Below are positions 1-64,000 of a stretch of DNA of 64,000 nt, one piece after another. Location of the stretch: assembly GCA_965249105.1 (NCBI GenBank), contig OZ252219.1:192190-256189 (forward strand), given 5' to 3'. The stretch is from Vicinamibacterales bacterium (lineage in GTDB: Bacteria; Acidobacteriota; Vicinamibacteria; Vicinamibacterales; UBA8438). Numbering within the stretch: position 1 is the first letter of the stretch; every line of letters starts with the position of its first letter. Below the pieces are notes generated by a model. The model saw only the letters and a list, made by a program, of their open reading frames with translations. It made no database searches and was not told where the DNA came from. The translations under genes and the position numbers were made by a program.

Positions 1-273
1 GTAGACGGCAACCGCCAGCTTCTTCTTCGTACGCTCCTGCCCGATCACATACTGGTCCAAGAACTTCTTGACCTCTTGGGGGACCGGGAGGGCGGACCGC
101 AGACCGGCCTTGGTGTCCGACCGGTTGTCGTCGGCAATGATGTCGTTGCAGACATCAACGCACTCATCACAGATGAATACGGTTGGGCCCGCGATCAGCT
201 TGCGGACGTCGTTCTGATCCTTGTTACAGAACGAACACCGCAACACTTCGCCGTCGTTGTTCCTTTTTGCCAT
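1..273 (-). CDS. clpX: ClpX ATPase subunit of Clp protease, N-terminal 91 codons (gene runs off the window start)
   Basis: Own translation from ATG 273 downward: [46 protein letters not shown]...[21 protein letters not shown]. It has the CxxC..CxxC ClpX zinc-binding domain and sits in the canonical tig-clpP-clpX order. It is missing from the ORF track because it is open-ended. Confidence 0.92.
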
Positions 274-291
274 ACGTCAGACCGATTCCCG

Positions 292-951
292 TTACGCGCG
301 CTGCGTGATCACGTCGTCAATAATACCGTATTCACGGCTCTGTTCCGCGCTCATGATGTAGTCGCGCTCTGTATCGTCCTGAATGCGTTCGAGCGTCTGC
401 CCGGTGTGTTCCGACAGGATTTCGTTCAGACGCGCGCGCATGCGCAGGATTTCCTTCGCGTGGATGTCAATATCGGTCGCCTGCCCCCCGAGTCCTGACA
501 TGAGTGGCTGGTGGATGATGATTCGAGAGTTGGGCAACGAGAACCGCTTGCCCTTGGCACCCGCGCCCAGCAGGACGGCGGCCATCGACGCCGCCTGACC
601 GATCGAGAAGGTCTGAACATCGGGTCGAATGAACTGCATCGTGTCATAGATGGCGAGCCCGGCCGAGATCGATCCGCCCGGGCTGTTGATATACAGCAGG
701 ATGTCCCGGTCGGCGTCTTCGGCCTCGAGGAACAGCATCTGCGCGATAACGAGGTTGGCCAGCGAGTCGTCGATCGGTGCGCCGACGAACACGATGCTGT
801 CCTTGAGCAGACGGGAATAGATGTCGTAGGCGCGCTCTCCGCGATTGGTCTGTTCGACCACCATCGGGATCAGTTGGTTCTGGGGTTCAGGCATGAAGCG
901 ATCACTCGTTCCTTCGATTGGTCTGGGTTGGTATTGTCGTTCGGATGTCAT
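292..951 (-). CDS. clpP: ATP-dependent Clp protease proteolytic subunit
   Basis: 219-aa ORF with ..[23 protein letters not shown].., GQAASMAA (active-site Ser) and IIIHQP (His). The alternative start ATG 894 ([16 protein letters not shown]..) is equally plausible. Confidence 0.93.
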
Positions 952-965
952 CAGGGCGTCTCGCG

Positions 966-2270
966 TCAGGCTGTGACGACGGTGGCTTCGGACAGCACAA
1001 GGTCGATGGCCTTTTCACGCCTGAGCCCGGTTGCGAGCTGCTCGACGCCCCCTTCTTTCTCGAGCAGGGCCCGCGTGGCTGACGGAGTTCGACCACCCCG
1101 CTCGGCCTGACGGCCTATTTCCTGCTCAATTTCAGACGCCTCGACACTCAGTTGCTCCAGCTTGGCTATCTCGTCGAGGACGAGCGTGCTTCGCACGGTC
1201 GCGGTCGCCGACTCACGCTGTTCTTCGCGGAAGGCGTCCCAATCGATGTTCGCTTGTCGGGGGTCGACCTGTTGGGAGACCAGGTGGCCGATGAAGTGTT
1301 GCACCCGACGATCGAGCTCATGACCAATCAGGGCGTCCGGCACCTCGGTGTCGATCCGACCGGCGAGCTGCTTGAGAAGGTCGCTCCGCACCTCCGCGTC
1401 AGCCGCGTGCTCTGCCTGGTGCTGCAGATCCTCGCGTACCTTCGTCGTCAAGTCATCGAGCGAGTCGAACGAACCGAGGTCCTTGGCCAGGTCGTCGTCG
1501 AGTTCTGGGAGCACGCGCTGGCGGATACTCTTGACGGTGACGTCGTAGGCCACCTCGCTTCCGGCCAACGCCGAGTTCTCGTGGTCCGCCGGATAGCTCA
1601 GCGTGAAGTCGCGGCGGGTGTCTATCTCGAGCCCCACCAGTTGCTCGTCGAATCCAGGTGGGTTGGCGGTGTTTCCGATCTCGATGTTCACGTCTGCGTG
1701 ATGCTCGGGGTCGCCGAGCGTCGGATTGGGGTCCGACGCGGGAGCCCTGAGGAGACGCCGTTCCAGGTCAAGCGTGACCGTATCTCCCTCCGCGACAGTT
1801 CGACCCTCGACCGGTTCCAGACGGGCCGCGTGCTGCCTCACATCTTCGAGGGCCTTCGTCACCGTCTCGTCGGTGAGCTCCACTGGAGGGCGCCGCAGCG
1901 TCAGACCCCGATACTCGCCTGGGTCGACGGATGGGAGGGTCTCAAACTTCGCGGTGAAGGTCAGCGGTTGTCCTTCCTCGATATTGACGTCTCTGATCTC
2001 CGGCGTGACGATCGGAGCGACGTCCTCGTCCTTTAGTACCTTGTCGAGCACCTTCGGAATGAGGTCCTGTGCCACCTCATGCAGAATCTGATCGCGTAGA
2101 CGCTGTCGCACCAGCTTGACCGGTGCCTTGCCGGGACGAAATCCAGGGACCTTAACCGACCGCCGATACCGCTGCGACAGCCGTTCGATTTCGGAATCGA
2201 CCGTCATCGTCGGGATCTCGACGACCAGACTCTTCCGGGTTTCGCTGAGGTTCGTAAATTCCGCCTTCAT
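966..2270 (-). CDS. tig: Trigger factor
   Basis: 434-aa [23 protein letters not shown].. with the GFRPGKAP ribosome-binding signature. It lies immediately upstream of clpP. Confidence 0.93.
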
Positions 2271-2324
2271 AGTGTCTTATCGGTCGTCGGGATCAAAAAC
2301 ATGCGGATACGCGGCTCTCGAAGT

Positions 2325-2411
2325 TGGTGCGAAAGGGGGGACTCGAACCCCCATGACCTTTCGGCCACCGGATCCTAAATCCGGCGCGTCTGCCAGTTCC
2401 GCCACTTTCGC
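2325..2411 (-). tRNA. tRNA-Leu (anticodon TAG), class II with long variable arm, CCA encoded
   Basis: Reverse complement: GCGAAAGTGGCGGAACTGGCAGACGCGCCGGATTTAGGATCCGGTGGCCGAAAGGTCATGGGGGTTCGAGTCCCCCCTTTCGCACCA. The 7-bp acceptor pairs, the anticodon stem is CCGGA/TCCGG with loop TTTAGGA, and the T-loop is GGTTCGAGTCC. Confidence 0.9.
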
Positions 2412-2553
2412 GTCGGGCCCGGGATCGCGGTCCACGGGCCATGGTGCGAACGACCGGCACAGACACTAGCATACCCGGGTTCTGGCTCGTCAGACACACA
2501 CGGCGCGCGGTTCCTGGTACCATTGACACCGCGACCGATCGGGAAGCGTGCGC

Positions 2554-2579
2554 CCGCCACCGTGGGTTCACGGTGGCGG
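2554..2579 (+). promoter_or_regulatory. Perfect hairpin in the egtB leader
   Basis: CCGCCACCGTG-GGTT-CACGGTGGCGG (11-bp stem). It abuts the AAGGAAG Shine-Dalgarno and lies 15 nt before ATG 2594. No U-tract follows. Confidence 0.35.
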
Positions 2580-2593
2580 AAAGGAAGCCTCTC

Positions 2594-3970
2594 ATGCCTA
2601 CTCTGAGCACCGCCACCGAGAACGGGGGTGGGGCGCCCGCCGACCGCGGCGTCGTGGATCGACGCGCCGTCACCGATGCCTTTCTAGAGAACCGCGGTCG
2701 AAGCCAAGAGCTATTCGACGTACTCGACGACGGCGTCTATTACGAGCGTCCGATACCGTTGCGTCATCCGGTCGTCTTCTACGAAGGGCACATTCCGGCT
2801 TTTAGCGTGAACTGTTTTCTCAAGAAGGGGCTGGGACATCCGGGCATAGACCCGGAGCTCGAGACGTTGTTCGCACGCGGTATCGACCCCGGTGACCACG
2901 CCGCCGCCGCTCGGTCAGCCGTCGACTCCTGGCCCTCACGTGAAACCGTGAGGACCTACGTGAGAGAGGCCGACCGCGCCTTCCTGGACGCCCTTGAGAA
3001 TTCGCCGCTCGAAGGGGACGGCAATGCCGTGCTTCGTCGGGGGCAGGGCGTGTTTACGGCGCTCGAGCACGAAGTGATGCATCAGGAAACGCTCCTGTAC
3101 ATGTGGCATCGGTTTGCCCCCGATCGGAAGACCCGACCGACTGACGGGGGTCTCCAGGTCAACGGCCGCGTGCCGGCCCGCGTGATGGCCCGCGTGCCGG
3201 CCGGTACGGCGACGCTCGGCGCGAAGGTGGGCGAGATCCCGTTCGGTTGGGACAACGAGTTTCCCGGGCAGGTCGCGGAGGTGGCCGCGTTCGACATCGA
3301 CGAGCACGATGTCACCAACGAGAACTTCCTTGAGTTTGTCGAGTCAGGGGGCTATACCCGCGAAGACCTCTGGTCGCCGCAGGCGTGGAAGCGCCAAGTG
3401 TCGGCGGGACGTGAGCACCCGCTGTTTTGGGAACGTCGAGATGGCCGCTGGCAGTGGTTTGGAATGTTCGAGCGCGTCGATCTCCCGATGGCCTGGCCAG
3501 TGTTCGTGACTCATGATGAAGCGGCCGCCTATGCGCGATGGAAGGAACGGCGCCTCCCGACAGAGGCTGAGTTCCACCGTGCGGCCTACGGCACGCCCGA
3601 GGGTCCCGAGCGGCTCCAGCCGTGGGGTGACGGCACGCCGGATGCGACCCGGGGCAATTTCGGTTTCCAGCACTGGGACCCTGTGCCGGTCGGTTCTTAT
3701 CCCGCCGGCGTCAGCGCCTGGGGGGTGCACGACCTCGTCGGCAACGGGTGGGAGTGGACGTCGTCGGTCTTCAACGGTTTTCAAGGCTTCGAGCCGATGG
3801 CGTCGTATCCTGAGTACTCGCAGGACTTTTTTGACGACGACCATTTCGTGGTCAAAGGGGCGTCTCCCGCCACGGGCCGCGGTCTGGTGAGACGCAGTTT
3901 TCGAAACTGGTTCCGACCACAGTATCCCTATATGTACGCGACGTTCCGTTGCGCGCGGGACGCACAGTAG
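2594..3970 (+). CDS. egtB: Ergothioneine biosynthesis sulfoxide synthase EgtB (DinB-like N-domain plus FGE/SUMF1-like C-domain)
   Basis: Track ORF 2441-3970. I prefer ATG 2594 (MPTLSTATENGG..), which has a Shine-Dalgarno. Motifs: ..RHPVVFYEGHIPAF.., C-terminal ..WGVHDLVGNGWEWTSS..FRCARD. Directly followed by egtD. Confidence 0.85.
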   Translation: MPTLSTATENGGGAPADRGVVDRRAVTDAFLENRGRSQELFDVLDDGVYYERPIPLRHPVVFYEGHIPAFSVNCFLKKGLGHPGIDPELETLFARGIDPGDHAAAARSAVDSWPSRETVRTYVREADRAFLDALENSPLEGDGNAVLRRGQGVFTALEHEVMHQETLLYMWHRFAPDRKTRPTDGGLQVNGRVPARVMARVPAGTATLGAKVGEIPFGWDNEFPGQVAEVAAFDIDEHDVTNENFLEFVESGGYTREDLWSPQAWKRQVSAGREHPLFWERRDGRWQWFGMFERVDLPMAWPVFVTHDEAAAYARWKERRLPTEAEFHRAAYGTPEGPERLQPWGDGTPDATRGNFGFQHWDPVPVGSYPAGVSAWGVHDLVGNGWEWTSSVFNGFQGFEPMASYPEYSQDFFDDDHFVVKGASPATGRGLVRRSFRNWFRPQYPYMYATFRCARDAQ

Positions 3971-4948
3971 ATGGCCTCCGTTCTTGAACCGGACGTCACC
4001 GTGGCGTTGGCGAAGGACGTCGCACGTGGCTTGGCCAGCGACCCAAAGCGAATCCCGTCGCGGTATCTCTATGACGCCCTGGGCACTCAGCTCTTCGAGG
4101 CCATTTGCGAGCTTCCCTGGTATACGGTCACCCGGAGCGAGCGAGCGCTGCTGGCTCGGCACGCCAAAACGATCCTTGCCGACCTCGAGGGCGCGCCAAC
4201 CCTCATCGAGTTGGGTGCCGGCAACGGTGAGAAGCTATCGCTGTTGCTGGAGTCTTCCCGACGGGCTGGTCCGGCCACGGTGCATCTGATCGACATCTCG
4301 TCGACTGCCCTCGAGCTGTCCGAGCGAACGCTGGCCCGGCACACAGGTCTGACCGTCGTGTCGCACGAGGCGCCGTATGAAGCCGGTCTCCAGATGGTGT
4401 TCGACCAGTTTAATGGCAGTGGACCGGCTATCGTGCTGTTTCTTGGTTCCAACATCGGGAACATGGGACCTGCGGAATCCGACCGGTTTCTCTCGGCAAT
4501 CCGGCGCTGTTGTCGACCGGGTGACCGTCTGCTGATCGGGGCCGACCTCGTCAAGCCAGAGGCCGATCTGACTCTGGCGTACGACGACCCACTCGGCGTT
4601 TCCGCTGCCTTCAACCGGAATCTGCTCGTCCGATTGAATCGCGAGCTCGATGGCGATTTCGATGTCGAGGCCTTTGCCCACCACGTTGTATGGAATCCAG
4701 AGGCCTCCCGGGTCGAATCGTATCTGGTGAGCCTCAAGGAGCAGCTGGTCTGCCTGCGAGGGGCCGGCTGCTGTATCCAGCTGGCTGAGGGTGAGTCGAT
4801 CTGGACGGAAAGCTCCTACAAGTACGACCCGGCCGGGCTTGTCGATATGGCTGCCCGCGCGTCGTTCTCGCTCCTGGACCAGTGGGTCGAAGCCGACTCA
4901 CGGTTTTCACTCACGTTGCTCGAGGCCGTCCCGACCGTCCCGCGATGA
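3971..4948 (+). CDS. egtD: L-histidine N-alpha-methyltransferase EgtD
   Basis: 325 aa with ..IPSRYLYDALGTQLFEAICELPWYTVTRSERALL.. and LIELGAGNGEK (SAM motif). It starts 1 nt after the egtB stop. Confidence 0.88.
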   Translation: MASVLEPDVTVALAKDVARGLASDPKRIPSRYLYDALGTQLFEAICELPWYTVTRSERALLARHAKTILADLEGAPTLIELGAGNGEKLSLLLESSRRAGPATVHLIDISSTALELSERTLARHTGLTVVSHEAPYEAGLQMVFDQFNGSGPAIVLFLGSNIGNMGPAESDRFLSAIRRCCRPGDRLLIGADLVKPEADLTLAYDDPLGVSAAFNRNLLVRLNRELDGDFDVEAFAHHVVWNPEASRVESYLVSLKEQLVCLRGAGCCIQLAEGESIWTESSYKYDPAGLVDMAARASFSLLDQWVEADSRFSLTLLEAVPTVPR

Positions 4949-6045
4949 CGACTGGCAGCAAATCGCCCACCTTGGCTGGATCGCAATTCCTTATCGCGGC
5001 GGCCAGCATCGTGATCGTGGTGGCTGGCCTCCGCGAGGCGTCACAACTCGTACTCCCGTTCCTGGTGGCCGTCTTTCTGGCGGTGGTCAGCGTGCCGCTC
5101 ATGCGGTGGTTGCAACGTCTCGGCCTCCCGCTGCCGCTGGCGGGGGTGAGCACAGTCCTGGCCGCAGTCGGTGTGATCGGTCTGCTGGTGATGCTGATCG
5201 GGAGTTCGGTCAACGAGTTCTCCGTGGCCGCACCCTTCTATCAGGCTCGGTTGCAGTCGTTGATGGAATCGACGCTGGCGCTGCTCGAAGGATTCGGTGT
5301 GCCGGTCACCGGGGCCGCGTCTCTCGACCTGCTCCCGGTAGGACTCTTCGACGTCCTCGGTGGGTTCCTGGGAGCGGTGACGTTGTTCGTCTCAAACACC
5401 TTTCTCGTGCTGTTGACGGTGATCTTCATCCTCATGGAGGCGGCCGGTTTCAGCGGCAAGCTGCGGCGAGCGTTCGGCGAGGCCACCGACCTCGGACAGT
5501 TCGAGCGGATGACTCAACAGGTGCAGAAGTACCTCGTCATCAAGACGGCGATCAGCGCGATCACGGGAACGGTCGTCGGGCTGTGGGCGGCCGTGATGGG
5601 GCTGGACTTCGCGCTCTTGTGGGGTGTGACGGCATTTCTTTTCAACTTCATCCCGAACCTCGGCTCCATCATTGCCGCGGTGCCGGCCGTGTTGCTCGCG
5701 GTCGTTCAGTTCGGTCCCGGTCGAGCCGCCGTCATTGCCGTCGGCTACCTGGTGATCAACATCGGGTTCGGCAGCTTCGTCGAGCCGATGCTGCTGGGGC
5801 GCCGTCTCGGGCTCTCGACGCTGGTCGTATTCGTGTCCCTCGTGTTTTGGGGGTGGGTCTGGGGGCCGGTCGGGATGCTGTTCTCGGTGCCGCTGACGAT
5901 GACGATCAAGATCGCGCTCGAGAACACCGAGGACTTCCGGTGGATGGCCGTCATGCTCGACGCCAATCCGTCGGGCCGTCGCCGCGCGCCGCCAGCCGCT
6001 GACGCACCGGTGGCCGCCGACACGTCGGTCAGCGGTTCCGCCTGA
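4945..6045 (+). CDS. AI-2E (PerM/YhhT) family transporter
   Basis: Track ORF 4882-6045. The ATG at 4945 overlaps the egtD stop (ATGA). Multi-TM protein with ..FLFNFIPNLGSIIAAVPAVLLA.., typical of the AI-2E family. Confidence 0.8.
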   Translation: MTTGSKSPTLAGSQFLIAAASIVIVVAGLREASQLVLPFLVAVFLAVVSVPLMRWLQRLGLPLPLAGVSTVLAAVGVIGLLVMLIGSSVNEFSVAAPFYQARLQSLMESTLALLEGFGVPVTGAASLDLLPVGLFDVLGGFLGAVTLFVSNTFLVLLTVIFILMEAAGFSGKLRRAFGEATDLGQFERMTQQVQKYLVIKTAISAITGTVVGLWAAVMGLDFALLWGVTAFLFNFIPNLGSIIAAVPAVLLAVVQFGPGRAAVIAVGYLVINIGFGSFVEPMLLGRRLGLSTLVVFVSLVFWGWVWGPVGMLFSVPLTMTIKIALENTEDFRWMAVMLDANPSGRRRAPPAADAPVAADTSVSGSA

Positions 6046-6568
6046 GCCGTTTCAGCGTCTCCAGGTGCTCCTTGTAGGTCATCCGAGCCGCGACGAAATC
6101 GTCGTGAGACAGCCCCAACTCCTTGGCGATCTGTCCGGCCTGACCCTCCTCGAGCACGGTGATCGAGTCGTCGGCCGCCGAGACGGCGAAGACACAATCG
6201 AGCAGCTCGACACACTGCTCGGGAGTGGCCATGTCCTTGAACCGCCGCACGACGAGAAAGTTCTCCGTGGAGCCAAAGAGCTTCACCTGGTTCTTCGCGA
6301 TCTCCACGACGAGGACGGCTTGGGCCTCGGTGAGATGCCCCAGGCCATGAACGATCTCGTGCATCTTCTCTGTTTCGGCGTCGCTGAAGTGTGAGTCGGC
6401 GTGGGCCACCCGGCCGAGGACATAGGCGAAAGCGGCCAGATACCGTGCGCGGTCCTCATCCATCTCGTCGAGCTCGGCGATGATTCGCCGCATGGTCTGG
6501 GTGTCTCCGTCGGTTGCCGGGGCCGGTGACACCTCGCCGGTCAGCCCTAGCAGTTTCATCAATGACAT
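6029..6568 (-). CDS. TerB-like (tellurite-resistance TerB fold) protein
   Basis: Start ATG 6568 (MSLMKLLG..) with a GAGGTG Shine-Dalgarno. Segments ..RARYLAAFAYVLGRVAHADSHFSDAETEKM.. and ..LDCVFAVSAADDSITVLEEGQAGQIAKELG.. resemble TerB/DUF533-type helices. The family call is by eye. Confidence 0.6.
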   Translation of the reverse strand: MSLMKLLGLTGEVSPAPATDGDTQTMRRIIAELDEMDEDRARYLAAFAYVLGRVAHADSHFSDAETEKMHEIVHGLGHLTEAQAVLVVEIAKNQVKLFGSTENFLVVRRFKDMATPEQCVELLDCVFAVSAADDSITVLEEGQAGQIAKELGLSHDDFVAARMTYKEHLETLKRLRRNR

Positions 6569-6593
6569 GTGCACCTCATCGTCGCGCGGCTCT

Positions 6594-8129
6594 CTACCGA
6601 TTACTCCCGCGCGAGGAAAGTTCGCGGACGAATCGCTCGGCAACGGCGGCTGGCAGCTCCCCGTCTTCGTCGACTGCCAAATTCAGCTCGCGCATCAGAT
6701 CGACGGTGATGCGATTGTCGAGGGCCGCCACCGCCGCGGTCACCAGTGGCTCGTCCTCGGAGAGCCGTCGGCTCGCAAGCACGACCGCATCATAGGGTGG
6801 GATCGCGCCGAGGTCGTCTTCGAGCACCATCAGATCATACGCGCGGATCCGTCCATCGGACGAGAAGGCGCTGATGACATCGACGTCTTCCTGCGCGGCG
6901 GCCTGATACATCAGCGTTGAATCCATCGTGCGAAGCTCGGCAAACTCAAGGGCGTAGCCGCGTCGAATCGACTGCCACTCGGGCCTGGCAAAGAACTCGT
7001 AGTCGCCTCCCAGCACCCAGCGCGCTGCATGCGGTCTGAGGTCGCCGATACGGCTCAAACCGAGCCGGCGGGCATCCTCCCGGCGCACAGCCAGGGCATA
7101 CGCGTTCTCGAATCCGAGACGTGCCACCAGGGTCATCCCGTGTTGCTCGGTGAGAAACTGTTCCACGCCGTCGAGAACCTGCGCCCTCGACGCGGACTCG
7201 GCGCCCCTGTTCATCTCGTTGGCCCACAGCGTGCCTGAGTACTCGACGTACAGGTCGACGTCACCGGCGTCCAGGGCATCGAACGCAACCATGGAGCCGA
7301 GAGACTGCATGAGCGTCGTCGAGCGACCCGTTTCCTGCTCGATCCATTGGGCCAGAATGGCGCTCAGGATGTATTGCTCCGTGAAGGTCTTGGCGCCGAT
7401 CACGACAGGGCGTTCGCGGTCAGTCAGATGTGGGGTGGCCAGCGTAAGCGCTGTGAAAAGATACAGGATGGCACCAAGTCCCCCGGCGATTGCCACGACA
7501 GCTTTCCGGCGGTTGCGGACACCGGTCTCCACCGCCAGGACCAGACCGTCGAGAACCAGCGCCAGACCGGCCGCGGCAACGCAACCGACCATCACCGCCG
7601 TGTAGTTTCGGGTCTGGAGCCCGCTAAAGATGTAGTTCCCCAGGCTCGTTGCGCCAACCGGCGTCGACAGCGTGGCGACGCCGACAATCCACACCGTGGC
7701 CGTCCGCAGACCGGCCACGATGACGGGCATCGCGAGGGGGAGTTCGACCCGGCCCAGTTGCTGCCACGTCGTCATGCCGACGCCCCGGGCTGCCTCTTTG
7801 AGCGCGACATCCACACCGGCGATACCGGTCACCGTGTTGCGCAGAACGGGCAGAATGCCGTACAGCGTCAGGCCGATGATCGCCGGCAGGAAACCGATGC
7901 TGGGTAGGTCGAACCCGGCCAGGATGGGCACCATGATCGCGAGCAGCGCGAGACTCGGGACCGTCTGAATGACGCCGGCGACGCCCAGCGCCGGCTGTTC
8001 GAGCCATGGCGTCCGGCTGATGATGACACCAAGGGGCAGGCTGATAGCCGTGCTCAGCAGGAGTGCGACCAGCGTCAGCTGGACATGCGCGGTCAGGTAT
8101 TCCGGGAGCAGAGCCAGCTGATCAGCCAT
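6594..8129 (-). CDS. ABC transporter, fused permease plus OpuAC/betaine-type substrate-binding domain
   Basis: 511 aa. The N-terminal ~210 aa are a permease (..EAARGVGMTTWQQLGRVELPLAMPVIVAGLRTA..). The C-terminal ~290 aa are a periplasmic-binding fold (..VVIGAKTFTEQYILSAILAQ..YVEYSGTLW..). It overlaps the ATPase gene by 8 nt. Confidence 0.85.
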   Translation of the reverse strand: MADQLALLPEYLTAHVQLTLVALLLSTAISLPLGVIISRTPWLEQPALGVAGVIQTVPSLALLAIMVPILAGFDLPSIGFLPAIIGLTLYGILPVLRNTVTGIAGVDVALKEAARGVGMTTWQQLGRVELPLAMPVIVAGLRTATVWIVGVATLSTPVGATSLGNYIFSGLQTRNYTAVMVGCVAAAGLALVLDGLVLAVETGVRNRRKAVVAIAGGLGAILYLFTALTLATPHLTDRERPVVIGAKTFTEQYILSAILAQWIEQETGRSTTLMQSLGSMVAFDALDAGDVDLYVEYSGTLWANEMNRGAESASRAQVLDGVEQFLTEQHGMTLVARLGFENAYALAVRREDARRLGLSRIGDLRPHAARWVLGGDYEFFARPEWQSIRRGYALEFAELRTMDSTLMYQAAAQEDVDVISAFSSDGRIRAYDLMVLEDDLGAIPPYDAVVLASRRLSEDEPLVTAAVAALDNRITVDLMRELNLAVDEDGELPAAVAERFVRELSSRGSNR

Positions 8130-8892
8130 CGGTTACGTCCGCTGCCATCAACTCGTCCACGACCTCGGCCTGGCGACGTGGGGTGCTCATCAGGTCGCGG
8201 ACGTAATCGTCGGCTGGATTGGTCATCAGCTCCCTGGGTGTGCCGACCTGGACGAGTCGCCCCTCGTTGAGCACCGCGATCCGGTCACCCAGCATCAGCG
8301 CCTCGACCATGTCGTGGGTCACGAAGACGGTCGTCAGCGCCAGCTCGCACCGGATACGCATGAACGACTCCTGGAGGCGCCGCCGGGTGAGAGGGTCGAG
8401 AGCACCAAAGGGCTCGTCGAGGAGGAGAATGGAAGGACCGGCCGCCAGTGCCCGCGCGACGCCCACCCTTTGCTGTTGGCCGCCTGAGAGCTCATCGGGT
8501 CTCCGCTCACCGAGGGACGGGTCGAGCTCGACCAGCGTCAAGAGCTCGCCGACCCGCCTACGGACACGGTCAGCGTCCCAGCCCAGGAGCGACGGCGTCA
8601 CGGCGACGTTCTCCGCCACCGTCATGTGAGGAAACAATCCCACCTGTTGGAAGGCGTACCCGATCCGTCGGCGGAGCTCGTGGGGGGCGACCGTGGAGGT
8701 GTCTGTCCCGTCGACCAGGACCGACCCGCCGGTGGGCTCGATTAGGCGGTTGATGATCTTGAGGGTCGTCGTCTTGCCGCTGCCCGACCCGCCGAGCAGC
8801 ACCACCAGCTCGCCGGGGGCGACTGAAAGCGACAGTCCGTCGACCACCGCGACATCACGGTAGCGCTTGGTAATGGAGCGCAGCTCGATCAT
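8122..8892 (-). CDS. ABC transporter ATP-binding protein (osmoprotectant/betaine-type)
   Basis: Walker A GGSGSGKTT, signature LSGGQQQRV, Walker B ILLLDEP, H-loop VTHD. Confidence 0.9.
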   Translation of the reverse strand: MIELRSITKRYRDVAVVDGLSLSVAPGELVVLLGGSGSGKTTTLKIINRLIEPTGGSVLVDGTDTSTVAPHELRRRIGYAFQQVGLFPHMTVAENVAVTPSLLGWDADRVRRRVGELLTLVELDPSLGERRPDELSGGQQQRVGVARALAAGPSILLLDEPFGALDPLTRRRLQESFMRIRCELALTTVFVTHDMVEALMLGDRIAVLNEGRLVQVGTPRELMTNPADDYVRDLMSTPRRQAEVVDELMAADVTDG

Positions 8893-9009
8893 GGGAGGAC
8901 GCTATCGGGTCTGAACACGATACACCCCAGATCGACCACCACTCAATACGGCGCGGAGGCCACGACTCGCCGTGAGCCCTTTTCCTGGCGTTCCACACAC
9001 TCCTCATTA

Positions 9010-9060
9010 GGGAACGGCATTGGGGAACAGGGAACAGCATTGGGGAACAGCAGGGAACAG
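9010..9060. repeat. Tandem 20-bp repeat / five GGGAAC(A/G)G cores in a divergent promoter region
   Basis: GGAACGGCATTGGGGAACAG (9011-9030) and GGAACAGCATTGGGGAACAG (9031-9050) differ by 1 mismatch, followed by CAGGGAACAG. They lie between the minus-strand start at 8892 and the plus-strand start at 9090. Confidence 0.7.
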
Positions 9061-9089
9061 CGCGGCATAGGGCCGTAGGAGGTGTATCC

Positions 9090-9830
9090 ATGGATTCTGC
9101 AAAGAAGGCTCGTCATGTCCGGGAGAACGATGGGGTGCTCGCTCGGGTGGAGAAGAAGACGCTGATCTGGATCGCGGAGCGTCTTCCACCCTGGATCAAT
9201 TCCGACCATCTGACCCTTCTTGGACTCACCGCGATGGTCGTTGCCGGCGGTGCGTTCTGGGCAGCCCGGCTACATCCGGCCGCTCTTCTGGTGGTCGTGG
9301 CTGCGCTCGCCGTCAACTGGTTCGGCGACAGCCTTGACGGGACCGTCGCCCGGGTGCGCGATCACCAGCGTCCCAACTACGGCTTCTACGTGGACCACGT
9401 CGTAGACGTTGTCGGGGCCTTCTTCCTCTTCGGCGGGATGGCTCTGTCGCCATATATGAGCCCCATCATCGCGCTCGTCCTCCTCGTCGCCTACCTGATG
9501 CTCTCCGCCGAGATCTACCTCGCCACCCACGCTCGCGGTATCTTCCGCCTCTCGATGTTCTGGATGGGGCCGACCGAGCTTCGCATCCTGATGTCGATCG
9601 GCGCGCTGGTTCTCCTCTACAAGCCGACGGTGATGATCGCTGGAACCAGCCTGCTCTTGTTCGACGTGGGTGGCGTGGTCGCCATCGCCGGTATGTTTTT
9701 CGCGCTGCTTTTCTCAACCGCGCGCAACACCGTGGCTCTCTATCGCGCAGAGCCGATCCCAAAGACGAAGACGAAGCCGACCGCTCGTGAGGCACAGCAA
9801 TGGACCACCACGACCCAGCGCGCAGCGTAG
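9090..9830 (+). CDS. CDP-alcohol phosphatidyltransferase family protein
   Basis: 246 aa, multi-TM. DSLDGTVARVRDHQRPNYGFYVDHVVD is a close match to the D-x2-DG-x2-AR...G-x3-D-x3-D family motif. Confidence 0.85.
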   Translation: MDSAKKARHVRENDGVLARVEKKTLIWIAERLPPWINSDHLTLLGLTAMVVAGGAFWAARLHPAALLVVVAALAVNWFGDSLDGTVARVRDHQRPNYGFYVDHVVDVVGAFFLFGGMALSPYMSPIIALVLLVAYLMLSAEIYLATHARGIFRLSMFWMGPTELRILMSIGALVLLYKPTVMIAGTSLLLFDVGGVVAIAGMFFALLFSTARNTVALYRAEPIPKTKTKPTAREAQQWTTTTQRAA

Positions 9831-11113
9831 CCACGCCGAACGGACTCGTGAGGTTGCTGGTCAGATGGCTCACCTACAATGCCGTTGGGCTCATGGGGAT
9901 GGGAGTCCAGCTCGTCACGCTGGTCGCGCTCTCGGAACTCGGGCGGCTCAACCTCCTTGTGGCGACGGCCCTTGCCGTGGAGACCGCGATCCTTCACAAC
10001 TTCGTCTGGCACGAGCGCTGGACGTGGGTCGACCGCCTCTCCCGCCCGCGTGATGGACGCTGGCGGAGGCTCGCACGCTTCAATCTCGTGAGCGGCACGG
10101 TGTCGATCACTGGCAACGTGCTGTTCACCGGGCTGTATGCGACCAGTCTCGGCCTGCACTACGTCGCGGCCAACATCCTGGCCATCGCGTCAGTGTCGCT
10201 GGTGAACTTCGTGGCCAACGACCGCCTCGTCTTTCACCAGAAGGAGAGAACGAACATGGCACGGTCCACACCGAGAGCGGCTATTCGACGTATTTCATCC
10301 ATGGCAGCAGGAGTACTTCTACTGGCCTCCCCCTCTCAGTCCGCCGAGCTGCAGCCGAAGACGGTCAACGCCTGGTCGCAGTATGTCCAGCTGACCGAGC
10401 AGCGAATCGAGGACGAGCTGGTCTCCAATGAGGGCTTTCTCGTGCAGGACTTCGACCGGGTCGGCAGCTCGTTACGGGTTGCCGTTCAGCGTGGCGAGAT
10501 TCCGGTTAGCCAGATGAAGACCCTCCAGCGGGACGGAACGCCCATCAAGGTTCCGGGCGGCGCGATTCACCACTGGAGAGGTGCCATCTTCATCCAAGGC
10601 GTGACATTGAACGACGTCCTCGACGGTGTCCAGAGTCCTCTCCGGCAGGAGGACCTGCAGGAGGATGTGCTGGAGTCTCGGGTCATCGAGCGAACCGCCG
10701 ACCGGATGAAGGTCTTTCTCAAGCTCAAGCGCAAGAAGTTCGTCACCGTCCACTACAACACCGAGCACGACATGCGCTACGCTCGGCACGACAGCGCGAG
10801 GGCGTCGAGTCGGAGCATTGCGACCAAGATCGCGGAGCTGGCCGACGTCGGGTCACCCGACGAGCGCGAGCAGCCGATCGGGAACGACCGGGGCTTTCTG
10901 TGGAGGCTCAACTCGTACTGGCGCTATGAAGAGGTGGACGGCGGTGTGATCGTCGAGTGCGAGTCGGTCACGCTCAGCCGTTCTATTCCGTCCGTGGTGC
11001 GGTGGATGGTGACCCCGATGATCCGGAGCACGGCGCGGGAGTCGATGGCGCGAACCCTGACCTCGATGCACACGCGACTTGTCGCGGGCGTGGCTCAGCG
11101 TGCGGCGAACTAG
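9800..11113 (+). CDS. GtrA-like membrane domain fused through an extra TM helix to a ~290-aa extracytoplasmic domain
   Basis: 437-aa uninterrupted ORF. The N-terminal 4-TM GtrA-like part is ..YNAVGLMGMGVQLVTLVALSE..NFVANDRLVF. Then comes a TM (AAGVLLLASPSQSA) and a soluble domain (..GAIHHWRGAIFIQG..FLWRLNSYWRYEEVDGGVIVECESVTLSR..) that looks START/SRPBCC-like by eye. It overlaps the upstream gene by 31 nt. Confidence 0.65.
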   Translation: MDHHDPARSVATPNGLVRLLVRWLTYNAVGLMGMGVQLVTLVALSELGRLNLLVATALAVETAILHNFVWHERWTWVDRLSRPRDGRWRRLARFNLVSGTVSITGNVLFTGLYATSLGLHYVAANILAIASVSLVNFVANDRLVFHQKERTNMARSTPRAAIRRISSMAAGVLLLASPSQSAELQPKTVNAWSQYVQLTEQRIEDELVSNEGFLVQDFDRVGSSLRVAVQRGEIPVSQMKTLQRDGTPIKVPGGAIHHWRGAIFIQGVTLNDVLDGVQSPLRQEDLQEDVLESRVIERTADRMKVFLKLKRKKFVTVHYNTEHDMRYARHDSARASSRSIATKIAELADVGSPDEREQPIGNDRGFLWRLNSYWRYEEVDGGVIVECESVTLSRSIPSVVRWMVTPMIRSTARESMARTLTSMHTRLVAGVAQRAAN

Positions 11114-11274
11114 TGCGGTGTCCTTGTCATTCGGACAGCGTCTTTCGGGCGAGGCATCCCGCCTGGCGGCGTTGCTCCTCGGTCGCAAATGTCCAATTTG
11201 CTCCCTCGTCGTGCCTTGCCATCCGGGCGCCGCGCTCCGGAACCCACTGTCCGAATGACGAGGACACCGCACTA
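11111..11274. mobile_element. MITE-like element: 28-bp terminal inverted repeats around a 108-bp core
   Basis: TAGTGCGGTGTCCTTGTCATTCGGACAG (11111-11138) against CTGTCCGAATGACGAGGACACCGCACTA (11247-11274) is 27/28 complementary. It lies between two convergent genes, and its first TAG is the stop of the GtrA-fusion gene. Confidence 0.55.
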
Positions 11275-11281
11275 ATGGGTT

Positions 11282-12727
11282 TCAGGACCTGGGCTTTGGG
11301 GTCCCGACCTTTGGAGGGGTGCCAGGTGTCTCATCTCGGGCGACCTTTCCGAGCACCTCCGGCAGGTCGATACCGGCCTGCCGCGCCAGTTCATGGATCG
11401 GCGGCAGAGAGGCGATCAGTCCTTTGAGAAAGCCTGCCGTGGCTCCGGGGGCGTCCCCGGCTTGACCGTTCCCGGAGTCCCACACCGTGATCTTGTCGAT
11501 CTTGAGGTTCTGGATCGCCTTGACCTGCTCGGCGACCAGCTCAGGGAGCTTTTCGATGATCAGCAGGGACGGCGCCAGGTCCTTGCGGTCGCCACAGACC
11601 CGCAGCAGGTGCTCGTAACCCGAGGCCTTCGCCTCCAGCACTTTCTGGATTCCCTCAGCCTCGGCGAGATAGCGCGCCAGCATGGCGTCGGCCTCACCTC
11701 TGGCGATTCGCCGTAGCTTTTCGGCCTCGGCATCGGCGTCGATCTCTACCCGTTTGCGCTCGATCGTCTCCTTGGCGATTAGTTCCTTCTCGAGCCGGGC
11801 GAGCTCCTGTTCCTTCTCGGCCACCAGGACGTCACGGGCTGCCGCCGCGAGCGCGACATCGCCGCGACGCTTGGCCGTGGCTCGGCGCTCAGCGAGGGTC
11901 GCCTCGGAGTCAGCAATCAGGGCTCGCGACTCGTTCTCGCCGGTGACACCCTCGGCCTCCAGGGTGGCGACGGCCACGCGCTGGTCACGTTCGGCCGCCT
12001 TCTCGCCGGTGACGGACTGAGCCTTCTGGTCGGCCACTTGAACGGTCATATCGCGGTTGGCTGTCGCATGGCCGATCGAACCGGCCTTGTCAGCCTCGGC
12101 GACCTCGACCCTCGCCTTGTTGATCGCCTCCGAGGCGGCCTTTTGTCCGAGGGCTTCGATATAGCCAGACTCGTCGGTAATGTCGCGGACGTTGACGTTG
12201 ATCAGCTCGAGACCGATCTTGTTAATCTCGGTCGAGACGTTCCGGTTGACCAGGTCGAGGAACTTCTCGCGGTCCTGGTTGATCTCCTCGATCGAGAGTG
12301 TCGCGATGACGAGCCGCGTCTGGCCGAGGATGATGTCGCGTGCTTGGGTCGAAATTTCCTTTTCGCTTAGTCCGAGGAGTCGCTCCGCGGCGTTGTTCAT
12401 GATGTCCGGGTTGGTCGAGATCCCGATCGTGAAGGTAGACGGGACGTTGACGCGGATGTTCTTCTGGGACAGCGCACTCTGGAGCTCGATGTCGATCGTC
12501 ATCGGCTCGAGATTCAGATAGGCGTAGCTCTGGAGCAGCGGGACGATAAACGTCCCGCCACCGTGAAGGCATCGGGCGGCGCGATCGCCCGCGACCTTGC
12601 CGTAGACGACCAGCACTCGGTTGGAGGGGCAACGCCGATACTGGGTGACCAGCATCGTGAAGACGAAGAGCAGCAGTAGAACGATCGTGGCGATGATGCC
12701 CAGCGTGCCAAAACTAATGAAGGACAT
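11282..12727 (-). CDS. Flotillin-like SPFH/band-7 protein
   Basis: Start ATG 12727 (MSFISFGTLGIIATIVLLLL..) with a GGAGAC Shine-Dalgarno. It has an N-terminal TM, an SPFH domain and a long Ala/Glu-rich coiled coil. It is paired with an upstream NfeD. Confidence 0.88.
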   Translation of the reverse strand: MSFISFGTLGIIATIVLLLLFVFTMLVTQYRRCPSNRVLVVYGKVAGDRAARCLHGGGTFIVPLLQSYAYLNLEPMTIDIELQSALSQKNIRVNVPSTFTIGISTNPDIMNNAAERLLGLSEKEISTQARDIILGQTRLVIATLSIEEINQDREKFLDLVNRNVSTEINKIGLELINVNVRDITDESGYIEALGQKAASEAINKARVEVAEADKAGSIGHATANRDMTVQVADQKAQSVTGEKAAERDQRVAVATLEAEGVTGENESRALIADSEATLAERRATAKRRGDVALAAAARDVLVAEKEQELARLEKELIAKETIERKRVEIDADAEAEKLRRIARGEADAMLARYLAEAEGIQKVLEAKASGYEHLLRVCGDRKDLAPSLLIIEKLPELVAEQVKAIQNLKIDKITVWDSGNGQAGDAPGATAGFLKGLIASLPPIHELARQAGIDLPEVLGKVARDETPGTPPKVGTPKPRS

Positions 12728-12749
12728 GATGGTCTCCGGATGTCGGGCG

Positions 12750-13334
12750 TTAGGATGACGGCTCGACGACGAGCGTGTCGTCGTCACGAACGTCCACAAC
12801 CGTCACGGCGGTGAACGCTTCAATCTGGGCGCCATTGCTGACGGCGGGTAGCACCTTTCTGCGGCCGGAGACGCTCACCTCGATCTGCCCCTCGCCCTCG
12901 CCCCGTGGCGGGAGGGTCAGGTAGACCCGTGCGGTCTTGCCCACTGCCGTCCGCACGTCGTACTGAACGTCGCGGTTGAGCTTGCGGGTCATGAACATCA
13001 GGCCCGAGGCTAGCAGCATCATCGTCGTGCCAAAGCCGACCGCCAGGACGGCCGATACACCTCGGCCGAGGTCCCAGTCGATTCGGGCGGCCAGACCCAT
13101 CCACCCCGTACCCATGATGAAGGCCATGATGCTGAGGAGCGAGAAGAGCGTGAAGGAGGCGTCGGTGCCAATGTCGCCGTCGGCATCGAAGTCTCCGCCG
13201 TCCCCGCCGGAGAACAGGGCCATCGACAGTCGGGCGACGAACAAAAGGGTGCCGACAATGGCGAGGACGCCGTAGGTGAGCGCGTCGGCGCCGCGCTGGG
13301 CCAGGTCAGACCAGTTGAAGAGTAGGTCCCACAA
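12750..13334 (-). CDS. NfeD/YqiJ-like membrane protein
   Basis: 194 aa, several TMs plus a C-terminal beta segment (..GKTARVYLTLPPRGEGEGQIEVSVSGRRKVLPAV..). TTG start preceded by AGGAGG (13343-13348). The stop lies 22 nt upstream of the flotillin start. Confidence 0.8.
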   Translation of the reverse strand: MWDLLFNWSDLAQRGADALTYGVLAIVGTLLFVARLSMALFSGGDGGDFDADGDIGTDASFTLFSLLSIMAFIMGTGWMGLAARIDWDLGRGVSAVLAVGFGTTMMLLASGLMFMTRKLNRDVQYDVRTAVGKTARVYLTLPPRGEGEGQIEVSVSGRRKVLPAVSNGAQIEAFTAVTVVDVRDDDTLVVEPSS

Positions 13335-13945
13335 ACGAACGTCCTCCTGCTAGAACGAGACGCACGGATCCAGTGGTCCGCGCGCGCCCAGCTCTTCTCA
13401 AAGTCTTCGTTCACGGTCCCCGTCGCCTTGCCCTGCGCATCGAGGGCGAGCTTGAGACCGAACAGCGACCAGCCGTTGTGAGGATGATCTTCGAGTTCCT
13501 CGCGATAGACCCGTTCCGCATCGTCGTATCGGTTCGCCTCAAGCAAGCTGGCGCCCAGCCAGTGTCTGGCGGCGAACGGCAGGGGCTCGGGCTCGTCGTA
13601 CATCAGCTCGTCTTCCAGCTCGACCGCTCGTTCGAACGAGGCGATGGCTGCGCGCAGCTCGCCGGCCTCGCGGTGAATCTCGCCTTCCAAGATGCCTCCG
13701 ACCACTCCGAGCAGATGTTTGGCATCGTGAAAGCGCAGCCGGGCCTCTGACGTGTGGGCCGTCTCGAGCACACGATCGAGATAGACCCGTGCGAGGTCGT
13801 CGTCACCGCTCCGAAGATGCGCGTAACCCCTGGCGAAGTCAAGTATACCAGCCGAGACGTCGTTGCTCCCAGGCTCGGCGTCCTTGACCAGGGCCAGCAC
13901 TTCGTCAAAGCGGCCGAATCGAAGCAGCGTCAAGGCGTGAAACAC
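13019..13945 (-). CDS. C-terminal part of an interrupted TPR-like exported protein (same frame as 13976-14977)
   Basis: ..FHALTLLRFGRFDEVLALVKDAE..TPR-like helices..NEDFEKSWARADHWIRASR, then a low-complexity run-on of about 316 nt into nfeD in another frame. The real 3' end is probably near 13350. Confidence 0.6.
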   Translation of the reverse strand: MFHALTLLRFGRFDEVLALVKDAEPGSNDVSAGILDFARGYAHLRSGDDDLARVYLDRVLETAHTSEARLRFHDAKHLLGVVGGILEGEIHREAGELRAAIASFERAVELEDELMYDEPEPLPFAARHWLGASLLEANRYDDAERVYREELEDHPHNGWSLFGLKLALDAQGKATGTVNEDFEKSWARADHWIRASRSSRRTFVCGTYSSTGLTWPSAAPTRSPTASSPLSAPFCSSPDCRWPCSPAGTAETSMPTATLAPTPPSRSSRSSASWPSSWVRGGWVWPPESTGTSAEVYRPSWRSALARR

Positions 13946-13975
13946 CTTGTCGCCCGTGAGCTTCGCGTAGTCCTT

Positions 13976-14977
13976 TCAGGCCTGGATCGCGATCGCCCCC
14001 TGACCGTCCATCGACGCCGCAAAGAGGAGCATGTGCAGGTTGTGGGTCGGGTAGATATCGAAGCCTTCGCCGATCTCGGCCTTCTGATCCGAGTGCCAGG
14101 CCATGAGGTTGGCACGCACGCCGTCGTTCCACCGGCCCACCTCATTCCACGTATGGGAGGGCATGTGGTTGATGTGGCTCGCGCCAGGGATCGCGGAGCC
14201 GAGATATTCAGCACATGCCTCGGCCTTCTCGGGTTCGACGGTTGATTCCGTGGCGTGGATATAGAGGTGGCAGGCCCCGGGGTGCCTGATGTCCTGGGCC
14301 AGCACGCTCTCCAGGACACCGTGTAGCCGCTGGACCCTGGGGTCGTCGAGGTCACGCGTCCCTCGTCTCGGCTCGAGCAGGAAGAGCGCCTCGCCATACA
14401 GACTGACGGCGTCGAGGTCGTCGGCAAACTGCTCGGCCACCACCTTCATGGCGTCGGCGTAGGCCTGATCTTGCTCGACTCGGTATTCGGGGTCGCAGGC
14501 TTCTACGTAGCGCACGGCCATGGCGTCGATGAAGGCGCGCTCCTTCTGCGTGGCGTGGCTGGGTGCCAGCCGAAGCGCCTGCTGGATGGCCGCATAGGCG
14601 TGTGGTGCGTCTTCCTCTCGGATCTGACCGTTGAGGTACGAGCCCCAAGCCCACGCCTCACCCCAGTAGCAGATCGCGCAGTTTCGGTCCTTCTTCCACG
14701 ATTCCCGGAACGACCGGACCGCTTCGATTTTGGCGAAGGCGTACATCATCTGGAAGCCTTGATCGAAGTAGGCCTGCGCTTCCTCGCTCTTCGAGGAGAT
14801 GGGGCGATGAAACGAACCCAGTGCCGAGGTGTACAGGGGGATCGCCTGTTTGAAGACTTCCGGAAGCTCTTGTGTGGCCTTGAGGGCTTCCTGCGCCCAG
14901 GAGGATGACGGCCCGCCAAGGGCCGTGCCCCACACGACAAGCGATAGGCCGATCGCGGAACGGAATGGTATCGACAT
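13976..14977 (-). CDS. N-terminal part of the same TPR-like exported protein, ended by an in-frame TGA
   Basis: Start ATG 14977 (MSIPFRSAIGLSLVVWGTALGG.. signal peptide). It ends ..DGQGAIAIQA-TGA(13976-13978)-KDYAKLTGDKVFHALTLL.. in the same frame as the next ORF. Confidence 0.65.
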   Translation of the reverse strand: MSIPFRSAIGLSLVVWGTALGGPSSSWAQEALKATQELPEVFKQAIPLYTSALGSFHRPISSKSEEAQAYFDQGFQMMYAFAKIEAVRSFRESWKKDRNCAICYWGEAWAWGSYLNGQIREEDAPHAYAAIQQALRLAPSHATQKERAFIDAMAVRYVEACDPEYRVEQDQAYADAMKVVAEQFADDLDAVSLYGEALFLLEPRRGTRDLDDPRVQRLHGVLESVLAQDIRHPGACHLYIHATESTVEPEKAEACAEYLGSAIPGASHINHMPSHTWNEVGRWNDGVRANLMAWHSDQKAEIGEGFDIYPTHNLHMLLFAASMDGQGAIAIQA

Positions 14978-15424
14978 CGCCTGGCGATTGCGGGGACACG
15001 CGCGCGTAGCCGCGTTTTCGACCGATGGATTGTAACACCGGCGACTCACGTGCGAGCCCTTTCGTCGGCCGTTCTCACACTACAAGTTGAACAGCGTAGT
15101 CAGTGCTTCTTGGCTCCCACGACCTCACGGAAGGAGAGGTTGGCGGCGATGGACGCGCCACGAGTCGGCCAGACCGGGTATACCGTGCGGTCGACAGGCC
15201 CGCCCATCGTTCGCCCGCCTGTACACTGCCGAGCACAGCCCGGCACCCGAACGCACATCTGTATAGGCTGCGACGGATTTGGTCACTGGTGCGCAGGAAG
15301 TCGGTCGTCTGTGGTCCTCATTGTTCTGAGTCCTGAAGAAGACAACCGCAGTAAGCCCAACGCTTTAGACAGAATCAGGCGGCGGCCATCACCCAGCGGC
15401 CTGCGGGTTGCTCCTGGCTCCTGC

Positions 15425-15838
15425 ATGGCGAGCCGCGCGCTGTCTCCCCCGACGGTGCTTCTTGTCGATGATGACCGGTCTGTGCGGGCGATCGTAACCC
15501 GTTTTCTAGCCAAGGATGGGGTTGTGGTCATCACCGAATCGGATGGCCGAACGGCCCTCGAGATCGGCCGACGATACGGACGGGTGCTCGACCTCCTGAT
15601 TACGGATGTCCAGATGCCGGGTCAGGACGGCATCACGCTCGCTCTGGAGCTTCGCGCGCTGATTCCCAACTTGCGGGTTCTTTTCATCACAGGCTACTGG
15701 AGCTCCCGACTCGAGGCACTAGAACAGACCGGAATGAGATGTCTCATAGAGCCCTTTACGGAGCGTCAGCTTATCAGCGCCGTGCGAAAGTTGATGCCCC
15801 CCAGGCGCTTGGCCGGGCAGCGAACCGGTCCGGACTGA
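15425..15838 (+). CDS. Single-domain response regulator (CheY-like receiver)
   Basis: From ATG 15425: MASRALSPPTVLLVDDDRSVRAIV..LDLLITDVQMPGQDG..RVLFITGY..IEPF. The acidic pocket and phospho-acceptor Asp are present, and there is no output domain. Confidence 0.85.
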   Translation: MASRALSPPTVLLVDDDRSVRAIVTRFLAKDGVVVITESDGRTALEIGRRYGRVLDLLITDVQMPGQDGITLALELRALIPNLRVLFITGYWSSRLEALEQTGMRCLIEPFTERQLISAVRKLMPPRRLAGQRTGPD

Positions 15839-15846
15839 GGCTGTCG

Positions 15847-16131
15847 ATGCCACGACTCAGTCCCGGAATCACGCCGGCGGTCGTCGGTACTGTCATAGGA
15901 CCCACCGCTGTCGCACTCTACGAGCTCGGCGGTCTCCACCTCTTCCGCGCGATGCCGCTTCTCAACGTGTGGGTCGTTGTCGCGGTCGGCGGGTTTGGAG
16001 TGTGGGCAGGCGTCCGCGCCCTCCGCACGGGATTCGTGGTCGTAGGTGTCCTCTGCCTGCTTGCCAACGGCGTGATTCTTGGTCGATACGGGTTCCTGGC
16101 CACCCTCTTTGCCTTCGGCGGCTCACGCTAG
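15847..16131 (+). CDS. Small hypothetical membrane protein
   Basis: 94 aa from ATG 15847 with three hydrophobic helices. No recognisable family. Confidence 0.45.
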   Translation: MPRLSPGITPAVVGTVIGPTAVALYELGGLHLFRAMPLLNVWVVVAVGGFGVWAGVRALRTGFVVVGVLCLLANGVILGRYGFLATLFAFGGSR

Positions 16132-16232
16132 GGGGGGATTGACCGGCGGGGTCGCGAACAGGCAACCTGTAGCACGAATCGACGCGGGCGCCCGATGTGG
16201 AGCCTCCCCGCGACGTCAGAAAGAGAGCAGAG

Positions 16233-16685
16233 ATGAGCAGGTGGTTGCCGTTCGTCATTCTCACGGTGCTGAGCTGGGGCACCTATATCCCGACGCTTCA
16301 CAAGGGCCAGCTCGCGCTGAACGGGAGCGGCGTACACGCCTTCTTGATGGTGGGGGTGGCATACGTGCTCGTCGCGATCGCCGTGCCCGGCGTCATGATC
16401 GCGCGAGCCGGGAGCTGGGACGTATTCACGCCCGGTGGGGTCGCTTTCACGGTCGGCGCCGGAATCCTTGGTGCCGTCGGTGCGCTAGGGATCGTACTCG
16501 CGCTGGTCAACGGCGGGCGACCTAGCGTAGTGCCACCGCTGGTCTTCGCCGGGGCTCCGCTCGTGAGCGTCGTCGTGGCGAATCTCTACAACCCTCCGCA
16601 GAACAGCCCGTCACCCATCTTCTACGTAGGTCTTGTGATGGCCGCCACCGGCGTGGGCCTGGTGATGGCGTTTCGACCAAGCTGA
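16233..16685 (+). CDS. Hypothetical 4-5 TM membrane protein
   Basis: 150 aa from ATG 16233 (MSRWLPFVILTVLSWGTYIP..). Gly/Ala/Val-rich TM helices, possibly EamA/DMT-like; this is weak. Confidence 0.55.
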   Translation: MSRWLPFVILTVLSWGTYIPTLHKGQLALNGSGVHAFLMVGVAYVLVAIAVPGVMIARAGSWDVFTPGGVAFTVGAGILGAVGALGIVLALVNGGRPSVVPPLVFAGAPLVSVVVANLYNPPQNSPSPIFYVGLVMAATGVGLVMAFRPS

Positions 16686-17038
16686 GCGCCGCGGTCCGAA
16701 ACCGTCAGGACAGCGGTAGGCGGGTCTTTGTTACGCCGGATACGCCGGGTTCGTCGGGAGACGTCGCTCGGCGGGTCGAGGGCTTTGTCCTCGAAGTGCT
16801 TGATCCAGTCGACATCTCGACGGCTGCCTCGCCAGATGGCGCGGCGGTCTCCCACGAAGATGCGTCGCTCGATCGCCACGTGCGCAACGATTGGTGTGGT
16901 GTCCTGGCCTGCTGGTCGTGTCCGGCTGGTCATCGCTCGACCCTCAATGAAGGAGTGACGCTCAAGTGTAGGGCCTTTGTGCAAAATTGTGAAGTCGGCG
17001 TTGATTCGGTGTTGGGAGACCATTAGCCTTGTCGGCGG

Positions 17039-17509
17039 ATGGACGAGTCGCCGAGAGGGCAAAAGCTGGGGAAGGTCGTCGACCTGCGGCCGGTCCAGGT
17101 GGATGACGCTGGCCGGCTCTTCATCTCTCCGGTCATTGAAAACTGGGATGTCGTCACGGCCCGGGGTATCGACACAGTCATCGATCTTGAAGGCGGCCTC
17201 GACATCGGGGTCCCCACCGTTCCCAACCAGTGTCTGTACGTGTACTTTCCGATCTCTGACGATGAGCTTCCCGACCTTGAGAAGCTTCACGGTGTCGCCG
17301 ACCTCTGCGCAGCCCTTATCGGACAGGATCACCGCGTCCTCGCGCATTGCGGGATGGGGTTCAACCGGTCGGCTCTGGTGGCCGGTCTGACCATGCACAA
17401 GATGGGGATGCCGGGACCGGAGGTCGTGACCAGGCTGCGGGAAAGGCGCCCGGGCGCGCTCTACAACAAACGGTTCGCCGCCTTTCTCGAGAGTCTCGGA
17501 TTGGGCTGA
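17039..17509 (+). CDS. Dual-specificity / Cys-based protein phosphatase
   Basis: 156 aa with HCGMGFNRS, the HCxxGxxR(S/T) catalytic P-loop, and an upstream Asp loop (FPISDDELPD). Confidence 0.8.
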   Translation: MDESPRGQKLGKVVDLRPVQVDDAGRLFISPVIENWDVVTARGIDTVIDLEGGLDIGVPTVPNQCLYVYFPISDDELPDLEKLHGVADLCAALIGQDHRVLAHCGMGFNRSALVAGLTMHKMGMPGPEVVTRLRERRPGALYNKRFAAFLESLGLG

Positions 17510-17514
17510 GCCGT

Positions 17515-18321
17515 TCAGCGTTCAGCCACGACGTACACCAGCCAGCCCGGGCAGTTCTCGGCCCGTGTGGCCTTCCGGTAGTTGCTGACCGCCTCGCTCT
17601 CCTCGACATCCCAGAGTACGTCGATATTCCGGAATCCGGCCACCGATAGTGCGTCACGCACCTCGGCGGGCGAGTAGACCCGCCAGTCGTAGGTGAACGC
17701 CCGCTTCATCTTCTTTCCGCCCTTGAACTCGAAGTGGATGTAGCACAAGGCACGGTTGTCGATAGGGTTGAAGTCGGCCTGCTCCCAGACGTATCCGAAG
17801 GTGCCCGCGGGGCTCTTGATCGTCCGACGCTCGCTCAGTTGCTGCTGGCTGTCCCAACCGCCGTAGCCATCGACCATGAAGATGCCGCCCGGTGCGAGGC
17901 TCCGTCGCACGCATCGAAAATAGGCGATGAGCTCGGCCACCGGAAAGAAGAGATACGAGGAGAAGTTGAACGCCTGAATAACGTCGGCCCGCGGCGTGGT
18001 CGTCGTCCTCACGTCCTGCCGCCTGAGGTCGACTCGGTCGGCCGCCTCGCCCAGCGGGGTCACGTTGTGCTTCCGGCCCCAGGCCAGGGTCGAAGCGTCC
18101 AGGTCCAGCCCGATGGCCCGTGCCTTCGGGTGTGAGTTGACCCAGTGGCAGGCATTGGCGGCGGTGCCACAGAAGTCCTCTCGAAGAACGAGGGGGCGCT
18201 TGCCTCTGCGTCTCTTGTACTGGCGCACCGCGAGGTCGAGCTCGAACGATGGTTCTTGAACGGCACGCTCGTAGAGGACGTGCTTGTTCGCCCCCTTTCG
18301 TGACAGTGTGTACTTGGGCAT
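17515..18321 (-). CDS. Class I SAM-dependent methyltransferase
   Basis: 268 aa. ..PLVLREDFCGTAANACHW..AIGLDLD.. (motif I / acidic loop) and ..LAPGGIFMVD.. (motif IV-like). Confidence 0.75.
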   Translation of the reverse strand: MPKYTLSRKGANKHVLYERAVQEPSFELDLAVRQYKRRRGKRPLVLREDFCGTAANACHWVNSHPKARAIGLDLDASTLAWGRKHNVTPLGEAADRVDLRRQDVRTTTTPRADVIQAFNFSSYLFFPVAELIAYFRCVRRSLAPGGIFMVDGYGGWDSQQQLSERRTIKSPAGTFGYVWEQADFNPIDNRALCYIHFEFKGGKKMKRAFTYDWRVYSPAEVRDALSVAGFRNIDVLWDVEESEAVSNYRKATRAENCPGWLVYVVAER

Positions 18322-18369
18322 CGAGCAAGAGGATATGCCGAGGCGGTCTACGAGTGCGACACGAGCCGC

Positions 18370-18693
18370 CTATTCGGAGAGCATGTGGTCGAGGCGGGCG
18401 AGGGTGTCTGCCTTGCGCTGTCGGAAGGGGCCCGACGAGGTGTAGGTGGCCTCGAGCACTGCGACCGTCGCTTTGCGCGCGCTGATCAAGATGCCCAGCA
18501 GTGTGAAGACCGTCACCGAGACTACCGTCGCTATCCAGAACTGTTCGGCTGAGACCGGGACCGGTACCCCCCAGAGACTGTCGGCGACGAGGGGGATGCC
18601 CCAACGCTGGACCGTGATGGCAGACAGGTCCCGCGTGCCTTCGGCCAGCCAAGCCGTTAGCGAGAAAAGCTCGGCGCGGAAGTCGATGACCAC
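18370..18693 (-). CDS. Small hypothetical membrane protein
   Basis: 107-aa ORF from GTG 18693. The hydrophobic sequence continues upstream to an in-frame TAG (18748-18750) and an in-frame ATG at 18801. Confidence 0.4.
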   Translation of the reverse strand: MVIDFRAELFSLTAWLAEGTRDLSAITVQRWGIPLVADSLWGVPVPVSAEQFWIATVVSVTVFTLLGILISARKATVAVLEATYTSSGPFRQRKADTLARLDHMLSE

Positions 18694-18905
18694 GACCGTG
18701 ATCAGGGCGCCTTCGCCCAGACAGAACAGAATGGTGACCAGCGAGAGCTAGAGCGGTTCGCGGGGGTCGAGGCGGGGAGTTCCAGGGGCTTTCGTGGTCA
18801 TCTCAGAGGAGCTATCGGACTGAGAGGCCGGCGGGAATAGCGCGCGCCCGCCCCCGGGCACCATCCGGCCGCCGCGCCGTCGTTGGTCTCCTCCGGTCCT
18901 AGACC

Positions 18906-19208
18906 CTATGTTCGGTCCTGGGAATACCCACAGCTTGTGCAGCGCCAGATTTCCTTTTCCGACATGACGCGGAGTGCACCCATGACCAGGAGTGGCGTAC
19001 AGGCGACCAAGAGAACCGGGACCGCGATCAGTGCCCAGCTGAGGTCAACGCCGGCGTCACGCATCAGAGGCAGGCCAAGGCCCATCGCGCCCCCCAGTAT
19101 GAGTACTGTGCCAATCGCCGCAGTCGGGAGGAACGGACGAAGTTTGGCTGGGATCTGTGGCGCCTGCGTGGCTTCCAAGGCGCCTTCGTTGCAGTGACTA
19201 CACGTCAT
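18906..19208 (-). CDS. Small membrane protein with a zinc ribbon split between its two termini
   Basis: 100 aa: MTCSHCNEG.. at the N-terminus, two TM helices, then ..RCTSCGYSQDRT. One CxxC pair sits at each end. Confidence 0.55.
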   Translation of the reverse strand: MTCSHCNEGALEATQAPQIPAKLRPFLPTAAIGTVLILGGAMGLGLPLMRDAGVDLSWALIAVPVLLVACTPLLVMGALRVMSEKEIWRCTSCGYSQDRT

Positions 19209-19209
19209 T

Positions 19210-19245
19210 GGTTACACCGCGGGTTACCCCCCGGGTTACACCTCG
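19210..19245. repeat. Three tandem 12-bp GGTTAC-containing repeats
   Basis: GGTTACACCGCG / GGTTACCCCCCG / GGTTACACCTCG. They begin 2 nt upstream of the ATG at 19208 of the minus-strand gene. Confidence 0.75.
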
Positions 19246-19434
19246 CGATGTTCTATGGGAGGCTGGTGCAAGAAGGATGCGGAGCGACAGGATGTGCAAG
19301 CACATGCTGAAGCGTCCTGGAGTCGCCCTAATGCGGGTCTTCGGTCGCGGTGCGAAGGGTCTACGGAGAACGAAGTCGCTGTCGCCGGATAGCGAAAGGT
19401 CCGAAAGTCACTGCAGGGCGCACAGGAGATTCCG

Positions 19435-19896
19435 ATGGAAAAGTGGAAAGTAGGCGGCGTTAGGTCCCCTCACGACGAAACCCAGCTCCTTGGAGCACTG
19501 CGACTTCTTACCCGGGCATCAACTTCCGTGCGTGAATCCCGAACCCAACTCGACCGCCTGTATGGCAGGTTGTCTGAACTACTGAGGTCTGGGCGCAGCT
19601 TCCCTCAGACTGAACTCTCACCATCTCATTCGGCGGAGGAACTGCGCGCCGAGATCAGTGCGCTGGGTGCCGAGGCAGATGCTGTGCTCAACAAAGTGGC
19701 AACCCATCTCGTTGACGTCGCGGACGCCATGTCGGGCGCATCGTCGGTGGCGCACCAGTCTCCGGGCCAGGCCACCGAGTCACCCGAAGCGGGATTCAGA
19801 TCGAGTGTTCGCAAACCGACCCCGCCGCGTTTCCCGAGAGCCACAGACACGCCGGACCAGATTACGCGCCTGGACGACGCGCGGTATCGAGAATAG
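19435..19896 (+). CDS. Hypothetical protein
   Basis: 153-aa ORF in a locally lower-GC patch. It has coiled-coil-like helices and no recognisable motif. Confidence 0.4.
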   Translation: MEKWKVGGVRSPHDETQLLGALRLLTRASTSVRESRTQLDRLYGRLSELLRSGRSFPQTELSPSHSAEELRAEISALGAEADAVLNKVATHLVDVADAMSGASSVAHQSPGQATESPEAGFRSSVRKPTPPRFPRATDTPDQITRLDDARYRE

Positions 19897-19927
19897 CGCC
19901 GCCGGCCACGGCCCGGATGCTCCGGGG

Positions 19928-20332
19928 TTACCGGCCCTCGTACGGGGCGCCGGTGCCGGATGACCCGACAAAGAACTTGGACCCGTCCGGGAGCGTGACG
20001 TCGCGGGCATTCGCCCGATTCGACCCGTCCTTCGCGCGGAACCCGTCGATCACCAGCTCCGTTCCGACCGGAATGGAGTTCTTGTTCAGACCTCGACGCA
20101 TCAGTGCGTTCGGAGCCCCGCACTCGATCTCCCAGGCCATCCGCTGACCATCCTCACTTTCGACCTCGATGTGGATCCACGAGTGCGGGTTGATCCACTC
20201 GGTCTTGACGACGTGGCCCTGAAGCGTGAGTGGCTGGTCGGCGTCGAACTCCGCCGAAAATGCATGGTGCGCCCGCACGGGTCCGTTCACCAGCAAGAGA
20301 CCGATCGTGGCCAGAAGGAGCGTCGTTCGCAT
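19928..20332 (-). CDS. DUF6152-like secreted protein
   Basis: Start ATG 20332: MRTTLLLATIGLLLVNGPVRA-HHAFSAEFD..LQGHVVKTEWINPHSWIHIE... The HH..F..EFD motif directly after the signal peptide fits my recollection of that family. Confidence 0.65.
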   Translation of the reverse strand: MRTTLLLATIGLLLVNGPVRAHHAFSAEFDADQPLTLQGHVVKTEWINPHSWIHIEVESEDGQRMAWEIECGAPNALMRRGLNKNSIPVGTELVIDGFRAKDGSNRANARDVTLPDGSKFFVGSSGTGAPYEGR

Positions 20333-20337
20333 GTGAG

Positions 20338-21315
20338 TCACCTTGTTGAAAGCACCCGTACTGAGTCGATATCGGCGCCGGTCATGAGCGAGAGGCCTCT
20401 TCCGTTCCCCTCGTGACACGCATACTCGAACAACATGTGGTCTTCCGGCGCGCGGCGGAGGCCGACGAAGTCGACGGTCCACGGCTGCGTGAAGACCTTG
20501 GGATCCTCGATCGTCGCCCGATAGTGAATCGTGTTCTCGTCGACCATCGTGAAGCGCTCGACGACGTGAAGCTCACCACTGTGGAACACGCCGTGCCCGG
20601 TCGTGAGGGCGCTCGCGGGCGCGCCCTCCGGAGGGGCACCGTGCCCGACCGGCCAGGTATTGTCCGTGAAGTTCGTCACGTCGACGACAAGGGTGTTCCC
20701 TTCCCAGTGCCCGCGCGAGTCACCCATCCCAAGACTGATCTCGGAGTTCACGTGGGGTCGTCCATCGAGCGGGATGTAGCGATACAGGTGGTTCCACTCG
20801 TAGAGCACCAGAACGTATCCAGGCAGCTGCAGAATCTGATACGAGTTGTATCCGACTGGTAGGTGCGCTCGTGGCAGCGCCGACGGCAGACACTTCACGC
20901 GCGGGTCAAGCAGGTCCAGCTCGTCCTGGCGAGCCATGATGTCGGCCCGCCGCTCGGCGGCCCAAGGTCGTAGGGGAATCTTCCCATCCGGGGGGTCGAC
21001 GACCATCGGTATCGTAATCCGCTCGGGACGCGGTGGAGCGTCGGGGTCGGGTTCAAAGAACCGAGAGAACGCGGCATTGTTGCCCCCATGCGTGCCCGGC
21101 GGTGGCTGCCAGCGCGCACCTGCGGGCGTCTCCATCGGCTGACCCGGGCCCGAAAGATAGCGCCCCCCGAAGTCTGGGTCGCCCCACGCCGTCCGCGGGG
21201 GCTCGAACGGCTCCGTCTGCCCGCCCTGACCACCCTGCGCGGCGGCGGGAAACACCGATGTGATGAGCAACGCCGTTGTGATGACGGCGATGCGATTGAG
21301 CGATCGGGTTCTCAC
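20338..21315 (-). CDS. Secreted hypothetical protein, paralogue A
   Basis: GTG 21315 overlaps the upstream stop (GTGA). Signal peptide ..IAVITTALLITSVFPAAAQ. It shares ..GDSRGHWEGNTLVVDVTNFTDNTW.. and ..HVVERFTMVDENTIHYRATIEDPKVFTQPWTV.. with the next gene. Confidence 0.65.
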   Translation of the reverse strand: MRTRSLNRIAVITTALLITSVFPAAAQGGQGGQTEPFEPPRTAWGDPDFGGRYLSGPGQPMETPAGARWQPPPGTHGGNNAAFSRFFEPDPDAPPRPERITIPMVVDPPDGKIPLRPWAAERRADIMARQDELDLLDPRVKCLPSALPRAHLPVGYNSYQILQLPGYVLVLYEWNHLYRYIPLDGRPHVNSEISLGMGDSRGHWEGNTLVVDVTNFTDNTWPVGHGAPPEGAPASALTTGHGVFHSGELHVVERFTMVDENTIHYRATIEDPKVFTQPWTVDFVGLRRAPEDHMLFEYACHEGNGRGLSLMTGADIDSVRVLSTR

Positions 21316-22100
21316 TGCGAACCTCCTTCCTCGGCCGTGACCGACTGCAAGACGAAGTCGACGCAGTCGTAATCCAAGAGCTGCAGCCCTTCCTCCATCC
21401 GCCGATACAGCGGCATCCGCATCGTCCATGGGCGGGTGAACACCGTGTCGTCCTCGACCCTTACTTGGTAGTCGATGTGAAAGGGACTCGTTGGGGTGTA
21501 CCGCTCGACGACGTGGAGCGCGTCGCTGTGGAAGTTTCCCGCGGCGTCAAACCACGTCTGACCGTTGAAGTGTGTCGTGTCGACGACCAAAGTATCACCT
21601 TCCCACTGACCGCGCGAGTCGCCCATCCAGAAATCATTCGGCAGCGGATGAGGGCTGCCGTCGGTGTAGATGATGCGAACGGTGTGCGCGAACTCGTAGG
21701 TCATCACGACGTGGTCGGCCGTCTGCATGAGTCGGAAGGGGAAGGGCATGTAGGTAATGCGGGGGACGCCCGGGAGGAAACACCTGCGTGCCGGATCCTC
21801 ATTCATCCGGTTCGTGTAGTTCTCCCGCTGCTGCACCGCCGCCCAGGGCTGGTAGGGGATCTCACCTCCCTCGACCACGCCGAGCCCGGCGGGGACGCCG
21901 TCCTGGGCATTGTGCGCCCGGATATCCCATGCAGCCGTGCCCAAGACCTGCCAAATGCCGTTGAGGTCGGGTTTTCCGTCCGGGGTCCGCGGGCCGTCGT
22001 AGCCGGAGGCCTGGATACCGGTGGTCTGGGCAGTCAGCGACTCTGCGACGCCGAGCACCACGGTACCGAGCACAGCCGCGATCGCGCAGAATCGCTTCAC
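21312..22100 (-). CDS. Secreted hypothetical protein, paralogue B
   Basis: GTG 22100 (VKRFCAIAAVLGTVVLGVAESLTAQ). ..GDSRGQWEGDTLVVDTTHFNGQTWFD..HVVERYTPTSPFHIDYQVRVEDDTVFTRPWTM... Confidence 0.65.
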   Translation of the reverse strand: MKRFCAIAAVLGTVVLGVAESLTAQTTGIQASGYDGPRTPDGKPDLNGIWQVLGTAAWDIRAHNAQDGVPAGLGVVEGGEIPYQPWAAVQQRENYTNRMNEDPARRCFLPGVPRITYMPFPFRLMQTADHVVMTYEFAHTVRIIYTDGSPHPLPNDFWMGDSRGQWEGDTLVVDTTHFNGQTWFDAAGNFHSDALHVVERYTPTSPFHIDYQVRVEDDTVFTRPWTMRMPLYRRMEEGLQLLDYDCVDFVLQSVTAEEGGSQ

Positions 22101-22426
22101 CGGACGCGACCTCCTGGAATCATGGCCGGATGATACCACCTGAGAAGACTGGGTCGCTTCTCGTGGTTGCAGGGAGGCTCCCTTGCTGTCCATGCACACT
22201 CGGGTCGCTGGGGTCTTTCTGCTGGATGATCACTACGACCGGATGCTCGCCACCCACAAGAAAGTCAGTGTCTCACCGAAGTGTCCTAATCGTCCGCCGT
22301 TTCCCCAGACACTCGGGACTACTGATCGGCCGCTCGTTACCAATCGGTCCCGCACCTGCGTCCACCGTACGCAGCAAAGGCGACCCCGAGAGGTCGCCCT
22401 TGAATCACTCTGGAATGCCGTGGTGA

Positions 22427-23145
22427 CTATCTCTGTCGCCGCCGTCGCATCCCTACCGCCACCAACCCCGCGCCGAGCAAGAGCAGTGTGGATGGTTCGG
22501 GAACAGCCTGAGCCGTGAACAACCAATCGGATGACTTGTGATGCACGTCGGTGTACGCGTCCTCGAAGTTGTGGTTCACCCACCCCCAGCCGCTGAGCCC
22601 AGGGGAGCCACGATGCCCCAACCCCGTGTCCGTATCCCCGAACCGGAACGTGTAGTCGTGTTTTCCCGAATAGTCGAATAGATAGAACTCTGTGGGGTTC
22701 AAGACTCTCGTGATCGTGCCCGTGTTGTTGGCCGTCATGTAGGAGCCCAGCGGCACATGGACGTCCTGAAACCGCCGCCGTCTCCAGCCACCGGGACCAC
22801 GCCGTTGCTGTAGGTGAAATCGATATCCCAGAAGCCAGCGTTCACGTAGGCATTGCCGGTGTCTTCACCGCCCCACGCCCTCCCGTGGATGTGAATACTT
22901 CCGGGTGAATAGTCGAGCAGCATACCGGCCCCGGGCGCCTCGAAATCGAACGTATAGATGACCTCGTCGTCCCAATTCAACAGGCCGTCCAGACGCAGGC
23001 CGTAGAACGGGGATGCTGCGTTGCCGTCGGGATGATTCGACAGAGCGTACCGACCGTAGGCGACGGGGTCCGCCAGAGAAAGACCCGGCAAGAACAAGGT
23101 CAGCATGAGCGCGACAGGAATACACACTCGGAGGTTCTTCAACAT
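22427..23145 (-). pseudogene. PEP-CTERM protein split by a frameshift
   Basis: ORF 23145-22735 (signal peptide MLKNLRVCIPVALMLTLFLPGLSLA) and ORF 22756-22427 overlap in different frames. The second ends ..VPEPSTLLLLGAGLVAVGMRRRRQR, a PEP-CTERM sorting signal. The junction lies in the GGCGGCGG run at about 22771-22780. Confidence 0.7.
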
Positions 23146-23329
23146 GGTCAGATCAGGTTGCAAGACCGCGGCCCAATGAAGCGGTGAACAGAACCGTGCA
23201 GCTATTTCAATCCTGTAAGCGCCCGTCACCCGACCAGTAGTCTTTCGTTCGCCGTGTCGCTGCATGGCAGACTTCTTCGGAGGTATGAACTGTCAGGTTG
23301 GCGGGTCGCGTCACGCCGCTCGTCGTGCG

Positions 23330-24685
23330 TCAGCGTAGGTAGCCCAGCGAGCGAAGCTGCTTCAGCGTGTCAGGGTCGATGGCCTCAAGTTCAGCGCCGT
23401 CCTGGCTCGCCGCCTCGACTACTGACGCGAGGGTCCGTCGCATCTGCTCCTGCCGGTCTGGGGCCGGTAGGGACTGCGTCGTCTCGATTTGCCCATCATG
23501 ATCGATGTCGTAAAACGCCTCGCGCCCGTTGGCGAGATCAACGATCAGCTTCCACTTGTCCAGGATGACCGCCTTTTGCTCACCTAGTTCGGAGACGATA
23601 GGCCTATCGTCGGTCGTCCCGTCTGGTCGTTCTGACCGCCATTGGCTGTGACCCTGAAGACCTGGGTCTGGCGGGATTCGTAGCGCTTCCAGCAGCGTCG
23701 GCAGCAGATCGAGCGCCGGCAGGTAGCGGTCGACCTCTTGCGCCTGAAACACGCCCGGGCCCCACAGGATGGCGAAGCTGTTCGTCAGCTCGTTGTGCAA
23801 GGTCGTGCCATGACCGAGACCGCCATGCTCGTAGAACTCGTCCCCGTGATCAGAAGTTACGACCAGTGCTGTTCGGTCGGTGAGATTGTGTCGAACCACG
23901 AACCCCATGAGGTCCGAAAGGAGCTCATCGACATGGGCGATCCTCTCGTCGTAGAGCGCCTTTGTGAATTCCAGATCGTCAGCCGCGAGGTCGGGAACGA
24001 GTCCGTCTCGGTATACGTAGCTGCCCTGCTCCGGACGGAAGAGCCGAGGGACATTCTCGGTGGGGCCGTACGGGTGATGGACGTCCATGAAATGAAGATA
24101 GAGAAAGACCTTTCGTGTGTCCCGAGCACTGATGGATTGCTTCGCTCTCTCGATGAGGTCTCGACCATCACATCCGGGCCTCCGGTGCGAGAAACAGGGG
24201 ATCAGAACGTACTCCTCGAAACCCTGGTCAAACCCTAGGTCTGCCCTGAGCCAGGGGTTCGTCACGTAGCCAATCGTGTAAAACCCGTCGTCCCGAAAAT
24301 GCTCGGCCATCGTCCGCAGCTCACTCCGAAGGACCGGAGCCTTGGGCGCGGAAGAGCCAAAATTCTGCCCCCTGGCGTAGAACTGAATGCCATGAACGGA
24401 AGGGAGGCTGGAGGTAATGATGGAGGAGATTGAGGGGACTGTCTGGGACGCGTGCACGACCATGTTGCTCAGAAAGAGACTCTGGCTGGAAAGCCGGTCG
24501 AGAAACGGGCTCGTGTTTCTTTCGTAGCCGAAGACGCTGAGATGGTCTCGCCGCAACGTATCCACTACCACGAACACCACAAGTTCTGTCGTCGGTTCAG
24601 TCGGTTGCCGAGCACACGCGAGGTGAGACGCGGCCGAGGCGCACAGGACTAACACGAGAGCCGTGATACCGAGCCGGTGATTCAC
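23330..24685 (-). CDS. Sulfatase-like hydrolase/transferase (alkaline-phosphatase superfamily)
   Basis: 451 aa. Signal peptide, then ..VFVVVDTLRRDHLSVFGYERNTSPFLDRL.. and ..LVVTSDHGDEFYEHGGLGHG... I did not see a clear C/S-x-P-x-R FGly motif. Confidence 0.8.
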   Translation of the reverse strand: MNHRLGITALVLVLCASAASHLACARQPTEPTTELVVFVVVDTLRRDHLSVFGYERNTSPFLDRLSSQSLFLSNMVVHASQTVPSISSIITSSLPSVHGIQFYARGQNFGSSAPKAPVLRSELRTMAEHFRDDGFYTIGYVTNPWLRADLGFDQGFEEYVLIPCFSHRRPGCDGRDLIERAKQSISARDTRKVFLYLHFMDVHHPYGPTENVPRLFRPEQGSYVYRDGLVPDLAADDLEFTKALYDERIAHVDELLSDLMGFVVRHNLTDRTALVVTSDHGDEFYEHGGLGHGTTLHNELTNSFAILWGPGVFQAQEVDRYLPALDLLPTLLEALRIPPDPGLQGHSQWRSERPDGTTDDRPIVSELGEQKAVILDKWKLIVDLANGREAFYDIDHDGQIETTQSLPAPDRQEQMRRTLASVVEAASQDGAELEAIDPDTLKQLRSLGYLR

Positions 24686-24732
24686 TGAAGTCGGCGCCCT
24701 CTCATGCAGAGGTCCTTCGTCCTAGAAAGAAA

Positions 24733-24779
24733 TGGTGAGCCGCCGGGGACTCGAACCCCAAACCCGCAGATTAAGAGTC
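24733..24779 (-). repeat. Copy A of the tRNA-Lys(CTT) 3' end (47 nt, exact)
   Basis: GACTCTTAATCTGCGGGTTTGGGGTTCGAGTCCCCGGCGGCTCACCA is identical to the 3' 47 nt of the intact gene at 54331-54406, in the same orientation. There is no D-arm or 5' acceptor strand. Confidence 0.85.
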
Positions 24780-24877
24780 GCCAACGGAATCGCAAACAGC
24801 TCAATATTCTAAGCGTTTTCGATCATCAGTGTTGCAGAACGTGGCAGAGCGAGGCACCTCGACGCAACCTGGGTAGA

Positions 24878-26314
24878 TTCAAACGGTCGTCGCAACACCT
24901 CAACGGTGAGGAGTTGCGATGGGAACACCGAAACGTCGTCGGTCACCCCGTGCGGGACGTCTTCCGATGCGGTCGCCGGGTCGTCCCACGGCGGGACGCC
25001 GTGAGCATCGGCGTCGGTTCTGGGAGGCGATCGCCTGCGGGTTGTCCAGCGAAGAGGCGGCGCTGGGGGCCGGCGTGTCCCAGCCGGTCGGAACGAGATG
25101 GTTCCGCGAAAGTGGAGGCATGCCGCCGATCAGCCTGGCCCTTCTGTCGGGGCGCTACCTGTCGTTTGCCGAGCGAGACGAGATCGCCATCTTGCACGCC
25201 CAGCACTGCGGGGTTCGTGATATCGCTCGGCGAATCAGCCGGTCCCCGTCGACCATCTCTCGGGAGCTCCGTCGCAATGCGGCAACCCGCAGTGGCGGAC
25301 TCGAGTATCGCGCGACGACCGCGCAGTGGCACGCCGACCTGAAGGCGAAAAGACCGCAGGTGGCGAAGCTCGCTGCACACGACGAACTGCGCCGGTACGT
25401 GCAAGACCGACTCGCCGGCAGGATTACGGCCGCCGACGGGACGAGGGTGCCTGGTCCCCATGTGCACTGGAACGGTCGCCGCCACGGGCGCCGTCAAGAC
25501 CGACGCTGGGCGGCGTCATGGAGTCCTGAGCAAATTGCCAACAGACTCAAGGTCGACTTCCCCGATGAGGAGTCGATGCGGATCTCCCACGAGGCCATCT
25601 ACCAGGCGCTCTACGTGCAGGGACGAGGGGCACTGCGACGCGACCTGGTGGCGTGCTTGCGGACCGGCCGGGCGCTGCGCGTGCCAAGAGCACGGACACG
25701 AGGACGCGGCAAGGCGTTCGTCACTGCCGAAATCATGATCAGCAAGCGCCCCGCCGAAGCAGACGATCGGGCGGTCCCAGGACACTGGGAAGGTGACCTG
25801 ATTGTCGGACTGGGGAGCTCTGCGATTGGGACCCTCGTGGAACGCACCAGCCGATTCACGAGGCTGCTGCATCTGCCTCGCATGGATGACTATGGGCAGC
25901 CTCGGATCAAGAACGGTCCCGCCCTGGCGGGGCATGGTGCCGAGGCCGTCCGAGACGCCATCGCGTCGTCGATCATCACGCTGCCCACGCAGCTTCGCCG
26001 TTCACTGACATGGGACCAAGGCGCCGAGATGGCTCAACACGTTCAACTCCGAATCGACACCGGTCTGCCAATCTACTTCTGCGACCCACACAGCCCCTGG
26101 CAACGCGGCACGAACGAGAACACCAACGGCCTGCTGCGGCAGTACTTTCCCAAAGGCACCGACCTGTCCAGACACTCTCGTGATGATCTTGACGCCGTTG
26201 CTGCTGCTCTCAACAGTCGCCCCCGCAAGACCCTCGGCTGGAAGACACCCGCGGAGGCACTTGGCGATCACCTATGCTCAATCACACAACGCGGTGTTGC
26301 GACGACACCTTGAA
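24878..26314 (+). mobile_element. IS30-family insertion sequence (~1.44 kb)
   Basis: Imperfect terminal inverted repeats TTCAAACGGTCGTCGCAACACC (24878-24899) and GGTGTTGCGACGACACCTTGAA (26293-26314), 19/22 complementary, enclose the transposase ORF. Confidence 0.8.
24919..26313 (+). CDS. IS30-family transposase
   Basis: 464 aa. ..PGHWEGDLIVG.. and ..PIYFCDPHSPWQRGTNENTNGLLRQYFPKGTDL.. are hallmark IS30 DDE-region motifs. Confidence 0.9.
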   Translation: MGTPKRRRSPRAGRLPMRSPGRPTAGRREHRRRFWEAIACGLSSEEAALGAGVSQPVGTRWFRESGGMPPISLALLSGRYLSFAERDEIAILHAQHCGVRDIARRISRSPSTISRELRRNAATRSGGLEYRATTAQWHADLKAKRPQVAKLAAHDELRRYVQDRLAGRITAADGTRVPGPHVHWNGRRHGRRQDRRWAASWSPEQIANRLKVDFPDEESMRISHEAIYQALYVQGRGALRRDLVACLRTGRALRVPRARTRGRGKAFVTAEIMISKRPAEADDRAVPGHWEGDLIVGLGSSAIGTLVERTSRFTRLLHLPRMDDYGQPRIKNGPALAGHGAEAVRDAIASSIITLPTQLRRSLTWDQGAEMAQHVQLRIDTGLPIYFCDPHSPWQRGTNENTNGLLRQYFPKGTDLSRHSRDDLDAVAAALNSRPRKTLGWKTPAEALGDHLCSITQRGVATTP

Positions 26315-26356
26315 CCCAAGCTGTGCGCAACCGCCAATTTGATGCCTGGGGTCCAC

Positions 26357-27349
26357 TCACGAATCGAGGATTCGCTTGGCCAGCCGCTCGGTGGCGTCGT
26401 GGTCATCGTCCACGCCTAGATCCCCGATGACCGCCAGAGCCTCCTCGCCACCGATGTAGTCCAATGCCTTAATCGTGTACCACCGGCAGTCCTCGTCCTC
26501 CTCGTCCCGATAGCGAGCCGACAGAACCGACACTGCCTCCGAAGCCCCGAGGCGCCCTACGGCATCGATGAGCACCGCCCGCCGGCCCCCGTCGCTTGTC
26601 GCCGGAAGCAGAGCCAAGATGGCCGCCGACGCCGAGCGGGACCCTGACAGCCCGATCCGGTGGAGATCGTTGAGTGACGCCGCCTCCAGCGCCGCGAGCT
26701 GTTCGTCCAGACCAGAATGGGGCGATGCGTGGAAGTAGCTCCGGTTGAGCTGGGAGAGAGTCTCCTGTGCGCCCTCCACGAGCAGCCGCATCAGCCCCTG
26801 CTTGGCTTCATCCTGCCGTCCCATTCCCGCGTTATAGGACCCGTAGTAGTTGTGAAGGCGGAGGCTAACCGGTTGTGCCTCGGCGGCCCCGTTCCGCACC
26901 TGGAGTTCCAGGGTCATGAACCCGTAGAAGAGCGTTGAGCCCATAATAACTTGGCGACTCTCCAGATAGATGTCTGTAACGACGCCGCCGATGTGCCACT
27001 GCTTAGCTCCCGCCCCTGGCGGACGAAAGCCCATGGCTGTTGCCTCGGTTCGCAGCGACTCGGTGAGCATCGTCGCGAGGTCGATTTGCTCGTTGAGCTT
27101 GTATTCGGGGCCTCGGGAAAAGAAGCCGCCACCACCTCGGCGGACGATTTTCTCCCCTCGGTCATACCCAGCCTCGATGGTGCCGATCTCCAGGGACGGC
27201 GCCGACGCAGGGTCGAACACCGCCGTAGTAATCGTGTTGTCGGTGCTGTAGCCGTCCGCGAGGTCCAGCTCCTTCATGGTGGCCTGCGCGCCCACTATCG
27301 CGGGACACACGACCAACCCGAGCAACAGGCCAAGGCGCACGTTCTTCAT
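26357..27349 (-). CDS. Exported protein with C-terminal HEAT-like repeats
   Basis: 330 aa. Signal peptide MKNVRLGLLLGLVVCPAIVGAQA. C-terminal ..RRAVLIDAVGRLGASEAVSVLSARYRDEE..WYTIKALDYIGGEEALAVIGDL... Confidence 0.6.
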   Translation of the reverse strand: MKNVRLGLLLGLVVCPAIVGAQATMKELDLADGYSTDNTITTAVFDPASAPSLEIGTIEAGYDRGEKIVRRGGGGFFSRGPEYKLNEQIDLATMLTESLRTEATAMGFRPPGAGAKQWHIGGVVTDIYLESRQVIMGSTLFYGFMTLELQVRNGAAEAQPVSLRLHNYYGSYNAGMGRQDEAKQGLMRLLVEGAQETLSQLNRSYFHASPHSGLDEQLAALEAASLNDLHRIGLSGSRSASAAILALLPATSDGGRRAVLIDAVGRLGASEAVSVLSARYRDEEDEDCRWYTIKALDYIGGEEALAVIGDLGVDDDHDATERLAKRILDS

Positions 27350-27618
27350 TATTCCCCCTGATACGCGCGTCGACCACGGCAGGCGGCCAGGCGCGGCTTC
27401 TTACGCTGCTATCCTAGCGCGTTGCCGGGTCGCTTTGCCCTTGAAAGACCGCACCCTGTCTGGTTTGTCACGTCGTGTCACATGGACATACACGGGTGCG
27501 ATCTCTTGCGCACGCCCGATGCCTAAGTGCTGGCCCACAACTTGCTCAGGCAATCGTGGTCGTGCAGATCAGGGCCGCAGGTACGCCCGTGAGTGATCGC
27601 TCGTAAACTATTCAGGCC

Positions 27619-30441
27619 ATGTCTCCAAACGCGGGCCTCCACATGGGGCCCACAGTCGCGATGGTCATCGGGATGAGCCTGCTCATCTCGGTCTCCGCCT
27701 CCGCGCAGCCAGGCACCACGGTTGTGGTCGCGCCGTTTACCAATCTCAGCCAACAGACCACCGACGATTGGATCGGCGCCGGCATTGTCGAGACGGTCTC
27801 GAGCGACCTGCAGAACGCCGGCCTGACCGTCATGGGCCGTCTGGGGAGCGATGCTGACTGGTTGGTCGACGGTGGCTTTCAGCGGATTGGCAACCTCCTT
27901 CGCATTACGGCCAGTGTCACCGACGGCGCGACCGGGAAGGTTACCTACAGCACGAGGGTCGATGGTACGTTCCGAAACCTCTTCGACCTGCAGGACGAAG
28001 TCGGCGCCGCACTCGCAGCGTGGCTCCTGGCGGCTTCGACCGTGTCGACAACTTCGACGCCGCCGGCACAGCTCACGCCGGCAGCGCCTGCGGCGCAAGC
28101 CGAGAACAAGGGCGACGTCACGGGGTTTCTGGCTTTGGGGGAGTCACGCTCCGGTGAGGAGCCGCGCAAGGTAGACACCGCGACGACTCGTGAGCGTCAT
28201 GGTGGTGGCGGATTCCGGGCGGCCCCGGTGCCGGGACGGCCGACCGCCGTCGTCATGCGAACCGACAGTCCACCGCAGATAGACGGTCGTCTCGACGATT
28301 CGGTGTGGGAGAACGCCACACACATCACGGATTTCCTTCAGATCGTACCTGAGGAAGGCGCTCCGGGGTCGGAAGAGACCGAGGTCTGGATGACCTATGA
28401 CAGCGACCATCTGTATTTCGCGTTCTATGCCCATTACGCTGATCCGGGAATAGTGCGCGTGAATTGGGCCGACCGTGAAGAGATCCGCGGTGATGATCGG
28501 ATGGCGGTGTTGTTCGACCCGTTTCTCGATCAGCAGCGGGCGTATCAGTTCGAGGTGAACGGCTATGGCGTCCAGGCTGACTCCCTCGTGAACGCCGATG
28601 GCAGCACGGGATTCTCGCGTTTTAGCTCGAGCTCTTCGGTCATACGCGGCAGCGGCTCCCGCGGGGGCGGAGGAGGCAGCGGCCTGGCCAGCTCGGGGCA
28701 GTTCGGCATCCGCGGAGACGAGTCATGGGACGCGCTCTTCGACACTGGTGGTCGACTCGTCGAGGACGGGTGGACGGCGGAGATGAGGATTCCGTTCAAG
28801 AGCCTCAGGTATCCGTCGGGGTCTTCCGGGGAGGCTCATTCCTGGGGTTTCCAGATCACGCGCGTCATTCGCGGCAAGTCGGAAGTCCAATCGTGGTCAC
28901 CGATTTCACGAGGCGTGGCCGGACAGCTCACCCAGTTCGGGCAGCTCGACGGGCTGTCGGAGCTGTCGGCCAGCCGCAACCTCGAATTGTTGCCTGAGGT
29001 CACCGGCTTCCGATTCGGTTCGCTCGACACGGCCAGCGGCGAGTTCGACGTGGGCAGTCCGGAGGGCGATGTAGGGGTTGGCATCAAGTATGGAATCACC
29101 CCGAACCTGACCGCCGACGTCACCTTCAATCCTGATTTCTCCCAGATCGAGTCGGACCGACCACAGATTGCCACCAACCAACGTTTCGCGTTGTTCTTCC
29201 CCGAGCAGCGGCCCTTCTTCCTCGAGGGCCAGGAGATCTTCCAGACGGCGACGCCACTCACGCTGGTGCACACGCGGACGGTCATCGATCCCCGCGTGGG
29301 CGCGAAGCTGACCGGAAAGGTTGGTCAGACGACCCTCGGCGTCATGGTGGCCGACGACATGGCGGCCGGTCGTCTCGATGACCACGACGACCCACGGTTT
29401 GGCACGACGGCGCAGACGTTCATCGGTCGCGCGCGGTATGACCTCTATTCAGAGTCGTATGTCGGCGCGATCATGACGGCCCGCGAATTCGGTGCCGACT
29501 ACAACCGGGTAGCTGGGGTCGATGGGCGCTTCCGTCTGGGGCGGACACATCGGGTGGGTTTCCTCGCAGTGGCATCGGAGACCCAGGACGCGGAGCTGGG
29601 CCCGCTGTCCGGGCCGGCGTTCGAGGCGGATTTCGCGCGTCAGGGTCGCAATCTGAGCTACAGCGCGTCGTATAGCAGTATCGATCCGGAGTTCGAGACC
29701 CTCACCGGGTTCCTGCCCCGGGTCGATCTCCGGCAGGCGAGCGCCACCGCGGGGTATCGGTGGTGGCCTGAATCGACGCTTCTGAACTGGGGACCATCGG
29801 TCACCTACCTGCGGCTCTACGACCACGCCGGTGTGCTTCAGGACGAGCAGTTCCAGGGGGCCGCCAGCTTCTCTTTCCGCAACAACATCTTGTTGAGGGG
29901 TTCGATAAACCGCGATCTCGAGCAGTTCCAGCAGGTCGACTTCCGAAAGACGGGGTACGGGTTCTTTGGCGTCATCAGCTTACGACTCGTCTCTCTGTAC
30001 GGGGGCTACAATTGGGGCGACGGCATTCTCTACGATGAGGTCAACCCGTACGTCGGGCGGTCGAAGATGGGGAACATCAACCTCCGTCTTCAAGCGACGT
30101 CCCGGTTGCGCGCCGAGCTCACCACCGTCCTCAGCGACTTCGTCAATCCGCTGGACGACACGGAGGTGTTCGATGTGAAGATTTTCCGCAGCCGGACGAC
30201 CTATCAGTTCACCGACCGGCTGGCGCTCCGTCACATCATGGAGCACAATACCCGGGACGGCACGCTCGGGAACAACATCCTCATGACCTATCGCATCAAC
30301 GCCGGAACAGTCGTGTTTCTGGGCTACGACGATCGTTTCCAGCGGGGCAACCAGATCGAGGACGCGATGATGCCGACCATGGACCTGCAACGGACCAACC
30401 GGGCCTTCTTTGGCAAGCTCTCCTACCTGTTCCGATACTGA
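27619..30441 (+). CDS. Large exported/outer-membrane-type protein (TolB-N-like module, CBM9/DOMON-like module, DUF5916-like beta-rich domain)
   Basis: 940 aa. ..VVAPFTNLSQQTTDDWIGAGIVETVSSDL.., ..PPQIDGRLDDSVWENATHI.., and an aromatic C-terminus ..FFGKLSYLFRY typical of beta-barrels. The family names are by eye. Confidence 0.7.
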   Translation: MSPNAGLHMGPTVAMVIGMSLLISVSASAQPGTTVVVAPFTNLSQQTTDDWIGAGIVETVSSDLQNAGLTVMGRLGSDADWLVDGGFQRIGNLLRITASVTDGATGKVTYSTRVDGTFRNLFDLQDEVGAALAAWLLAASTVSTTSTPPAQLTPAAPAAQAENKGDVTGFLALGESRSGEEPRKVDTATTRERHGGGGFRAAPVPGRPTAVVMRTDSPPQIDGRLDDSVWENATHITDFLQIVPEEGAPGSEETEVWMTYDSDHLYFAFYAHYADPGIVRVNWADREEIRGDDRMAVLFDPFLDQQRAYQFEVNGYGVQADSLVNADGSTGFSRFSSSSSVIRGSGSRGGGGGSGLASSGQFGIRGDESWDALFDTGGRLVEDGWTAEMRIPFKSLRYPSGSSGEAHSWGFQITRVIRGKSEVQSWSPISRGVAGQLTQFGQLDGLSELSASRNLELLPEVTGFRFGSLDTASGEFDVGSPEGDVGVGIKYGITPNLTADVTFNPDFSQIESDRPQIATNQRFALFFPEQRPFFLEGQEIFQTATPLTLVHTRTVIDPRVGAKLTGKVGQTTLGVMVADDMAAGRLDDHDDPRFGTTAQTFIGRARYDLYSESYVGAIMTAREFGADYNRVAGVDGRFRLGRTHRVGFLAVASETQDAELGPLSGPAFEADFARQGRNLSYSASYSSIDPEFETLTGFLPRVDLRQASATAGYRWWPESTLLNWGPSVTYLRLYDHAGVLQDEQFQGAASFSFRNNILLRGSINRDLEQFQQVDFRKTGYGFFGVISLRLVSLYGGYNWGDGILYDEVNPYVGRSKMGNINLRLQATSRLRAELTTVLSDFVNPLDDTEVFDVKIFRSRTTYQFTDRLALRHIMEHNTRDGTLGNNILMTYRINAGTVVFLGYDDRFQRGNQIEDAMMPTMDLQRTNRAFFGKLSYLFRY

Positions 30442-30493
30442 CCCTGCTGCCCGTAACTGCCGCCGAACGCCGTCTGGTTCCCTAAGAAGAAAG

Positions 30494-30538
30494 TGGTGAG
30501 CCGCCGGGGACTCGAACCCCAAACCCGCAGATTATGAG
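30494..30538 (-). repeat. Copy B of the tRNA-Lys(CTT) 3' end (41 nt exact, 45 nt with one mismatch)
   Basis: TAATCTGCGGGTTTGGGGTTCGAGTCCCCGGCGGCTCACCA is identical to the intact gene and in the same orientation. The upstream sequence does not fold into D or anticodon arms. Confidence 0.85.
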
Positions 30539-30689
30539 AGCCAGGCGGGTCCGTCCGCCGACGTCCGAACACGTCTTTCCCGTTATGTTCTCGACTGATC
30601 GTCGTCCGGCTCGTGCTGCCAGGTTCGCCGGAGTCCAAGGGGGTGTTTTGGAAGGTCCGGGACCGATCTGGAGCCCCACCAGCGTGCGG

Positions 30690-31166
30690 TCAGAGAATCA
30701 CACGCAGCGCGATCTTTCCCACGGTGAGCAAGAGGGCCATGAGAAACGTCATCCCAAGCGAGCGAATCTCGAAGTCATCGAGCAGTTGGTCGGTCAGCCA
30801 CAGGAGGAACGTGTTGATCACGAGTCCGAACAGACCGAAGCTCAACAGCATGGGGATGAACGTGATGAGGGCGATCACCCAGAACAAGAAGTAGCTCAGT
30901 AGGCCGTACACGATCGCAACGGCCACAGCCGTGCCGAACGACTTCAGACGCACGCCGGGCAACAGGGCCGCAATGACGTAGAGCAGCCCCGCGTTCAAGA
31001 GGACGTCGATGATGAGTCGAAGCATCGTGATGGAGGCGGTGAACGAGGCACCGCTCGATGAGGTCCTGGAACCAAGGTCGAAAACCATTCCCTCTCCGCC
31101 ATTTTGATAGCCGCCCTGACCGGCACCCCGGTACGGGCCGAGGGTGGTGCCGGGGGTGAGAGACAT
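30690..31166 (-). CDS. Small 4-TM 'phage holin family IV'-like membrane protein whose ORF opens with a kinase-type N-terminus
   Basis: The core from ATG 31025 is MLRLIIDVLLNAGLLYVIAALLPGV... The ORF is open in frame up to ATG 31166 (MSLTPGTTLGPYRGAGQGG..), whose first 12 codons match the start of Ser/Thr kinase genes. The true start is uncertain. Confidence 0.6.
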   Translation of the reverse strand: MSLTPGTTLGPYRGAGQGGYQNGGEGMVFDLGSRTSSSGASFTASITMLRLIIDVLLNAGLLYVIAALLPGVRLKSFGTAVAVAIVYGLLSYFLFWVIALITFIPMLLSFGLFGLVINTFLLWLTDQLLDDFEIRSLGMTFLMALLLTVGKIALRVIL

Positions 31167-31269
31167 CTTGTTCAGTTGACAGGACCAAGATAGCGATCGC
31201 GCCAGTCCAATGCTAGCGATCGGCCATCGGTTCTTCGGTTGCCCCCAGAAATCGATAGCTTCGCACGGC

Positions 31270-31899
31270 TTACTGAGCGACGAAGCAGTAGAACAGGCCG
31301 TCGCCACCCGTCGCCCGTAGCAGTTCCTGGCTGCAAGCACGGCTATCGTGAGCGGAATTCCAAGCGGCACGGTCATGATGGCCGAGCCTGGCTTTTCCAT
31401 CGCCGCTGCTCGTCCAGTTGTTGCAGGTCATGTCTTCGCCAGCCGGGTACGCCGTGCCGTCCGGCTGGGAGCCAGTCAGCACATCATGCCGGTTCGGAGC
31501 GTATCCACTGCCGGGTATCCTTCTGCCTCTCTCGTCGATCACGGTCATGACGGTAAACCGATGTCCCATGCCGTGAAGCTCGTCGACGTTATTTCCGATC
31601 AGAGTGCCCTGCGCGTTATGCCATGGGCCCGTGCCGATACGGTCCCGCGCATTGACCGCGTTTGGGCCTTGCGTGCTGAGGTAAGCTCGCCAGGTACGGT
31701 CGTCGGCACCCACATCGGTCGCCAGCCTCTGACAGATCGCGTCGGCTCCGGCGAGACCCCCCAGATCGGCTCCTTCGCCCGAGCCATTGCTTGTAATGAA
31801 GAAAGTCATCGGAGCGGATTGTGGACCCTGCGTCAGGGCCAACCCGGAGCCGAGCAGAACGACCGAGATCACGCCAATAACAGTGACTGCCTTTCTCAT
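31270..31899 (-). CDS. Secreted Cys-containing protein, DUF1554/endostatin-like (C-type-lectin fold) pattern
   Basis: ATG 31899 with a GGGAGG Shine-Dalgarno and a signal peptide. ..LGGLAGADAICQRLA..WRAYLST..MTCNNWTSS..LFYCFVAQ at the C-terminus. The family call is tentative. Confidence 0.7.
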   Translation of the reverse strand: MRKAVTVIGVISVVLLGSGLALTQGPQSAPMTFFITSNGSGEGADLGGLAGADAICQRLATDVGADDRTWRAYLSTQGPNAVNARDRIGTGPWHNAQGTLIGNNVDELHGMGHRFTVMTVIDERGRRIPGSGYAPNRHDVLTGSQPDGTAYPAGEDMTCNNWTSSGDGKARLGHHDRAAWNSAHDSRACSQELLRATGGDGLFYCFVAQ

Positions 31900-31970
31900 G
31901 TGGTCCTCCCTTTCCTGATAACCCGAATGTTCAAACCTTTTCACCGAGCGACAGCCGTCCGATCTACTCG

Positions 31971-32111
31971 TCACTTTGGCCCGATTGCGCCGACGTCCCG
32001 GTCGAGCTTGGTGTCTCGGGCTCGATACACCTCACCCATGCCGCCTTCGCCGATCTTGGCGGTGGCAGATAACTCGGCGTTGTTGCGCAAATCGAAACTG
32101 GCGCCGAACAC
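31971..32111 (-). pseudogene. Ser/Thr kinase 5' stub (Gly-rich loop only)
   Basis: ..LSATAKIGEGGMGEVYRARDTKLDRDV then GAIGPK-stop. It has no VAIK Lys, HRD or DFG motif. A 28-nt segment (32037-32064) is identical to 50656-50683. Confidence 0.7.
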
Positions 32112-32157
32112 TCCCAACGCGTGGTCTCGTCACCGACCGATCGCGAACGACTGTGGT

Positions 32158-33846
32158 CTAGTCGGATTCCTCGGGAAGCGCGAATGCATACACCGCGTTC
32201 GAACGGTTCCCCCCGACGGGAACGGCGATGAACTGGCGCCCGTCGACCGCGTAGGTTACGGGGTGACCCTGGGCGGATGCAGGGAGTCGAACCGAGAACA
32301 GGACCTCGCCCTCGGTGACGTCGAGGAAGTACAGATTGCGGTCGGTGTCGGCGCTGACGACGATGCCTCCCGCGGTGGTCAGCGCCCCCAGACGCGGGCG
32401 CGTCGCCATGGCATGCCGCCAGACGACGTCACCGCTCGCAATGTCCATCGCGATCAGGTAGCCGCCGTGGTCGGGACTGTCGGGATGAAGCGTGCTCTCG
32501 CGTTGGAGGAATCCCCGATCGGCGTAGTAGTTGTTGCCGACCACTTGGTCGAGCTCGGTGAACACCCCGGTCACGCAACTCGGGTGAATCGGTATGTACA
32601 GCCGCTCCGTTCCGGGATGGTACGCGCTCGCAGGCCAGTTCTTGACCCCGAGCAGATTAGGGCAGAACGTGATTTCCTCATCGGCGCGCGGGATCATCTC
32701 GGGCCGATAGGTCACCCTGCCGGTTCTCGGATCGAGGTCGAGGACGTCCTGGTATCCGAGGTCGTAGCCGGCGACGTATGAGCCCGTGGTGCGGTCGAGC
32801 TCCCAGAGGATCCCGAGCTTCCCCATCTTGAAGAGCGACCGGCGCCCGTTGTGGTCGATCAGGACGCTCTCGAAAACGTCGTCGAGGTCATGCGTCTCGC
32901 CCGGCGTGAACTGGTAGTACCAGGCGAGCTCTCCGGTATCAGAGTCGATGGCGAGCACGCTGTTCGTATAGAGCGCGTCACCGTCGGTCTTGCGAGACAC
33001 CCGTGCCCACGGCTTGGCCTGCGATGTCGAGTGATAGGTCAGGTTCGTCCCCGGATCGAAGCTTCCCGGAATCCACGAATCGCCGCCGGCACGGAACGTC
33101 AGCGGGAGGTCGCCCCAGGTATCGCCGCCCACAGCGCCAGGCTCGGCGATGGTCGACGTCCGCCACACCTCCTCGCCGGTCTCGGCGTTGTGCGCGGAGA
33201 TGAAACAAACGTCGTTCTTGTAGTTCTGACAGCCGGTCATGCCGGCCACGATCTTCCCGTTCGCCACGATCGGGCCACTCGTATAGCGGTAGCCGAGCGT
33301 CGCATCCGCCACCGTATGGTCCCACGTCACCTCCCCCGTCGCGGCGTCAAGCGCGACGATGTGCGCGTCGGTCGTGCCGAGGTACACGTTCCGTTCGTAG
33401 AGCGCGATCGAGCGCGAGCCTCGCGGAGGACGATCTGACGGCCGCTCCAGACGCTGGTCCAGCGTGTGCGCGTACGACCAGATTTGATCGCCTGTGGTCG
33501 CGTCGAACGCCACGGCACCGTTGCCGGTGTTTGGCACGAACATCACGCCTTCATGCACTAGCGGGGTGGCCTGACTGACGCCCTCGCCGAGCTGCGACGC
33601 CCACACGAGCTGCAGACGGTGGACGTTGTCGGTCGTGATGTCGTCGAGCGGACTGTAGCCCCAGCCATCGAGGGTCCGCCGCCAGTTCAACCAGTCGGCC
33701 GGGTCGGGGTTCTGGAGCATCGCATCGGTGACCGGGGCATATTCGGCAGAGGACTGGGCTCGCGCGATGACGGACCCCAGCATGACGGGCACGACGGCGA
33801 TACCAAGCGCCAGAAGACGTCGTGAAGTTAGAAACCGTTGGAACAT
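32158..33846 (-). CDS. PQQ-dependent dehydrogenase-type 8-bladed beta-propeller protein
   Basis: Start ATG 33846 (MFQRFLTSRRLLALGIAVVPVMLGSVIARAQS). ..DWLNWRRTLDGWGYSPL.., and repeated W-containing propeller blades (..GEVTWDH.., ..GEEVWRT.., ..GELAWYYQ..). Confidence 0.8.
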   Translation of the reverse strand: MFQRFLTSRRLLALGIAVVPVMLGSVIARAQSSAEYAPVTDAMLQNPDPADWLNWRRTLDGWGYSPLDDITTDNVHRLQLVWASQLGEGVSQATPLVHEGVMFVPNTGNGAVAFDATTGDQIWSYAHTLDQRLERPSDRPPRGSRSIALYERNVYLGTTDAHIVALDAATGEVTWDHTVADATLGYRYTSGPIVANGKIVAGMTGCQNYKNDVCFISAHNAETGEEVWRTSTIAEPGAVGGDTWGDLPLTFRAGGDSWIPGSFDPGTNLTYHSTSQAKPWARVSRKTDGDALYTNSVLAIDSDTGELAWYYQFTPGETHDLDDVFESVLIDHNGRRSLFKMGKLGILWELDRTTGSYVAGYDLGYQDVLDLDPRTGRVTYRPEMIPRADEEITFCPNLLGVKNWPASAYHPGTERLYIPIHPSCVTGVFTELDQVVGNNYYADRGFLQRESTLHPDSPDHGGYLIAMDIASGDVVWRHAMATRPRLGALTTAGGIVVSADTDRNLYFLDVTEGEVLFSVRLPASAQGHPVTYAVDGRQFIAVPVGGNRSNAVYAFALPEESD

Positions 33847-34133
33847 GTGAGGAGCATATACGTCCGACGGGAGAGTCGTCACTCGACCACTCGACGATTC
33901 TGGCCCGACCAGTTGCGCGGTAGCGGCCAACGTCGTTTGACCCGCATTAAAGCCCAGCCTGAAATCATCGTCGCTGAAGGTCGCATAGCGATCTGTCGAC
34001 GGAATAGCCGCTCAAATGCGTGCGAACGCGTTCTGACGGGCGTCACTGGTCACGCAGGTGGTAAGGGAACACCGAGTTCGGAAGCTACGTGCCGTTCGTG
34101 CACTTTCTCGTAAGACGGCTCAAGCCTGGCAGG

Positions 34134-36236
34134 TTAGGCGTCGGGCAGCCTGAACGCGACCAACTCGCCCGAGTAGCCGCCGCCGCTGATTGCGACGACC
34201 AGATACTGGTCGCCGTCGAGCGCATAGGTCATCGGCGACCCGGTCTGGGGCGCCGGGATGAAGAGGGCGCCCACTTCGGCGCCGGTCGCCTTATCGTAGG
34301 CGCGGAGCATGGCACCCTGCTGTCCCGTCGGTGTGGTGTGGACCCGGGGGTCGCCGGCAATCAACAGCGTCTGGGTCACCAGCGTGCCGACGCTGCCAGG
34401 CTGGCCCGTCCGCGTGATCTCCAGCCCTCGCAACGCCCGATGGTTCCGGACGTTGTCGGGCGTCTCACCATGCGGGATCCGCCACAGGATCTCGCCGCGT
34501 TCCATGTCGATGGCGCTGATCACACCGTAGGGCGGCTTGAGCAGGGGCAGACCCTGGACGCTGAGCCGGGTGAGCCGACGCTGCTCCGCTGAGATCGGGG
34601 GTCGGGGGGGCGCGTCGAAGCCGGTCCGGCCACCGCCAGCCGACGACCCGGCGCCCCCACTGGTGCGCGGACCGGTGATGGCGTTCCCCTGGATGTAGGC
34701 CATGTCCGACTGCCCCGGATAGGGCGGCGTCAGCCAAAACGCACCGACGGAGCTGTTCGACGACACGTAAAGGATATGGGTGTCCGGGTCGTAGGAGCCC
34801 CCCGGCCAATTCGTGCCGCCACCCGCCGCCGGGGCCGCCAGCGTGCCGAGCGGCCCGTCGAGTTGGCTCACAACTGGCGGCGTGAAAATCGGTCCCAGCT
34901 GGTAGTGGGACACCAGCTCCTCGGCCTCGGCGCGCAGCTCTGGGGTGAAGTCGATCAGATCGTCTAGCGTGACCCCCTGCCGATCGTAGGGCGGCGGCCG
35001 AGTTGGAATTGGCTGTGTCGGCGAATACCACTCCCCAGGCACATCGCCAGCCGGGACCGGTCGCTCCTCGATGGGCCAGATCGGTTCGCCGGTCTCGCGG
35101 TTGAAGACATACAGGAACACCTGCTTGGTCGGCTGCGCGACCGCCTTCACCGTCTCGCCGTCGATGGTGAGGTCGAGCAGGATCGGGGCGCAAGGAATGT
35201 CGTGGTCCCAGATCCCGTGGTGCACCAGCTGGTAGTGCCAGCGACGCTCGCCGGTTCGCACGTCTACCGCCACCAGGCTCTCCGCGAACAGGTTGTTACC
35301 CGGCCGGTTGGCGCCGAAATAGTCACCGGTCGCCGCCTCCACCGGCAGATAGGCCAGGCCCAGCTCCAGATCCACTGAAATCTGCCCCCATACGCCCGTG
35401 TTGCCGGTGTAGACCGCCGAGTCGCTCAGCCACGTGTCGCGACCGAACTGACCGGGACGTGGGATCGTGTGGAAGATCCATAGCCGCTCGCCGGTGCGCG
35501 CGTCGTACCCGCGGACGTAGCCCTTCACGTTGCGCCGACTCCGAGGGTTCCCGCCGGTACGGTGGGCAGCGCCGACGATGATCACGTCGCCAGCCACGAT
35601 CGGCGTGGCGTGCAGCCCGACCTCGCCGGTTGTCAGGTCGATTTGCTGGTCGTTGTCACGCTTCAGGTCGACCATCCCGCCGACGCCGAACTGCGGAACC
35701 GGACGGCCGGTCTGCGCGTCGAGCGCGATCAGCCGGTAGCCCGGCGTCACATAGATTATCCGTGCCTCCTCGCGGCCCGGCGCCCCGCTCCAGTAGGCCA
35801 GCCCGCGCCCCGAGAGCTGTCGCGGTGCCGCCTCGCCACGCGCCCCTTCGGTCAGACTGTAGATCCACTCCAGCTCGCCGGTCGCCGCGTCGAGAGCCAC
35901 CACCGCACGCCGCGACCCGCCCGTCGAGTACAGCGTGCCGTCGACCATGAGCGGCGTGGACTGGAACCGATATTCTGGCACCGGACCGAGGTTGTCGGTC
36001 TTGAACCGCCAGGCGATCTCCAGGTCGGCGAAATTGTCCGCGGTGATCTGGTCGAGCGGCGCATAGCGCGTATGACCCAGGTCGCCTCCGTAGGAGGGCC
36101 ACTCGCCGGCGGCGGCGCCCGATTGGGCCGTGACGGGCGAGACCGCCGTGAGAAGAGCCGCGGCCAGCACGCCGCCGGAAGCGAGCGCATTGTGCCTGGA
36201 CACGAACGCCAGTATACGCGGGAAGATGGTCTGCAT
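34134..36236 (-). CDS. PQQ-dependent dehydrogenase-type beta-propeller protein (glucose/quinate-DH-like soluble form)
   Basis: Start ATG 36236 (MQTIFPRILAFVS.. signal). ..GEWPSYGGDLGHTRYAPLDQIT..LEIAWRFKT.. and ..GERRWHYQLVHHGIWDHD... Confidence 0.8.
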   Translation of the reverse strand: MQTIFPRILAFVSRHNALASGGVLAAALLTAVSPVTAQSGAAAGEWPSYGGDLGHTRYAPLDQITADNFADLEIAWRFKTDNLGPVPEYRFQSTPLMVDGTLYSTGGSRRAVVALDAATGELEWIYSLTEGARGEAAPRQLSGRGLAYWSGAPGREEARIIYVTPGYRLIALDAQTGRPVPQFGVGGMVDLKRDNDQQIDLTTGEVGLHATPIVAGDVIIVGAAHRTGGNPRSRRNVKGYVRGYDARTGERLWIFHTIPRPGQFGRDTWLSDSAVYTGNTGVWGQISVDLELGLAYLPVEAATGDYFGANRPGNNLFAESLVAVDVRTGERRWHYQLVHHGIWDHDIPCAPILLDLTIDGETVKAVAQPTKQVFLYVFNRETGEPIWPIEERPVPAGDVPGEWYSPTQPIPTRPPPYDRQGVTLDDLIDFTPELRAEAEELVSHYQLGPIFTPPVVSQLDGPLGTLAAPAAGGGTNWPGGSYDPDTHILYVSSNSSVGAFWLTPPYPGQSDMAYIQGNAITGPRTSGGAGSSAGGGRTGFDAPPRPPISAEQRRLTRLSVQGLPLLKPPYGVISAIDMERGEILWRIPHGETPDNVRNHRALRGLEITRTGQPGSVGTLVTQTLLIAGDPRVHTTPTGQQGAMLRAYDKATGAEVGALFIPAPQTGSPMTYALDGDQYLVVAISGGGYSGELVAFRLPDA

Positions 36237-36249
36237 CGGTGGTCTCCGG

Positions 36250-36294
36250 GTCCGGATCAGACGCAAACGCCTCGGGCAGAATCTTCAGCGCCAC
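36250..36294 (-). pseudogene. Ser/Thr kinase stub (subdomain II piece)
   Basis: VALKILPEAFASDPD, read from GTG 36294, overlaps the start region of the PQQ gene. Upstream the frame opens only about 12 codons earlier (..KRRTAREAQ). Confidence 0.6.
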
Positions 36295-36481
36295 CTGGGC
36301 TTCTCGGGCCGTGCGGCGTTTGGGACTGTCTTGGCTACCTGACGGGGCCTACGAGGCGGATGTGCGCTTCCGGATTACTGCTGTTGGCCAGTGCAACGTG
36401 TTGCACTCGCCGTCGGCCGAATTTGACGCTCGCTTCAAACCCTCACGGGACAGAGACACACTCGACGCCCGAACCGGAGCG

Positions 36482-37009
36482 TCATTGTCCGGTGAAGCGG
36501 TCGGTAAACAGGACGCGCTCAGCAATCCTCCAGCCTTGATCGGTCTTCTTCCAGGTGTTTCTGTAGATGCCCGAACCGCTAATGAAAGGAACTCTGTCAT
36601 CTGCCGTTTGGTGGGTAATCAACGCCATGTTCTCGGTAACAGCACGGTCGGCCGACAGTTCTAGGAACACCAGTGCTGACATGTGATGCCGGGTTTGACG
36701 ATCAGCCAGCCGACCCTGATGAGACTCCTTCGCATAGGCCAGAATGGCTTGACGACCGACCACTCGCGAGCGGCTCACCAGTTCACCACCACGCCGGCTC
36801 TCCATGACGCTGTCGACCGTGAAGAGATCCGCAAATCCAGCAGAGTCCTTGGAGTCCCACAGATAGGAATACTGAGCGAGCTGTTCCTCAATGGCCAACC
36901 TGTCTTCTACTGAGCCAGTCTGCGCCGCGGCCCTTTCGCTCCCGACAAGGGAGCAAAGCATGACCAGACTTAGCGTGATGCGTTTACTCAGGGTGTTCGT
37001 GAACATCAA
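36482..37009 (-). CDS. SnoaL-like / NTF2-fold protein with signal peptide
   Basis: 175 aa. MMFTNTLSKRITLSLVMLCSLVGSERAAAQ.., ..LAIEEQLAQYSYLWDSKD..FADLFT.., typical of the SnoaL_4/NTF2-like family. Confidence 0.7.
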   Translation of the reverse strand: MMFTNTLSKRITLSLVMLCSLVGSERAAAQTGSVEDRLAIEEQLAQYSYLWDSKDSAGFADLFTVDSVMESRRGGELVSRSRVVGRQAILAYAKESHQGRLADRQTRHHMSALVFLELSADRAVTENMALITHQTADDRVPFISGSGIYRNTWKKTDQGWRIAERVLFTDRFTGQ

Positions 37010-37070
37010 GCACTCCTCGGTCGACCTCTGAACCAGTTCGGGTGGCCGGTTTCAACCACGTGCCAGTTGA

Positions 37071-37152
37071 CCTGGCCAGCCGGTCAGGATCATCTGTGAC
37101 GGCTTCGGGCAGGATCTTGAACGCCACCTGGTGCGCCGACGGTCAGGGCCAT
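37071..37152 (-). pseudogene. Ser/Thr kinase 5' stub with internal deletion/frameshift
   Basis: ATG 37152 gives MALTVG (the same opening as the stub at 49821). One frame over follows ..HQVAFKILPEAVTDDPDRLAR, and then unrelated sequence runs into the SnoaL gene start. Confidence 0.6.
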
Positions 37153-37579
37153 AGGACAAGCACTTCAAATCGAAGCCAGCGCGCTAGCTTGCGGGCGAAT
37201 CTCCGAATCTCTCGTCTCAGAACGGACGTTACGTTCGGCATGTCGTGCTTCTCTAGGGCCGTACAGGTACGACGCAGATCAAGGCTGATTATACGGCCCA
37301 GATAGCGCACATTCTGGCCCATGAGCAGACCCAGGCCGAAGATATAGATTCTGCCAAGAGTGCCCTAAATGTGAATCCCGGGGACCACGGCGGGCAGAAT
37401 AGTCCCCCCTTGACGGGACCAAGGTTGGAAGGAGAACAACCGGCGACGAAGAAATCGGCGCTACGGAAAGGCTGTGGGTGTATAAAGGGTCCTGGTCTGG
37501 GCCGCCAAAACGGAGTCCCGGTTCATTATTCGCCAACAGTTACAGCGGTTCACTGGAGCTGCTGCCAAGGGAGGGTGTG

Positions 37580-39790
37580 ATGAACGTGAGTGTCCGCCCA
37601 TTCGCAGGGTTTGTTCGGCTCGTCGTCGCCGGCGGTATTGCTATCCTCGTTGGCTGGTCCGTGCCCGGCGTGGGTGCCCGCCAGGTTCAAGGGGCCACCG
37701 GGGTCATTGCCGGGACCGTCGAGAGCGCGGCCGGCCCGGAAGCCGGGGTCTGGGTCATCGCCGAGACGGATGACTTAGAGACGAAGTTCGTCAAGATCGT
37801 AGTGACTGACGACGCAGGCCGTTTCCTCCTGCCCGACCTGCCGTCGGCTACCTACGACCTGTGGGTGCGTGGTTATGGGCTGGTCGATTCGGAGAAGGTT
37901 CAGGTATCACCCGATCAGCAAGACATCAGGCTGAGTGGCGTCGTCGCGCCGACCCCGGCGGCCGCTGCCCAGTACTATCCGGGGAACTACTGGTACTCCC
38001 TCATCGAGCCGCCGCCCAAGAGTGACTTTCCAGGCACGGGGACGGGTGGGAACGGGATCTCTGAGGGCCTGACGAGTCAGGCGGCCTGGGTCGACCGGAT
38101 GAAGCAGGGGTGCCAGCTCTGTCACCAGATGGGCAACACCCACACGCGGGTCGTCCAGCACCTCGACGACTTCGACTCGACCGTCGCGGCATGGGACCAC
38201 CGTGTACAAACGGGTCAGCGCGGCGACTCGATGAGCAGCAGAATGAGTAGCTACGGGCGGCAGCGGGCGCTCGAGATGTTCGCCGACTGGTCGGATCGGA
38301 TCGCAGCGGGCGAACTCCCGCCACAACCACAGCGGCCCCAAGGTGCGGAGCGGAACCTCGTGCTCACGCTATGGGATTGGGGGACGGACGACGCGTTCAT
38401 TCACGACGAGGCGGCGACCGACAAACGGAACCCAACGGTCAATGCTGGTGGGCCGGTGTACGGCGTTTCGGCGGGGCATGGCACGCTTGTCGTCGTCGAT
38501 CCGGTCGCCAACTCGGCGACGGAGCTCAGGATCCCGGTGAGACCGGTCGACCCATCGATGGTGCCGACGCGCTTCCCGCAGCAGCAGCTCCAGCCCTCGT
38601 ACTACTGGGGCGACGAACTACGGTGGGGGGTCGAACCGCACCAGCGAGCCGATCCACACAATCCGATGCTGGACAGCAAGGGGCGGGTCTGGATGACCTC
38701 GACCATCCAAGCACGGAACAACCCTGATTGGTGCCAGGAAGGGTCGGACCATCTGTCTGCCAAGAACTTCCCGATGGCGCGGACCGGGCGGCAGGCGTCC
38801 TACTACGACCCGGAGCGTGAAGCGTTTGTCTTGATCTATACCTGCTTCGGGACGCACCACTTGCAGTTCGCTGAGGACGCTGACGAGACGCTGTACTTCA
38901 GCGGCGGCGGCAACGTGATCGGCTGGATCAACACCCGCGTGTATGACGAGACGGGCGATGAGCAGTTTTCGCAAGGGTGGTGCCCCGGCGTGCTCGACAC
39001 CAACGGCGACGGCAAGGCTACCAAGCCGTGGAACGAGCCGGGCGAGCAGGTCGATCCGAGCCGCGACACGCGAGTGCGTGCGGGTGGTTACGGCATCATT
39101 CCGAACCCGATCGACAACTCGATCTGGGCGAGCCAGACCGGGCCGTTCCCTGGCCGACTCCTCCGGCTCGATCTCGGCGACAACCCGCCGGAGACCTGCA
39201 TGGCCGAGGTCTACGAGCCACCGTCGATCGAGAACCCCAACGTCGACCCGGCCAAGACGGGACATGCGCCACGAGGGCTCGACGTCGACCGCAACGGCAT
39301 CATCTGGACGGCGCTCTCCGGCAGCGGCCACATGGCCAGCTTCGACCGGCGCAAGTGCCGCGTCCTGAACGGACCGGAGGCGACCGGGCAGCACTGTCCG
39401 GAAGGCTGGACGCTCTATCCAACACCCGGCCCTCAGATGAAGGGTGTGACGGATCCAGGAAGTGCGGACTTCCACTATTACAGCTGGGTCGATCAGTTCG
39501 ACACGCTGGGCCTTGGTGAGAACGTGCCGATCGCCACCGGGTCGGGGTCCGATTCACTACTGGCGTTGTTGCCAGAAACAGGCGAGTGGGTCGTCCTGCG
39601 TGTGCCGTATCCGATGGCGTTCTTCTCCCGCGGCCTCGACGGCCGGATCGATGATCCGAACGCCGGCTGGAAGGGTCGGGGGCTCTGGGCCAACTATGGG
39701 ACCAACTACGTGTGGCATACCGAGGGTGGGCTTGGCACCAAAAGCAAGATGGTCCACTTCCAGCTCCGACCTGATCCATTGGCCCGGTAG
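37580..39790 (+). CDS. Large exported protein: CarboxypepD_reg-like N-domain plus a domain with one CxxCH haem-c motif
   Basis: ATG 37580 with a GGGAGGG Shine-Dalgarno. ..GVIAGTVESAAGPEAGVWVIAET..DDAGRFLLPDLPSATYDLWVRGYG.. (regulatory-like fold). CQLCH at 38111-38125. Confidence 0.7.
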   Translation: MNVSVRPFAGFVRLVVAGGIAILVGWSVPGVGARQVQGATGVIAGTVESAAGPEAGVWVIAETDDLETKFVKIVVTDDAGRFLLPDLPSATYDLWVRGYGLVDSEKVQVSPDQQDIRLSGVVAPTPAAAAQYYPGNYWYSLIEPPPKSDFPGTGTGGNGISEGLTSQAAWVDRMKQGCQLCHQMGNTHTRVVQHLDDFDSTVAAWDHRVQTGQRGDSMSSRMSSYGRQRALEMFADWSDRIAAGELPPQPQRPQGAERNLVLTLWDWGTDDAFIHDEAATDKRNPTVNAGGPVYGVSAGHGTLVVVDPVANSATELRIPVRPVDPSMVPTRFPQQQLQPSYYWGDELRWGVEPHQRADPHNPMLDSKGRVWMTSTIQARNNPDWCQEGSDHLSAKNFPMARTGRQASYYDPEREAFVLIYTCFGTHHLQFAEDADETLYFSGGGNVIGWINTRVYDETGDEQFSQGWCPGVLDTNGDGKATKPWNEPGEQVDPSRDTRVRAGGYGIIPNPIDNSIWASQTGPFPGRLLRLDLGDNPPETCMAEVYEPPSIENPNVDPAKTGHAPRGLDVDRNGIIWTALSGSGHMASFDRRKCRVLNGPEATGQHCPEGWTLYPTPGPQMKGVTDPGSADFHYYSWVDQFDTLGLGENVPIATGSGSDSLLALLPETGEWVVLRVPYPMAFFSRGLDGRIDDPNAGWKGRGLWANYGTNYVWHTEGGLGTKSKMVHFQLRPDPLAR

Positions 39791-39910
39791 TCGAACGATG
39801 AAAATTCAGGGGGTGGGGACGAGGCGCTGGAGTTCGTCCAGCAGTGCCTAGCGAACGCGCAGTGATACCTCGGCGCGGGCGGGTTTCGGGGGTATCAAGC
39901 AGCCGGCTTG

Positions 39911-40684
39911 CTACTGGCCCGTTTGCAGATCGTTGACCACGCGGATGACGCCAAAGGTGCCGCTCACGAGCCGCTCCAACCGGACCTTCTCGACCTCAGA
40001 ACGCACCACGCCCACAAGTCTCACGGTGCTGGCGTTGACGATGAGGTGGAACGGCGGGTTGGGCCAGTTCGCGTATTCCCTGAATTCGCTGCTGCCAAAG
40101 ACCCTGGCCGCGAGGGCGTTCCGGATGTCCGTGTCGAAACCCGACGCGGGCTGGATCTCGATCGTGCTGCGCACTTCCTGAACCCCACGGATCTTGGCGA
40201 CACGTTCGAAGAGGTCGCCCGGCTTGTCGATGCCTGGCGTCACACTGCCCGTGAGCGTGACGACGCCGCGGTTGACCGTCCCGTCGATGTAGTCCCACAC
40301 CGTGTAGTGGACATACCCATAGACGGCCTTAGCCACCTCCTGGATGAGATCGCTGTCATCCTCGACGGCTGGAATCTCCAGCTCGCTTACGACAGTCTCG
40401 ACCCCGTCGACCTCGAGGGTTTTCCTGATCGCTTCCGACTTGGCCCAGAGCGTCGGTACGCGACCCCGCAGGGTGACTTCGCTGCCCTCGACGCTGACCT
40501 CGACCGGTCGCAGGTCGCGCTCGTCTCCAAGGGCCCGCTGCACGTCCTGTGTGGTCTGCGACGTGTTAATCTGCGTCGCTGCCTGTCCCGCGCCGAACGC
40601 GGTCCCGGCGGTCGACGCGACCATCGTGGAAAACAGCAGGATGCGGGCTGACGTCCTGGCTGCATGCTGTCGCGTCAAACCCAC
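39911..40684 (-). CDS. BON-domain protein (three BON repeats)
   Basis: 257 aa. Signal peptide, then repeated ..VEVSVEGSEVTLRGRVPT.., ..VNRGVVTLTGSV.., ..LIVNASTVRLVGVVRSEVEK... Confidence 0.75.
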   Translation of the reverse strand: MGLTRQHAARTSARILLFSTMVASTAGTAFGAGQAATQINTSQTTQDVQRALGDERDLRPVEVSVEGSEVTLRGRVPTLWAKSEAIRKTLEVDGVETVVSELEIPAVEDDSDLIQEVAKAVYGYVHYTVWDYIDGTVNRGVVTLTGSVTPGIDKPGDLFERVAKIRGVQEVRSTIEIQPASGFDTDIRNALAARVFGSSEFREYANWPNPPFHLIVNASTVRLVGVVRSEVEKVRLERLVSGTFGVIRVVNDLQTGQ

Positions 40685-40843
40685 CCTTCCATTCGGAGCG
40701 CGACGACGGGGTCGATTCTCGGAGCTCGGCGGGCCCCGTCAGCCGGGTGCACGCCAGTCTCGGTGCGACGCTGGACCGCAGCATGGCGGCACCGTTTGCC
40801 CATCGCCATGGCCAGTGTAATACGCGGGATCGACCGTGTCGAT

Positions 40844-41185
40844 GGCACTGTCAAGCTGAGGCCGCAACTGGCAGAGTAAGCCGATGCCGAGCCAGTCACC
40901 TAGCTACCACGGATACCGCTTTCCACCTGAGATCATCAGTCACGCGGTGTGGCTCTATCACCGCTCTGCTTGAGCTTCCGAGATGTGGAAGATCTGCTCG
41001 CGCAGCGAGGCATCACAAGTGTCGTACGAAACGATCCGCCACTGGTGTCAGACGTTTGGGGTTGACTACGCACGAAAGTTGCGGCGCCGACGAGGCGTGC
41101 TGGGCGACACCTGGTTCCTGAAGAATGGCAAGAGTTCGCCATCCAGCCACAGTTGTGCGCTACCCTCGTTAACTTGACAATGCCC
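40844..41185 (+). mobile_element. Miniature (internally deleted) IS6-family element
   Basis: Ends GGCACTGTCAAGCTGAG (40844-) and GTTAACTTGACAATGCCC (-41185) are inverted repeats of IS6 type (GGCACTGT..). Inside is only the first ~85 codons of a transposase (MPSQSPSYHGYRFPPEIISHAVWLYHRS-stop..SYETIRHWCQTFG..DTWFL). Confidence 0.7.
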
Positions 41186-41238
41186 CTGCGGCGGCCAGAG
41201 GCCTCCGTCCTGGTCGAGCTTTGTGTCCCGTGCTCGCT

Positions 41239-42153
41239 CTACGGGTGCAGCGCCGCAACACCGCGCTCAAGGGCGTGCAGGACACGTACTTCGCCATCGG
41301 TAAGGGCGCGGCTAAACAGCGACAGCTCGTCGTACAACCCGACGTAGTTAACACCCAGTCGAATGGCGCCTTGGTCGAGGTCCCACGTGAACGGCTCGTC
41401 AATGCCTTCGCTGGTGTGCGGCAAGCGTTCACCGTCAAGATAGAGATTCGCCACACCACCGCGTTGAGTGTTGAGGCCGTCGTAGGTGATGACCACGTGT
41501 GTCCACTGCCCAGTTGCGAACGGCGGTTCGTCGGCTATCAGCAGCCGCTCCCCGAACCCCGGATGCGCGGCCGGCGCGAGACCCTCGGGATTCCACGCCT
41601 CCAGGTCCCCGAACACTCCCAGTCGGAACTGCCGCGGATTCTCGGCCGTGAAGTCGACCCAAATCGCGGCGTCGTTGTAGGCTGCGTCCGTTATCTGAAT
41701 CGGGTCGCAGAAACCAGGCTCGAGATCCGTGGCTGGATCGAGGCTCAGCCAAAACGACACCGTGCCGCCCCAGTTCTCAGAAGCATAGGCGACGTTGTCT
41801 TCGGCCTTGTAGAAGATAGCGTGCTGGTTGCGCGCCGTGAACCGCAGCGCGTCGCCGAAGCGCCCCACGTCGTCGGCTACGTCGACGGACGGATTACCGA
41901 TGCCGTGGACTGCCTGATCTTGCTCGGCATACGACGGTGCCGTGTAGATCTGGCCATCACCCAACGCCCAATCCGCATCGACGCCGTTGTCGAATGACGC
42001 GTGGAACGTCAAGACGTCGCCGAGGATGGCGGTGGCGTCGAGTGATTCCTCAGTCGAGGAACCGGTCATGCTTGGCTCGGGTTCAACGCCGCTGGAACAG
42101 CCGGACAGGAAGACCACGAGCGGCAGAAGCGTCAGCGACGCCAGAGATCGCAT
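41239..42153 (-). CDS. LamG/concanavalin-A-like lectin-fold lipoprotein
   Basis: ATG 42153: MRSLASLTLLPLVVFLSGCSS (lipobox). ..LTFHASFDNGVDADWALGDG.., ..WTHVVITYDGLN..ANLYLDGERL.. are LamG-like. The track ORF extends upstream through a kinase stub. Confidence 0.7.
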   Translation of the reverse strand: MRSLASLTLLPLVVFLSGCSSGVEPEPSMTGSSTEESLDATAILGDVLTFHASFDNGVDADWALGDGQIYTAPSYAEQDQAVHGIGNPSVDVADDVGRFGDALRFTARNQHAIFYKAEDNVAYASENWGGTVSFWLSLDPATDLEPGFCDPIQITDAAYNDAAIWVDFTAENPRQFRLGVFGDLEAWNPEGLAPAAHPGFGERLLIADEPPFATGQWTHVVITYDGLNTQRGGVANLYLDGERLPHTSEGIDEPFTWDLDQGAIRLGVNYVGLYDELSLFSRALTDGEVRVLHALERGVAALHP

Positions 42154-42198
42154 GCCCCCCTCGCCGATGAAGACAGTCACATCGTAATGGCCAAGTCG
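42154..42198 (-). pseudogene. Ser/Thr kinase 5' stub fused in frame to the lipoprotein start
   Basis: ..RLGHYDVTVFIGEGG precedes the Met that begins the lipoprotein signal peptide, giving IGEGGM-RSLASL... Confidence 0.55.
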
Positions 42199-42274
42199 CC
42201 ACAGAATACCAAACCACTCCACGAAGGCGAAGGGCGATCCGACCGGGAGGGACGAGTTACCATGACAGCGAACC

Positions 42275-42922
42275 ATGTCAACCCACGCCCAGCGGCTGAC
42301 CTGGCTGACGACGTTTTGCGTCGCGATGGCCTATGTCGAGTCTGCGGTGGTGGTCTATCTACGCACTATCTACTACCCGGAGGGGTTCAGCTTTCCGCTC
42401 ATCCTGATCGAGCCGCCCATGGGCGCGATCGAGGTCGGCCGGGAGGCGGCCACGCTGCTCATGCTGCTGGCGGTGGCGGCGGTGATGAGCACCGACCGGT
42501 GGGAGCGGTTCCTCTTCTTCGCCCTCAGCTTCGGCGTCTGGGACATCTTCTATTACGTGTGGCTGTGGGTCTTCCTGGGCTGGCCGCCGTCGCTACTGGC
42601 CTGGGACATCCTGTTCCTCATTCCGGTGCCCTGGATCGGTCCGGTCCTGGCGCCGGGCATCGTCAGCGTCGGGCTCATCGTCGGTTCGCTCCTGCTGCTC
42701 GAACGGCGATATCGAGGGCAGCGGCTCCACTTCCCAGCCCGCCTGTGGGGGCTGGCCGTGACCGGCGGCGTTCTAGTGCTCCTCTCCTTCATGCTGGACT
42801 TTCAGGTGGTCCTGGCGCAGGAGCCCCTGCCGCCCTTCCGCTGGGGCCTATTTGCCGTCGGCATCGGCTGTGGCGTGATTGCCCTCACTTTCGGCTTGCG
42901 CGGCCTCGACGCTGACACTTAA
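42275..42922 (+). CDS. Hypothetical polytopic membrane protein
   Basis: 215 aa, ~6 TM, Trp/Phe-rich (..FGVWDIFYYVWLWVFLGWPPSLLAWDILFLIPVPWIGP..). No family recognised. Confidence 0.6.
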   Translation: MSTHAQRLTWLTTFCVAMAYVESAVVVYLRTIYYPEGFSFPLILIEPPMGAIEVGREAATLLMLLAVAAVMSTDRWERFLFFALSFGVWDIFYYVWLWVFLGWPPSLLAWDILFLIPVPWIGPVLAPGIVSVGLIVGSLLLLERRYRGQRLHFPARLWGLAVTGGVLVLLSFMLDFQVVLAQEPLPPFRWGLFAVGIGCGVIALTFGLRGLDADT

Positions 42923-42935
42923 GTAGGAGTGGCCG

Positions 42936-43293
42936 ATGCACGGTTTGCGCGCAGAACTCCGGGGGATCCAAGCAGTCGCATTCGATCTAGACGGCGTGCT
43001 CTACCAAGCGAATGCGCCGATACCCGGCGCTGCCCGCACGGGGAGCGGTGGTGTGGCTTCGCCGCCAAGGTGCCAGCGCGTCTTTCTTTGTGCCAAACCC
43101 TGCACTGGGGGACTTCGAGGGCGTCCTCCAAGACGACGAGCGACCAGACGCCGTTGTCATCGGCGACCGCGGGGGGCGGCCAAGCCCACAGGCACGTGCC
43201 ACGACGGGGGAACGTAAGGCGGTTGGTTTCCACCCGACGACTCCAGCCACAGGAGAGGCAAAACGCAGCAGCCGCGAACGGCAGCCACGCTAG
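42936..43293 (+). pseudogene. HAD-IIA (NagD-like) hydrolase remnant, frameshifted and internally deleted
   Basis: Frame 1: ..IQAVAFDLDGVLYQANAPIPGAA (HAD motif I DxDG). Frame 2: ..AVVWLRRQGASASFFVPNP..FEGVLQDDERPDAVVIGD... Most of the cap and core is missing. Confidence 0.55.
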
Positions 43294-43429
43294 AGAAGCG
43301 CGGGCGAACGACCGGGTTCTCGAGGCTTCCTCTCCCGACGCCACGACGACTCCGACGCTCGAGGCCGGGTTCGAAGGACCATGTCGAGGTCGGACACACG
43401 CCCGGGGGAACCGACCACTCTGTCGACGC

Positions 43430-44437
43430 TCAAGGATTCAGCTGCAGGATGAGCACCGCACCGTCCTCGTCGCCTTCCTCCTCTCCCACCGCGACAAAGA
43501 CATGCGAAGCGGTGACCGCCACATCGCGTGCCGGGCGCGGTGTCGCGTACGAACTGACGATCGCCGGCTCGGACGGCGTCGAGAGATCGATCACTTGCAC
43601 ACCGGCCGGTCCGTCGGCAACGTACGCCAGACGTCCCCGGAGCGTGACGCGACGAGGCCGTCCCCCTGGGGTGCGAAGCTCCGCAGTCTTGACCGGGGCT
43701 TCCGGGCTCGAGACGTCGTAGACTTGAAGAAGCCCTCCACCCACCATGCACACGAGGTCTGTGGTCTCGCCCGACGACACCGGGGGCACTTCAACAGAGC
43801 TCGGTGCCGTCGCCGACTGGACGGTGCCGATCGGCTCTAGCGGGTCGGACGCAGAAAGATCGAACACGTAGACCCCGGTCGGCGCATCGACCGCATAAGC
43901 CAGCCGTCCAGATGCCGTCACGTCACGCGCATACCCGTCAAGGTAGAACGCGCCCAGAGTGACAGGCTCCGTCGGGTTCGAGAGGTCGACCAGGTCGACA
44001 CCCTCCACATGGTCGGCGACCAGCGCCGTCGTCTCGAACACGGCCACGCCTTTGGCCTGTCCGGGCGTCGCCACCGAAGCGCGCAAGCTCAGCGCAGCGA
44101 TGTCTGACGCGTCCAGGACGGCGAGACCGAAGAAGTCGACAGCTGCGTAGACGAGGGTGTCAACAACCTGAAACCCCCAGATCTTCTCGGGGAATTCATA
44201 CGAGCCTCCCCGCTTGGGGTCGGCCGCATCGGTCACGTCGAACACCGTCAATGTTCGCCCGCTGGTGATGTACGCGCGCCCGTCCGACACCTCGACCAGA
44301 TCGGCTGCTCCAGGAATGGTGGCGACTAGGGCAAACCCAGGCGTTTGCGCGACAAGGCGGGCCGGCGCGACGAGATCGAGCCATCCTGCGCAGAGCATGA
44401 GCAAGACGGCCGTGAGTCCCATCGACGTTCTGGTCAC
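43430..44437 (-). CDS. LVIVD-repeat beta-propeller protein
   Basis: 335 aa. Signal peptide, then repeated ..A.GVAV..T.ALVAD...G.D.VD.S.P..P.. units (e.g. AYVADGPAGVQVIDLSTPSEP). Confidence 0.75.
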   Translation of the reverse strand: MTRTSMGLTAVLLMLCAGWLDLVAPARLVAQTPGFALVATIPGAADLVEVSDGRAYITSGRTLTVFDVTDAADPKRGGSYEFPEKIWGFQVVDTLVYAAVDFFGLAVLDASDIAALSLRASVATPGQAKGVAVFETTALVADHVEGVDLVDLSNPTEPVTLGAFYLDGYARDVTASGRLAYAVDAPTGVYVFDLSASDPLEPIGTVQSATAPSSVEVPPVSSGETTDLVCMVGGGLLQVYDVSSPEAPVKTAELRTPGGRPRRVTLRGRLAYVADGPAGVQVIDLSTPSEPAIVSSYATPRPARDVAVTASHVFVAVGEEEGDEDGAVLILQLNP

Positions 44438-45825
44438 GGCGCCTCCTGCCGTGCAATCCGGTAGAGGGAGTGCTGGGTTCGTAGAATCAGGCTGCCACGC
44501 ACGACGGCTGGTGTGGCCAGCGCCATCTCGTCCAGGATGTTCGTGTGGAGAATCCTGAAGTCCGGACCGGCTTCGACAACAAACGTCTCACCGTCCTCAC
44601 TGAGTAGAAAGATCTTCCCGTTGTAGGCCCAGGGCGACGCGGTGAAGGTGGTGCCAGGTCGAATGCGCTGGCGGCTGTACACCTCCTGGCCCGTCAAAGC
44701 GTTGTGACTCAACAGAAGACCGCGGTCAAGCAGCGTGTAGTACTGACCGCGATAGACCAGCGGCGATGTGTTGTACGTGCCAAGCAGCGGATACGACCAG
44801 GCGACGTACTCGGACGACCCCCGGTTGCCGGGAAACAGAGTATCCCAGTTGCGATCGTCTGGCGACCAAACGGAGATATCGCCGGACGCACCAGGGTGGA
44901 TGGCATAGACGGGACGCAGCGAACCGCCTGGGTATCCTGAGCTGATATAGACCAGACCGTGGGCGACGACTGGCGATGGAATCGTGAGTGCCGACATGCC
45001 GCTCAGCTCCCACAGTAGATTTCCGTCGAGGTCGTACGAGCGCACCTTCCCTGTGCCGGCCGTCACGATCTCGGTGCGCACGCGGTTCTCCCAGATGACG
45101 GGTGTGGACCAGTTTCCGCGCTCGCTCCGTCCTACCTCCCAGATCTTCTCTCCCGTTCTCTTGTCGAAGGCGGCCATGAACGACCGTGTCGTATTGTCGT
45201 TCACCACGATCACCCGGTCTTCGTGAAGCACGGGCGACGCCCCGGTGCCGAGCTCGACCTGCGTGTTGAACGCACCGATCTCCTGCGTCCAGACGATCTG
45301 CCCGTCCATGTCCAGTGCCGCAATCAGACCGATACTTCCGAAGTACACGTATACCCGTTCGCCATCGGTGACGACCGTCTCCGAGGCATAGCTATTCTTG
45401 ATGTGTCGCAGCATCGGTGGGTACTCGCTGCGGAGCTCCCGCTCCCAGCGGAGCTCACCCGTTCTGAAGTCCACGTCTTGCACGACGAAGCGGTTGACGG
45501 CCGCTGCGGGAATGTGGTCGTGCTCGTCGTAGAGCCCCGTCACCGGCATCGCCTCATCCCCGGCGCTGACCGCAGAGGTGATGAAGATGTGGTTGTCCCA
45601 TACGACCGGCGAGCTCCACCCCAACCCCGGCACGGAGGTCTTCCAGACGACGTTCTCGGTTTCGCTCCAGGTATCCGGCAGCCCTGGATCGTCCGCCACC
45701 ACGCCCGCATTGGGACCGCGAAACTTCGGCCATTGATCGGTCTGCGCCGCCCCGGCCAGCGAGAAGACGAGCAGGCTGACGCCAACGATGAGTACGCGAT
45801 AGGTGGTCATCCTCATGGCCCTCAC
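44434..45825 (-). CDS. PQQ-like / BamB-like beta-propeller repeat protein
   Basis: 463 aa. Signal peptide, ..DQWPKFRGPNAGVV.., and repeated ..G..(V/I)W.. blades. 4-nt overlap with the downstream gene. Confidence 0.75.
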   Translation of the reverse strand: MRAMRMTTYRVLIVGVSLLVFSLAGAAQTDQWPKFRGPNAGVVADDPGLPDTWSETENVVWKTSVPGLGWSSPVVWDNHIFITSAVSAGDEAMPVTGLYDEHDHIPAAAVNRFVVQDVDFRTGELRWERELRSEYPPMLRHIKNSYASETVVTDGERVYVYFGSIGLIAALDMDGQIVWTQEIGAFNTQVELGTGASPVLHEDRVIVVNDNTTRSFMAAFDKRTGEKIWEVGRSERGNWSTPVIWENRVRTEIVTAGTGKVRSYDLDGNLLWELSGMSALTIPSPVVAHGLVYISSGYPGGSLRPVYAIHPGASGDISVWSPDDRNWDTLFPGNRGSSEYVAWSYPLLGTYNTSPLVYRGQYYTLLDRGLLLSHNALTGQEVYSRQRIRPGTTFTASPWAYNGKIFLLSEDGETFVVEAGPDFRILHTNILDEMALATPAVVRGSLILRTQHSLYRIARQEAP

Positions 45826-45907
45826 ACTATGCCAGTAACTCGAGCAGCGTAAACCGCCACCCCGGCGACCATGTATCCCACAAGTACCGACAGATCTTCC
45901 GCGCGAT

Positions 45908-46078
45908 TCACCTCGAGGCCCTGCCGACCTCGCTCACCACCATCATGCGATCTCCGGGGAGACTACGGTAAAAGAGCTCGCTGCCATCAGGGGACCACAG
46001 CGGCTCGATTCCACCGCCCGTCGAGATCGTCACTTTCTCGCCGAGGTCCGGATACGGGCGGCTGCGGGCCTCCACGAG
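45908..46078 (-). pseudogene. 3' remnant of a TolB/WD40-like beta-propeller gene (the usual C-terminal domain of the local kinase family)
   Basis: LVEARSRPYPDLGEKVTISTGGGIEPLWSPDGSELFYRSLPGDRMMVVSEVGRASR-stop. It begins two codons after the IS630 end. Confidence 0.55.
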
Positions 46079-46081
46079 GCA

Positions 46082-47164
46082 CTAGTGTGGTGCGTTTAAC
46101 GCTTCTTTACACCGGTCGACCTTCGCGAGGATGGTGTCGGCATCCTTGGTCCAGATAAACGGCTTCGCATGCTGATTGTAATGAGTCAAGTAGTCGTGGA
46201 TCGCTCGCTCGAGCGCCGGCACGCTGGTGAAGGTACCCCGGCGGAGCCGCGTGCGAGTGATCTCCGCGAACCAGCGTTCCACCAGATTCAGCCAGGAGCT
46301 GCTGGTGGGCACGAAGTGAAAGTGCACGCGGGGATGGCGCGTGAGCCAGCGCCGCACCTGGGGACTCTTGTGGGCACTCAGGTTGTCCAAAATCAGGTGC
46401 AGCGGCTGATCGGGAGGCGTCGCGCGTTCCAGCCGCCGGAGGAACTGCACGAATTCTTGACTCCGGTGACGGCGGCGGCATTCGCCGATCACGACGCCAT
46501 CGAGCACGCGCAGTGCGGCATACAGCGTGGTCGTCCCGTAGCGGACGTAGTCATGGGTCTGGCGTTCGGGGACGCCGGGCCGCAGTGGCAACACCGGGCG
46601 CGTCCGGTCCAGCGCTTGGATCCCACTCTTCTCATCGACGCAAAACACCACCGCTTTGGCGGGTGGATTCAGATACAGCCCCACCACGTCGCGCAGCTTC
46701 TCGACGAAGTGGGGGTCGGTCGACAGCTTGAACTGCCCCACGCGGTGGGGCTGGAGGCCGTGTTGTCGCCAGATCTTACGAATCGTGCCGTCGCTCACGC
46801 CCTGCGCTTCCGCCAGGGCGCGACTACTCCAATGGGTGCCGGCCGGCGGGCGCGTCGTCAGGGTCGCGTCAACGATCGCCTGCACCTTCGTCAGGGTCAA
46901 GCGTGGGCGTCGGCCCGGACGCGTGGCGTCGCGGAGCACGCCCGGAACCCCCTCGGCCACAAACCGGCGCGCCCACAACCGCACCGTCATCCGACTGACG
47001 TGCAGCGTCCGGGCCACGACCATCGGCGAGGCCTGTTGCGCCAGCATCAACACGATCCGCGCCCGCCGCGCCACCTTCTGCGTCGTCGTCCCGCGCTCAG
47101 CCACCTGGGCCAACTGGGCTTGCTCGGTCGGCGATGCGTAGACACAGTACCGTTGAATGAACAT
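46082..47164 (-). CDS. IS630-family (Tc1/mariner-like) DDE transposase
   Basis: 360 aa. HTH N-terminus, then ..VFCVDEKSGIQALDR.., ..LHLILDNLSAHKS.., ..SSWLNLVERWFAEITR... Confidence 0.9.
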   Translation of the reverse strand: MFIQRYCVYASPTEQAQLAQVAERGTTTQKVARRARIVLMLAQQASPMVVARTLHVSRMTVRLWARRFVAEGVPGVLRDATRPGRRPRLTLTKVQAIVDATLTTRPPAGTHWSSRALAEAQGVSDGTIRKIWRQHGLQPHRVGQFKLSTDPHFVEKLRDVVGLYLNPPAKAVVFCVDEKSGIQALDRTRPVLPLRPGVPERQTHDYVRYGTTTLYAALRVLDGVVIGECRRRHRSQEFVQFLRRLERATPPDQPLHLILDNLSAHKSPQVRRWLTRHPRVHFHFVPTSSSWLNLVERWFAEITRTRLRRGTFTSVPALERAIHDYLTHYNQHAKPFIWTKDADTILAKVDRCKEALNAPH

Positions 47165-47235
47165 GCGCTACCGTACCAAACGGGCAGCGCAAAGTACAGC
47201 GTTTCGTGTACAGCTATTTCGTACTCAGGACACTA
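46083..47235 (-). mobile_element. IS630-family insertion sequence inserted at a CTAG (TA target)
   Basis: CTAG is present at both junctions (46082-46085 and 47233-47236). Both ends start TAGTGT... It encloses an intact 360-aa transposase. Confidence 0.8.
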
Positions 47236-49821
47236 GTACCCTTCGAGGACCGGGAATGCTTCGTCGGTCGGCAGAGGCTGCACGCCTAACGCGTTGAGCG
47301 TCATCGAGACCATTCGGTACCGCGCGACGGTCATTGCGATGCTCATCAGCTGGTGTGTGTCGTAGTGCTCGGCGAGGTCGTTCCACGTTGAATCGGAGAT
47401 CGCAGCGTCGCGGTACATCTCGTTCGCCGCTTCGATCAGTGAGAGCTCCTTCGGGCTCCAGCCCGGCGCATCCCCGCCTTGCGCAATCCAAACCGGATCC
47501 AGGCCACGATCACGCGCGCGCCCGACGCTCCCGACATGCTTGGCCCACTCGTAGACCGACTGCGCGTTCCAACCGGTGCGGAGAATCAGCAACTCCCGGT
47601 CGTGCGGTGTGAGTCGCGACCGTTCCGGGCTGAGGACGTATCCCTCATTGGCTTGCCACTGATCGGCGAGCGCCGCATGTTGGCGAAGCGTGCGCGAGAC
47701 CCGCAGCCCGTCGCCGTCGACCGGCTCGACCCGCGGCGTCGTGAGCGGTGGCTCGCGATCGGGTACCTCGAGCCGATAGGCGACCGACGTCGCAGGCAGC
47801 GGTAAGGAGGCAGCATCGTCGTCCGGCTGCACGCCAAGCGAGTTGAAGAGAATCGATTGCGCGGTGACATCAGCGACGGTCACGACCGCATCAACCAGGT
47901 TGTATCGGTCGTACTGCTCAGCCAGGCGCTGCCAGGTCCGGTCGGTCACCGACGAGTTGCGATACAGCTCGTCCGCCATGCCGATGAGCACGGCCTCGAA
48001 GTCACCCCATCCTTCCGCAGGTCCCTCCGCGACGCGCCGCACATCATCCTGGTCCAGACCCGCGTCGGCGGCATGACTCGCGTGGCTGGCCCACAGGCTA
48101 GCGCTTTGGGTCAACCAGGCTGTGCGTAGGATGAGCAGTGCCCGGTGGCGCGGTGACAGCGTCGACTCGTTGCTCACATAGTTGAGCAGCGGGAAGACCC
48201 GGTCTGCCATGCCAGGAGCGCGGATCAGGGTGTGCAGAGCGTTGTCCGGATTTCCACGGGCGCCGTACTGATCGACGACTTCCCGCTGTTCCGTGCTCCA
48301 TTCCGATTCCGGCAGTGGTGTTACCCGCGGCGGCGTCCAGCGCGGCATCGTAAGGATGTTGCCGGGCGGGTCGATGATCGCGAGCGCTGGCTCGATCCTG
48401 AAGAGGATCGAGTCGTCCTCCTCCGTCAACACGTACAGAAACCCGTCCGGGCCCTGGGTGACGTGCCGGATCCGCTGCTTGAGATCGGTGAGCAACCACT
48501 CCCGTCGGACTTCCTGCCCAAGGCGATTGAAGACCACCCGCTCGAGGTGTCCCGTCCGCTGCATTCGCCCGACCATCATCGAGCCCACGAACAGGCTTCC
48601 TTGCCACTTCGGGAAGTGCTTGCCGGTGTAGAAGGTCAGACCTGAGGGTCCGATCGACGGCCACCACATCAGTTCGGGGGCAGTGAACTCCGGCCGCCAC
48701 GGTGTGTCGGAGATCGGGGTGCCGCCGTATTCGCGGCTGTACGATGTGATCGGCCACCCGTAGTTGCCCCCCGGTTCGATAATGTTGGCTTCGTCTCCCC
48801 CCTGCACACCGTGCTCGGTCGCCCAGAGCTGGCCCGTGCCAGGGTGATGGGCGAGGCCGATCTGGTTGCGGTGGCCCATTGAGTAGATCTCCGGAAGGTA
48901 GCCCTCGCGGCCAGCGAACGGGTTGTCGGCGGCGGCGGTGCCGTCGTCCTTCAGGCGGAGCAGCTTGCCGAACTGCGTGCCGGGGTCCTGCGCATGCCCT
49001 CGGCGAACCCGGCGGCACCCGTCAGGAGGCGCTGCGACGCCATAGCCCCTTGGGGCACCGCCCACCGTCATGAACAGGGTGCCGTCTGGGGCCCAGAGGA
49101 GACGGGAGGCCGCAAAGCCCCTTTCCCAGCCATCAGCGACGAAGATGTCGCGCACTTCCGTCAACGCGGCGCCCTCGAGCCGACCGCGCGCGAGCGCGAC
49201 CGTCGAGCCTTCCTCGCCTTCGCATGTCTTCGGTTTCGAGTAGGTCAAGTAGACGAGGCTGTCATCCTCGGGGTGGACGACCACGTCCATCAAGCCCGCC
49301 ATCCGTGTCCGGAGGAACAGCTCGGGGACACCCGGGATGTCTTGGTCTAGGAGCTGGCCGTCACGGACGATCCGCAACGTGCCGCGATCGCGCTCGGTGA
49401 CCAGGATGTCGCCGTTCTTCCGAAACGCCATGCCCCACGGATGTGACAGGCCAACGGCGATCGGCACGACCCGAATCCGATACTCGGCGGTGTAGAGCAC
49501 GACCGGTTCGTGAGGTGGCGCGACCGCCGGGACAATGCTCGGTCCTTGCGCCAACGAGAGGCCGGCGCCTGCGAGCAGGATCGCAAACGCGAGCACGATG
49601 GTCCGAGCACCGTCGCCCAGCCTTCGGCAAAACAGCTTGTTGTCGTCCGGTGCCCACACAAGCATGCCCCCCCCATCTCGTGACACTCGCTCGCGATCCG
49701 CGTTGATGTTGGGCCGGTTCAGCTTCGTGTCGGTGGCCTGATAGACCTGCCCCATGCCGCCCTCTCCGATGAGGGCGGTCACGTCGTAGTGGGCGAGTCG
49801 TGAACCGACTGTCAGGGCCAT
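47233..49821 (-). CDS. Chimeric ORF: kinase stub, TM helix, PQQ-dependent sugar dehydrogenase (SGDH-type propeller), two AhpD/CMD-like domains
   Basis: 862 aa. MALTVGSRLAHYDVTALIGEGGMGQVYQATDTKLNRP, then ..TIVLAFAILLAGAGLSLAQG, ..GLSHPWGMAFRKNGDILVTERDRGTLRIV.., and ..LSPRHRALLILRTAWL.. and ..LTPHDRELLILRTGWNAQSVYEWAKHVG... The functional start may be internal (..GGMLVWAP..). Confidence 0.75.
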   Translation of the reverse strand: MALTVGSRLAHYDVTALIGEGGMGQVYQATDTKLNRPNINADRERVSRDGGGMLVWAPDDNKLFCRRLGDGARTIVLAFAILLAGAGLSLAQGPSIVPAVAPPHEPVVLYTAEYRIRVVPIAVGLSHPWGMAFRKNGDILVTERDRGTLRIVRDGQLLDQDIPGVPELFLRTRMAGLMDVVVHPEDDSLVYLTYSKPKTCEGEEGSTVALARGRLEGAALTEVRDIFVADGWERGFAASRLLWAPDGTLFMTVGGAPRGYGVAAPPDGCRRVRRGHAQDPGTQFGKLLRLKDDGTAAADNPFAGREGYLPEIYSMGHRNQIGLAHHPGTGQLWATEHGVQGGDEANIIEPGGNYGWPITSYSREYGGTPISDTPWRPEFTAPELMWWPSIGPSGLTFYTGKHFPKWQGSLFVGSMMVGRMQRTGHLERVVFNRLGQEVRREWLLTDLKQRIRHVTQGPDGFLYVLTEEDDSILFRIEPALAIIDPPGNILTMPRWTPPRVTPLPESEWSTEQREVVDQYGARGNPDNALHTLIRAPGMADRVFPLLNYVSNESTLSPRHRALLILRTAWLTQSASLWASHASHAADAGLDQDDVRRVAEGPAEGWGDFEAVLIGMADELYRNSSVTDRTWQRLAEQYDRYNLVDAVVTVADVTAQSILFNSLGVQPDDDAASLPLPATSVAYRLEVPDREPPLTTPRVEPVDGDGLRVSRTLRQHAALADQWQANEGYVLSPERSRLTPHDRELLILRTGWNAQSVYEWAKHVGSVGRARDRGLDPVWIAQGGDAPGWSPKELSLIEAANEMYRDAAISDSTWNDLAEHYDTHQLMSIAMTVARYRMVSMTLNALGVQPLPTDEAFPVLEGY

Positions 49822-50081
49822 AGGTGTCAGGCTGAGACCGGGACCATTGTAGTCACCCGGCCCACGCTGGCCTATCCGGTTGCACAGAAATACGGCTCAG
49901 ACGTACGTGTTGTCGAGCTGCGCCCGAACCCCTGGCACGCGACGAGGAGAGTCTAGTCCGCTTCTCAGTTGCAGATGAATGCCCTCCGAAGCCCCGACGG
50001 GCGGGGAACGCAACCCTGTGTGTCCCTCATCGCTCCCGGTTGGGCGAGAGCGGTGGATTCCGTAGCGCGAGAGGCGCTCTC

Positions 50082-50614
50082 ATGCGATTCGTGGTTCTCG
50101 TCGCAGCTGTCGTCGGGCTTGGCGTCTCGGAGGCGTCGGCACAAAACCCTTTTGCGGGAGTGACGAACGAGCCCCGTCCGTCCGAGTTCGTCCACTGGGA
50201 CGCGGAGTCGTTCGCCGGGTTCACGAAAGAGCTTGAAGGTAAGTTGCGTGAGGGACCGGGAACTTCGGCACACAGTTCGCCGTCCTGAACGCTCTCCCAA
50301 GGGCCGATCATCGGCGGCACGACGTGCAGATCATCTATCGGTCTGGCTACACGCAACCCGAGATCCACGAAACCAAGTGGGACCTCTACGTCGTACTGGA
50401 CGGGTCGGGCACCGTCCTGCTTGGCGGCGAGCGCGTGAACTGGGTGGAGGGGCTGCCACAGGATGAGCAGCGGCCGGAGCTGAGTGGCGCGCAAGAGTTC
50501 CACGTTACCAAGGGCGACATGCTCCACGTGCCCGCTCGCTCATGGCACTAAGTCAAAGTGGCGGATGGGGACTCGATCACCTACGCGCTGATCAACGTGT
50601 TCGAAGACGACTAG
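50082..50614 (+). pseudogene. Cupin-domain protein with a frameshift and an in-frame TAA
   Basis: ATG 50082 (MRFVVLVAAVVGLGVSEASAQ..) in frame 0 until about 50255. It continues in frame 2 (..GTGNFGTQFAVLNALPRADHRRHDVQIIYRSGYTQPEIHETKWDLYVVLDGSG..HVPARSWH), then TAA 50549-50551, then in frame VKVADGDSITYALINVFEDD-TAG. Confidence 0.65.
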
Positions 50615-50724
50615 CCAAGTATCAAACCCACTCGTGGCGTCCGATTCACCTCCCACATGCCGCCTTCGCCGATCTTGGCGGTGACGGTATACGGCCCGAG
50701 GGTGATGCCAGATGTGAGACTCAT
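50611..50724 (-). pseudogene. Ser/Thr kinase 5' stub
   Basis: MSLTSGITLGPYTVTAKIGEGGMWEVNRTPRVGLILG-stop. Its ATG overlaps the stop of the upstream small gene (ATGA). Confidence 0.7.
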
Positions 50725-50915
50725 GAGTTACGAGGGCCCGACGGCGGCAAACCGTCTCTCGGCTTCCCAGCCGACCGGCCCGCGCCCAGAGCAGCGCCCA
50801 CCGCAACTCCGACGGCGAGCCACAAGCCGAGGTTATCGAGCGCCACGCCGAGTGCTGTTCCAATGGCAATGCCGACAGCCAGCCATGTACCGACTGTAGT
50901 GGTGTTCGACTTCAT
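50721..50915 (-). CDS. Small glycine-zipper membrane protein
   Basis: 64 aa from ATG 50915: MKSNTTTVGTWLAVGIAIGTALGVALDNLGLWLAVGVAVGAALGAG... Confidence 0.5.
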   Translation of the reverse strand: MKSNTTTVGTWLAVGIAIGTALGVALDNLGLWLAVGVAVGAALGAGRSAGKPRDGLPPSGPRNS

Positions 50916-50984
50916 GGTTGTCCACACCGACCCGTTCGGCACCCACATCGAGCTGACCGAGGGGCTCGACGGCTGGTGACTCTG

Positions 50985-52442
50985 TCAGTGCGCCTCGATG
51001 AACGCGGCGATCTGTTTCATCGCGGCATCACCTTTGTCGCCCATCTTCGACATGATGCTGCCGTGCGTGCGGTCCGCGATCTCGACTGTGTCCACTTGCG
51101 ACCCGGCGTTCGAGAGCTCCGTCTTCAGCCGCTCGTTCTGCGCGCGGCGCCAGTCTTCGTCGCCGTCGGCGTAGATCAGCCGCATCGGTGGCTTGCCGGC
51201 GCCGATATACGGAGTCACCGACGCCTTCAACCAGGCCGTTTCATCGGTGCCCCAGACCGTCTTGGGACGATCCCTGGCCGTCTCCTCGACGTAGAGGAAC
51301 GGACTGACCGGTAGGGCCCCGCGAATCGCCGAAAGCGCCAGCCCGTGCGCCTTCAAGTAGGACGGGTCGAGTGACATCAGTGCGGCGAGGTAGGCGCCCG
51401 CCGAGTGCCCCCCGACGAAGACCCGCTCGGGGTCGCCGCCATACTCGGCGATGTGCCGCTTGGTCCAAGCGAAGGCTGCCGCCGCGTCCTCCATGTGCGC
51501 CGGATGCATGACCTCCGGCGACAGGCGGTAGTTGGCGGTAACGACGCCGATGCCCTCGCCCACGAGGGTCGCAGCCAGCACTTCGCCGGTGCGCTTGTTA
51601 CCGCTCTGCAACGCACCGCCGTGGAAGAAGACGATAACCGGGGCGTTCGTGGCGTCCGCTGGCATCAAGACGTCCAGCTTGTCCTTGTCGTGCGGGTAGT
51701 CGACACCGTCGAGGTAGTCGATATCCCGGTGGGCGGTCACCCCGGTCTGGCCGGCCGCAGTCGCCGCCGCGAGCGTGGGCGTCTTTTCGGCGATAACTCG
51801 GGCGAGATCGGCCATGAACGCCTGTGCGACACCGGAGTCAATCTTGACGACCACTGGCCAGAACTTCCTCGTCGAATCCTCCAAAACGACCGTCAATCGG
51901 TTATCGACTTCAGCGATTTCCCCTTGTTGGTCAAGACTCATGAATCGGGGCATGACCCTCCATACCGCCTCGCCATACAGTCCTTTTTGGCCGTTCTGGT
52001 CGAGAGAATAAGCCGCGGTGCCGATCAATGAATCCATGCCATCTGTTTCGTTCGCGGGTGGCTTCGCGTTGATCACGCGAGCGAGGTCGGCTTGAAGCGT
52101 CCGAGCGTCCGACAGAGGCATCTTGACGATGACGGGCCAAAAGCCATCCCGGGTCGCTGGATCCTGCAAGACAACGATCAGGCGGTCGTCACCACCTTGG
52201 GCACTCCCTCCGTTGTAGTTGGGATGAACCGCCCAATGGGTTTCCTCCGGCAGAACGACGAGCCCCGACGTAGATAGATCGTAGGGCCACACGGTAATGA
52301 GGGCCTCCATGTTCGTTTCTTCCACGCCCTGGGCCGCAACCTCCCCCAGTGTCCAGGTGGGCATGGTGAGGACCGTAAGAAGAACGAGCGCGAACATTCC
52401 GAAAGGGGGTACCCGAGCATTGTCATTGCCCTGCAAGATCAT
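50985..52442 (-). CDS. Alpha/beta hydrolase (esterase/lipase-type, HGG and GxSxG) with a duplicated N-terminal domain
   Basis: 485 aa. ..VIVFFHGGALQSGNK.., ..VFVGGHSAGAYLA.. (nucleophile elbow). The N-terminal ~85-aa module is present twice. Confidence 0.8.
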   Translation of the reverse strand: MILQGNDNARVPPFGMFALVLLTVLTMPTWTLGEVAAQGVEETNMEALITVWPYDLSTSGLVVLPEETHWAVHPNYNGGSAQGGDDRLIVVLQDPATRDGFWPVIVKMPLSDARTLQADLARVINAKPPANETDGMDSLIGTAAYSLDQNGQKGLYGEAVWRVMPRFMSLDQQGEIAEVDNRLTVVLEDSTRKFWPVVVKIDSGVAQAFMADLARVIAEKTPTLAAATAAGQTGVTAHRDIDYLDGVDYPHDKDKLDVLMPADATNAPVIVFFHGGALQSGNKRTGEVLAATLVGEGIGVVTANYRLSPEVMHPAHMEDAAAAFAWTKRHIAEYGGDPERVFVGGHSAGAYLAALMSLDPSYLKAHGLALSAIRGALPVSPFLYVEETARDRPKTVWGTDETAWLKASVTPYIGAGKPPMRLIYADGDEDWRRAQNERLKTELSNAGSQVDTVEIADRTHGSIMSKMGDKGDAAMKQIAAFIEAH

Positions 52443-52533
52443 GATCAGCCTCCTCTACAAAGGATCGACAACGGTTCCGTTTTCGGTCTGTACGCATTCC
52501 CTTGACGCGGCGGTATGTCGGGTGAAACCTTGT

Positions 52534-52707
52534 TTAGAATCGCTGCGTCAGGCCGGGATCTTGGGCGATATGCTCGGGAAGCACCTTGATGGCGACGATG
52601 CGGTCGAGGCGGGTGTCGCGGGCCTTGTAGACCTCGCCCATGCCCCCGGCGCCGAGCGGGGCGTCGATCTCGTAGGGTCCGAGTGTTGCGCCAGCTTTCA
52701 GAGGCAT
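52534..52707 (-). pseudogene. Ser/Thr kinase 5' stub (subdomains I-II only)
   Basis: [60 protein letters not shown]. It is the longest stub and still lacks everything from helix C onward. Confidence 0.75.
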
Positions 52708-52735
52708 CGATCAACGCCACCGGTGTGTCGATGGT

Positions 52736-53296
52736 CTACGGTGATGGTGTGACTGGGATCGCTACCGGGGCACAGCACGCGATTGCATACCTGAACCCAC
52801 AGCTTGCCTGGAGAAACCCAGACGCGTTCGCGACTATACCGCTCGCCTGGTTGTCGAGAAAGCCGCCGCAACTTAGGAACTTGTGCGCATCGGATGCGTT
52901 CCCTACCGAGGATCCCGCAATCCCCGTGGCGGTATCCTGGGAAAACCAGGCGCCACCCTCGGCCGCTGGATCATGGTGAAGCACCTGGCTTGTTGGAATC
53001 ACCCATCCCCGTTCGTCACGGCGCCCTTCCACCACTGATCGAACAATCTCTGACGTGACGCATGCCCGTGCATTCGGTGCGACTTCACTCGCGCAGAAGG
53101 CGTGCATCGCTGAATACCCTTGGAGCGCTCCGCCCTGGACCTGGATAGACCCATCTGTGATGGTCGTGGTCAGTCCGACCCATCGGCGTTCCGCTTCTGT
53201 CTCTGATTGCGTTGCACCTAGATCTTGCGCGAACGCCGCTTGACATCCGAACACGCACACGAATGTGCCAAGAACCGTTGCTGACACTGACTTCAT
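52736..53296 (-). CDS. Secreted Cys-rich hypothetical protein
   Basis: 186 aa. Signal peptide MKSVSATVLGTFVCVFGCQAAFAQ, 8+ Cys, ends ..SCGFRYAIACCAPVAIPVTPSP. It may be distantly related to 31270-31899. Confidence 0.55.
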   Translation of the reverse strand: MKSVSATVLGTFVCVFGCQAAFAQDLGATQSETEAERRWVGLTTTITDGSIQVQGGALQGYSAMHAFCASEVAPNARACVTSEIVRSVVEGRRDERGWVIPTSQVLHHDPAAEGGAWFSQDTATGIAGSSVGNASDAHKFLSCGGFLDNQASGIVANASGFLQASCGFRYAIACCAPVAIPVTPSP

Positions 53297-53500
53297 GATG
53301 CTCCTCTCGGCTGCTGCGCGGTGCCAAACGCGAGTGGCATGGCTAGATGCTGCATTCTACCGCCTTGGGACGAAACCGCGAATGTGCGATTGGCGGGGGT
53401 TTGGACCCTGAAACCCACTTCTAAGGGGCAACCCCCAGAAGGGCAATTTTGGCCTCAAATGGGCCAATGTTTACAGGGGTCTACAAGGGTTGCTTTGGGA

Positions 53501-54294
53501 GGGCATTGTCAGGTTAACTCTCCGCCCGGCACAATGCCGGGATGAACACTCGCCGGCCCCGCTACCATCGGCATCGCTTTCCGCCTGAAATCATCAGCCA
53601 TGCCGTCTGGCTCTACCACAGATACTGCATGAGCTTGCGGGATGTTGAGGATTCGCTGGCCGAACGAGGAATCATCGTGTCCTACGAAACCGTTCGCCAG
53701 TGGTGCGGGAAGTTCGGCCCCGACGACGCTCGGCAGTTGAAGCGACGACAGGGTCGACTCGGAGATACGTGGTTCCTGGACGAAGTCTTCGTGACGATCA
53801 ACGGTCAGCGCCAGTATCTCTGGCGCGCGGTGGATCAAGACGGTGACCTGATCGACATCCTCGTACAACCCTGTCGGGACGGGCGTGCAGCGCGGAGATT
53901 CTTTCGCCGACTGTTGAAGAGTCAGCGACAGGAACCCGTGCGGCTCGTGACTGACAAGCTGGGCAGCTACCGTGTCGCACATCGGGACCTCATGCCGCTG
54001 GTCACCCATGACACGAGGCGCTACGCGAACAATCGCGCCGAAGTCTCGCATCAACCCACGCGACAACGCGAACGTCAGATGCAAGGCTTCACGTCATCCG
54101 ACCACGCGCAGCGGTTCTTGCACGTGCACGGTGTCATTCAGAATCTATTTCGCGTGGGTCGACACCTCCTCAGGGCGGCTCATCATCGGATGTTGCGAGC
54201 ACGGTCGTTCACCGTGTGGGCCCAGGTGACGGCAGCCTGATCCTGGGATCAACTCGCCTCATTCTGGCCCGGACTCGTTAAGTTGATAGTGCCC
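53501..54294 (+). mobile_element. IS6-family insertion sequence (~0.8 kb)
   Basis: Inverted repeats GGGCATTGTCAGGTTAAC (53501-53518) and GTTAAGTTGATAGTGCCC (54277-54294), 14/18 complementary. It ends 36 bp from tRNA-Lys. Confidence 0.8.
53542..54240 (+). CDS. IS6-family transposase
   Basis: 232 aa. ..YHRHRFPPEIISHAVWLYHRY.., ..DTWFLDEVFVTINGQRQYLWRAVDQDGDLIDILV.., ..NNRAEVSHQPTRQRERQMQGF... Confidence 0.9.
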   Translation: MNTRRPRYHRHRFPPEIISHAVWLYHRYCMSLRDVEDSLAERGIIVSYETVRQWCGKFGPDDARQLKRRQGRLGDTWFLDEVFVTINGQRQYLWRAVDQDGDLIDILVQPCRDGRAARRFFRRLLKSQRQEPVRLVTDKLGSYRVAHRDLMPLVTHDTRRYANNRAEVSHQPTRQRERQMQGFTSSDHAQRFLHVHGVIQNLFRVGRHLLRAAHHRMLRARSFTVWAQVTAA

Positions 54295-54330
54295 CCCAAA
54301 CCTTGAATCGCCGGTTTCCTTAGGAAAAAG

Positions 54331-54406
54331 TGGTGAGCCGCCGGGGACTCGAACCCCAAACCCGCAGATTAAGAGTCTGCTGCTCTGCCAGTTGAGCTAG
54401 CGGCCC
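54331..54406 (-). tRNA. tRNA-Lys (anticodon CTT), intact, CCA encoded
   Basis: GGGCCGCTAGCTCAACTGGCAGAGCAGCAGACTCTTAATCTGCGGGTTTGGGGTTCGAGTCCCCGGCGGCTCACCA. All four arms pair, and the anticodon loop is CTCTTAA. Confidence 0.9.
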
Positions 54407-54427
54407 ACATATGGTGTGCTGACGAGA

Positions 54428-54476
54428 TGGTGCCCAACAGAAATCGAACCTGTGGCCTTCGACCTCGGAGGCCGGG
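54428..54476 (-). other. Degenerate tRNA-Arg(CCG)-like 3' half (pseudo-tRNA / old att remnant)
   Basis: CCGGCCTCCGAGGTCGAAGGCCACAGGTTCGATTTCTGTTGGGCACCA shares a 17-nt exact core (GAAGGCCACAGGTTCGA) and overall similarity with the 3' half of the tRNA-Arg at 56029-56105. There is no 5' half. Confidence 0.55.
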
Positions 54477-54690
54477 CAAACACGGAGCGTATCATAGCCG
54501 ACGTCGGCCAAACGGGCTCGGCTTTTTCATCCGCTGACTGTGACTGGCCAGAGCTTTGGGTTGTCCAGGATCCGTCCGCTCATATAATCAACCCGCGCTC
54601 TGACGTGGGTCGGGATGCGCGGGGGCTCGAGTGTAATCTCCTGCCCCAGACCGTCGTCGGTTCGTAGAAGAAACACGAAGGGGATGTGAG

Positions 54691-55167
54691 ATGAGCGGAA
54701 GTAATCGATATGTCGTGGTTGTCGGGGCTGGCCTGTGCTTCGGTCTGATGGTAAACGCAGCGGGCGCACAGAGCATGATCGGACCCTCGCTGGCCGACGC
54801 AAAGAAGGCGTTGGCCGCGACCGAAGCGGTGGCGAACGAGTTGGGCGTCGGTCTCAGCTGCGCGATTGTCGACTCCCGAGGCACGCTGGTAGCGCTGACG
54901 CGCATGGACAACGCTGGCTACATCACCGCCGACGTTGCCGTGGGCAAGGCGCGGGCGTCCGCGGCCTTCGGCGCACCGTCGGGCGGGTTGACGAGAATCG
55001 GCGAGCTGGGACTGGGCAGGGTTATCGAAGGAGGAGAGATGTTGTTCCTTCAGGGAGCCGTCCCGATCATGAAGGATGGCCAGTCGTTGGGCGCGCTTGG
55101 CTGCAGCGGTGCAACGGGGCAGCAGGATGAGGATGCGGCCACGGCTGGTGTGAAGGCGATGCAATAG
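54691..55167 (+). CDS. GlcG/HbpS-like (DUF336) haem-binding protein
   Basis: 158 aa. Signal peptide, then ..AIVDSRGTLVALTRMDNAGYITADVAVGKARASAAFG.. and ..GAVPIMKDGQSLGALGCSGATGQQDE... Confidence 0.8.
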   Translation: MSGSNRYVVVVGAGLCFGLMVNAAGAQSMIGPSLADAKKALAATEAVANELGVGLSCAIVDSRGTLVALTRMDNAGYITADVAVGKARASAAFGAPSGGLTRIGELGLGRVIEGGEMLFLQGAVPIMKDGQSLGALGCSGATGQQDEDAATAGVKAMQ

Positions 55168-55265
55168 AAAGCGCGCCGGCGCGGTGACGGGGAGCAGCGC
55201 CGCAGGGCACCCCGAGCTGTGGCGGATGCTGAGCTCGGAGTGCCGCCACGCCGATCGTCTAGTCG

Positions 55266-55814
55266 TCAGTCAAGCAGCTCGAGTTCGGCTTTGGCCTCGC
55301 CGACCGTCTGCAGCTCGTTGGTGACCGTCTGCGTGCCGAATTGCCAGGCGAGCGAGCCTGCCAATGCCTTGTCCACTTCATTGTTCACAACCCCCTTCAG
55401 CGTCACGTCGCCTCGGTCCACCACGATGTGCACCGGCGGGTAGCGTCGGGAGTAGTGCTGGAGCCCGGAGTTTCCATAGATGGCACGCGCGACCCGGTAA
55501 CGCACCTGGCTATCGGACCGCAACACCGGCAGCACATCGATCGCATCGTCAACTCTCGTCACGCCGTCGACCTGCGCGACGCGCTTCACAATGTCCTTCT
55601 TCTTGAACGAACGTGTGACGCTGCCGCTCAGGAGCACCACGCCATCGTCGTCGATGGCTGCCTCCACGTCGTCGAAGATCGTGAAGTAGGTGTACCGGTG
55701 CACCTGGGCTTGGATGTCCTTGAAGAGTTGCAGTTTGTCGTCACCCGCGTCGGCGAACGCGGATGCCGAACTCACCAACACAACGGCGGCTACGGCTGCT
55801 ACACGGAACAACAT
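55266..55814 (-). CDS. BON-domain protein (two BON repeats)
   Basis: ATG 55814 (MLFRVAAVAAVVLVSSASAFA). ..IDDDGVVLLSGSVTRSFKKKDIVKRVAQVDGV.. and ..VDRGDVTLKGVVNNEVDKALA... Confidence 0.75.
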   Translation of the reverse strand: MLFRVAAVAAVVLVSSASAFADAGDDKLQLFKDIQAQVHRYTYFTIFDDVEAAIDDDGVVLLSGSVTRSFKKKDIVKRVAQVDGVTRVDDAIDVLPVLRSDSQVRYRVARAIYGNSGLQHYSRRYPPVHIVVDRGDVTLKGVVNNEVDKALAGSLAWQFGTQTVTNELQTVGEAKAELELLD

Positions 55815-56028
55815 GGTCGTACCCCCTGACCGGTTGGGCTCGGCGCCTATCGCCGGGCGCTCACACCGCACATCAGGGTAGACAGCAAGGCGCGTACCAG
55901 ATGCAAGTCGCAACGTTTTCACTGATGTCTACGGGAGTCGGCGACGGGATCCACGCCACGGGCTAGCGATCTGTCCCACGGCGGGGACGATGCGCGGAGG
56001 ACACACCCGCGGCCTGGCAGAAGGGAGA

Positions 56029-56105
56029 TGGCGCGCCCGACAGGATTCGAACCTGTGGCCTTCCGCTCCGGAGGCGGACGCTCTATCCAGCTGAGCTACG
56101 GGCGC
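56029..56105 (-). tRNA. tRNA-Arg (anticodon CCG)
   Basis: GCGCCCGTAGCTCAGCTGGATAGAGCGTCCGCCTCCGGAGCGGAAGGCCACAGGTTCGAATCCTGTCGGGCGCGCCA. Anticodon stem TCCGC/GCGGA, loop CTCCGGA. Confidence 0.9.
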
Positions 56106-56142
56106 AGTGTCAAGGTGGTGTGCTGATACCGGACGAGTTAAG

Positions 56143-56219
56143 TGGCGCGCCCGGAGGGACTCGAACCCCCGACCTACGGGTTCGAAGCCCGGCGCTCTAT
56201 CCAACTGAGCTACAGGCGC
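56143..56219 (-). tRNA. tRNA-Arg (anticodon TCG)
   Basis: GCGCCTGTAGCTCAGTTGGATAGAGCGCCGGGCTTCGAACCCGTAGGTCGGGGGTTCGAGTCCCTCCGGGCGCGCCA. Loop CTTCGAA. One mismatch at the top of the anticodon stem. Confidence 0.85.
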
Positions 56220-56279
56220 GCAATATCGATCGATCTAGCCTCGAACCGACCGATCTTATCATGTCGGCTGGCATCGGCT

Positions 56280-58442
56280 TTACGGCCGTGACCGACCCAG
56301 AATCGCCTCGAGGTCCGCCGGCTCGGTGGTGCGCAAAGCGGACCAGAGGTCGCCGACGCGGTCGAGCCTGGAGAAGACCGAGCGGATCGTGAAGTCCTGC
56401 GGCGCGAGGCCGCTGTTGACGCCATCGTGGACCTCCGTCCACATGAGCGGGGTTGAGACGCCCGCGAACTCGCTGGCTCGGGCACTGTAGGCGCAGGCCA
56501 GCGTCTTGCCGTAGATGTTCTGTAGATAGTCGATGTAGATCGTGCCCGATCGGCGCCGTTTCACCATCCGCTCGACGGTCGCGACCTCGGGGTGCGCCGT
56601 CGCGACAACCGTTGCGAGAATCTGACAGAAGATCATGCCCGCCTCGTAGGGCGTACCCGGCGGGAGGGGGATGAAGATATGTACGCCCCCCGACCCTGAG
56701 GTCTTCGGGAAGCTCGGTGTCCCGAGCTTCTCCAGCTCGTCGTGAAGCCAGCAGGCCACGTCCAGAGTCTGGCGGAATGTCGCCCCGGGCATCGGGTCAA
56801 GGTCGAGGGCCACCTGGTCGGCATCGCTGATATCGGGCAGCCTCGAGAACCACGGGTCCTGCGAAATCACCGCGAGCTGCGCCATATAGAGGAGCGCCTG
56901 GGGTCGTCCACCGATCAGGTAGGGGACTCCCGAATCGGCTTTCTCCGGGCTTTCTCGAATCTCCGTGACCCGCAGTCCATCGGGGAGCGGGTCGGGTGCT
57001 CGGTGCTGGTAGAACGATTTACCGTCAACGCCGTTCGGGAAGCGCTTCATCACGAGAGGGCGGTCCTCGACGACGGGGAGGATGTAGGGCGCCATCCGAA
57101 GATAGAAGCGGAGCAACTCGCCCTTGGTGATGCCCGGGTCGGGCCAGAAGACCTTGTGCAGATTGCCGACAGGTACTCGGCTCCCGTCGGAGAGCACGAG
57201 AGTGCCGCGTCGTTTGGTCTGTTCCAGTTGCTCCAGCAACTCGAGTAGCTCGGAGGCCTCCGCGAGCTCGGAGGCCTTCGCTAGCGAGGCGGTCTTCGCC
57301 TCAGGATGTTCAGGAACGGGCGCCGTCTTTCGTGGCGCCCTCGCCCTCCGCGCGACCGACACGGGTCCTGGGGCAGAGGCCTTGTTGGGTCGTCGGTCTG
57401 GTAGGCGTATGTCCGACGTATTCTTGTCATCACGCAATCCGAGATAGACCGGATTGCGCAGCAGTCCATCCATCGTCCACTCCGTGAACTTGGTTTGCGC
57501 CACCAGCGTGGGCGTGACCCAGTGGTCGCCTTTTCCCACTCTTGGAAACTCCACGAACGGTGACTCAGGGGTGATGAGCGGAGCGAGCTGGGCGGCCACG
57601 CGGTCGAGCTCGGCATCGGTGAATCCGGACCCGACTTGCCCCGCGAATACCAGACCGTCGGCGGCACGTGCTCCTTCAGGGACATACCCCAGCAGCAGTG
57701 CGCCAAAGTGGCGTCTCGACTGCCGGGGCTCCGTCCACCCACCGACGACGAATTCCTCGGTGGTGATGAACTTCAGCTTCCGCCAACCGGCGTGTCGTCG
57801 TCCGGAGAAGTAGCGGCCGTTGGGGTCCTTGGCGACGATGCCCTCCCACCCTGAACGCTCGGCCTTCGCCCGCATCTTCTCGCCCCCACCGACCGTGCTC
57901 TCGATCAGCCGAAGCACCGATGAGCCAGGGCGACGAAGCAGAGTTGCGAGCCTCGCCCGTCGTTCCGCGAAGGGGAGAGCGCGGACGTCGTCCGCGCCGT
58001 CCCGCAAGAGGTCGAAGGCGATGAACGCCACCGATACCGCACGTGATGACCGATGGCGGCTGAGCCCTCGAACGTGAAGGCGGCCTTGTAGGTGTTGGAA
58101 TCCGAGGGGGTGCCCCTTGTCGTCGGTTGCGACGATTTCCCCATCGAGCAAGACGGGGCGCTTGAGTCGCAGTGCGAGTCGCGCCAGGGGCTCGACCAAC
58201 TCGGGGAATTGGTCAGACTTGTCGTTGCCAAGGCGCGAGTAGATCGAGACGTGGATCTCGGGGGCAACCTGGAGGTCGACCAAGGCACGAATGCCGTCGT
58301 ATTTCGGTTCGAAGACCAGGTCGTCCTTTCCCACGATGCGGTCGTGGGTCGCTGCCTCGGTGAGCTCCGCCAGCATCGGCCTGGTCTCTCGAGGGTCTTC
58401 GCGCCACCGGGCGGGTGTGCGCTGTGGTCTCGGACGGGCCAT
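56280..58442 (-). CDS. ligD: NHEJ DNA ligase D, ligase domain followed by primase-polymerase domain (no phosphoesterase domain seen)
   Basis: 720 aa. ..[14 protein letters not shown].. (KxDG adenylation motif) in the N-terminal half. The C-terminal ~290 aa (..[48 protein letters not shown]..) is a LigD Pol domain. Confidence 0.88.
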
Positions 58443-58580
58443 GGGGAGCCACCAGAATATCAGCGACCTGTCGCCCCCTGACTCCGACTCCTGCTGCCGT
58501 CTTCTCCGCCTCCCCGAGGCAGAGTGCAGATCCGTGCAGGTCTGGTACCAGGGTGAGCTCGGGCCGATACACTGTTCATC

Positions 58581-59432
58581 ATGCCTGCACGTCCAACCTG
58601 GAGAGGGTTTCTCAAGATAAGTTTGGTCACGGTTCCGGTGCGGGTATTTCCCGCTACCGATTCAGCCTCGTCGGTCCGCTTCAACCAGTTGCACGCCACC
58701 TGTCAAACTCGGATTCAGCAGAAGAAGTGGTGTCCCGAGTGCGAATGCCAGGTAGACAAGACCGAGATCGTGAAGGGCTACGAATTCGAGAAGGGTCGCT
58801 ACGTCGTGATGGACGATGAGGACATCGCAAAGGCCCGCCCCGAATCGACCCGTGTCATCAACCTGATGCGGTTTGCGGACGTCGAGACGATCGACCCGAT
58901 CTACGTGGAGAAGCCCTATTACCTCGCACCTGACGGAAAGGTTGCGGGGGAGGCGTTCGGTGTCCTGCGTGAGGCTCTCCGTGGCAAGGCCGGTATCGGC
59001 AAGATGGCCATTCTGGGTCGAGAGTATGTGGTTGCCGTTCAGCCCCGTGAACGCGGCCTGATGATGTTCACCCTGCGCCAGGCGAGCGAGGTGCGTCAGA
59101 TGTCGCAGATCGAAGAGCTCGACCAGGTACCAGAGACGGTCAACGCCGACGAGATCAAGCTGGCCCAACAGGTGATCGGCAACTTCGCCGGTGAGCTGGA
59201 TCTCTCCGAGTTCAAGGACGAGTATCAGGCCGAGCTGCGACGCATCATCGATGCGAAGGTCGCCGGGGAAGAGGTCGTCGAGCCCAAGGACGAGCAGCCG
59301 GCCAAGGTCGTCGACTTGATGGAGGCTCTCAGAAAGAGTCTCGATGCGGTGAGCGAGTCGAAAAAGAAACCGGCAAAAGCCAAGAAGGAGCGCGCGGCGC
59401 GCGCCCCATCACGCAAGAGAAAGCGTGCCTAG
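58581..59432 (+). CDS. ku: Ku protein (NHEJ)
   Basis: 283 aa. MPARPTWRGFLKISLVTVPVRVFPAT.., ..YEFEKGRYVVMDDEDI.., and a Lys-rich C-terminal tail. It is divergent from ligD across a 138-bp spacer. Confidence 0.9.
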   Translation: MPARPTWRGFLKISLVTVPVRVFPATDSASSVRFNQLHATCQTRIQQKKWCPECECQVDKTEIVKGYEFEKGRYVVMDDEDIAKARPESTRVINLMRFADVETIDPIYVEKPYYLAPDGKVAGEAFGVLREALRGKAGIGKMAILGREYVVAVQPRERGLMMFTLRQASEVRQMSQIEELDQVPETVNADEIKLAQQVIGNFAGELDLSEFKDEYQAELRRIIDAKVAGEEVVEPKDEQPAKVVDLMEALRKSLDAVSESKKKPAKAKKERAARAPSRKRKRA

Positions 59433-59446
59433 TGGAGGACCCTCCA
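59431..59446. terminator. Short GC hairpin between convergent genes
   Basis: GTGGAGG-AC-CCTCCAC overlaps the ku stop. No U-tract follows, so its function as a terminator is uncertain. Confidence 0.25.
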
Positions 59447-59460
59447 CGAGGATTGGGCCA

Positions 59461-60909
59461 CTAGGGAACACTCAGATCGAACCCCGCCATCTCGCGGGCA
59501 TTCCTGACGAGTAGACGACCATCGGCGAGCGCCGGTACGTTCCACGTCTTGCCCTCGATGGCCCCTGACCGCGCGACCTCCTCGTGTCCGTCGGGCGTGG
59601 CCCGAACCAACGCCAGCTCACCCCGTTCGGTCAGGACGATCAGGTGGTCGCCGGCCAGCAGCAGCTGACCGTATCCGTATCGGCCACCCTTCCACTTGAG
59701 TTCACCGGTCGCAGCATCCATACACGCGAGAATCGACTCGTCGAGCCCGTAGATATAGCCGCCGTGGAGTACCGAGCTGCTGAACTTGTTCTTCATCCGG
59801 TTGTTGCTCCACACCGTCTCAGGGTGGAACGGTGGCTGGGCCCCCGTCAGCTCGATCACGGCAGCCCCGCGTCCGTACGACGCCGACAGAAATAGCCGGT
59901 CGGGTCCAACGAGGAGCGGCTGCGCGATGTTCGGAACCATCGAAATCTTCCAGGGATACTCCCAGAGCAGCGTGCCCCCGAGGTCGAGGCCGACTGCGCG
60001 CGTTGCGGTCACTGTGACGATCTGTCGCTGACCGGCCAGGGTGATGAGCATCGGCGATGTGTACGACTGCACGTCGTCCAGGACGTGCCAGACCACCTCG
60101 CCCGACTCACGGTCATACGCGACAATTGACCACCCGGCCGACCCTCCCGGTTGAACCACCACAAGGCCGTCGACGATCAGCGGGGCGCCTGACATCGCCC
60201 AGCTGAGGTTCGTGGCCTGGCTGTCCCGGAGGATGTCTCTTTCCCAGACCACCTCGCCCGTGTCGGCTTCGAGACACCACAGGCGGCCTGCCGCACCGAG
60301 GGCGTAGAGACGACCGTCGTACCAGGTAGGGGTTGCTCTGGGGCCCGGTCCGCCCATCAACTCGTCGAAGTGCGCATCCCAGCTGTGGGTCCACAGCTCG
60401 CGGCCGGTCGCCGCGTCGTAGGCCACCACGACTTCCTGGTCCCGTCGTTGTTCGATCGTGAACGCGCGGTTGTGCGCGACGACGAACGACGCGTAGCCCT
60501 CGCCGATCGGTTGCTTCCAGATCGGGGTCAGACCCTCCTCGGGCCAGTCCAGGTTGAGGCGCCCCTGCCGGTAGTACCCGTCACGGGCAGGGCCGCGGAA
60601 GTCAGTCCAATACACCGCGGCCTCGGCGTCCGTCGTGGTTGGGGCGCGGGCGGGCAGATGCCGGGAGTAGTGCTGCGTTCGATTGCGCTCGAGGTCGGCA
60701 AAGTGAGAGTCCGCATCGCCGGATGTGAAGATGGGTCGTATCCCGCTGCCCGCAAACTCGATCTGGACGCCCAGCGTTGCGGCGGTCAGCCTGACGGCTT
60801 GCTTGCCCCCGACGGCGACGACTAGCCCGCCAAAGGTGAGAGCGGCCACTGCGACGATACCGCCGAGTATCAGCAACGCTGACCGGAGTGAGGATCGTCG
60901 TGACGCCAC
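59461..60909 (-). CDS. PQQ-like / BamB-like beta-propeller repeat protein with N-terminal TM anchor
   Basis: 482 aa. ..LLILGGIVAVAALTFGGLVVAV.., ..WTDFRGPARDGYY.., and repeated ..G(E/R)..W.. blades. It is a paralogue of 44434-45825. Confidence 0.75.
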   Translation of the reverse strand: MASRRSSLRSALLILGGIVAVAALTFGGLVVAVGGKQAVRLTAATLGVQIEFAGSGIRPIFTSGDADSHFADLERNRTQHYSRHLPARAPTTTDAEAAVYWTDFRGPARDGYYRQGRLNLDWPEEGLTPIWKQPIGEGYASFVVAHNRAFTIEQRRDQEVVVAYDAATGRELWTHSWDAHFDELMGGPGPRATPTWYDGRLYALGAAGRLWCLEADTGEVVWERDILRDSQATNLSWAMSGAPLIVDGLVVVQPGGSAGWSIVAYDRESGEVVWHVLDDVQSYTSPMLITLAGQRQIVTVTATRAVGLDLGGTLLWEYPWKISMVPNIAQPLLVGPDRLFLSASYGRGAAVIELTGAQPPFHPETVWSNNRMKNKFSSSVLHGGYIYGLDESILACMDAATGELKWKGGRYGYGQLLLAGDHLIVLTERGELALVRATPDGHEEVARSGAIEGKTWNVPALADGRLLVRNAREMAGFDLSVP

Positions 60910-60910
60910 G

Positions 60911-61360
60911 CTACGAGGATACTGCAGTTACCTTCTTGGACAGGCAATCGAAGAAGCGGTCCATCATCGTCTTGCCCACCGTGCCGACGAGCCGCTGCCC
61001 GACCCTGGCGATCACGCCACCAATCTGTCCGCGACCGTCGACGCTCACGACGGTCTGGCCGTCGGTGCCGTCAGTCAGTTCGACCCGCGCCTCGCCGCGG
61101 ACGAAACCCGGGCGTCCTTTCGCGTCGACGACCAGTCGGTAGCTCTCCGGCTCCGCCTTGTCGGCGAGTGTTACCCGAGCGTTGTATCGACCGGTGATCG
61201 ACGCGATGCCGACCATGAGGACAGCTGTGTAGCTGTCCTCACCGCTCGGCTCGAGCGACTCGCAGCCTGGGAGACAATCGGCGACCACGGTGGGGTCGAT
61301 GAGGAGATCCCAGACCACTTGTCGCGGAGCCTTGAAGGTGTACGTCGAGGAGAGGTTCAT
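60911..61360 (-). CDS. coxG: CoxG-like SRPBCC protein
   Basis: 149 aa. MNLSSTYTFKAPRQVVWDLLIDPTVVADCLPGCESLEPSGEDSYTAVLMVGIASITGRY.. matches the CoxG family pattern. Confidence 0.8.
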   Translation of the reverse strand: MNLSSTYTFKAPRQVVWDLLIDPTVVADCLPGCESLEPSGEDSYTAVLMVGIASITGRYNARVTLADKAEPESYRLVVDAKGRPGFVRGEARVELTDGTDGQTVVSVDGRGQIGGVIARVGQRLVGTVGKTMMDRFFDCLSKKVTAVSS

Positions 61361-61366
61361 AGGGGA

Positions 61367-62539
61367 TTATCTCCGTGCCGACCCTTTCCTGGTCGGTAGC
61401 GTACTCAAATGGCGGCCAAGTTCTTCGAGACTGTTGAGATTGTGGACCGGCAGGAAGTCGTCGATCGAAGGTAGAGCGGCCTGCATGCCACGGGTCTGCG
61501 GCACGTAATCGGGTGAGCCGAGGAGCGGGTTGAGCCATATGAGTCGATGCGCCGTCCGCTGGAGCCGGGCCATTTCGGCCCCGAGCCGTTCGGGTTCTCC
61601 ACGGTCCCACCCGTCCGAGATCACAAGCACGACGGCTCCGTGACCGAGCACGCGTCGGGCCCATCGTGTGTTGAATGCGCGCAGAGCGTCTCCGATCCGC
61701 GTGCCGCCCGCAAAGTCGGGGACCTGCCGCGGGAGCCGCGGGACGACCTGAGAGATGGCGTGCTGCCGCCGCCGCCGACCGAGGTGTCGGGTGACTCGGG
61801 TCAGGCGTGTGGCGAAGACGAACACCTCGACCTGGTCGAGACGCCCACTCATGCAATACAAGAAGTGCAGCAGCATCCGCGCGTAGCGTTCCATCGACCC
61901 GCTGACGTCGCACAGGAGAACCAGCGGGCGGCGGCGTTGCTTGCGCTCGCGGCGGGGGAGGTCGATAAGCTCTCCGCGATGCGTGGCGGCCCGTCGCACC
62001 AGGCGTCTGAGATCGATGGTCGGGCCACGCCCAGCCCGCCAGCGTCGCGTCCGGCGCATGCCGACGTCCCAACGGAAGTCGGCCATCATGCGCTGGGCCT
62101 GGCTGAGCTCGCTTTCGTTGAGCTCGGCAAAGTCCTTCTGTCTGACCGTTTCGCGATCGCTGTAGCTCAAGGGGGCGACCTGGTCGATTCTGAGGGGCGC
62201 GGCACCCGACGGCTCTGTCCGATCGGAATCTGCCCGGGCCGGCGATTCGAACTGCGGATCGCCAGTGCGTCGCTGCTCGCCCATGGCGCGAAGGTCCGTC
62301 GTCGTCCAGTTACCTGGCGGCGGACGCCAGAACACGCGGAAGGCGTCGTCGAACAAGGGGAAATCCTGGGGACGATGCACGAGCAGACATCGCAGCGCGT
62401 GATAGAACTCGCGCCTATTTCCGATGTCGACGTGCTGGATGGCGTGGGCGACGTCGAGGGTGCGAACGGCCTGCACGTCGATGCCGGCCGCACCCAGCAG
62501 ACGGGAGAAATGAAGGAGGTTCGGCAGGAGGGCGCTCAT
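61367..62539 (-). CDS. VWA-domain protein, CoxE-like
   Basis: I prefer ATG 62539 (MSALLPNLLHFSRLLGAAGIDV..), which overlaps the MoxR stop (ATGA). MIDAS motif LLCDVSGSM. The 498-aa track ORF is an upstream over-extension. Confidence 0.8.
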   Translation of the reverse strand: MSALLPNLLHFSRLLGAAGIDVQAVRTLDVAHAIQHVDIGNRREFYHALRCLLVHRPQDFPLFDDAFRVFWRPPPGNWTTTDLRAMGEQRRTGDPQFESPARADSDRTEPSGAAPLRIDQVAPLSYSDRETVRQKDFAELNESELSQAQRMMADFRWDVGMRRTRRWRAGRGPTIDLRRLVRRAATHRGELIDLPRRERKQRRRPLVLLCDVSGSMERYARMLLHFLYCMSGRLDQVEVFVFATRLTRVTRHLGRRRRQHAISQVVPRLPRQVPDFAGGTRIGDALRAFNTRWARRVLGHGAVVLVISDGWDRGEPERLGAEMARLQRTAHRLIWLNPLLGSPDYVPQTRGMQAALPSIDDFLPVHNLNSLEELGRHLSTLPTRKGSARR

Positions 62540-63441
62540 GTCCCTGCGTGCTTCGCCCGGTTCAACATCTCCTGCACCCGTTCCCCGCGCACCGACTGGA
62601 TGTCTTCCTGGTTCTTCAGCACGATCCCGAGGGTCTGATCGATCGTCTCGGCGTCGAGTTCGCGCTTGTCGAGGGCGACGAGGGCGGTCACCCAGTCGAG
62701 CGTTTCCGAGACCCCGGCCACTTTGTACAGCTCGGCCCGACGCAGCTCCTGGACGAACGCCGCGACCTGTTCGGCGAGCTGCGCGGCAGCGGTCGGCAGC
62801 CTCGTGGTGATGATCTCGAGCTCCTTCTTGTAGTTCGGATACTCGATCCAGCAGTACAGGCACCGGCGCTTGAGCGCATCGTGAAGCTCGCGGGTGCGAT
62901 TCGACGTCACGATGACGACCGGCGGCTGTGTGGCCCGGATCGTTCCGATCTCTGGAATGGTGACCTGAAAATCCGACAGCAACTCGAGCAGAAAGCCCTC
63001 GAACTCCTCGTCGGCACGGTCGAGCTCGTCGATCAAGAGGACCGGCGGCGGTCCCCCGTCAGATTCGAGGGCCTGGAGCAGCGGCCGCTTGACCAGGAAC
63101 TCGTCGCCGAAGAGGTGGTTAGCCGCGGTCTCCTTGTCGTCGCCGAGCGTACCGGTGGCCTCCATGAGCCGGATCTCCAGCAGCTGCCTGGAGTAGTTCC
63201 ATTCGTAGACTGCGTGCGAGATATCGAGACCTTCGTAGCACTGCAGGCGAATAAGGTTGGTCGCGAGCGCCTGGGCGAGGACCTTGGCCACCTCGGTCTT
63301 GCCCACGCCGGCTTCGCCTTCCAGGAGGATCGGGCGCTGGAGCTTGAGGGCGAGGAACAGCGAAGTGGCCAGCCCGCGGTCCGCGATGTATCGCTCGGAC
63401 CGGAGCCGGCTCTGGAGATCGTCGATCGAAGCCGGGACCAC
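62536..63441 (-). CDS. MoxR-type AAA+ ATPase, CoxD-like
   Basis: 301 aa. Walker A GEAGVGKT, Walker B LLIDELDRA, ..VIVTSNRTRELHDALKRRC... Confidence 0.88.
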   Translation of the reverse strand: MVPASIDDLQSRLRSERYIADRGLATSLFLALKLQRPILLEGEAGVGKTEVAKVLAQALATNLIRLQCYEGLDISHAVYEWNYSRQLLEIRLMEATGTLGDDKETAANHLFGDEFLVKRPLLQALESDGGPPPVLLIDELDRADEEFEGFLLELLSDFQVTIPEIGTIRATQPPVVIVTSNRTRELHDALKRRCLYCWIEYPNYKKELEIITTRLPTAAAQLAEQVAAFVQELRRAELYKVAGVSETLDWVTALVALDKRELDAETIDQTLGIVLKNQEDIQSVRGERVQEMLNRAKHAGT

Positions 63442-63446
63442 CGAAC

Positions 63447-64000
63447 CTACCCGGCGCGATCCGCGGCCGCGGTGACGGCGCGCTGCACCCAGACGTGAGT
63501 CACCGCCTTGCGATACTCCGCCGATGCGAAGATGTCTCCCAGCAGGTCCGCGTCGTCACCCAGATCGCCGCCGACAGACTGCGCTGCCGCACTGATCGTC
63601 TCGGCGGAGAGCGTCTGACCAACCAACGCGCGCTCGACCGATGAGGCTCGAGCCGGCGTGGGCACGACGCCCCCGACCACCACCGATGCGTCGGTGCACG
63701 ATCCGCCGGCGACCGTCACAGTGGCCGCGACACCGACCACGGCGTACCGTGAGGCCGGATGAGCGAATTTCGCGTAGGCGCTCCCTTGACCAGCTTGCGC
63801 GACCGGCACCTCAATAGACGTCAGCAGCTCGTCTTCTCCAAGCGACGTGGACATGACGCCCAGGAAGAAACCCGATGCGGCGATGGCGCGCTCGCCTCCA
63901 GGCCCCGTCATGCGCAGACTGGCTCCTAGTGCGCAAAGCACGGTCGGCAGGTCTGAGGCCGGGTCTGCGTGCGCCACGTTGCCGCCGACGGTGCCACGGT
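63447..64000 (-). CDS. FAD-binding medium subunit of a molybdenum hydroxylase (CoxM/XdhB-like), C-terminal part (gene runs off the window end)
   Basis: The ORF is open to the window edge. ..GTVGGNVAHADPASDLPTVLCALGA..ERAIAASGFFLG..SAYAKFAHPASRYAVVGVA..DIFASAEYRKAV... Confidence 0.75.
   Translation of the reverse strand, partial: RGTVGGNVAHADPASDLPTVLCALGASLRMTGPGGERAIAASGFFLGVMSTSLGEDELLTSIEVPVAQAGQGSAYAKFAHPASRYAVVGVAATVTVAGGSCTDASVVVGGVVPTPARASSVERALVGQTLSAETISAAAQSVGGDLGDDADLLGDIFASAEYRKAVTHVWVQRAVTAAADRAG

Follow-up and report, generated by a model that had tools for sequence, protein, structure and literature searches.

The window, the 64,000-nucleotide stretch of DNA analyzed here, belongs to a chromosome of the Vicinamibacterales (Acidobacteriota) and contains a tRNA cluster with repeated landings of mobile DNA (Table 1). 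The setting is that of a soil acidobacterium. The order LigD, tRNA-Arg(TCG), tRNA-Arg(CCG), tRNA-Lys(CTT) is kept in synteny across Vicinamibacterales, and the sequence of tRNA-Lys(CTT) is 100% conserved in relatives. Besides the intact tRNA-Lys gene, there are two partial copies of its 3' end, referred to as copy 2 and copy 3. Sequence reading and a repeat finder upheld what the original prediction had said of them: copy 3 is an exact 47-nt repeat (0/47 mismatches), copy 2 matches over 41 nt exactly or over 45 nt with one mismatch, and all three copies have the same orientation. Chance is excluded for an exact 47-mer repeat within 64 kb. The mismatch in copy 2 (T35->A) occurs only in the window's strain, as other strains read CTCTT. 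Identity to tRNA-Lys begins at position 30 in copy 3 and position 32 in copy 2, both in the anticodon stem-loop. The trailers that follow the three copies are, as first stated, CTTTTTCCTAAGG, CTTTCTTCTTAGG, and TTTCTTTCTAGG.

Table 1. Features of the tRNA-Lys locus, in window coordinates
Feature	Position	Strand	Basis or remark
Sulfatase gene, 36 nt from copy 3	23330-24685	-	Pfam Sulfatase 1.8e-36; 88.7% nt identity to S
Copy 3, exact 47-nt copy of tRNA-Lys positions 30-76; second att-type scar	24733-24779	-	Sequence, repeat finder
IS30-family element, simple insertion, this strain only	24872-26337	+	NCBIfam transpos_IS30 246.3 bits (cut-off 80)
HEAT-repeat gene	26357-27349	-	Pfam HEAT_2 (weak); blastn to L098-L100, L102
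DUF5916/CBM9-like gene, 940 aa, resident, not cargo	27619-30441	+	Pfam; neighbor of intact tRNA-Lys in L100, L102
Flank 2, native tRNA-Lys trailer up to DUF5916 stop codon	30442-30493	-	24/25 identical to L100/L102 trailer
Copy 2, displaced native tRNA-Lys 3' end (positions 32-76); attR scar of island B	30494-30538	-	Sequence, repeat finder, empty sites
Segment B, 23.8-kb island in tRNA-Lys	30539-54330		Precisely absent in L100, L102; gene content from Pfam
4.95-kb block in B (CarboxypepD_reg protein, BON, LamG)	37131-42079		blastn versus sister strains
IS630-family transposase gene, within B	46082-47164	-	Pfam DDE_3; NCBIfam transpos_IS630 274.5 bits (cut-off 100)
IS6-family insertion sequence, 792 bp	53502-54293	+	Pfam, NCBIfam, strain homology ends
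Flank 1 trailer, 37 nt, remnant of island left arm	54294-54330	-	Trailer identity, BLAST to L101
tRNA-Lys(CTT), intact, attachment target	54331-54406	-	ARAGORN, sequence reading
Decayed tRNA-Arg(CCG) 3' fragment; fourth, older att-type scar	54428-54475	-	Repeat finder, sequence; 83% over 41 nt
1.55-kb segment between tRNA-Arg(CCG) and displaced fragment	54476-56028		Pfam; spacing in L003, L005
HbpS-like gene, in 1.55-kb segment	54691-55167	+	Pfam
BON gene, in 1.55-kb segment	55266-55814	-	Pfam
tRNA-Arg(CCG)	56029-56105	-	ARAGORN
tRNA-Arg(TCG)	56143-56219	-	ARAGORN

A 23.8-kb insertion in tRNA-Lys

Segment B is an insertion into tRNA-Lys. Two genomes that are ~96% identical to the window (L100 and L102) have an intact tRNA-Lys with flank 2 and the DUF5916 gene immediately after it. 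Window positions 27570 to 30538 and 54313 to 64000 are contiguous there at 96% identity, with 30538 and 54313 joined through one intact tRNA-Lys. The intact tRNA of these empty-site genomes has the copy 2 sequence as its 3' part, and flank 2 is the orthologue of the L100 trailer. Other close relatives have different cargo at the same tRNA-Lys along with tyrosine integrases of two families, whose genes are in each case convergent with tRNA-Lys and near its 3' end. Family 1 is found in L008, L107, and L109 (408 aa, full length in L109), with a fragment in L003; family 2 is found in L101 and L103, and the L101 ORF ends 15 nt from tRNA-Lys. A 2537-aa PKS/NRPS lies at tRNA-Lys in L106 and L108. Together, the precise empty sites and the integrase-bearing allelic islands demonstrate an att-type insertion of the 23.8-kb segment, in line with the predictions that it is an accessory insertion and that the copies were left as att-type scars when an integrase inserted DNA into the 3' half of tRNA-Lys.

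The same comparisons leave almost no probability for the idea that the copies are remnants of a duplicated tRNA-Lys, or a dispersed repeat, rather than integration scars. tRNA genes do undergo occasional duplication, and the locus has a cluster of three tRNAs. Yet the starting points of the two fragments, both in the anticodon stem-loop, are no more than three nucleotides apart, neither fragment has lost any of its 3' end, and the empty site identifies copy 2 as the native 3' half. Neither the window nor the related loci contained the sequence at any other place: across ~2 Mb of the latter, the 28- to 33-nt 3' end was confined to tRNA-Lys genes and two orthologous scar positions. With no further sites in those ~2 Mb, a dispersed repeat was rejected. 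Across strains, the scars evolve neutrally. Copy 2 carries one to three substitutions, which are strain-specific, and in four strains there is an IS5-like insertion inside it at 30533/30534.

According to Pfam, the cargo of segment B includes PQQ dehydrogenases, GSDH-CMD, an esterase, a CarboxypepD_reg protein, BON, LamG, LVIVD, and SnoaL, as well as a 4-TMS "holin-like" membrane protein, kinase fragments, IS630, and IS6. The gene fragments anticipated by the original prediction were recovered as four copies of a protein-kinase glycine-loop fragment (repeat finder; Pkinase match). The 4.95-kb block is lacking in most sister strains, with window 42080 joined to 37130 in L087, L090-L093, and L096; L088 has at least part of it, as its locus begins at window 39079 and is collinear to 34067. 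Neither phage nor conjugation genes were found in the island. Its tetranucleotide correlation to the core falls inside the range of same-size core windows or just below it. Composition thus gives no foreign signal, which is a point against the island reading.

A fourth scar lies just beyond the interval of the original prediction and was newly found. It is a 3' fragment of tRNA-Arg(CCG), separated from tRNA-Lys by the native 21-nt spacer. Lineages W and T have it in a decaying state, and sister species S (L082-84) has a truncated form. In L003 and L005, the gap between tRNA-Arg(CCG) and tRNA-Lys is only 82 and 26 nt, respectively. The fragment shows that tRNA-Arg(CCG) was used as an integration site like tRNA-Lys. 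The LigD-tRNA-Arg-tRNA-Arg-tRNA-Lys cluster acts as a site-specific integration hotspot.

IS6 at the position of the allelic integrases

The claim that the locus contains no integrase, phage, or conjugation gene holds across searches with Pfam, phmmer, tblastn, and PHROGs. Pfam returned no integrase, resolvase, phage, or conjugation domain in 30 larger ORFs, selected mostly on length and GC3, or in 130 left-over six-frame ORFs. Using five integrases from the allelic islands as queries, phmmer and tblastn found no recombinase remnant in the window, and PHROGs yielded no phage or integrase match for 10 ORFs that were unknown or had weak annotation, of which nine lie inside the interval. The IS elements were confirmed, with all three transposases above NCBIfam curated cut-offs. 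As had been proposed, IS6 occupies the position at which the allelic islands keep their tyrosine integrases.

The IS6 transposase is encoded at 53542-54240 (Pfam DDE_Tnp_IS240, 1e-35; NCBIfam transpos_IS6, 206.6 bits, cut-off 125). The element's ends read GGCATTGTCAGGTTAAC and GTTAAGTTGATAGTGCC, and its limits were set by strain homology, which stops at 53502 in L089 and at 54293 in L106. It is the only IS6 copy in the window and is separated from tRNA-Lys by 37 nt. IS6-family elements generate 8-bp repeats, but when they transpose replicatively within one molecule, neighboring DNA is deleted or inverted and the repeats are lost (PMC7986276). In the window, the 8-bp target duplication is absent (TTTGGGAG versus CCCCAAAC). 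The left flank of IS6 is common to the window and L106/L108, whereas the right (tRNA-side) flank differs. Because there is no target-site duplication and the tRNA-side DNA differs between strains, we infer that IS6 most likely deleted the island's integrase.

The trailer of the intact gene may retain a trace of that integrase. Flank 1 matches the L101 trailer at 19/25 positions, the best value among pairs from different alleles, and BLAST homology to L101 extends to window 54289. In L101 and L103, the counterpart of flank 1 overlaps the last codons of the tyrosine integrase ORF. This relic, only about 25 to 40 nt at roughly 70% identity, suggests rather than proves that an integrase of the L101/L103 type was once present.

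We consider it highly probable that the locus is a hotspot in which segment B was inserted in tRNA-Lys, lost its integrase through IS6, and was later eroded by IS elements, next to an older tRNA-Arg scar. Crossover occurred in the anticodon loop of tRNA-Lys, with the incoming DNA giving the gene a new 3' half (the 3' 45 nt, by the standard model) and displacing the native 3' half (copy 2) along with the native trailer and the resident DUF5916 gene. Island B would once have had a tyrosine integrase of the L101/L103 type. IS6 would then have landed in or beside the integrase gene and removed it by intramolecular replicative transposition, that is, by adjacent deletion, which would leave the 37-nt trailer, an IS6 without target duplication, and an island no longer able to excise. 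Further erosion of the region probably came from IS630, IS30, and other IS insertions and deletions that are specific to single strains. Between the two interpretations first offered, we therefore judged old, immobilized islands to be the right reading.

The other interpretation, an integration module not recognizable by eye, gained no support. Direct repeats of ~27 nt lie at the inner ends of the island (53477-53503 and 30630-30655), and L089, L094, and L095 have a hybrid junction that fuses the holin side of repeat (c) with the 162-aa-ORF side of repeat (b). These repeats and the hybrid junction are not accounted for by the integration-plus-deletion model. It is nevertheless very improbable that a new kind of recombinase acts on the repeats or on the tRNA copies. 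The junction does have the topology expected if the 22.9-kb interior was once a circle, and the ~27-nt motif is not a dispersed repeat. However, the repeats match only at about 21/27, with indels, and sharing with L089 extends only about 1 kb to either side of the junction. Nor is any ORF conserved beside either repeat except small "holin-like" and 186-aa ORFs. The large ORFs, all with ordinary metabolic or IS annotation or no hits, offer no candidate gene, and the allelic islands at tRNA-Lys have ordinary tyrosine integrases.

Resident genes and the third tRNA-Lys copy

The small segment between copies 2 and 3 (24780-30493) had been predicted to be a discrete 5.7-kb accessory island, which the comparisons did not support. 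Apart from the IS30 insertion, whose target is uninterrupted in L092 (GCGCACAG followed directly by GTTGCG), its genes (DUF5916 and HEAT) are resident neighbors of tRNA-Lys in the empty-site genomes. Lineages W and T have the HEAT gene as a resident, whereas S lacks it. In S, DUF5916 adjoins the sulfatase gene without a scar (92% nt identity), and in L097 it has an unrelated context. The sulfatase-side flank, first described as core-like, is itself variable, with PEP_exosort in W versus Flp in T and S, and it is lost in T, where the interval from the HEAT stop to the sulfatase is deleted and a 48-nt sulfatase 3' remnant is kept.

Copy 3 lies between the HEAT and sulfatase genes. W-lineage strains have it; four carry A38G, and L087 and L091 have lost half of the copy. 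It is absent in S, and its interval is deleted in T. Because DUF5916 and HEAT are resident and DUF5916 adjoins the sulfatase scarless in S, copy 3 is not simply the original tRNA end beside core genome. The empty site that was to be looked for here, tRNA-Lys joined through flank 3 to the sulfatase, was found in none of the fetched loci; empty sites instead lead to flank 2 and DUF5916. The undecayed copy 3 also fits poorly with a very old integration, as the adjacency of DUF5916 and sulfatase predates the split from S.

One plausible, if tentative, account is that copy 3 arrived late in this lineage. The native order would have been tRNA-Lys, DUF5916, HEAT, sulfatase, and a remnant would have been placed between HEAT and sulfatase by secondary-site integration or IS-mediated relocation of a scar, with the element then mostly deleted to leave ~190 nt, including a tRNA-like arm. 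This agrees with the undecayed sequence, with the limitation of copy 3 to W-lineage strains in the sample, and with the insertion of IS30, IS3, and IS630 into the HEAT-sulfatase interval in different strains; in L098 and L099, IS630 lies directly against copy 2 as well. However, no trace of the element was found, nothing can be learned from the lack of copy 3 in T because of the deletion there, and secondary-site integration is infrequent while the primary site is available.

Alternatively, copy 3 could be the displaced end of an older integration, with deletions having removed its traces in sister lineages. Here, tRNA-Lys would first have stood beside the sulfatase, an island A (flank 2, DUF5916, and HEAT) would have displaced copy 3, and B would later have displaced copy 2. 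We regard such serial islands as likewise tentative and only slightly less plausible. Geometrically, copy 3 is like an attR scar: it is co-oriented, starts in the anticodon stem, and has a trailer that resembles native trailers. Moreover, T demonstrably deleted the HEAT stop-into-sulfatase interval, which is exactly the place of copy 3, and the unrelated context of DUF5916 in L097 is also favorable. Yet the divergence of the scarless DUF5916 in S is similar to that of neighboring genes, which would make island A older than the W/T/S split. The tRNA-Arg scar, which predates that split since it is common to W, T, and S, has decayed to 83% over 41 nt, and even the younger copy 2 has one to three substitutions, whereas copy 3 matches at 47/47. 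Segment A (24780-30493) contained no integrase remnant in six-frame Pfam searches or in phmmer/tblastn searches with the allelic integrases, and in no fetched locus do flank 3 and the sulfatase come directly after tRNA-Lys.

Comparison with known systems

As an eroded hotspot of tRNA-gene integration in Vicinamibacterales, the locus is a feature of a known kind; a hotspot holding an island without its integrase and an older repeat scar is a well-documented, ordinary type of genome feature. Under the Islander principle, tRNA-gene islands are mapped by the tDNA and its displaced fragment (Hudson, Lau and Williams 2015, PMC4383910). The scar boundaries at tRNA positions 30 and 32 are of the anticodon-centered class among the sublocation classes of tRNA-gene integration (Williams 2002, as cited in PMC4383910). 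That class comprises 2083 of the 3919 Islander islands, and 3' fragments occur in 3760 of the 3919 (PMC4383910). Like Islander islands, segment B regenerated an intact tRNA and is marked at its far end by a co-oriented 3' fragment, the crossover is centered on the anticodon loop, relatives have empty and alternatively filled sites, and allelic islands have tyrosine integrases beside the tRNA. Unlike them, it lacks an integrase, so that Islander would reject it, as well as phage and conjugation genes, and it has host-like composition and heavy IS erosion.

Tandem arrays at one tDNA are represented among the 3919 Islander islands by 125 arrays of two or more and 4 of three or more (PMC4383910). 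The window resembles them in having several co-oriented tRNA-Lys fragments downstream of the intact gene and a neighboring tRNA-Arg(CCG) that is also scarred. It differs in that no member has its own integrase and copies 2 and 3 enclose resident genes rather than a second island, making its status as an array putative.

Intramolecular replicative transposition of IS6/IS26-family elements leads to adjacent deletions (Varani et al. 2021, PMC7986276). The 792-bp element resembles such cases in lacking the 8-bp repeat and in having one constant and one variable flank. In contrast to those cases, we infer the deletion, there is a single IS6 copy in the window, and the setting is an acidobacterial chromosome rather than a resistance plasmid.

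Finally, in the phage Mx8-type arrangement, the integrase gene has attP at or within its 3' end (reference 24 in PMC4383910). Although the window keeps only a relic of about 25 to 40 nt of that arm, the L101/L103 alleles appear to share this arrangement, with the integrase ORF ending 15 nt from the tRNA 3' end and the attachment arm probably overlapping the 3' end of the gene.

Insertion at tRNA-Lys(CTT) and alleles at the site

ARAGORN predicted four tRNA genes in the window, all on the minus strand. The 3' end of one of them, tRNA-Lys(CTT), recurs twice in the orientation of the gene, as the original prediction had described: copy 3 is an exact repeat of the final 47 nt, and copy 2 preserves 45 nt with one mismatch. 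The matches begin in the anticodon stem-loop, at position 30 of the tRNA for copy 3 and at position 32 for copy 2. The locus combines an intact tDNA with co-oriented displaced fragments, and both fragment boundaries fall at a canonical crossover sublocation (anticodon loop or T-loop), the class of tRNA-integrated islands defined previously (PMC4383910). About 13 nt of likeness is also shared among the trailers that follow the intact gene, copy 2, and copy 3 (flanks 1, 2, and 3). The sequence did not prove to be a dispersed repeat: in ~2 Mb of related DNA, it was confined to tRNA-Lys genes and two orthologous scar positions.

Features of the window, with positions, strand, and source of annotation
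Feature	Position	Strand	Source
tRNA-Leu	2325-2411	-	ARAGORN
PEP_exosort gene	22735-23265		
Sulfatase	23330-24685	-	Pfam/NCBIfam
Copy 3	24733-24779	-	Sequence
Segment A (5.7 kb)	24780-30493		
IS30	24872-26337	+	Pfam/NCBIfam
HEAT-repeat protein	26357-27349	-	Pfam/NCBIfam
DUF5916/CBM9-like, 940 aa	27619-30441	+	Pfam/NCBIfam
Copy 2	30494-30538	-	Sequence
Segment B, island B (23.8 kb)	30539-54330		
Direct repeat, ~27 nt	53477-53503, 30630-30655	-	
Small 4-TMS "holin-like" protein	30690-31025	-	Pfam/NCBIfam
DUF1554-like ORF	31273-32031	-	Pfam/NCBIfam
Kinase glycine-loop stretches	32023-32064, 49739-49780, 50642-50683, 52625-52666	-	
PQQ dehydrogenase	32158-33930	-	Pfam/NCBIfam
PQQ dehydrogenase	34134-36266	-	Pfam/NCBIfam
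SnoaL-like	36482-37009	-	Pfam/NCBIfam
CarboxypepD_reg protein	37478-39790	+	Pfam/NCBIfam
BON	39911-40684	-	Pfam/NCBIfam
LamG	41239-42276	-	Pfam/NCBIfam
LVIVD	43430-44437	-	Pfam/NCBIfam
PQQ_2	44434-45825	-	Pfam/NCBIfam
IS630 transposase	46082-47164	-	Pfam/NCBIfam
GSDH-CMD	47233-49821	-	Pfam/NCBIfam
Esterase	50985-52442	-	Pfam/NCBIfam
186-aa ORF	52736-53296	-	Pfam/NCBIfam
IS6	53502-54293	+	Pfam/NCBIfam
tRNA-Lys(CTT)	54331-54406	-	ARAGORN
tRNA-Arg(CCG) 3' fragment	54428-54475	-	
Interval with HbpS-like and BON genes (1.55 kb)	54476-56028		
tRNA-Arg(CCG)	56029-56105	-	ARAGORN
tRNA-Arg(TCG)	56143-56219	-	ARAGORN

The larger of the two segments bounded by these copies is precisely missing from close relatives. 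Through a variant nearly identical to the HbpS-like protein, we reached two loci (L100 and L102) on contigs ~96% identical to the window. The empty-site contigs are ERZ28669063 ctg70255 and ERZ21829562 ctg258011l. In both, window 27570-30538 is joined to 54313-64000 via one intact tRNA-Lys, and because these parts are contiguous, exactly 30539-54330 is absent. The trailer of the intact gene in L100 and L102 is flank 2 of the window (24/25 identical), followed directly by DUF5916. This identifies copy 2 as the native 3' half of tRNA-Lys, displaced along with its native flank, as the tDNA-plus-displaced-fragment principle predicts (PMC4383910). Segment B (island B) is a true insertion into tRNA-Lys, and the reading of the large segment as a tRNA-integrated island in the original prediction held.

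The order LigD, tRNA-Arg(TCG), tRNA-Arg(CCG), tRNA-Lys(CTT) is kept across the order Vicinamibacterales, and the LigD beside the cluster matches Vicinamibacterales metagenome-assembled genomes (MAGs), the best at 73% amino-acid identity. We compared alleles of the site in genomes with 96-98% nucleotide identity to the window over aligned flanking DNA, together with two more distant Vicinamibacterales MAGs (L003 and L008; ~64-69% LigD amino-acid identity). Besides the empty site, we found a convergent "family-2" tyrosine integrase (L101 and L103), truncated by IS21, with 15 nt separating the end of its ORF from the tRNA 3' end. Loci L107 and L109 hold a "family-1" integrase that is 72% identical to the integrase of L008 and, in L109, has its full length of 408 aa; their trailer carries two TGACACCCTAACT repeats. 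The trailer in L003 and L008 is that of the family-1 loci, with an integrase fragment in the former and an intact gene in the latter. Identity between the two integrase families is 33-39% and confined to the catalytic region. In L106 and L108, tRNA-Lys is separated from the IS6 that is also seen in the window by a 2537-aa PKS/NRPS gene, so this biosynthetic gene is cargo at the hotspot. It is a hybrid PKS/NRPS at positions 1729-9342 of these loci, and both strains are ~97-98% identical to the window. One tRNA-Lys gene in genomes 96-98% identical thus has at least five alleles: empty, occupied by an element with one or the other type of integrase, occupied by a PKS/NRPS island, or occupied by the integrase-less island of the window. 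We considered island B as a family-1 element and ruled this out because the arm-type repeat TGACACCCTAACT is absent from the window.

On one contig, ERZ28763718:ctg123597 (L088 and L107), tRNA-Lys is accompanied by a family-1 integrase and lies ~168 kb from copy 2, a layout that points either to large rearrangements mediated by IS elements or to a very long array of islands. Past the HEAT gene, the contig switches to a locus that has tRNA-Pro(GGG) and a fragment of an integrase. We rejected this fragment as a relic of segment A, since it belongs to the tRNA-Pro locus, joined by IS-mediated rearrangement.

Cargo, missing integrase, and rearrangement of island B

The gene content of island B, from left to right, was annotated with Pfam and NCBIfam, and the IS30 and IS630 transposases scored above curated family cut-offs (NCBIfam). 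A 42-nt stretch encoding a kinase glycine loop (IGEGGMGEVY) occurs four times, at 69-100% identity to the copy at 32023-32064. These fragments mark truncated kinase 5' ends, recurrent at rearrangement junctions. A full-length form of the kinase is encoded in L089.

Integrases were seen in the allelic islands of L008, L101, L103, L107, and L109. Within the window, Pfam found no recombinase domain beyond the IS transposases in 30 larger ORFs, picked mainly by length and GC3, and no Phage_integrase, Resolvase, or Recombinase match at E <= 0.05 in 130 left-over six-frame ORFs of 24.7-54.3 kb. Queries with five integrases from allelic islands (phmmer and tblastn) returned only noise from the window, and PHROGs had no match for 10 ORFs that were unknown or had weak annotation, of which nine lie in the interval. 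The original prediction was thus right that no integrase is present, and the translated profile search that it had proposed turned up no recombinase remnant in 24.7-54.3 kb. The island is not a prophage by its Pfam content, which includes no phage structural, packaging, or lysis genes, nor an ICE or IME, as relaxase, type IV secretion, and coupling-protein domains were absent from the large and left-over ORFs of 24.7-54.3 kb (Pfam). The PF04020 "holin" family match was discounted as a lysis gene: it is a small 4-TMS membrane protein without a PHROGs match.

An IS6 element lies where allelic islands have their integrase. The family is defined by an IS6-family DDE transposase, a length of ~700-890 bp, and short terminal inverted repeats; this member spans 792 bp and matches an NCBIfam equivalog above cut-off. 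Its ends, set by the limits of homology (L089 stops at 53502 and L106 at 54293), are GGCATTGTCAGGTTAAC and the reverse complement of GTTAAGTTGATAGTGCC. No 8-bp target repeats surround it (flanks, TTTGGGAG versus CCCCAAAC). IS6-family elements normally make 8-bp repeats, which are lost in intramolecular replicative transposition, a process that deletes or inverts neighbouring DNA (PMC7986276); an element lacking repeats would be expected after such an event. Past the right end of IS6, the DNA differs between the window and L106/L108, and the left flank is common to both. In the window, this right end directly adjoins a 37-nt trailer that is nearest to the L101/L103 trailer (19/25, the best among pairs from different alleles). 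BLAST homology to L101 extends to window 54289, and in L101 that stretch overlaps the final integrase codons. On the most economical reading, IS6 would have deleted the integrase of island B and so immobilised the island; the relic that points this way is short. The two IS6 flanks show an inverted similarity that was considered as an extended inverted repeat or inversion footprint and may be due to chance.

A ~27-nt direct repeat, not dispersed, lies at the inner ends of island B. In L089, L094, and L095, the holin gene (window 31096-30638) is fused to the sequence abutting IS6 (53502-52554), which joins it to a 162-aa ORF and a kinase; the two alignments overlap by 18 nt (10371-10388 in these loci) because of the repeat. 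The topology of this hybrid junction is that of a circle junction, or circular permutation, of the island interior. It could have arisen by tandem duplication and deletions, or by short-repeat recombination. We think it very improbable that the 22.9-kb interior once moved as a circle via a second site-specific system, with a recombinase unrecognised or encoded elsewhere. If it did, the junction would be the footprint of that system, and the tRNA scars would mark only an older carrier element. The hybrid-junction loci share only ~1 kb on each side with the window, and no candidate recombinase for an interior circle was found.

Ten loci were retrieved by an identical 111-aa holin-like protein. 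Seven loci (L087, L088, L090-L093, and L096) are collinear with the window, mostly at 98-99% identity, and have copy 2; L088 is 95% identical over DUF5916 and departs from the window past the HEAT gene. Copy 3 is complete in L090, L092, L093, and L096 and partial in L087 and L091, in which 24755-27317 is deleted. An IS5-like element sits within copy 2 at 30533/30534, the anticodon-loop position, in L081, L090, L093, and L096. IS3 and IS630 fragments lie between DUF5916 and copy 3 in some collinear loci, and IS30 in the window is a simple insertion, specific to the strain, whose site is defined by L092. A block at 37131-42079 (4.95 kb; CarboxypepD_reg protein, BON, and LamG) is missing from six sister-strain loci, in which 42080 is joined to 37130; L088, a locus that runs from window 39079, holds at least part of it. 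Both copies bear strain-specific substitutions, which fits neutral evolution of the scars, and island B is old relative to the strain radiation. A38G occurs in both copies in L090, L092, L093, and L096 and in copy 2 in L087 and L091, and the window has A in both; the shared change hints at gene conversion between copies 2 and 3.

The small segment, copy 3, and a tRNA-Arg fragment

Outside the 24733-54406 interval of the original prediction lies a decayed 3' fragment of tRNA-Arg(CCG), which starts within the anticodon stem and retains 83% identity to the gene across 41 nt. It brackets 1.55 kb together with the intact tRNA-Arg(CCG), and the 21-nt spacer between it and tRNA-Lys resembles the native Arg-Lys spacer of L005. 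The distance from tRNA-Arg(CCG) to tRNA-Lys is 82 nt in L003 and 26 nt in L005, and in L001 a separate tRNA-Arg 3' copy lies 4.5 kb downstream of that locus's tRNA-Arg(CCG). Both the window with its strains (W) and the ~96% sister lineage (T; the lineage of L100 and L102) retain the fragment in a decaying state; in the sister species (S; L082-L084), it is truncated. From the fragment, the spacing, and the L001 copy, tRNA-Arg(CCG) next to tRNA-Lys serves as an attachment site too, and the fragment is a fourth att-type scar.

We compared segment A among W, T, and S (S at 87-92% nucleotide identity), reading gene orders away from tRNA-Lys. In T, tRNA-Lys (empty site) or copy 2 (occupied site) is followed by DUF5916, HEAT, Flp, and core. 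In S, which shows no scars here, the order is tRNA-Lys, 3.4 kb of other genes, DUF5916, 104 nt, sulfatase, Flp, and core. In W, copy 2 is followed by DUF5916, HEAT, (IS30), 108 nt, copy 3, 36 nt, sulfatase, the PEP_exosort gene, and core, with the PEP_exosort gene in the place of the Flp/Fap pilin gene of T and S. The 104-nt spacer of S has no detectable counterpart in the 2.9-kb interval of the window. Because T retains a 48-nt sulfatase 3' remnant between Flp and the HEAT stop codon (L100 5376-5423, window 23327-23374), T lost the sulfatase by deletion, together with the interval that in the window holds copy 3, and the absence of copy 3 there is uninformative. Upstream of DUF5916, 27570-27583 is a recurrent homology breakpoint (L097 and T from 27570, S from 27583), and L081 and other W strains carry a 347-nt insertion at 27569/27570.

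No empty site for segment A was found among the relatives compared, and JGI metagenome scans for the tRNA end joined to flank 3 or to flank 2 gave no matches; the lineage of the window appears in ENA and NCBI assemblies only. Exact look-ups of the window sulfatase and HbpS-like protein returned no record, and near-identical cluster members served instead. Sulfatase homologues in L085 (66%) and L086 (57%) were tried as outgroups and dropped; their contexts are unrelated and IS-rich, and the order was not polarised. An 84%-identical DUF5916 in L097 was likewise set aside as an order reference, its flanks being unrelated; more distant DUF5916 orthologues have 72-83% identity. The L085 and L086 contexts also hold integrase, resolvase, and ArdC genes, and suggest that the sulfatase family also travels on mobile elements.

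Two origins of copy 3 are about equally probable. In the first, the model of the original prediction, an old island A carrying DUF5916 and HEAT displaced copy 3, and the geometry of copy 3 is indeed attR-like. Such an island would be older than the divergence from S. Copy 3 nevertheless matches tRNA-Lys at 47/47 positions, whereas the tRNA-Arg scar, common to W, T, and S and so pre-split, is down to 83% identity over 41 nt, and some strains already show one to three changes in copy 2. Neither an integrase remnant nor an empty site was found for island A. In the second, copy 3 reached W later, either through integration at a secondary site or through relocation by IS elements, and a deletion followed. 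Its freshness (47/47) and the heavy IS traffic in the HEAT-sulfatase interval agree with a late arrival, but the element that brought it left no trace. Under either origin, the sampled relatives have DUF5916 and HEAT as resident genes, and segment A is not a clean island. Nor is a tandem island array established: tRNA fragments are present, integrases are missing, and the segment A genes are the resident flank in empty-site genomes. The interpretation in the original prediction stands for the large segment and the missing integrase, and is not established for the small segment.

Composition and comparison with known islands

GC is 0.636, and both the GC content and the tetranucleotide usage of the segments lie within or just below the range seen in same-size core windows. 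The comparison of composition that had been proposed did not discriminate island from core. Deviation from the host is not obligatory for islands, and composition neither supports nor refutes a foreign origin here, because it is blind to exchange among related Vicinamibacterales. The left core region holds a 38-nt inverted repeat (11111-11148 and 11237-11274; 87% complementary, 88 nt between arms) that is unrelated to the islands.

The locus is a well-resolved hotspot in Vicinamibacterales, an abundant, under-studied soil lineage that is known here only from MAGs. It suggests a concrete route to island fixation, in which the integrase would be lost to IS6 and piecemeal IS erosion would follow. 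For island prediction, it cautions that a displaced tRNA fragment is no guarantee that all enclosed DNA is foreign. It adds nothing new on mechanism. The feature is of a kind already known, namely a hotspot for integration into tRNA genes that bears an integrase-less, IS-eroded island and older scars.

Follow-up and report, generated by a model that had tools for sequence, protein, structure and literature searches.

The window analysed here is a 64,000-nucleotide stretch of DNA from an uncultured acidobacterium of the order Vicinamibacterales. Over a 24-kb island within it are scattered the 5′ stubs of kinase genes (first 12–57 codons), and between them gene blocks that occupy 30690..53296, all on the minus strand (Table 1). 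The island is anchored by tRNA-Lys(ctt) and its distal border is a partial copy of the 3′ half of that tRNA; there is a second such copy beyond it, and the copies display 92% and 83% identity. The IS6-family element adjoining the tRNA gene has inverted repeats, and a copy in OY759970.1 is 98% identical. A relic of the same family bounds the LamG block, and the two elements bracket the segment 41184-53501. Comparison with strain L086 reveals that the IS630-family element (approximately 46087-47220) is missing there.

Table 1. Features of the island. Gene blocks were identified by Pfam, with the starts of GSDH-CMD and DUF1554 set by homologue lengths; profile, kinase N-terminal HMM.
Feature	Position	Strand	Evidence
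tRNA-Lys(ctt), island anchor	54331..54406	-	ARAGORN and Rfam
IS6-family element	53502..54289	+	Pfam DDE_Tnp_IS240
186-aa ORF	52736-53296	-	
Stub 52707, aa 1-57 (G-loop and VAIK)	52537..52707	-	profile E=2.5e-27
Esterase	50985-52442	-	
75-aa ORF	50721-50948	-	
Stub 50724, aa ~1-29	50638..50724	-	profile E=1.6e-9
Stub 49821, aa 1-37	49711..49821	-	profile E=7.9e-17 (match 49821-49714, aa 1-36)
GSDH-CMD	47233-49665	-	
IS630-family transposase	46082..47164	-	Pfam DDE_3 and HTH domains
Sole kinase 3′ remnant, PD40 repeat, aa 782-822 of 895	45932..46054	-	tblastn; Pfam PD40
PQQ_2	44434-45825	-	
LVIVD	43430-44437	-	
Stub 42198, aa 8-23	42151..42198	-	profile E=1.1e-3
LamG	41239-42153	-	
Weak ninth kinase fragment ERARDTKLDQD, aa 25-37	41245-41207	-	tblastn, translation; profile E=1.1
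IS6-family relic	40903..41183	+	72% identity to IS6 copy; right inverted repeat 41162-41183
BON	39911-40684	-	
Stub 37152, composite	37071..37152	-	profile E=3.2e-6 (second part)
SnoaL_4	36482-37009	-	
Stub 36294, aa ~36-52	36250..36318	-	profile E=8.5e-4 (match 36300-36250); translation
PQQ dehydrogenases (two)	34134-36236 and 32158-33930	-	
Stub 32111, aa 14-38	31992..32078	-	profile E=1.8e-13 (match 32066-31992)
DUF1554	31270-31899	-	
Stub 31166, aa 1-12	31131..31166	-	profile E=0.61; orthology
Holin-family	30690 to ~31020	-	
Partial tRNA-Lys copy, 3′ half, distal border	30476..30538	.	direct-repeat family D2
Second partial tRNA-Lys copy, 3′ half	24715-24777		direct-repeat family D2

Kinases of this family consist of a kinase domain, a TM segment and a β-propeller or TPR domain, approximately 900 residues in all, and in Acidobacteriota they are often encoded head to tail on one strand. 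Soil relatives possess kinases of 850-950 aa clustered on the same strand, and same-strand clusters of full kinases of about 900 aa are found in free-living relatives. Among relatives of the window organism kinase copies are frameshifted, internally deleted or reduced to 3′ remnants.

The stubs are genuine relics of this decaying Hanks-type Ser/Thr kinase family. An HMM built on the first 62 aa of 57 kinases from other loci was used to search the six-frame translation of the window, and seven of the eight 5′ stubs named in the original prediction match it with E values of 1e-27 to 1e-3. Stub 31166 alone falls short of significance and is assigned by orthology. Twenty shuffled windows gave best scores of 3-14 bits, so that 36294 and 42198, at 15.6-15.9 bits, stand barely above noise on score alone. 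The 57-aa stub 52707 also matches Pfam Pkinase (E=1.8e-4, model positions 1-35). The ninth fragment, not significant alone, directly follows the LamG stop codon, in L086 as well, and is possibly the other half of a stub interrupted by LamG. All nine fragments lie on the minus strand (P=0.004) and within 30.5-54.3 kb, from tRNA-Lys to the partial copy (P=1e-4), which bears out the original placing of the stubs on one strand of the larger tRNA-Lys-bounded segment. Queries with full-length kinases recover no catalytic core from the window and, as had also been claimed, a single C-terminal piece; IS630 cuts this remnant on one side and a rearrangement on the other, and the L086 version is longer (aa 782-839). 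The reported 28-nt identity of 32037-32064 and 50656-50683 is exact, and the opening said to be common to two other stubs is the first 14 nt of 49821 and 37152. Other stub details mostly stand, except that the breakpoint of 50724 is nearer codon 34 than 28.

The stubs meet their neighbours in different ways. Two are in frame with the ORF that follows, 49821 with GSDH-CMD and 31166 with the holin-family ORF; the former has a TACAAT −10-like box upstream. Translation of the LamG lipoprotein starts at the GGM-motif Met of 42198. Stub 52707 ends at a stop codon (52534-52536) with the esterase gene 91 nt downstream, stub 32111 is followed by the DUF1554 gene at approximately 90 nt, and only 13 nt separate the end of 36294 from the ATG of the 700-aa PQQ dehydrogenase. 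The ATG of 50724 sits 4 nt past the stop of the 75-aa membrane ORF. In 37152, MALTVGA (37152-37132) is joined out of frame to aa 37-56 (37130-37071) and SnoaL_4 comes next. No cargo start is more than about 110 nt from a stub breakpoint. The esterase, SnoaL, DUF1554 and PQQ genes have Shine-Dalgarno sequences ahead of their starts, and several cargo genes retain a start codon of their own as well. Most accessory genes among the kinase remains encode exported enzymes, and the cargo looks enriched for exported proteins (18/27, against a background of 83/254, judged by a crude hydrophobicity criterion).

Were stub and cargo once a single gene? It had been proposed that genes encoding kinase, TM and periplasmic domains repeatedly lost their catalytic cores, and a mostly exported cargo is what would be expected of a kinase ectodomain. 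Deletions that keep both 5′ and 3′ ends do occur in relatives (aa 1-217 joined to 620-830 in L008, aa 1-270 to 536-915 in L010 and aa 1-186 to 839-883 in L021). However, this leaves the cargo unexplained. The best 120 homologues of GSDH-CMD (783-827 aa) and the best 120 of DUF1554 (179-233 aa, mostly 205-215) all stand alone, with no Pkinase domain in any of them, so the cargo tested does not derive from kinase domains. The proposal is contradicted for these two families, the cargo genes have Shine-Dalgarno sequences and start codons of their own, as well as signal peptides that are cleavable or of lipoprotein type, and in L088 and L089 separate kinases flank the DUF1554 gene. We consider internal deletion a highly improbable source of the array.

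The order in L088 and L089 is kinase, stub (1-39), DUF1554, kinase. The junction of 32111 with DUF1554 is shared with both, the stub there being complete (aa 1-39) and behind another kinase. Downstream of DUF1554 are real kinases, whose codons 1-13 share 96% nucleotide identity with stub 31166; that of L089 is split by IS66 yet extends to aa 898. Ordinary decay of a kinase array thus accounts for part of the pattern. Intact kinases at the stub positions of relatives had been named as a sign of such decay, and this is seen for 31166.

L086 (ERZ26167216 ctg477714) is an independent assembly at 5x coverage, 96-99% identical to the window; its record name and coverage tag suggest long reads. Five window junctions recur in it: 49821 to GSDH, 42198 to LamG to the 41245 fragment, the 3′ side of 50724, the second part of 37152 to SnoaL, and 36294 to PQQ. 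This bears on the earlier suggestion of an assembly chimera, a contig wrongly stitched at repeated kinase 5′ sequences. A mis-join at a repeat would equally resemble hybrid stubs at block boundaries, and L086 has only the coverage stated. Nevertheless, besides the recurring junctions, same-strand arrays with each stub before a gene are seen in four assemblies of another strain (L001-L004) and in Vicinamibacterales MAGs, on Mb-scale contigs and chromosome-labelled records (OZ244656.1 and OY759970.1, labelled chromosomes; CBDBHJ01, large contigs). The 120 top-ranking database matches of the stub profile are without exception ORFs 57-100 aa long, and many of them lie on Mb-size contigs. The longest exact repeat among window stubs is 28 nt, and at most junctions the partner of the stub is non-kinase DNA, beyond what repeat collapse yields. 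The array is no assembly artefact and a chimera is largely excluded. At two loci not picked for a stub, 5′ stubs are more numerous than other fragments, 10 to 2 in L086 and 4 to 1-2 in L089.

The main new result comes from strain comparison, which points to the stubs as recombination joints between neighbouring gene blocks. Stub 52707 and L086 share 99% identity to about codon 12, then approximately 65% to the end of the stub and none beyond it; the two carry different kinase subtypes, accompanied by the esterase in the window and by a 206-aa membrane protein in L086. Stub 50724 presents the mirror image, with an unrelated upstream side, paralogue-level similarity over nt 16-45 and 99% identity from about nt 46 on. 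These two in-register hybrids are known from one comparison strain, at 5x coverage. Against L012, the flank of 49821 is 97% identical (387/400) and nt 16-111 of the stub 84% (81/96; Fisher P=3e-5), no closer than to paralogues in other genomes. Orthology of 37152 with L086 starts at codon 42, within the stub, and the match at 36294 runs from 36274 onward, the upstream part being replaced by an IS in L086. The PQQ_2-LVIVD-LamG block stands after cupin-GSDH in the window and before it in L086. Orthology breakpoints relative to close strains thus fall inside stubs, three of them (52707, 50724 and 49821) in kinase register, which argues that homologous recombination between stubs reshuffles the gene blocks.

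We favour family decay combined with repeat-mediated shuffling between stubs, aided by IS elements, with a probability of about 0.6. The lineage, probably sponge-associated, is losing its kinase family to frameshifts, inserted IS elements, internal deletions and truncations, with accessory genes among the remains. About the first 170 nt of the kinase genes persist as many dispersed copies, oriented like their array, that would serve as short homologous repeats. Recombination in register, presumably of RecA type, would put the sequence upstream of one stub in front of that downstream of another, and intervening blocks would be swapped, inserted or permuted. The stub breakpoints all differ, so homologous recombination leaves the origin of the junctions unexplained and separate illegitimate events are needed, probably of microhomology- or end-joining type. 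IS6, IS630 and other IS elements would contribute further rearrangements; part of the reshuffling may be mediated by IS6 and not by stubs.

The one-strand layout may be inherited from tandem kinase arrays and maintained since recombination between direct repeats preserves orientation. No described mechanism for a one-sided array had been known to the original prediction, but sequential displacement builds such arrays of conserved stubs in Rhs, CDI and T6SS loci (PMC5361080). Had eight or nine 2.7-kb genes decayed at random, core and 3′ pieces should remain too; the window has no core and one 3′ piece, so there must be a bias toward keeping or copying 5′ ends. Its cause we can only infer: the 5′ ends might outlive other parts because their DNA is the most similar between copies and because some of them hold the promoter that drives the next gene. 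Plain decay does not predict cargo starts near breakpoints or the enrichment for exported cargo.

Phage 21 and e14 carry a replacement for the 3′ end of icd, and site-specific elements might similarly target the kinase 5′ end, bringing a replacement and leaving the displaced original as a stub, the difference being the end of the gene concerned. The array is co-oriented and one-sided, and the island it occupies adjoins a tRNA gene that has partial copies, as such elements would have it. However, no tyrosine or serine recombinase occurs among the island ORFs scanned with Pfam, and a fixed crossover site would give one stub length where we find 12, 23, 29, 37, 38, 52, 56 and 57 codons. We attach next to no likelihood to this mechanism.

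A dedicated, integrase-free cassette system is possible though unlikely. The kinase 5′ end (promoter, leader and first 12-60 codons) would serve as a portable module for attachment and expression; circles of stub plus gene, excised by stub-stub recombination, would re-enter at any kinase 5′ end, in the same genome or another after transfer. The cargo would gain a promoter while the target kinase stays intact, and arrays would grow by repeated insertion and be kept by selection. The single orientation of all units, the proximity of stub ends to cargo starts and the exported cargo agree with this. So does the esterase block, edged at about codon 13 of a stub on both sides, as expected from a single crossover of a circle with one hybrid stub, and the block orders of the window and L086 are circular permutations. 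On the other hand, the differing breakpoints provide no common cassette boundary, the array ends without an intact kinase, every other form of kinase decay is present in the same genomes and neither circle nor empty site was observed.

Expression signals are divided on the point. Four of the nine window fragments lack a start codon, and a strict sigma-70 scan of 36000-54400 detected no promoter at any of the six it covers. At 42198 a recent 103-nt deletion removed the upstream region and start codon; L086 retains those 103 nt, including the ATG. These observations weigh against one half of an earlier idea, that genes stack behind a ready-made promoter, while its other half, stubs as landing pads for recombination, gains from the in-stub, in-register breaks. 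In close relatives, by contrast with the empty scan, among 28 starts belonging to one stub subtype, 12 show a TAnAAT box 20-55 nt upstream, in some cases as TGGACA-N17-TAnAAT, in keeping with cassettes. The same may be said of L010 and L013, which have a common stub-to-gene unit, with a TGA/ATG overlap, in different surroundings. This stub-to-gene junction has lasted to 74% nucleotide divergence with the stub itself still approximately 90% identical, which suggests constraint or gene conversion.

The eight minus-strand stubs, designated here by their start coordinates, are kinase sequence. A kinase N-terminal profile, built from 57 kinases encoded at loci other than the window and limited to their initial 62 residues, was searched against the six-frame translation of the window and seven of the eight stubs gave significant scores, with E-values from 2.5e-27 to 1.1e-3. 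The maximum profile score in 20 shuffled windows was 13.6 bits. The remaining fragment, stub 31166, has 12 codons, is too short for significance alone and is validated by orthology. In six-frame searches and direct translation, each position given in the original prediction proved to encode a kinase N-terminal fragment on the minus strand, and the 28-nt identity between two stubs and the opening shared by two others are both exact. The Gly-rich loop of subdomain I (GxGxxG) occurs in stubs 52707, 50724, 49821, 42198 and 32111, the VAxK lysine of subdomain II as VAIK in 52707, VAFK in 37152b (the second part of stub 37152) and VALK in 36294. A weak ninth piece, ERARDTKLDQD, directly follows the LamG stop codon and, given this placement, LamG may lie inside one single stub, between GEGGM and later residues.

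Queries with full-length kinases found nothing in the window past kinase residue 57 save a PD40 remnant, which is the only 3′ remnant, as had been claimed. The HRDxKxxN catalytic loop, DFG and APE of Hanks-type kinases (PF00069) were absent in the same searches. The stubs are gene fragments, not kinases. The window has no core piece, and against its single 3′ remnant stand nine 5′ pieces, all on one strand (P=0.004). An excess of 5′ pieces is also evident at loci not selected for a stub, namely L086, from a strain 96-99% identical to the window (10 against 2), and L089, from a relative (4 against 1-2). Detection bias was dropped as an explanation; the kinase domain is as conserved as the first 60 amino acids among paralogues at related MAG loci, so core remnants would have been detected. 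A sharp breakpoint hotspot was also discounted. Although codons 12-14 (LGPY) are close to several of the boundaries, the stub ends range across loci from codon 12 to beyond codon 100. Runs of G of variable length are seen in the G-loop codons of other stubs (at approximately 10060 in locus L021) as well as at the GSDH start, and these are candidate slippage sites.

All nine fragments lie, as predicted, between tRNA-Lys(ctt) and a partial copy of it. The segment resembles tRNA-linked islands in having the tRNA gene on one side and its 3′ half, directly repeated, on the other, with a second partial copy beyond. It departs from them in that no integrase remains, and the internal stub pattern is foreign to such islands. 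Pfam searches identify no integrase gene beside tRNA-Lys and an IS6 transposase in its place. Two IS6-family elements of the same orientation bracket positions 41184-53501, as in an IS26-type compound structure. The further tRNA-Lys copy adjoins an IS30-like transposase gene, on which basis the sequence from 24.8 to 30.5 kb may represent a second, tandem island. The partial tRNA-Arg copy may have been left by a different integration event.

Features of the window, with coordinates on the forward strand
Feature	Position	Strand	Description
Inverted repeat	11111-11148 / 11237-11274		38-nt arms, 87% complementary, 88 nt apart
Further partial tRNA-Lys copy	24715-24777		83% identical
IS30-like transposase	24919-26313		HTH_38 and rve domains
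Partial tRNA-Lys copy	30476-30538		63-nt copy of 3′ half, 92% identical
IS6 relic	40903-41183		72% identical; right inverted repeat, ends at 41183
Ninth kinase piece	41245-41207	-	Weak 5′ piece
PD40 remnant	46054-45932		3′ kinase remnant
Eight-G run	49661-49668		Directly 5′ of GSDH start codon
Cupin region	50003-50551	+	75-aa fragment, against a 177-aa called gene in L086; 97% identical in L012
IS6-family element	53502-54289		Adjoins tRNA-Lys; 98% identical to copy in Vicinamibacterales chromosome OY759970.1
tRNA-Lys(ctt)	54331-54406		
Partial tRNA-Arg copy	54432-54472		83% copy of tRNA-Arg(ccg) 3′ half (56035-56075), beside tRNA-Lys
LigD-type gene	56280-58442	-	ATP-dependent ligase and primase-polymerase domain

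A 57-aa composite built from the window stubs was searched against one genome per species and matched 456 relatives. The closest matches, at 89-96% identity, are in MAGs of Vicinamibacterales (Acidobacteriota), on Mb-scale contigs or records labelled as chromosomes. Three window proteins had no exact counterpart in a contig index, probably owing to the choice of start codon or to differences between strains. One contig, L012, from a MAG named after Langseth Ridge, is orthologous to window positions 49713-50401. Because the ridge is an Arctic sponge ground (PMC8826442), we infer, from record names, that the window lineage is sponge-associated. In a second organism a single locus, recovered in four assemblies (L001-L004), carries five stubs on one strand at intervals of 0.7-2 kb, and most of them closely precede a called gene of that strand. 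Comparable arrays are found at L009, L010, L013, L021 and L055. The occurrence of arrays in other organisms and assemblies makes the phenomenon recurrent and independent of the window assembly. We found no published description of kinase stub arrays in the literature searched, with one paper providing a useful analogue (PMC5361080).

Among 5.8 billion proteins searched with the stub profile, the 120 best matches were without exception ORFs of 57-100 aa. Contigs of 1-7 Mb carry many of these ORFs, and several consist of two stubs fused head to tail. In six of the short ORFs (P0001-P0004, P0016 and P0021) the joined stubs are of different subtypes, and the P0001 reading frame runs on through the leader of the second stub. 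These ORFs look like deletions that collapsed adjacent stubs.

Intact counterparts are found in soil and freshwater Acidobacteriota, where kinases of 850-950 aa are headed by a stub-type N-terminus and often occur as two to four consecutive genes on one strand. The same family is found at every stage of decay in the MAGs nearest to the window. There are full-length but frameshifted copies (L018 and L022), internal deletions that join residues 1-217 to 620-830 or 1-270 to 536-915, 3′ remnants, middle pieces and many 5′ stubs. A duplicated 2.7-kb segment in L022 and L023 ends inside a kinase and has IS copies at its flanks. The stubs of the window, in an IS-rich, tRNA-Lys-linked island, are genuine remnants of a tandemly arranged kinase family that is in decay. 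Host-restricted bacteria likewise accumulate pseudogenes as IS elements expand, and the island shares with them large-scale inactivation (here of one gene family), a high density of IS elements, and deletions and rearrangements at repeats. The difference is that here one end of one family has been preferentially kept, just upstream of intact genes.

The identities first proposed for the genes that follow the stubs, the cargo, agree with Pfam (holin family, DUF1554, two PQQ dehydrogenases, SnoaL_4, LamG, GSDH with CMD, and esterase), and BON, LVIVD and PQQ_2 domains are present in addition. One suggestion had been that cargo are the former domains of kinases that lost their catalytic cores by internal deletion. 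This is rejected for GSDH-CMD and DUF1554, the homologues of which are stand-alone proteins. The best 120 GSDH-CMD homologues are 783-827 aa in length and free of a Pkinase domain, the closest of them (97% identity) beginning at a Met 52 residues into the fused ORF; those of DUF1554 are mostly 205-215 aa. The cargo genes start 0-110 nt past the stub breakpoints and the esterase, SnoaL, DUF1554 and PQQ genes keep their own Shine-Dalgarno sequences and signal peptides. The most plausible reading of the in-frame stub-cargo fusions is chance, in GC-rich DNA with few stop codons. Exported proteins appear to be enriched approximately twofold in cargo, as judged by a crude hydrophobicity rule on ORF-based gene calls in which some genes are missed.

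Strain comparisons reveal where gene order has changed. L086, a 56-kb contig from a different sample, carries the same gene blocks reordered; it lacks the IS630 and has other IS insertions. The PQQ_2-LVIVD-LamG block comes ahead of cupin-GSDH in L086 and behind it in the window, and a 186-aa gene with stub 52707, at the head of the array in the window, is placed after GSDH in L086. The boundaries between blocks are located within stubs. Five stub-to-gene junctions are independently present in L086 and, together with the arrays in other assemblies, this largely rejects the idea that the region is an assembly chimera.

At stub 52707, identity to L086 is 99% through the upstream gene and the first 12 or so codons, falling to about 65% in the rest of the stub because the strains differ there in kinase subtype. 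Beyond the stub there is no similarity, with the esterase in the window and a 206-aa membrane protein in L086. Stub 50724 displays the mirror pattern; the upstream sequence is unrelated, similarity across nucleotides 16-45 is that of paralogues, and from about nucleotide 46 the two strains are 99% identical. At stub 37152b orthology to L086 begins at codon 42. The flank of stub 49821 matches L012 at 387 of 400 positions, as opposed to 81 of 96 across stub nucleotides 16-111 (Fisher P=3e-5), where identity is no higher than to paralogues of other genomes, and the breakpoint originally assigned to this stub is the exact end of homology with L012. Three of the hybrids among these four stubs stay in the kinase reading register, and such in-register hybrids are the signature of homologous crossing over between paralogous stubs. 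Capture of cargo by way of an RNA intermediate was discarded, as stub 49821 retains upstream non-transcribed DNA orthologous to L012 and is thus resident.

In relatives L088 and L089 the order is kinase, stub (residues 1-39), DUF1554, kinase, with DUF1554 proteins 97-98% identical to that of the window. The gene call for the downstream kinase of L088 gives a 441-aa product that has a Pkinase domain; the L089 kinase is split by IS66 and extends to residue 898. Identity between the window and L089 is 96% over a stretch that begins at codon 14 of the upstream stub and ends at codon 13 in the downstream kinase, with divergence on both sides beyond it. A real kinase occupies the position of stub 31166 in both relatives, and this stub is thus the truncated start of a kinase still present there. 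Intact kinases in relatives had been named as the observation that would reduce the pattern to ordinary local decay, and that description applies at 31166. Within 8 kb of the kinase/DUF1554 cluster there is a large serine recombinase gene in L089 (17114-18820) and a tyrosine-integrase fragment in L088 (13550-14008); no link between these genes and the stubs was established.

On the most probable reading, the stubs serve as scattered homologous repeats through which strains swap gene blocks. The original prediction had offered kinase 5′ ends as recombination landing pads that carry a promoter. Recombination at stubs, the first half of that proposal, is supported by breakpoints inside stubs and in-register hybrids. 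A more ambitious version holds that this hugely expanded kinase family has had its promoter-proximal 5′ end recruited as a general site, free of enzymes, for docking and expression. Units of stub plus gene would be excised and inserted in a RecA-dependent manner at any kinase 5′ end and circulate within genomes and between symbionts, like an integron devoid of its integrase. This would account for the one-sided arrays, short cargo leaders and bias to exported enzymes, yet we judge it unlikely.

Among described processes, the nearest is sequential displacement in Rhs, CDI and T6SS loci, where a conserved gene fragment anchors recombination, one-sided orphan arrays accumulate, and new junctions in the effector-immunity orphan-module arrays are ascribed to homology-facilitated illegitimate recombination (PMC5361080). 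The common features are a one-sided array, each unit of which carries a fragment of a conserved gene region as recombination homology, and exchange of arrays between strains. The in-register hybrids at block boundaries with L086 and L012 resemble the module exchange within a conserved fragment. The process differs, however, in what is conserved and what is carried. In Rhs, CDI and T6SS loci the conserved piece immediately precedes a variable 3′ toxin domain of its own gene, with a toxin-immunity pair as cargo, whereas here it is a promoter-proximal 5′ end followed by unrelated whole genes. Neither the head of the array nor the rest of the window holds a full-length kinase that might correspond to an Rhs-type master gene.

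A dedicated cassette system is a rather improbable alternative. The array does resemble integron cassettes in its single-gene units of one orientation, very short cargo 5′ untranslated regions, and order and content that vary between close strains. Unlike integrons, the boundaries are not fixed and recombination is homologous and keeps register. Scanned with Pfam, the island and flanking ORFs yielded only DDE transposases and no IntI tyrosine recombinase, and a repeat search revealed neither a conserved inverted-repeat family nor attC-like repeats between genes; an integron was on these grounds considered unlikely. A site-specific element with a surrogate 5′ end was set aside because the stub lengths are all different. 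In the minimal mobile elements of Neisseria, one instance of a wider phenomenon, a variable region is replaced by homologous recombination in conserved flanks. The likeness is one slot that holds different genes in each strain, exchanged through flanking homology. The Neisseria flanks are single-copy intact genes, those here 40-170-nt relics of a multi-copy family, such that exchange is also possible between non-allelic sites.

If this is correct, short relics of a decaying multi-copy family are not inert. They would be seams at which accessory exported-enzyme genes (PQQ and sugar dehydrogenases, esterases and lectin-like proteins) are reassorted between strains of uncultured, probably sponge-associated, Acidobacteriota, and would offer a checkable route for accessory-genome shuffling in symbionts without dedicated recombinases. 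For annotators, many ORFs of 57-100 aa with a kinase N-terminus are stubs here, some of them labelled serine/threonine protein kinase; for assemblers and binning pipelines, stub repeats mark genuine structural differences between strains. Were the stronger version true, a portable homology module that carries a promoter would bear on the origin and expression of promoterless gene cassettes.

A stub with the next gene as a selected expression unit, or refreshment of stubs by gene conversion, would fit the 5′ bias, the proximity of cargo starts and the exported cargo. It would also fit a TAnAAT box, found 20-55 nt upstream in 12 of 28 starts of one stub subtype, with some copies reading TGGACA-N17-TAnAAT, and a long-lived junction common to two genomes at 74% nucleotide identity (L010 3499-4345 and L013 9085-9863). 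At this junction a 30-codon stub and a Zn-ribbon protein gene overlap as ATGA, with TGA the stop of the stub and ATG the start of the gene, and the stub and gene start are approximately 88-90% identical. Against these explanations, four of the nine window fragments have no start codon, the start region of one stub has been lost through a recent 103-nt deletion, and a promoter and terminator scan of window positions 36000-54400, rated uninformative, gave no promoter at any of the six fragments (of nine) that it covered. With respect to the junctions themselves, a LigD-type gene is located just beyond the island, and this bacterial end-joining enzyme could be the maker of illegitimate stub-to-gene joins.
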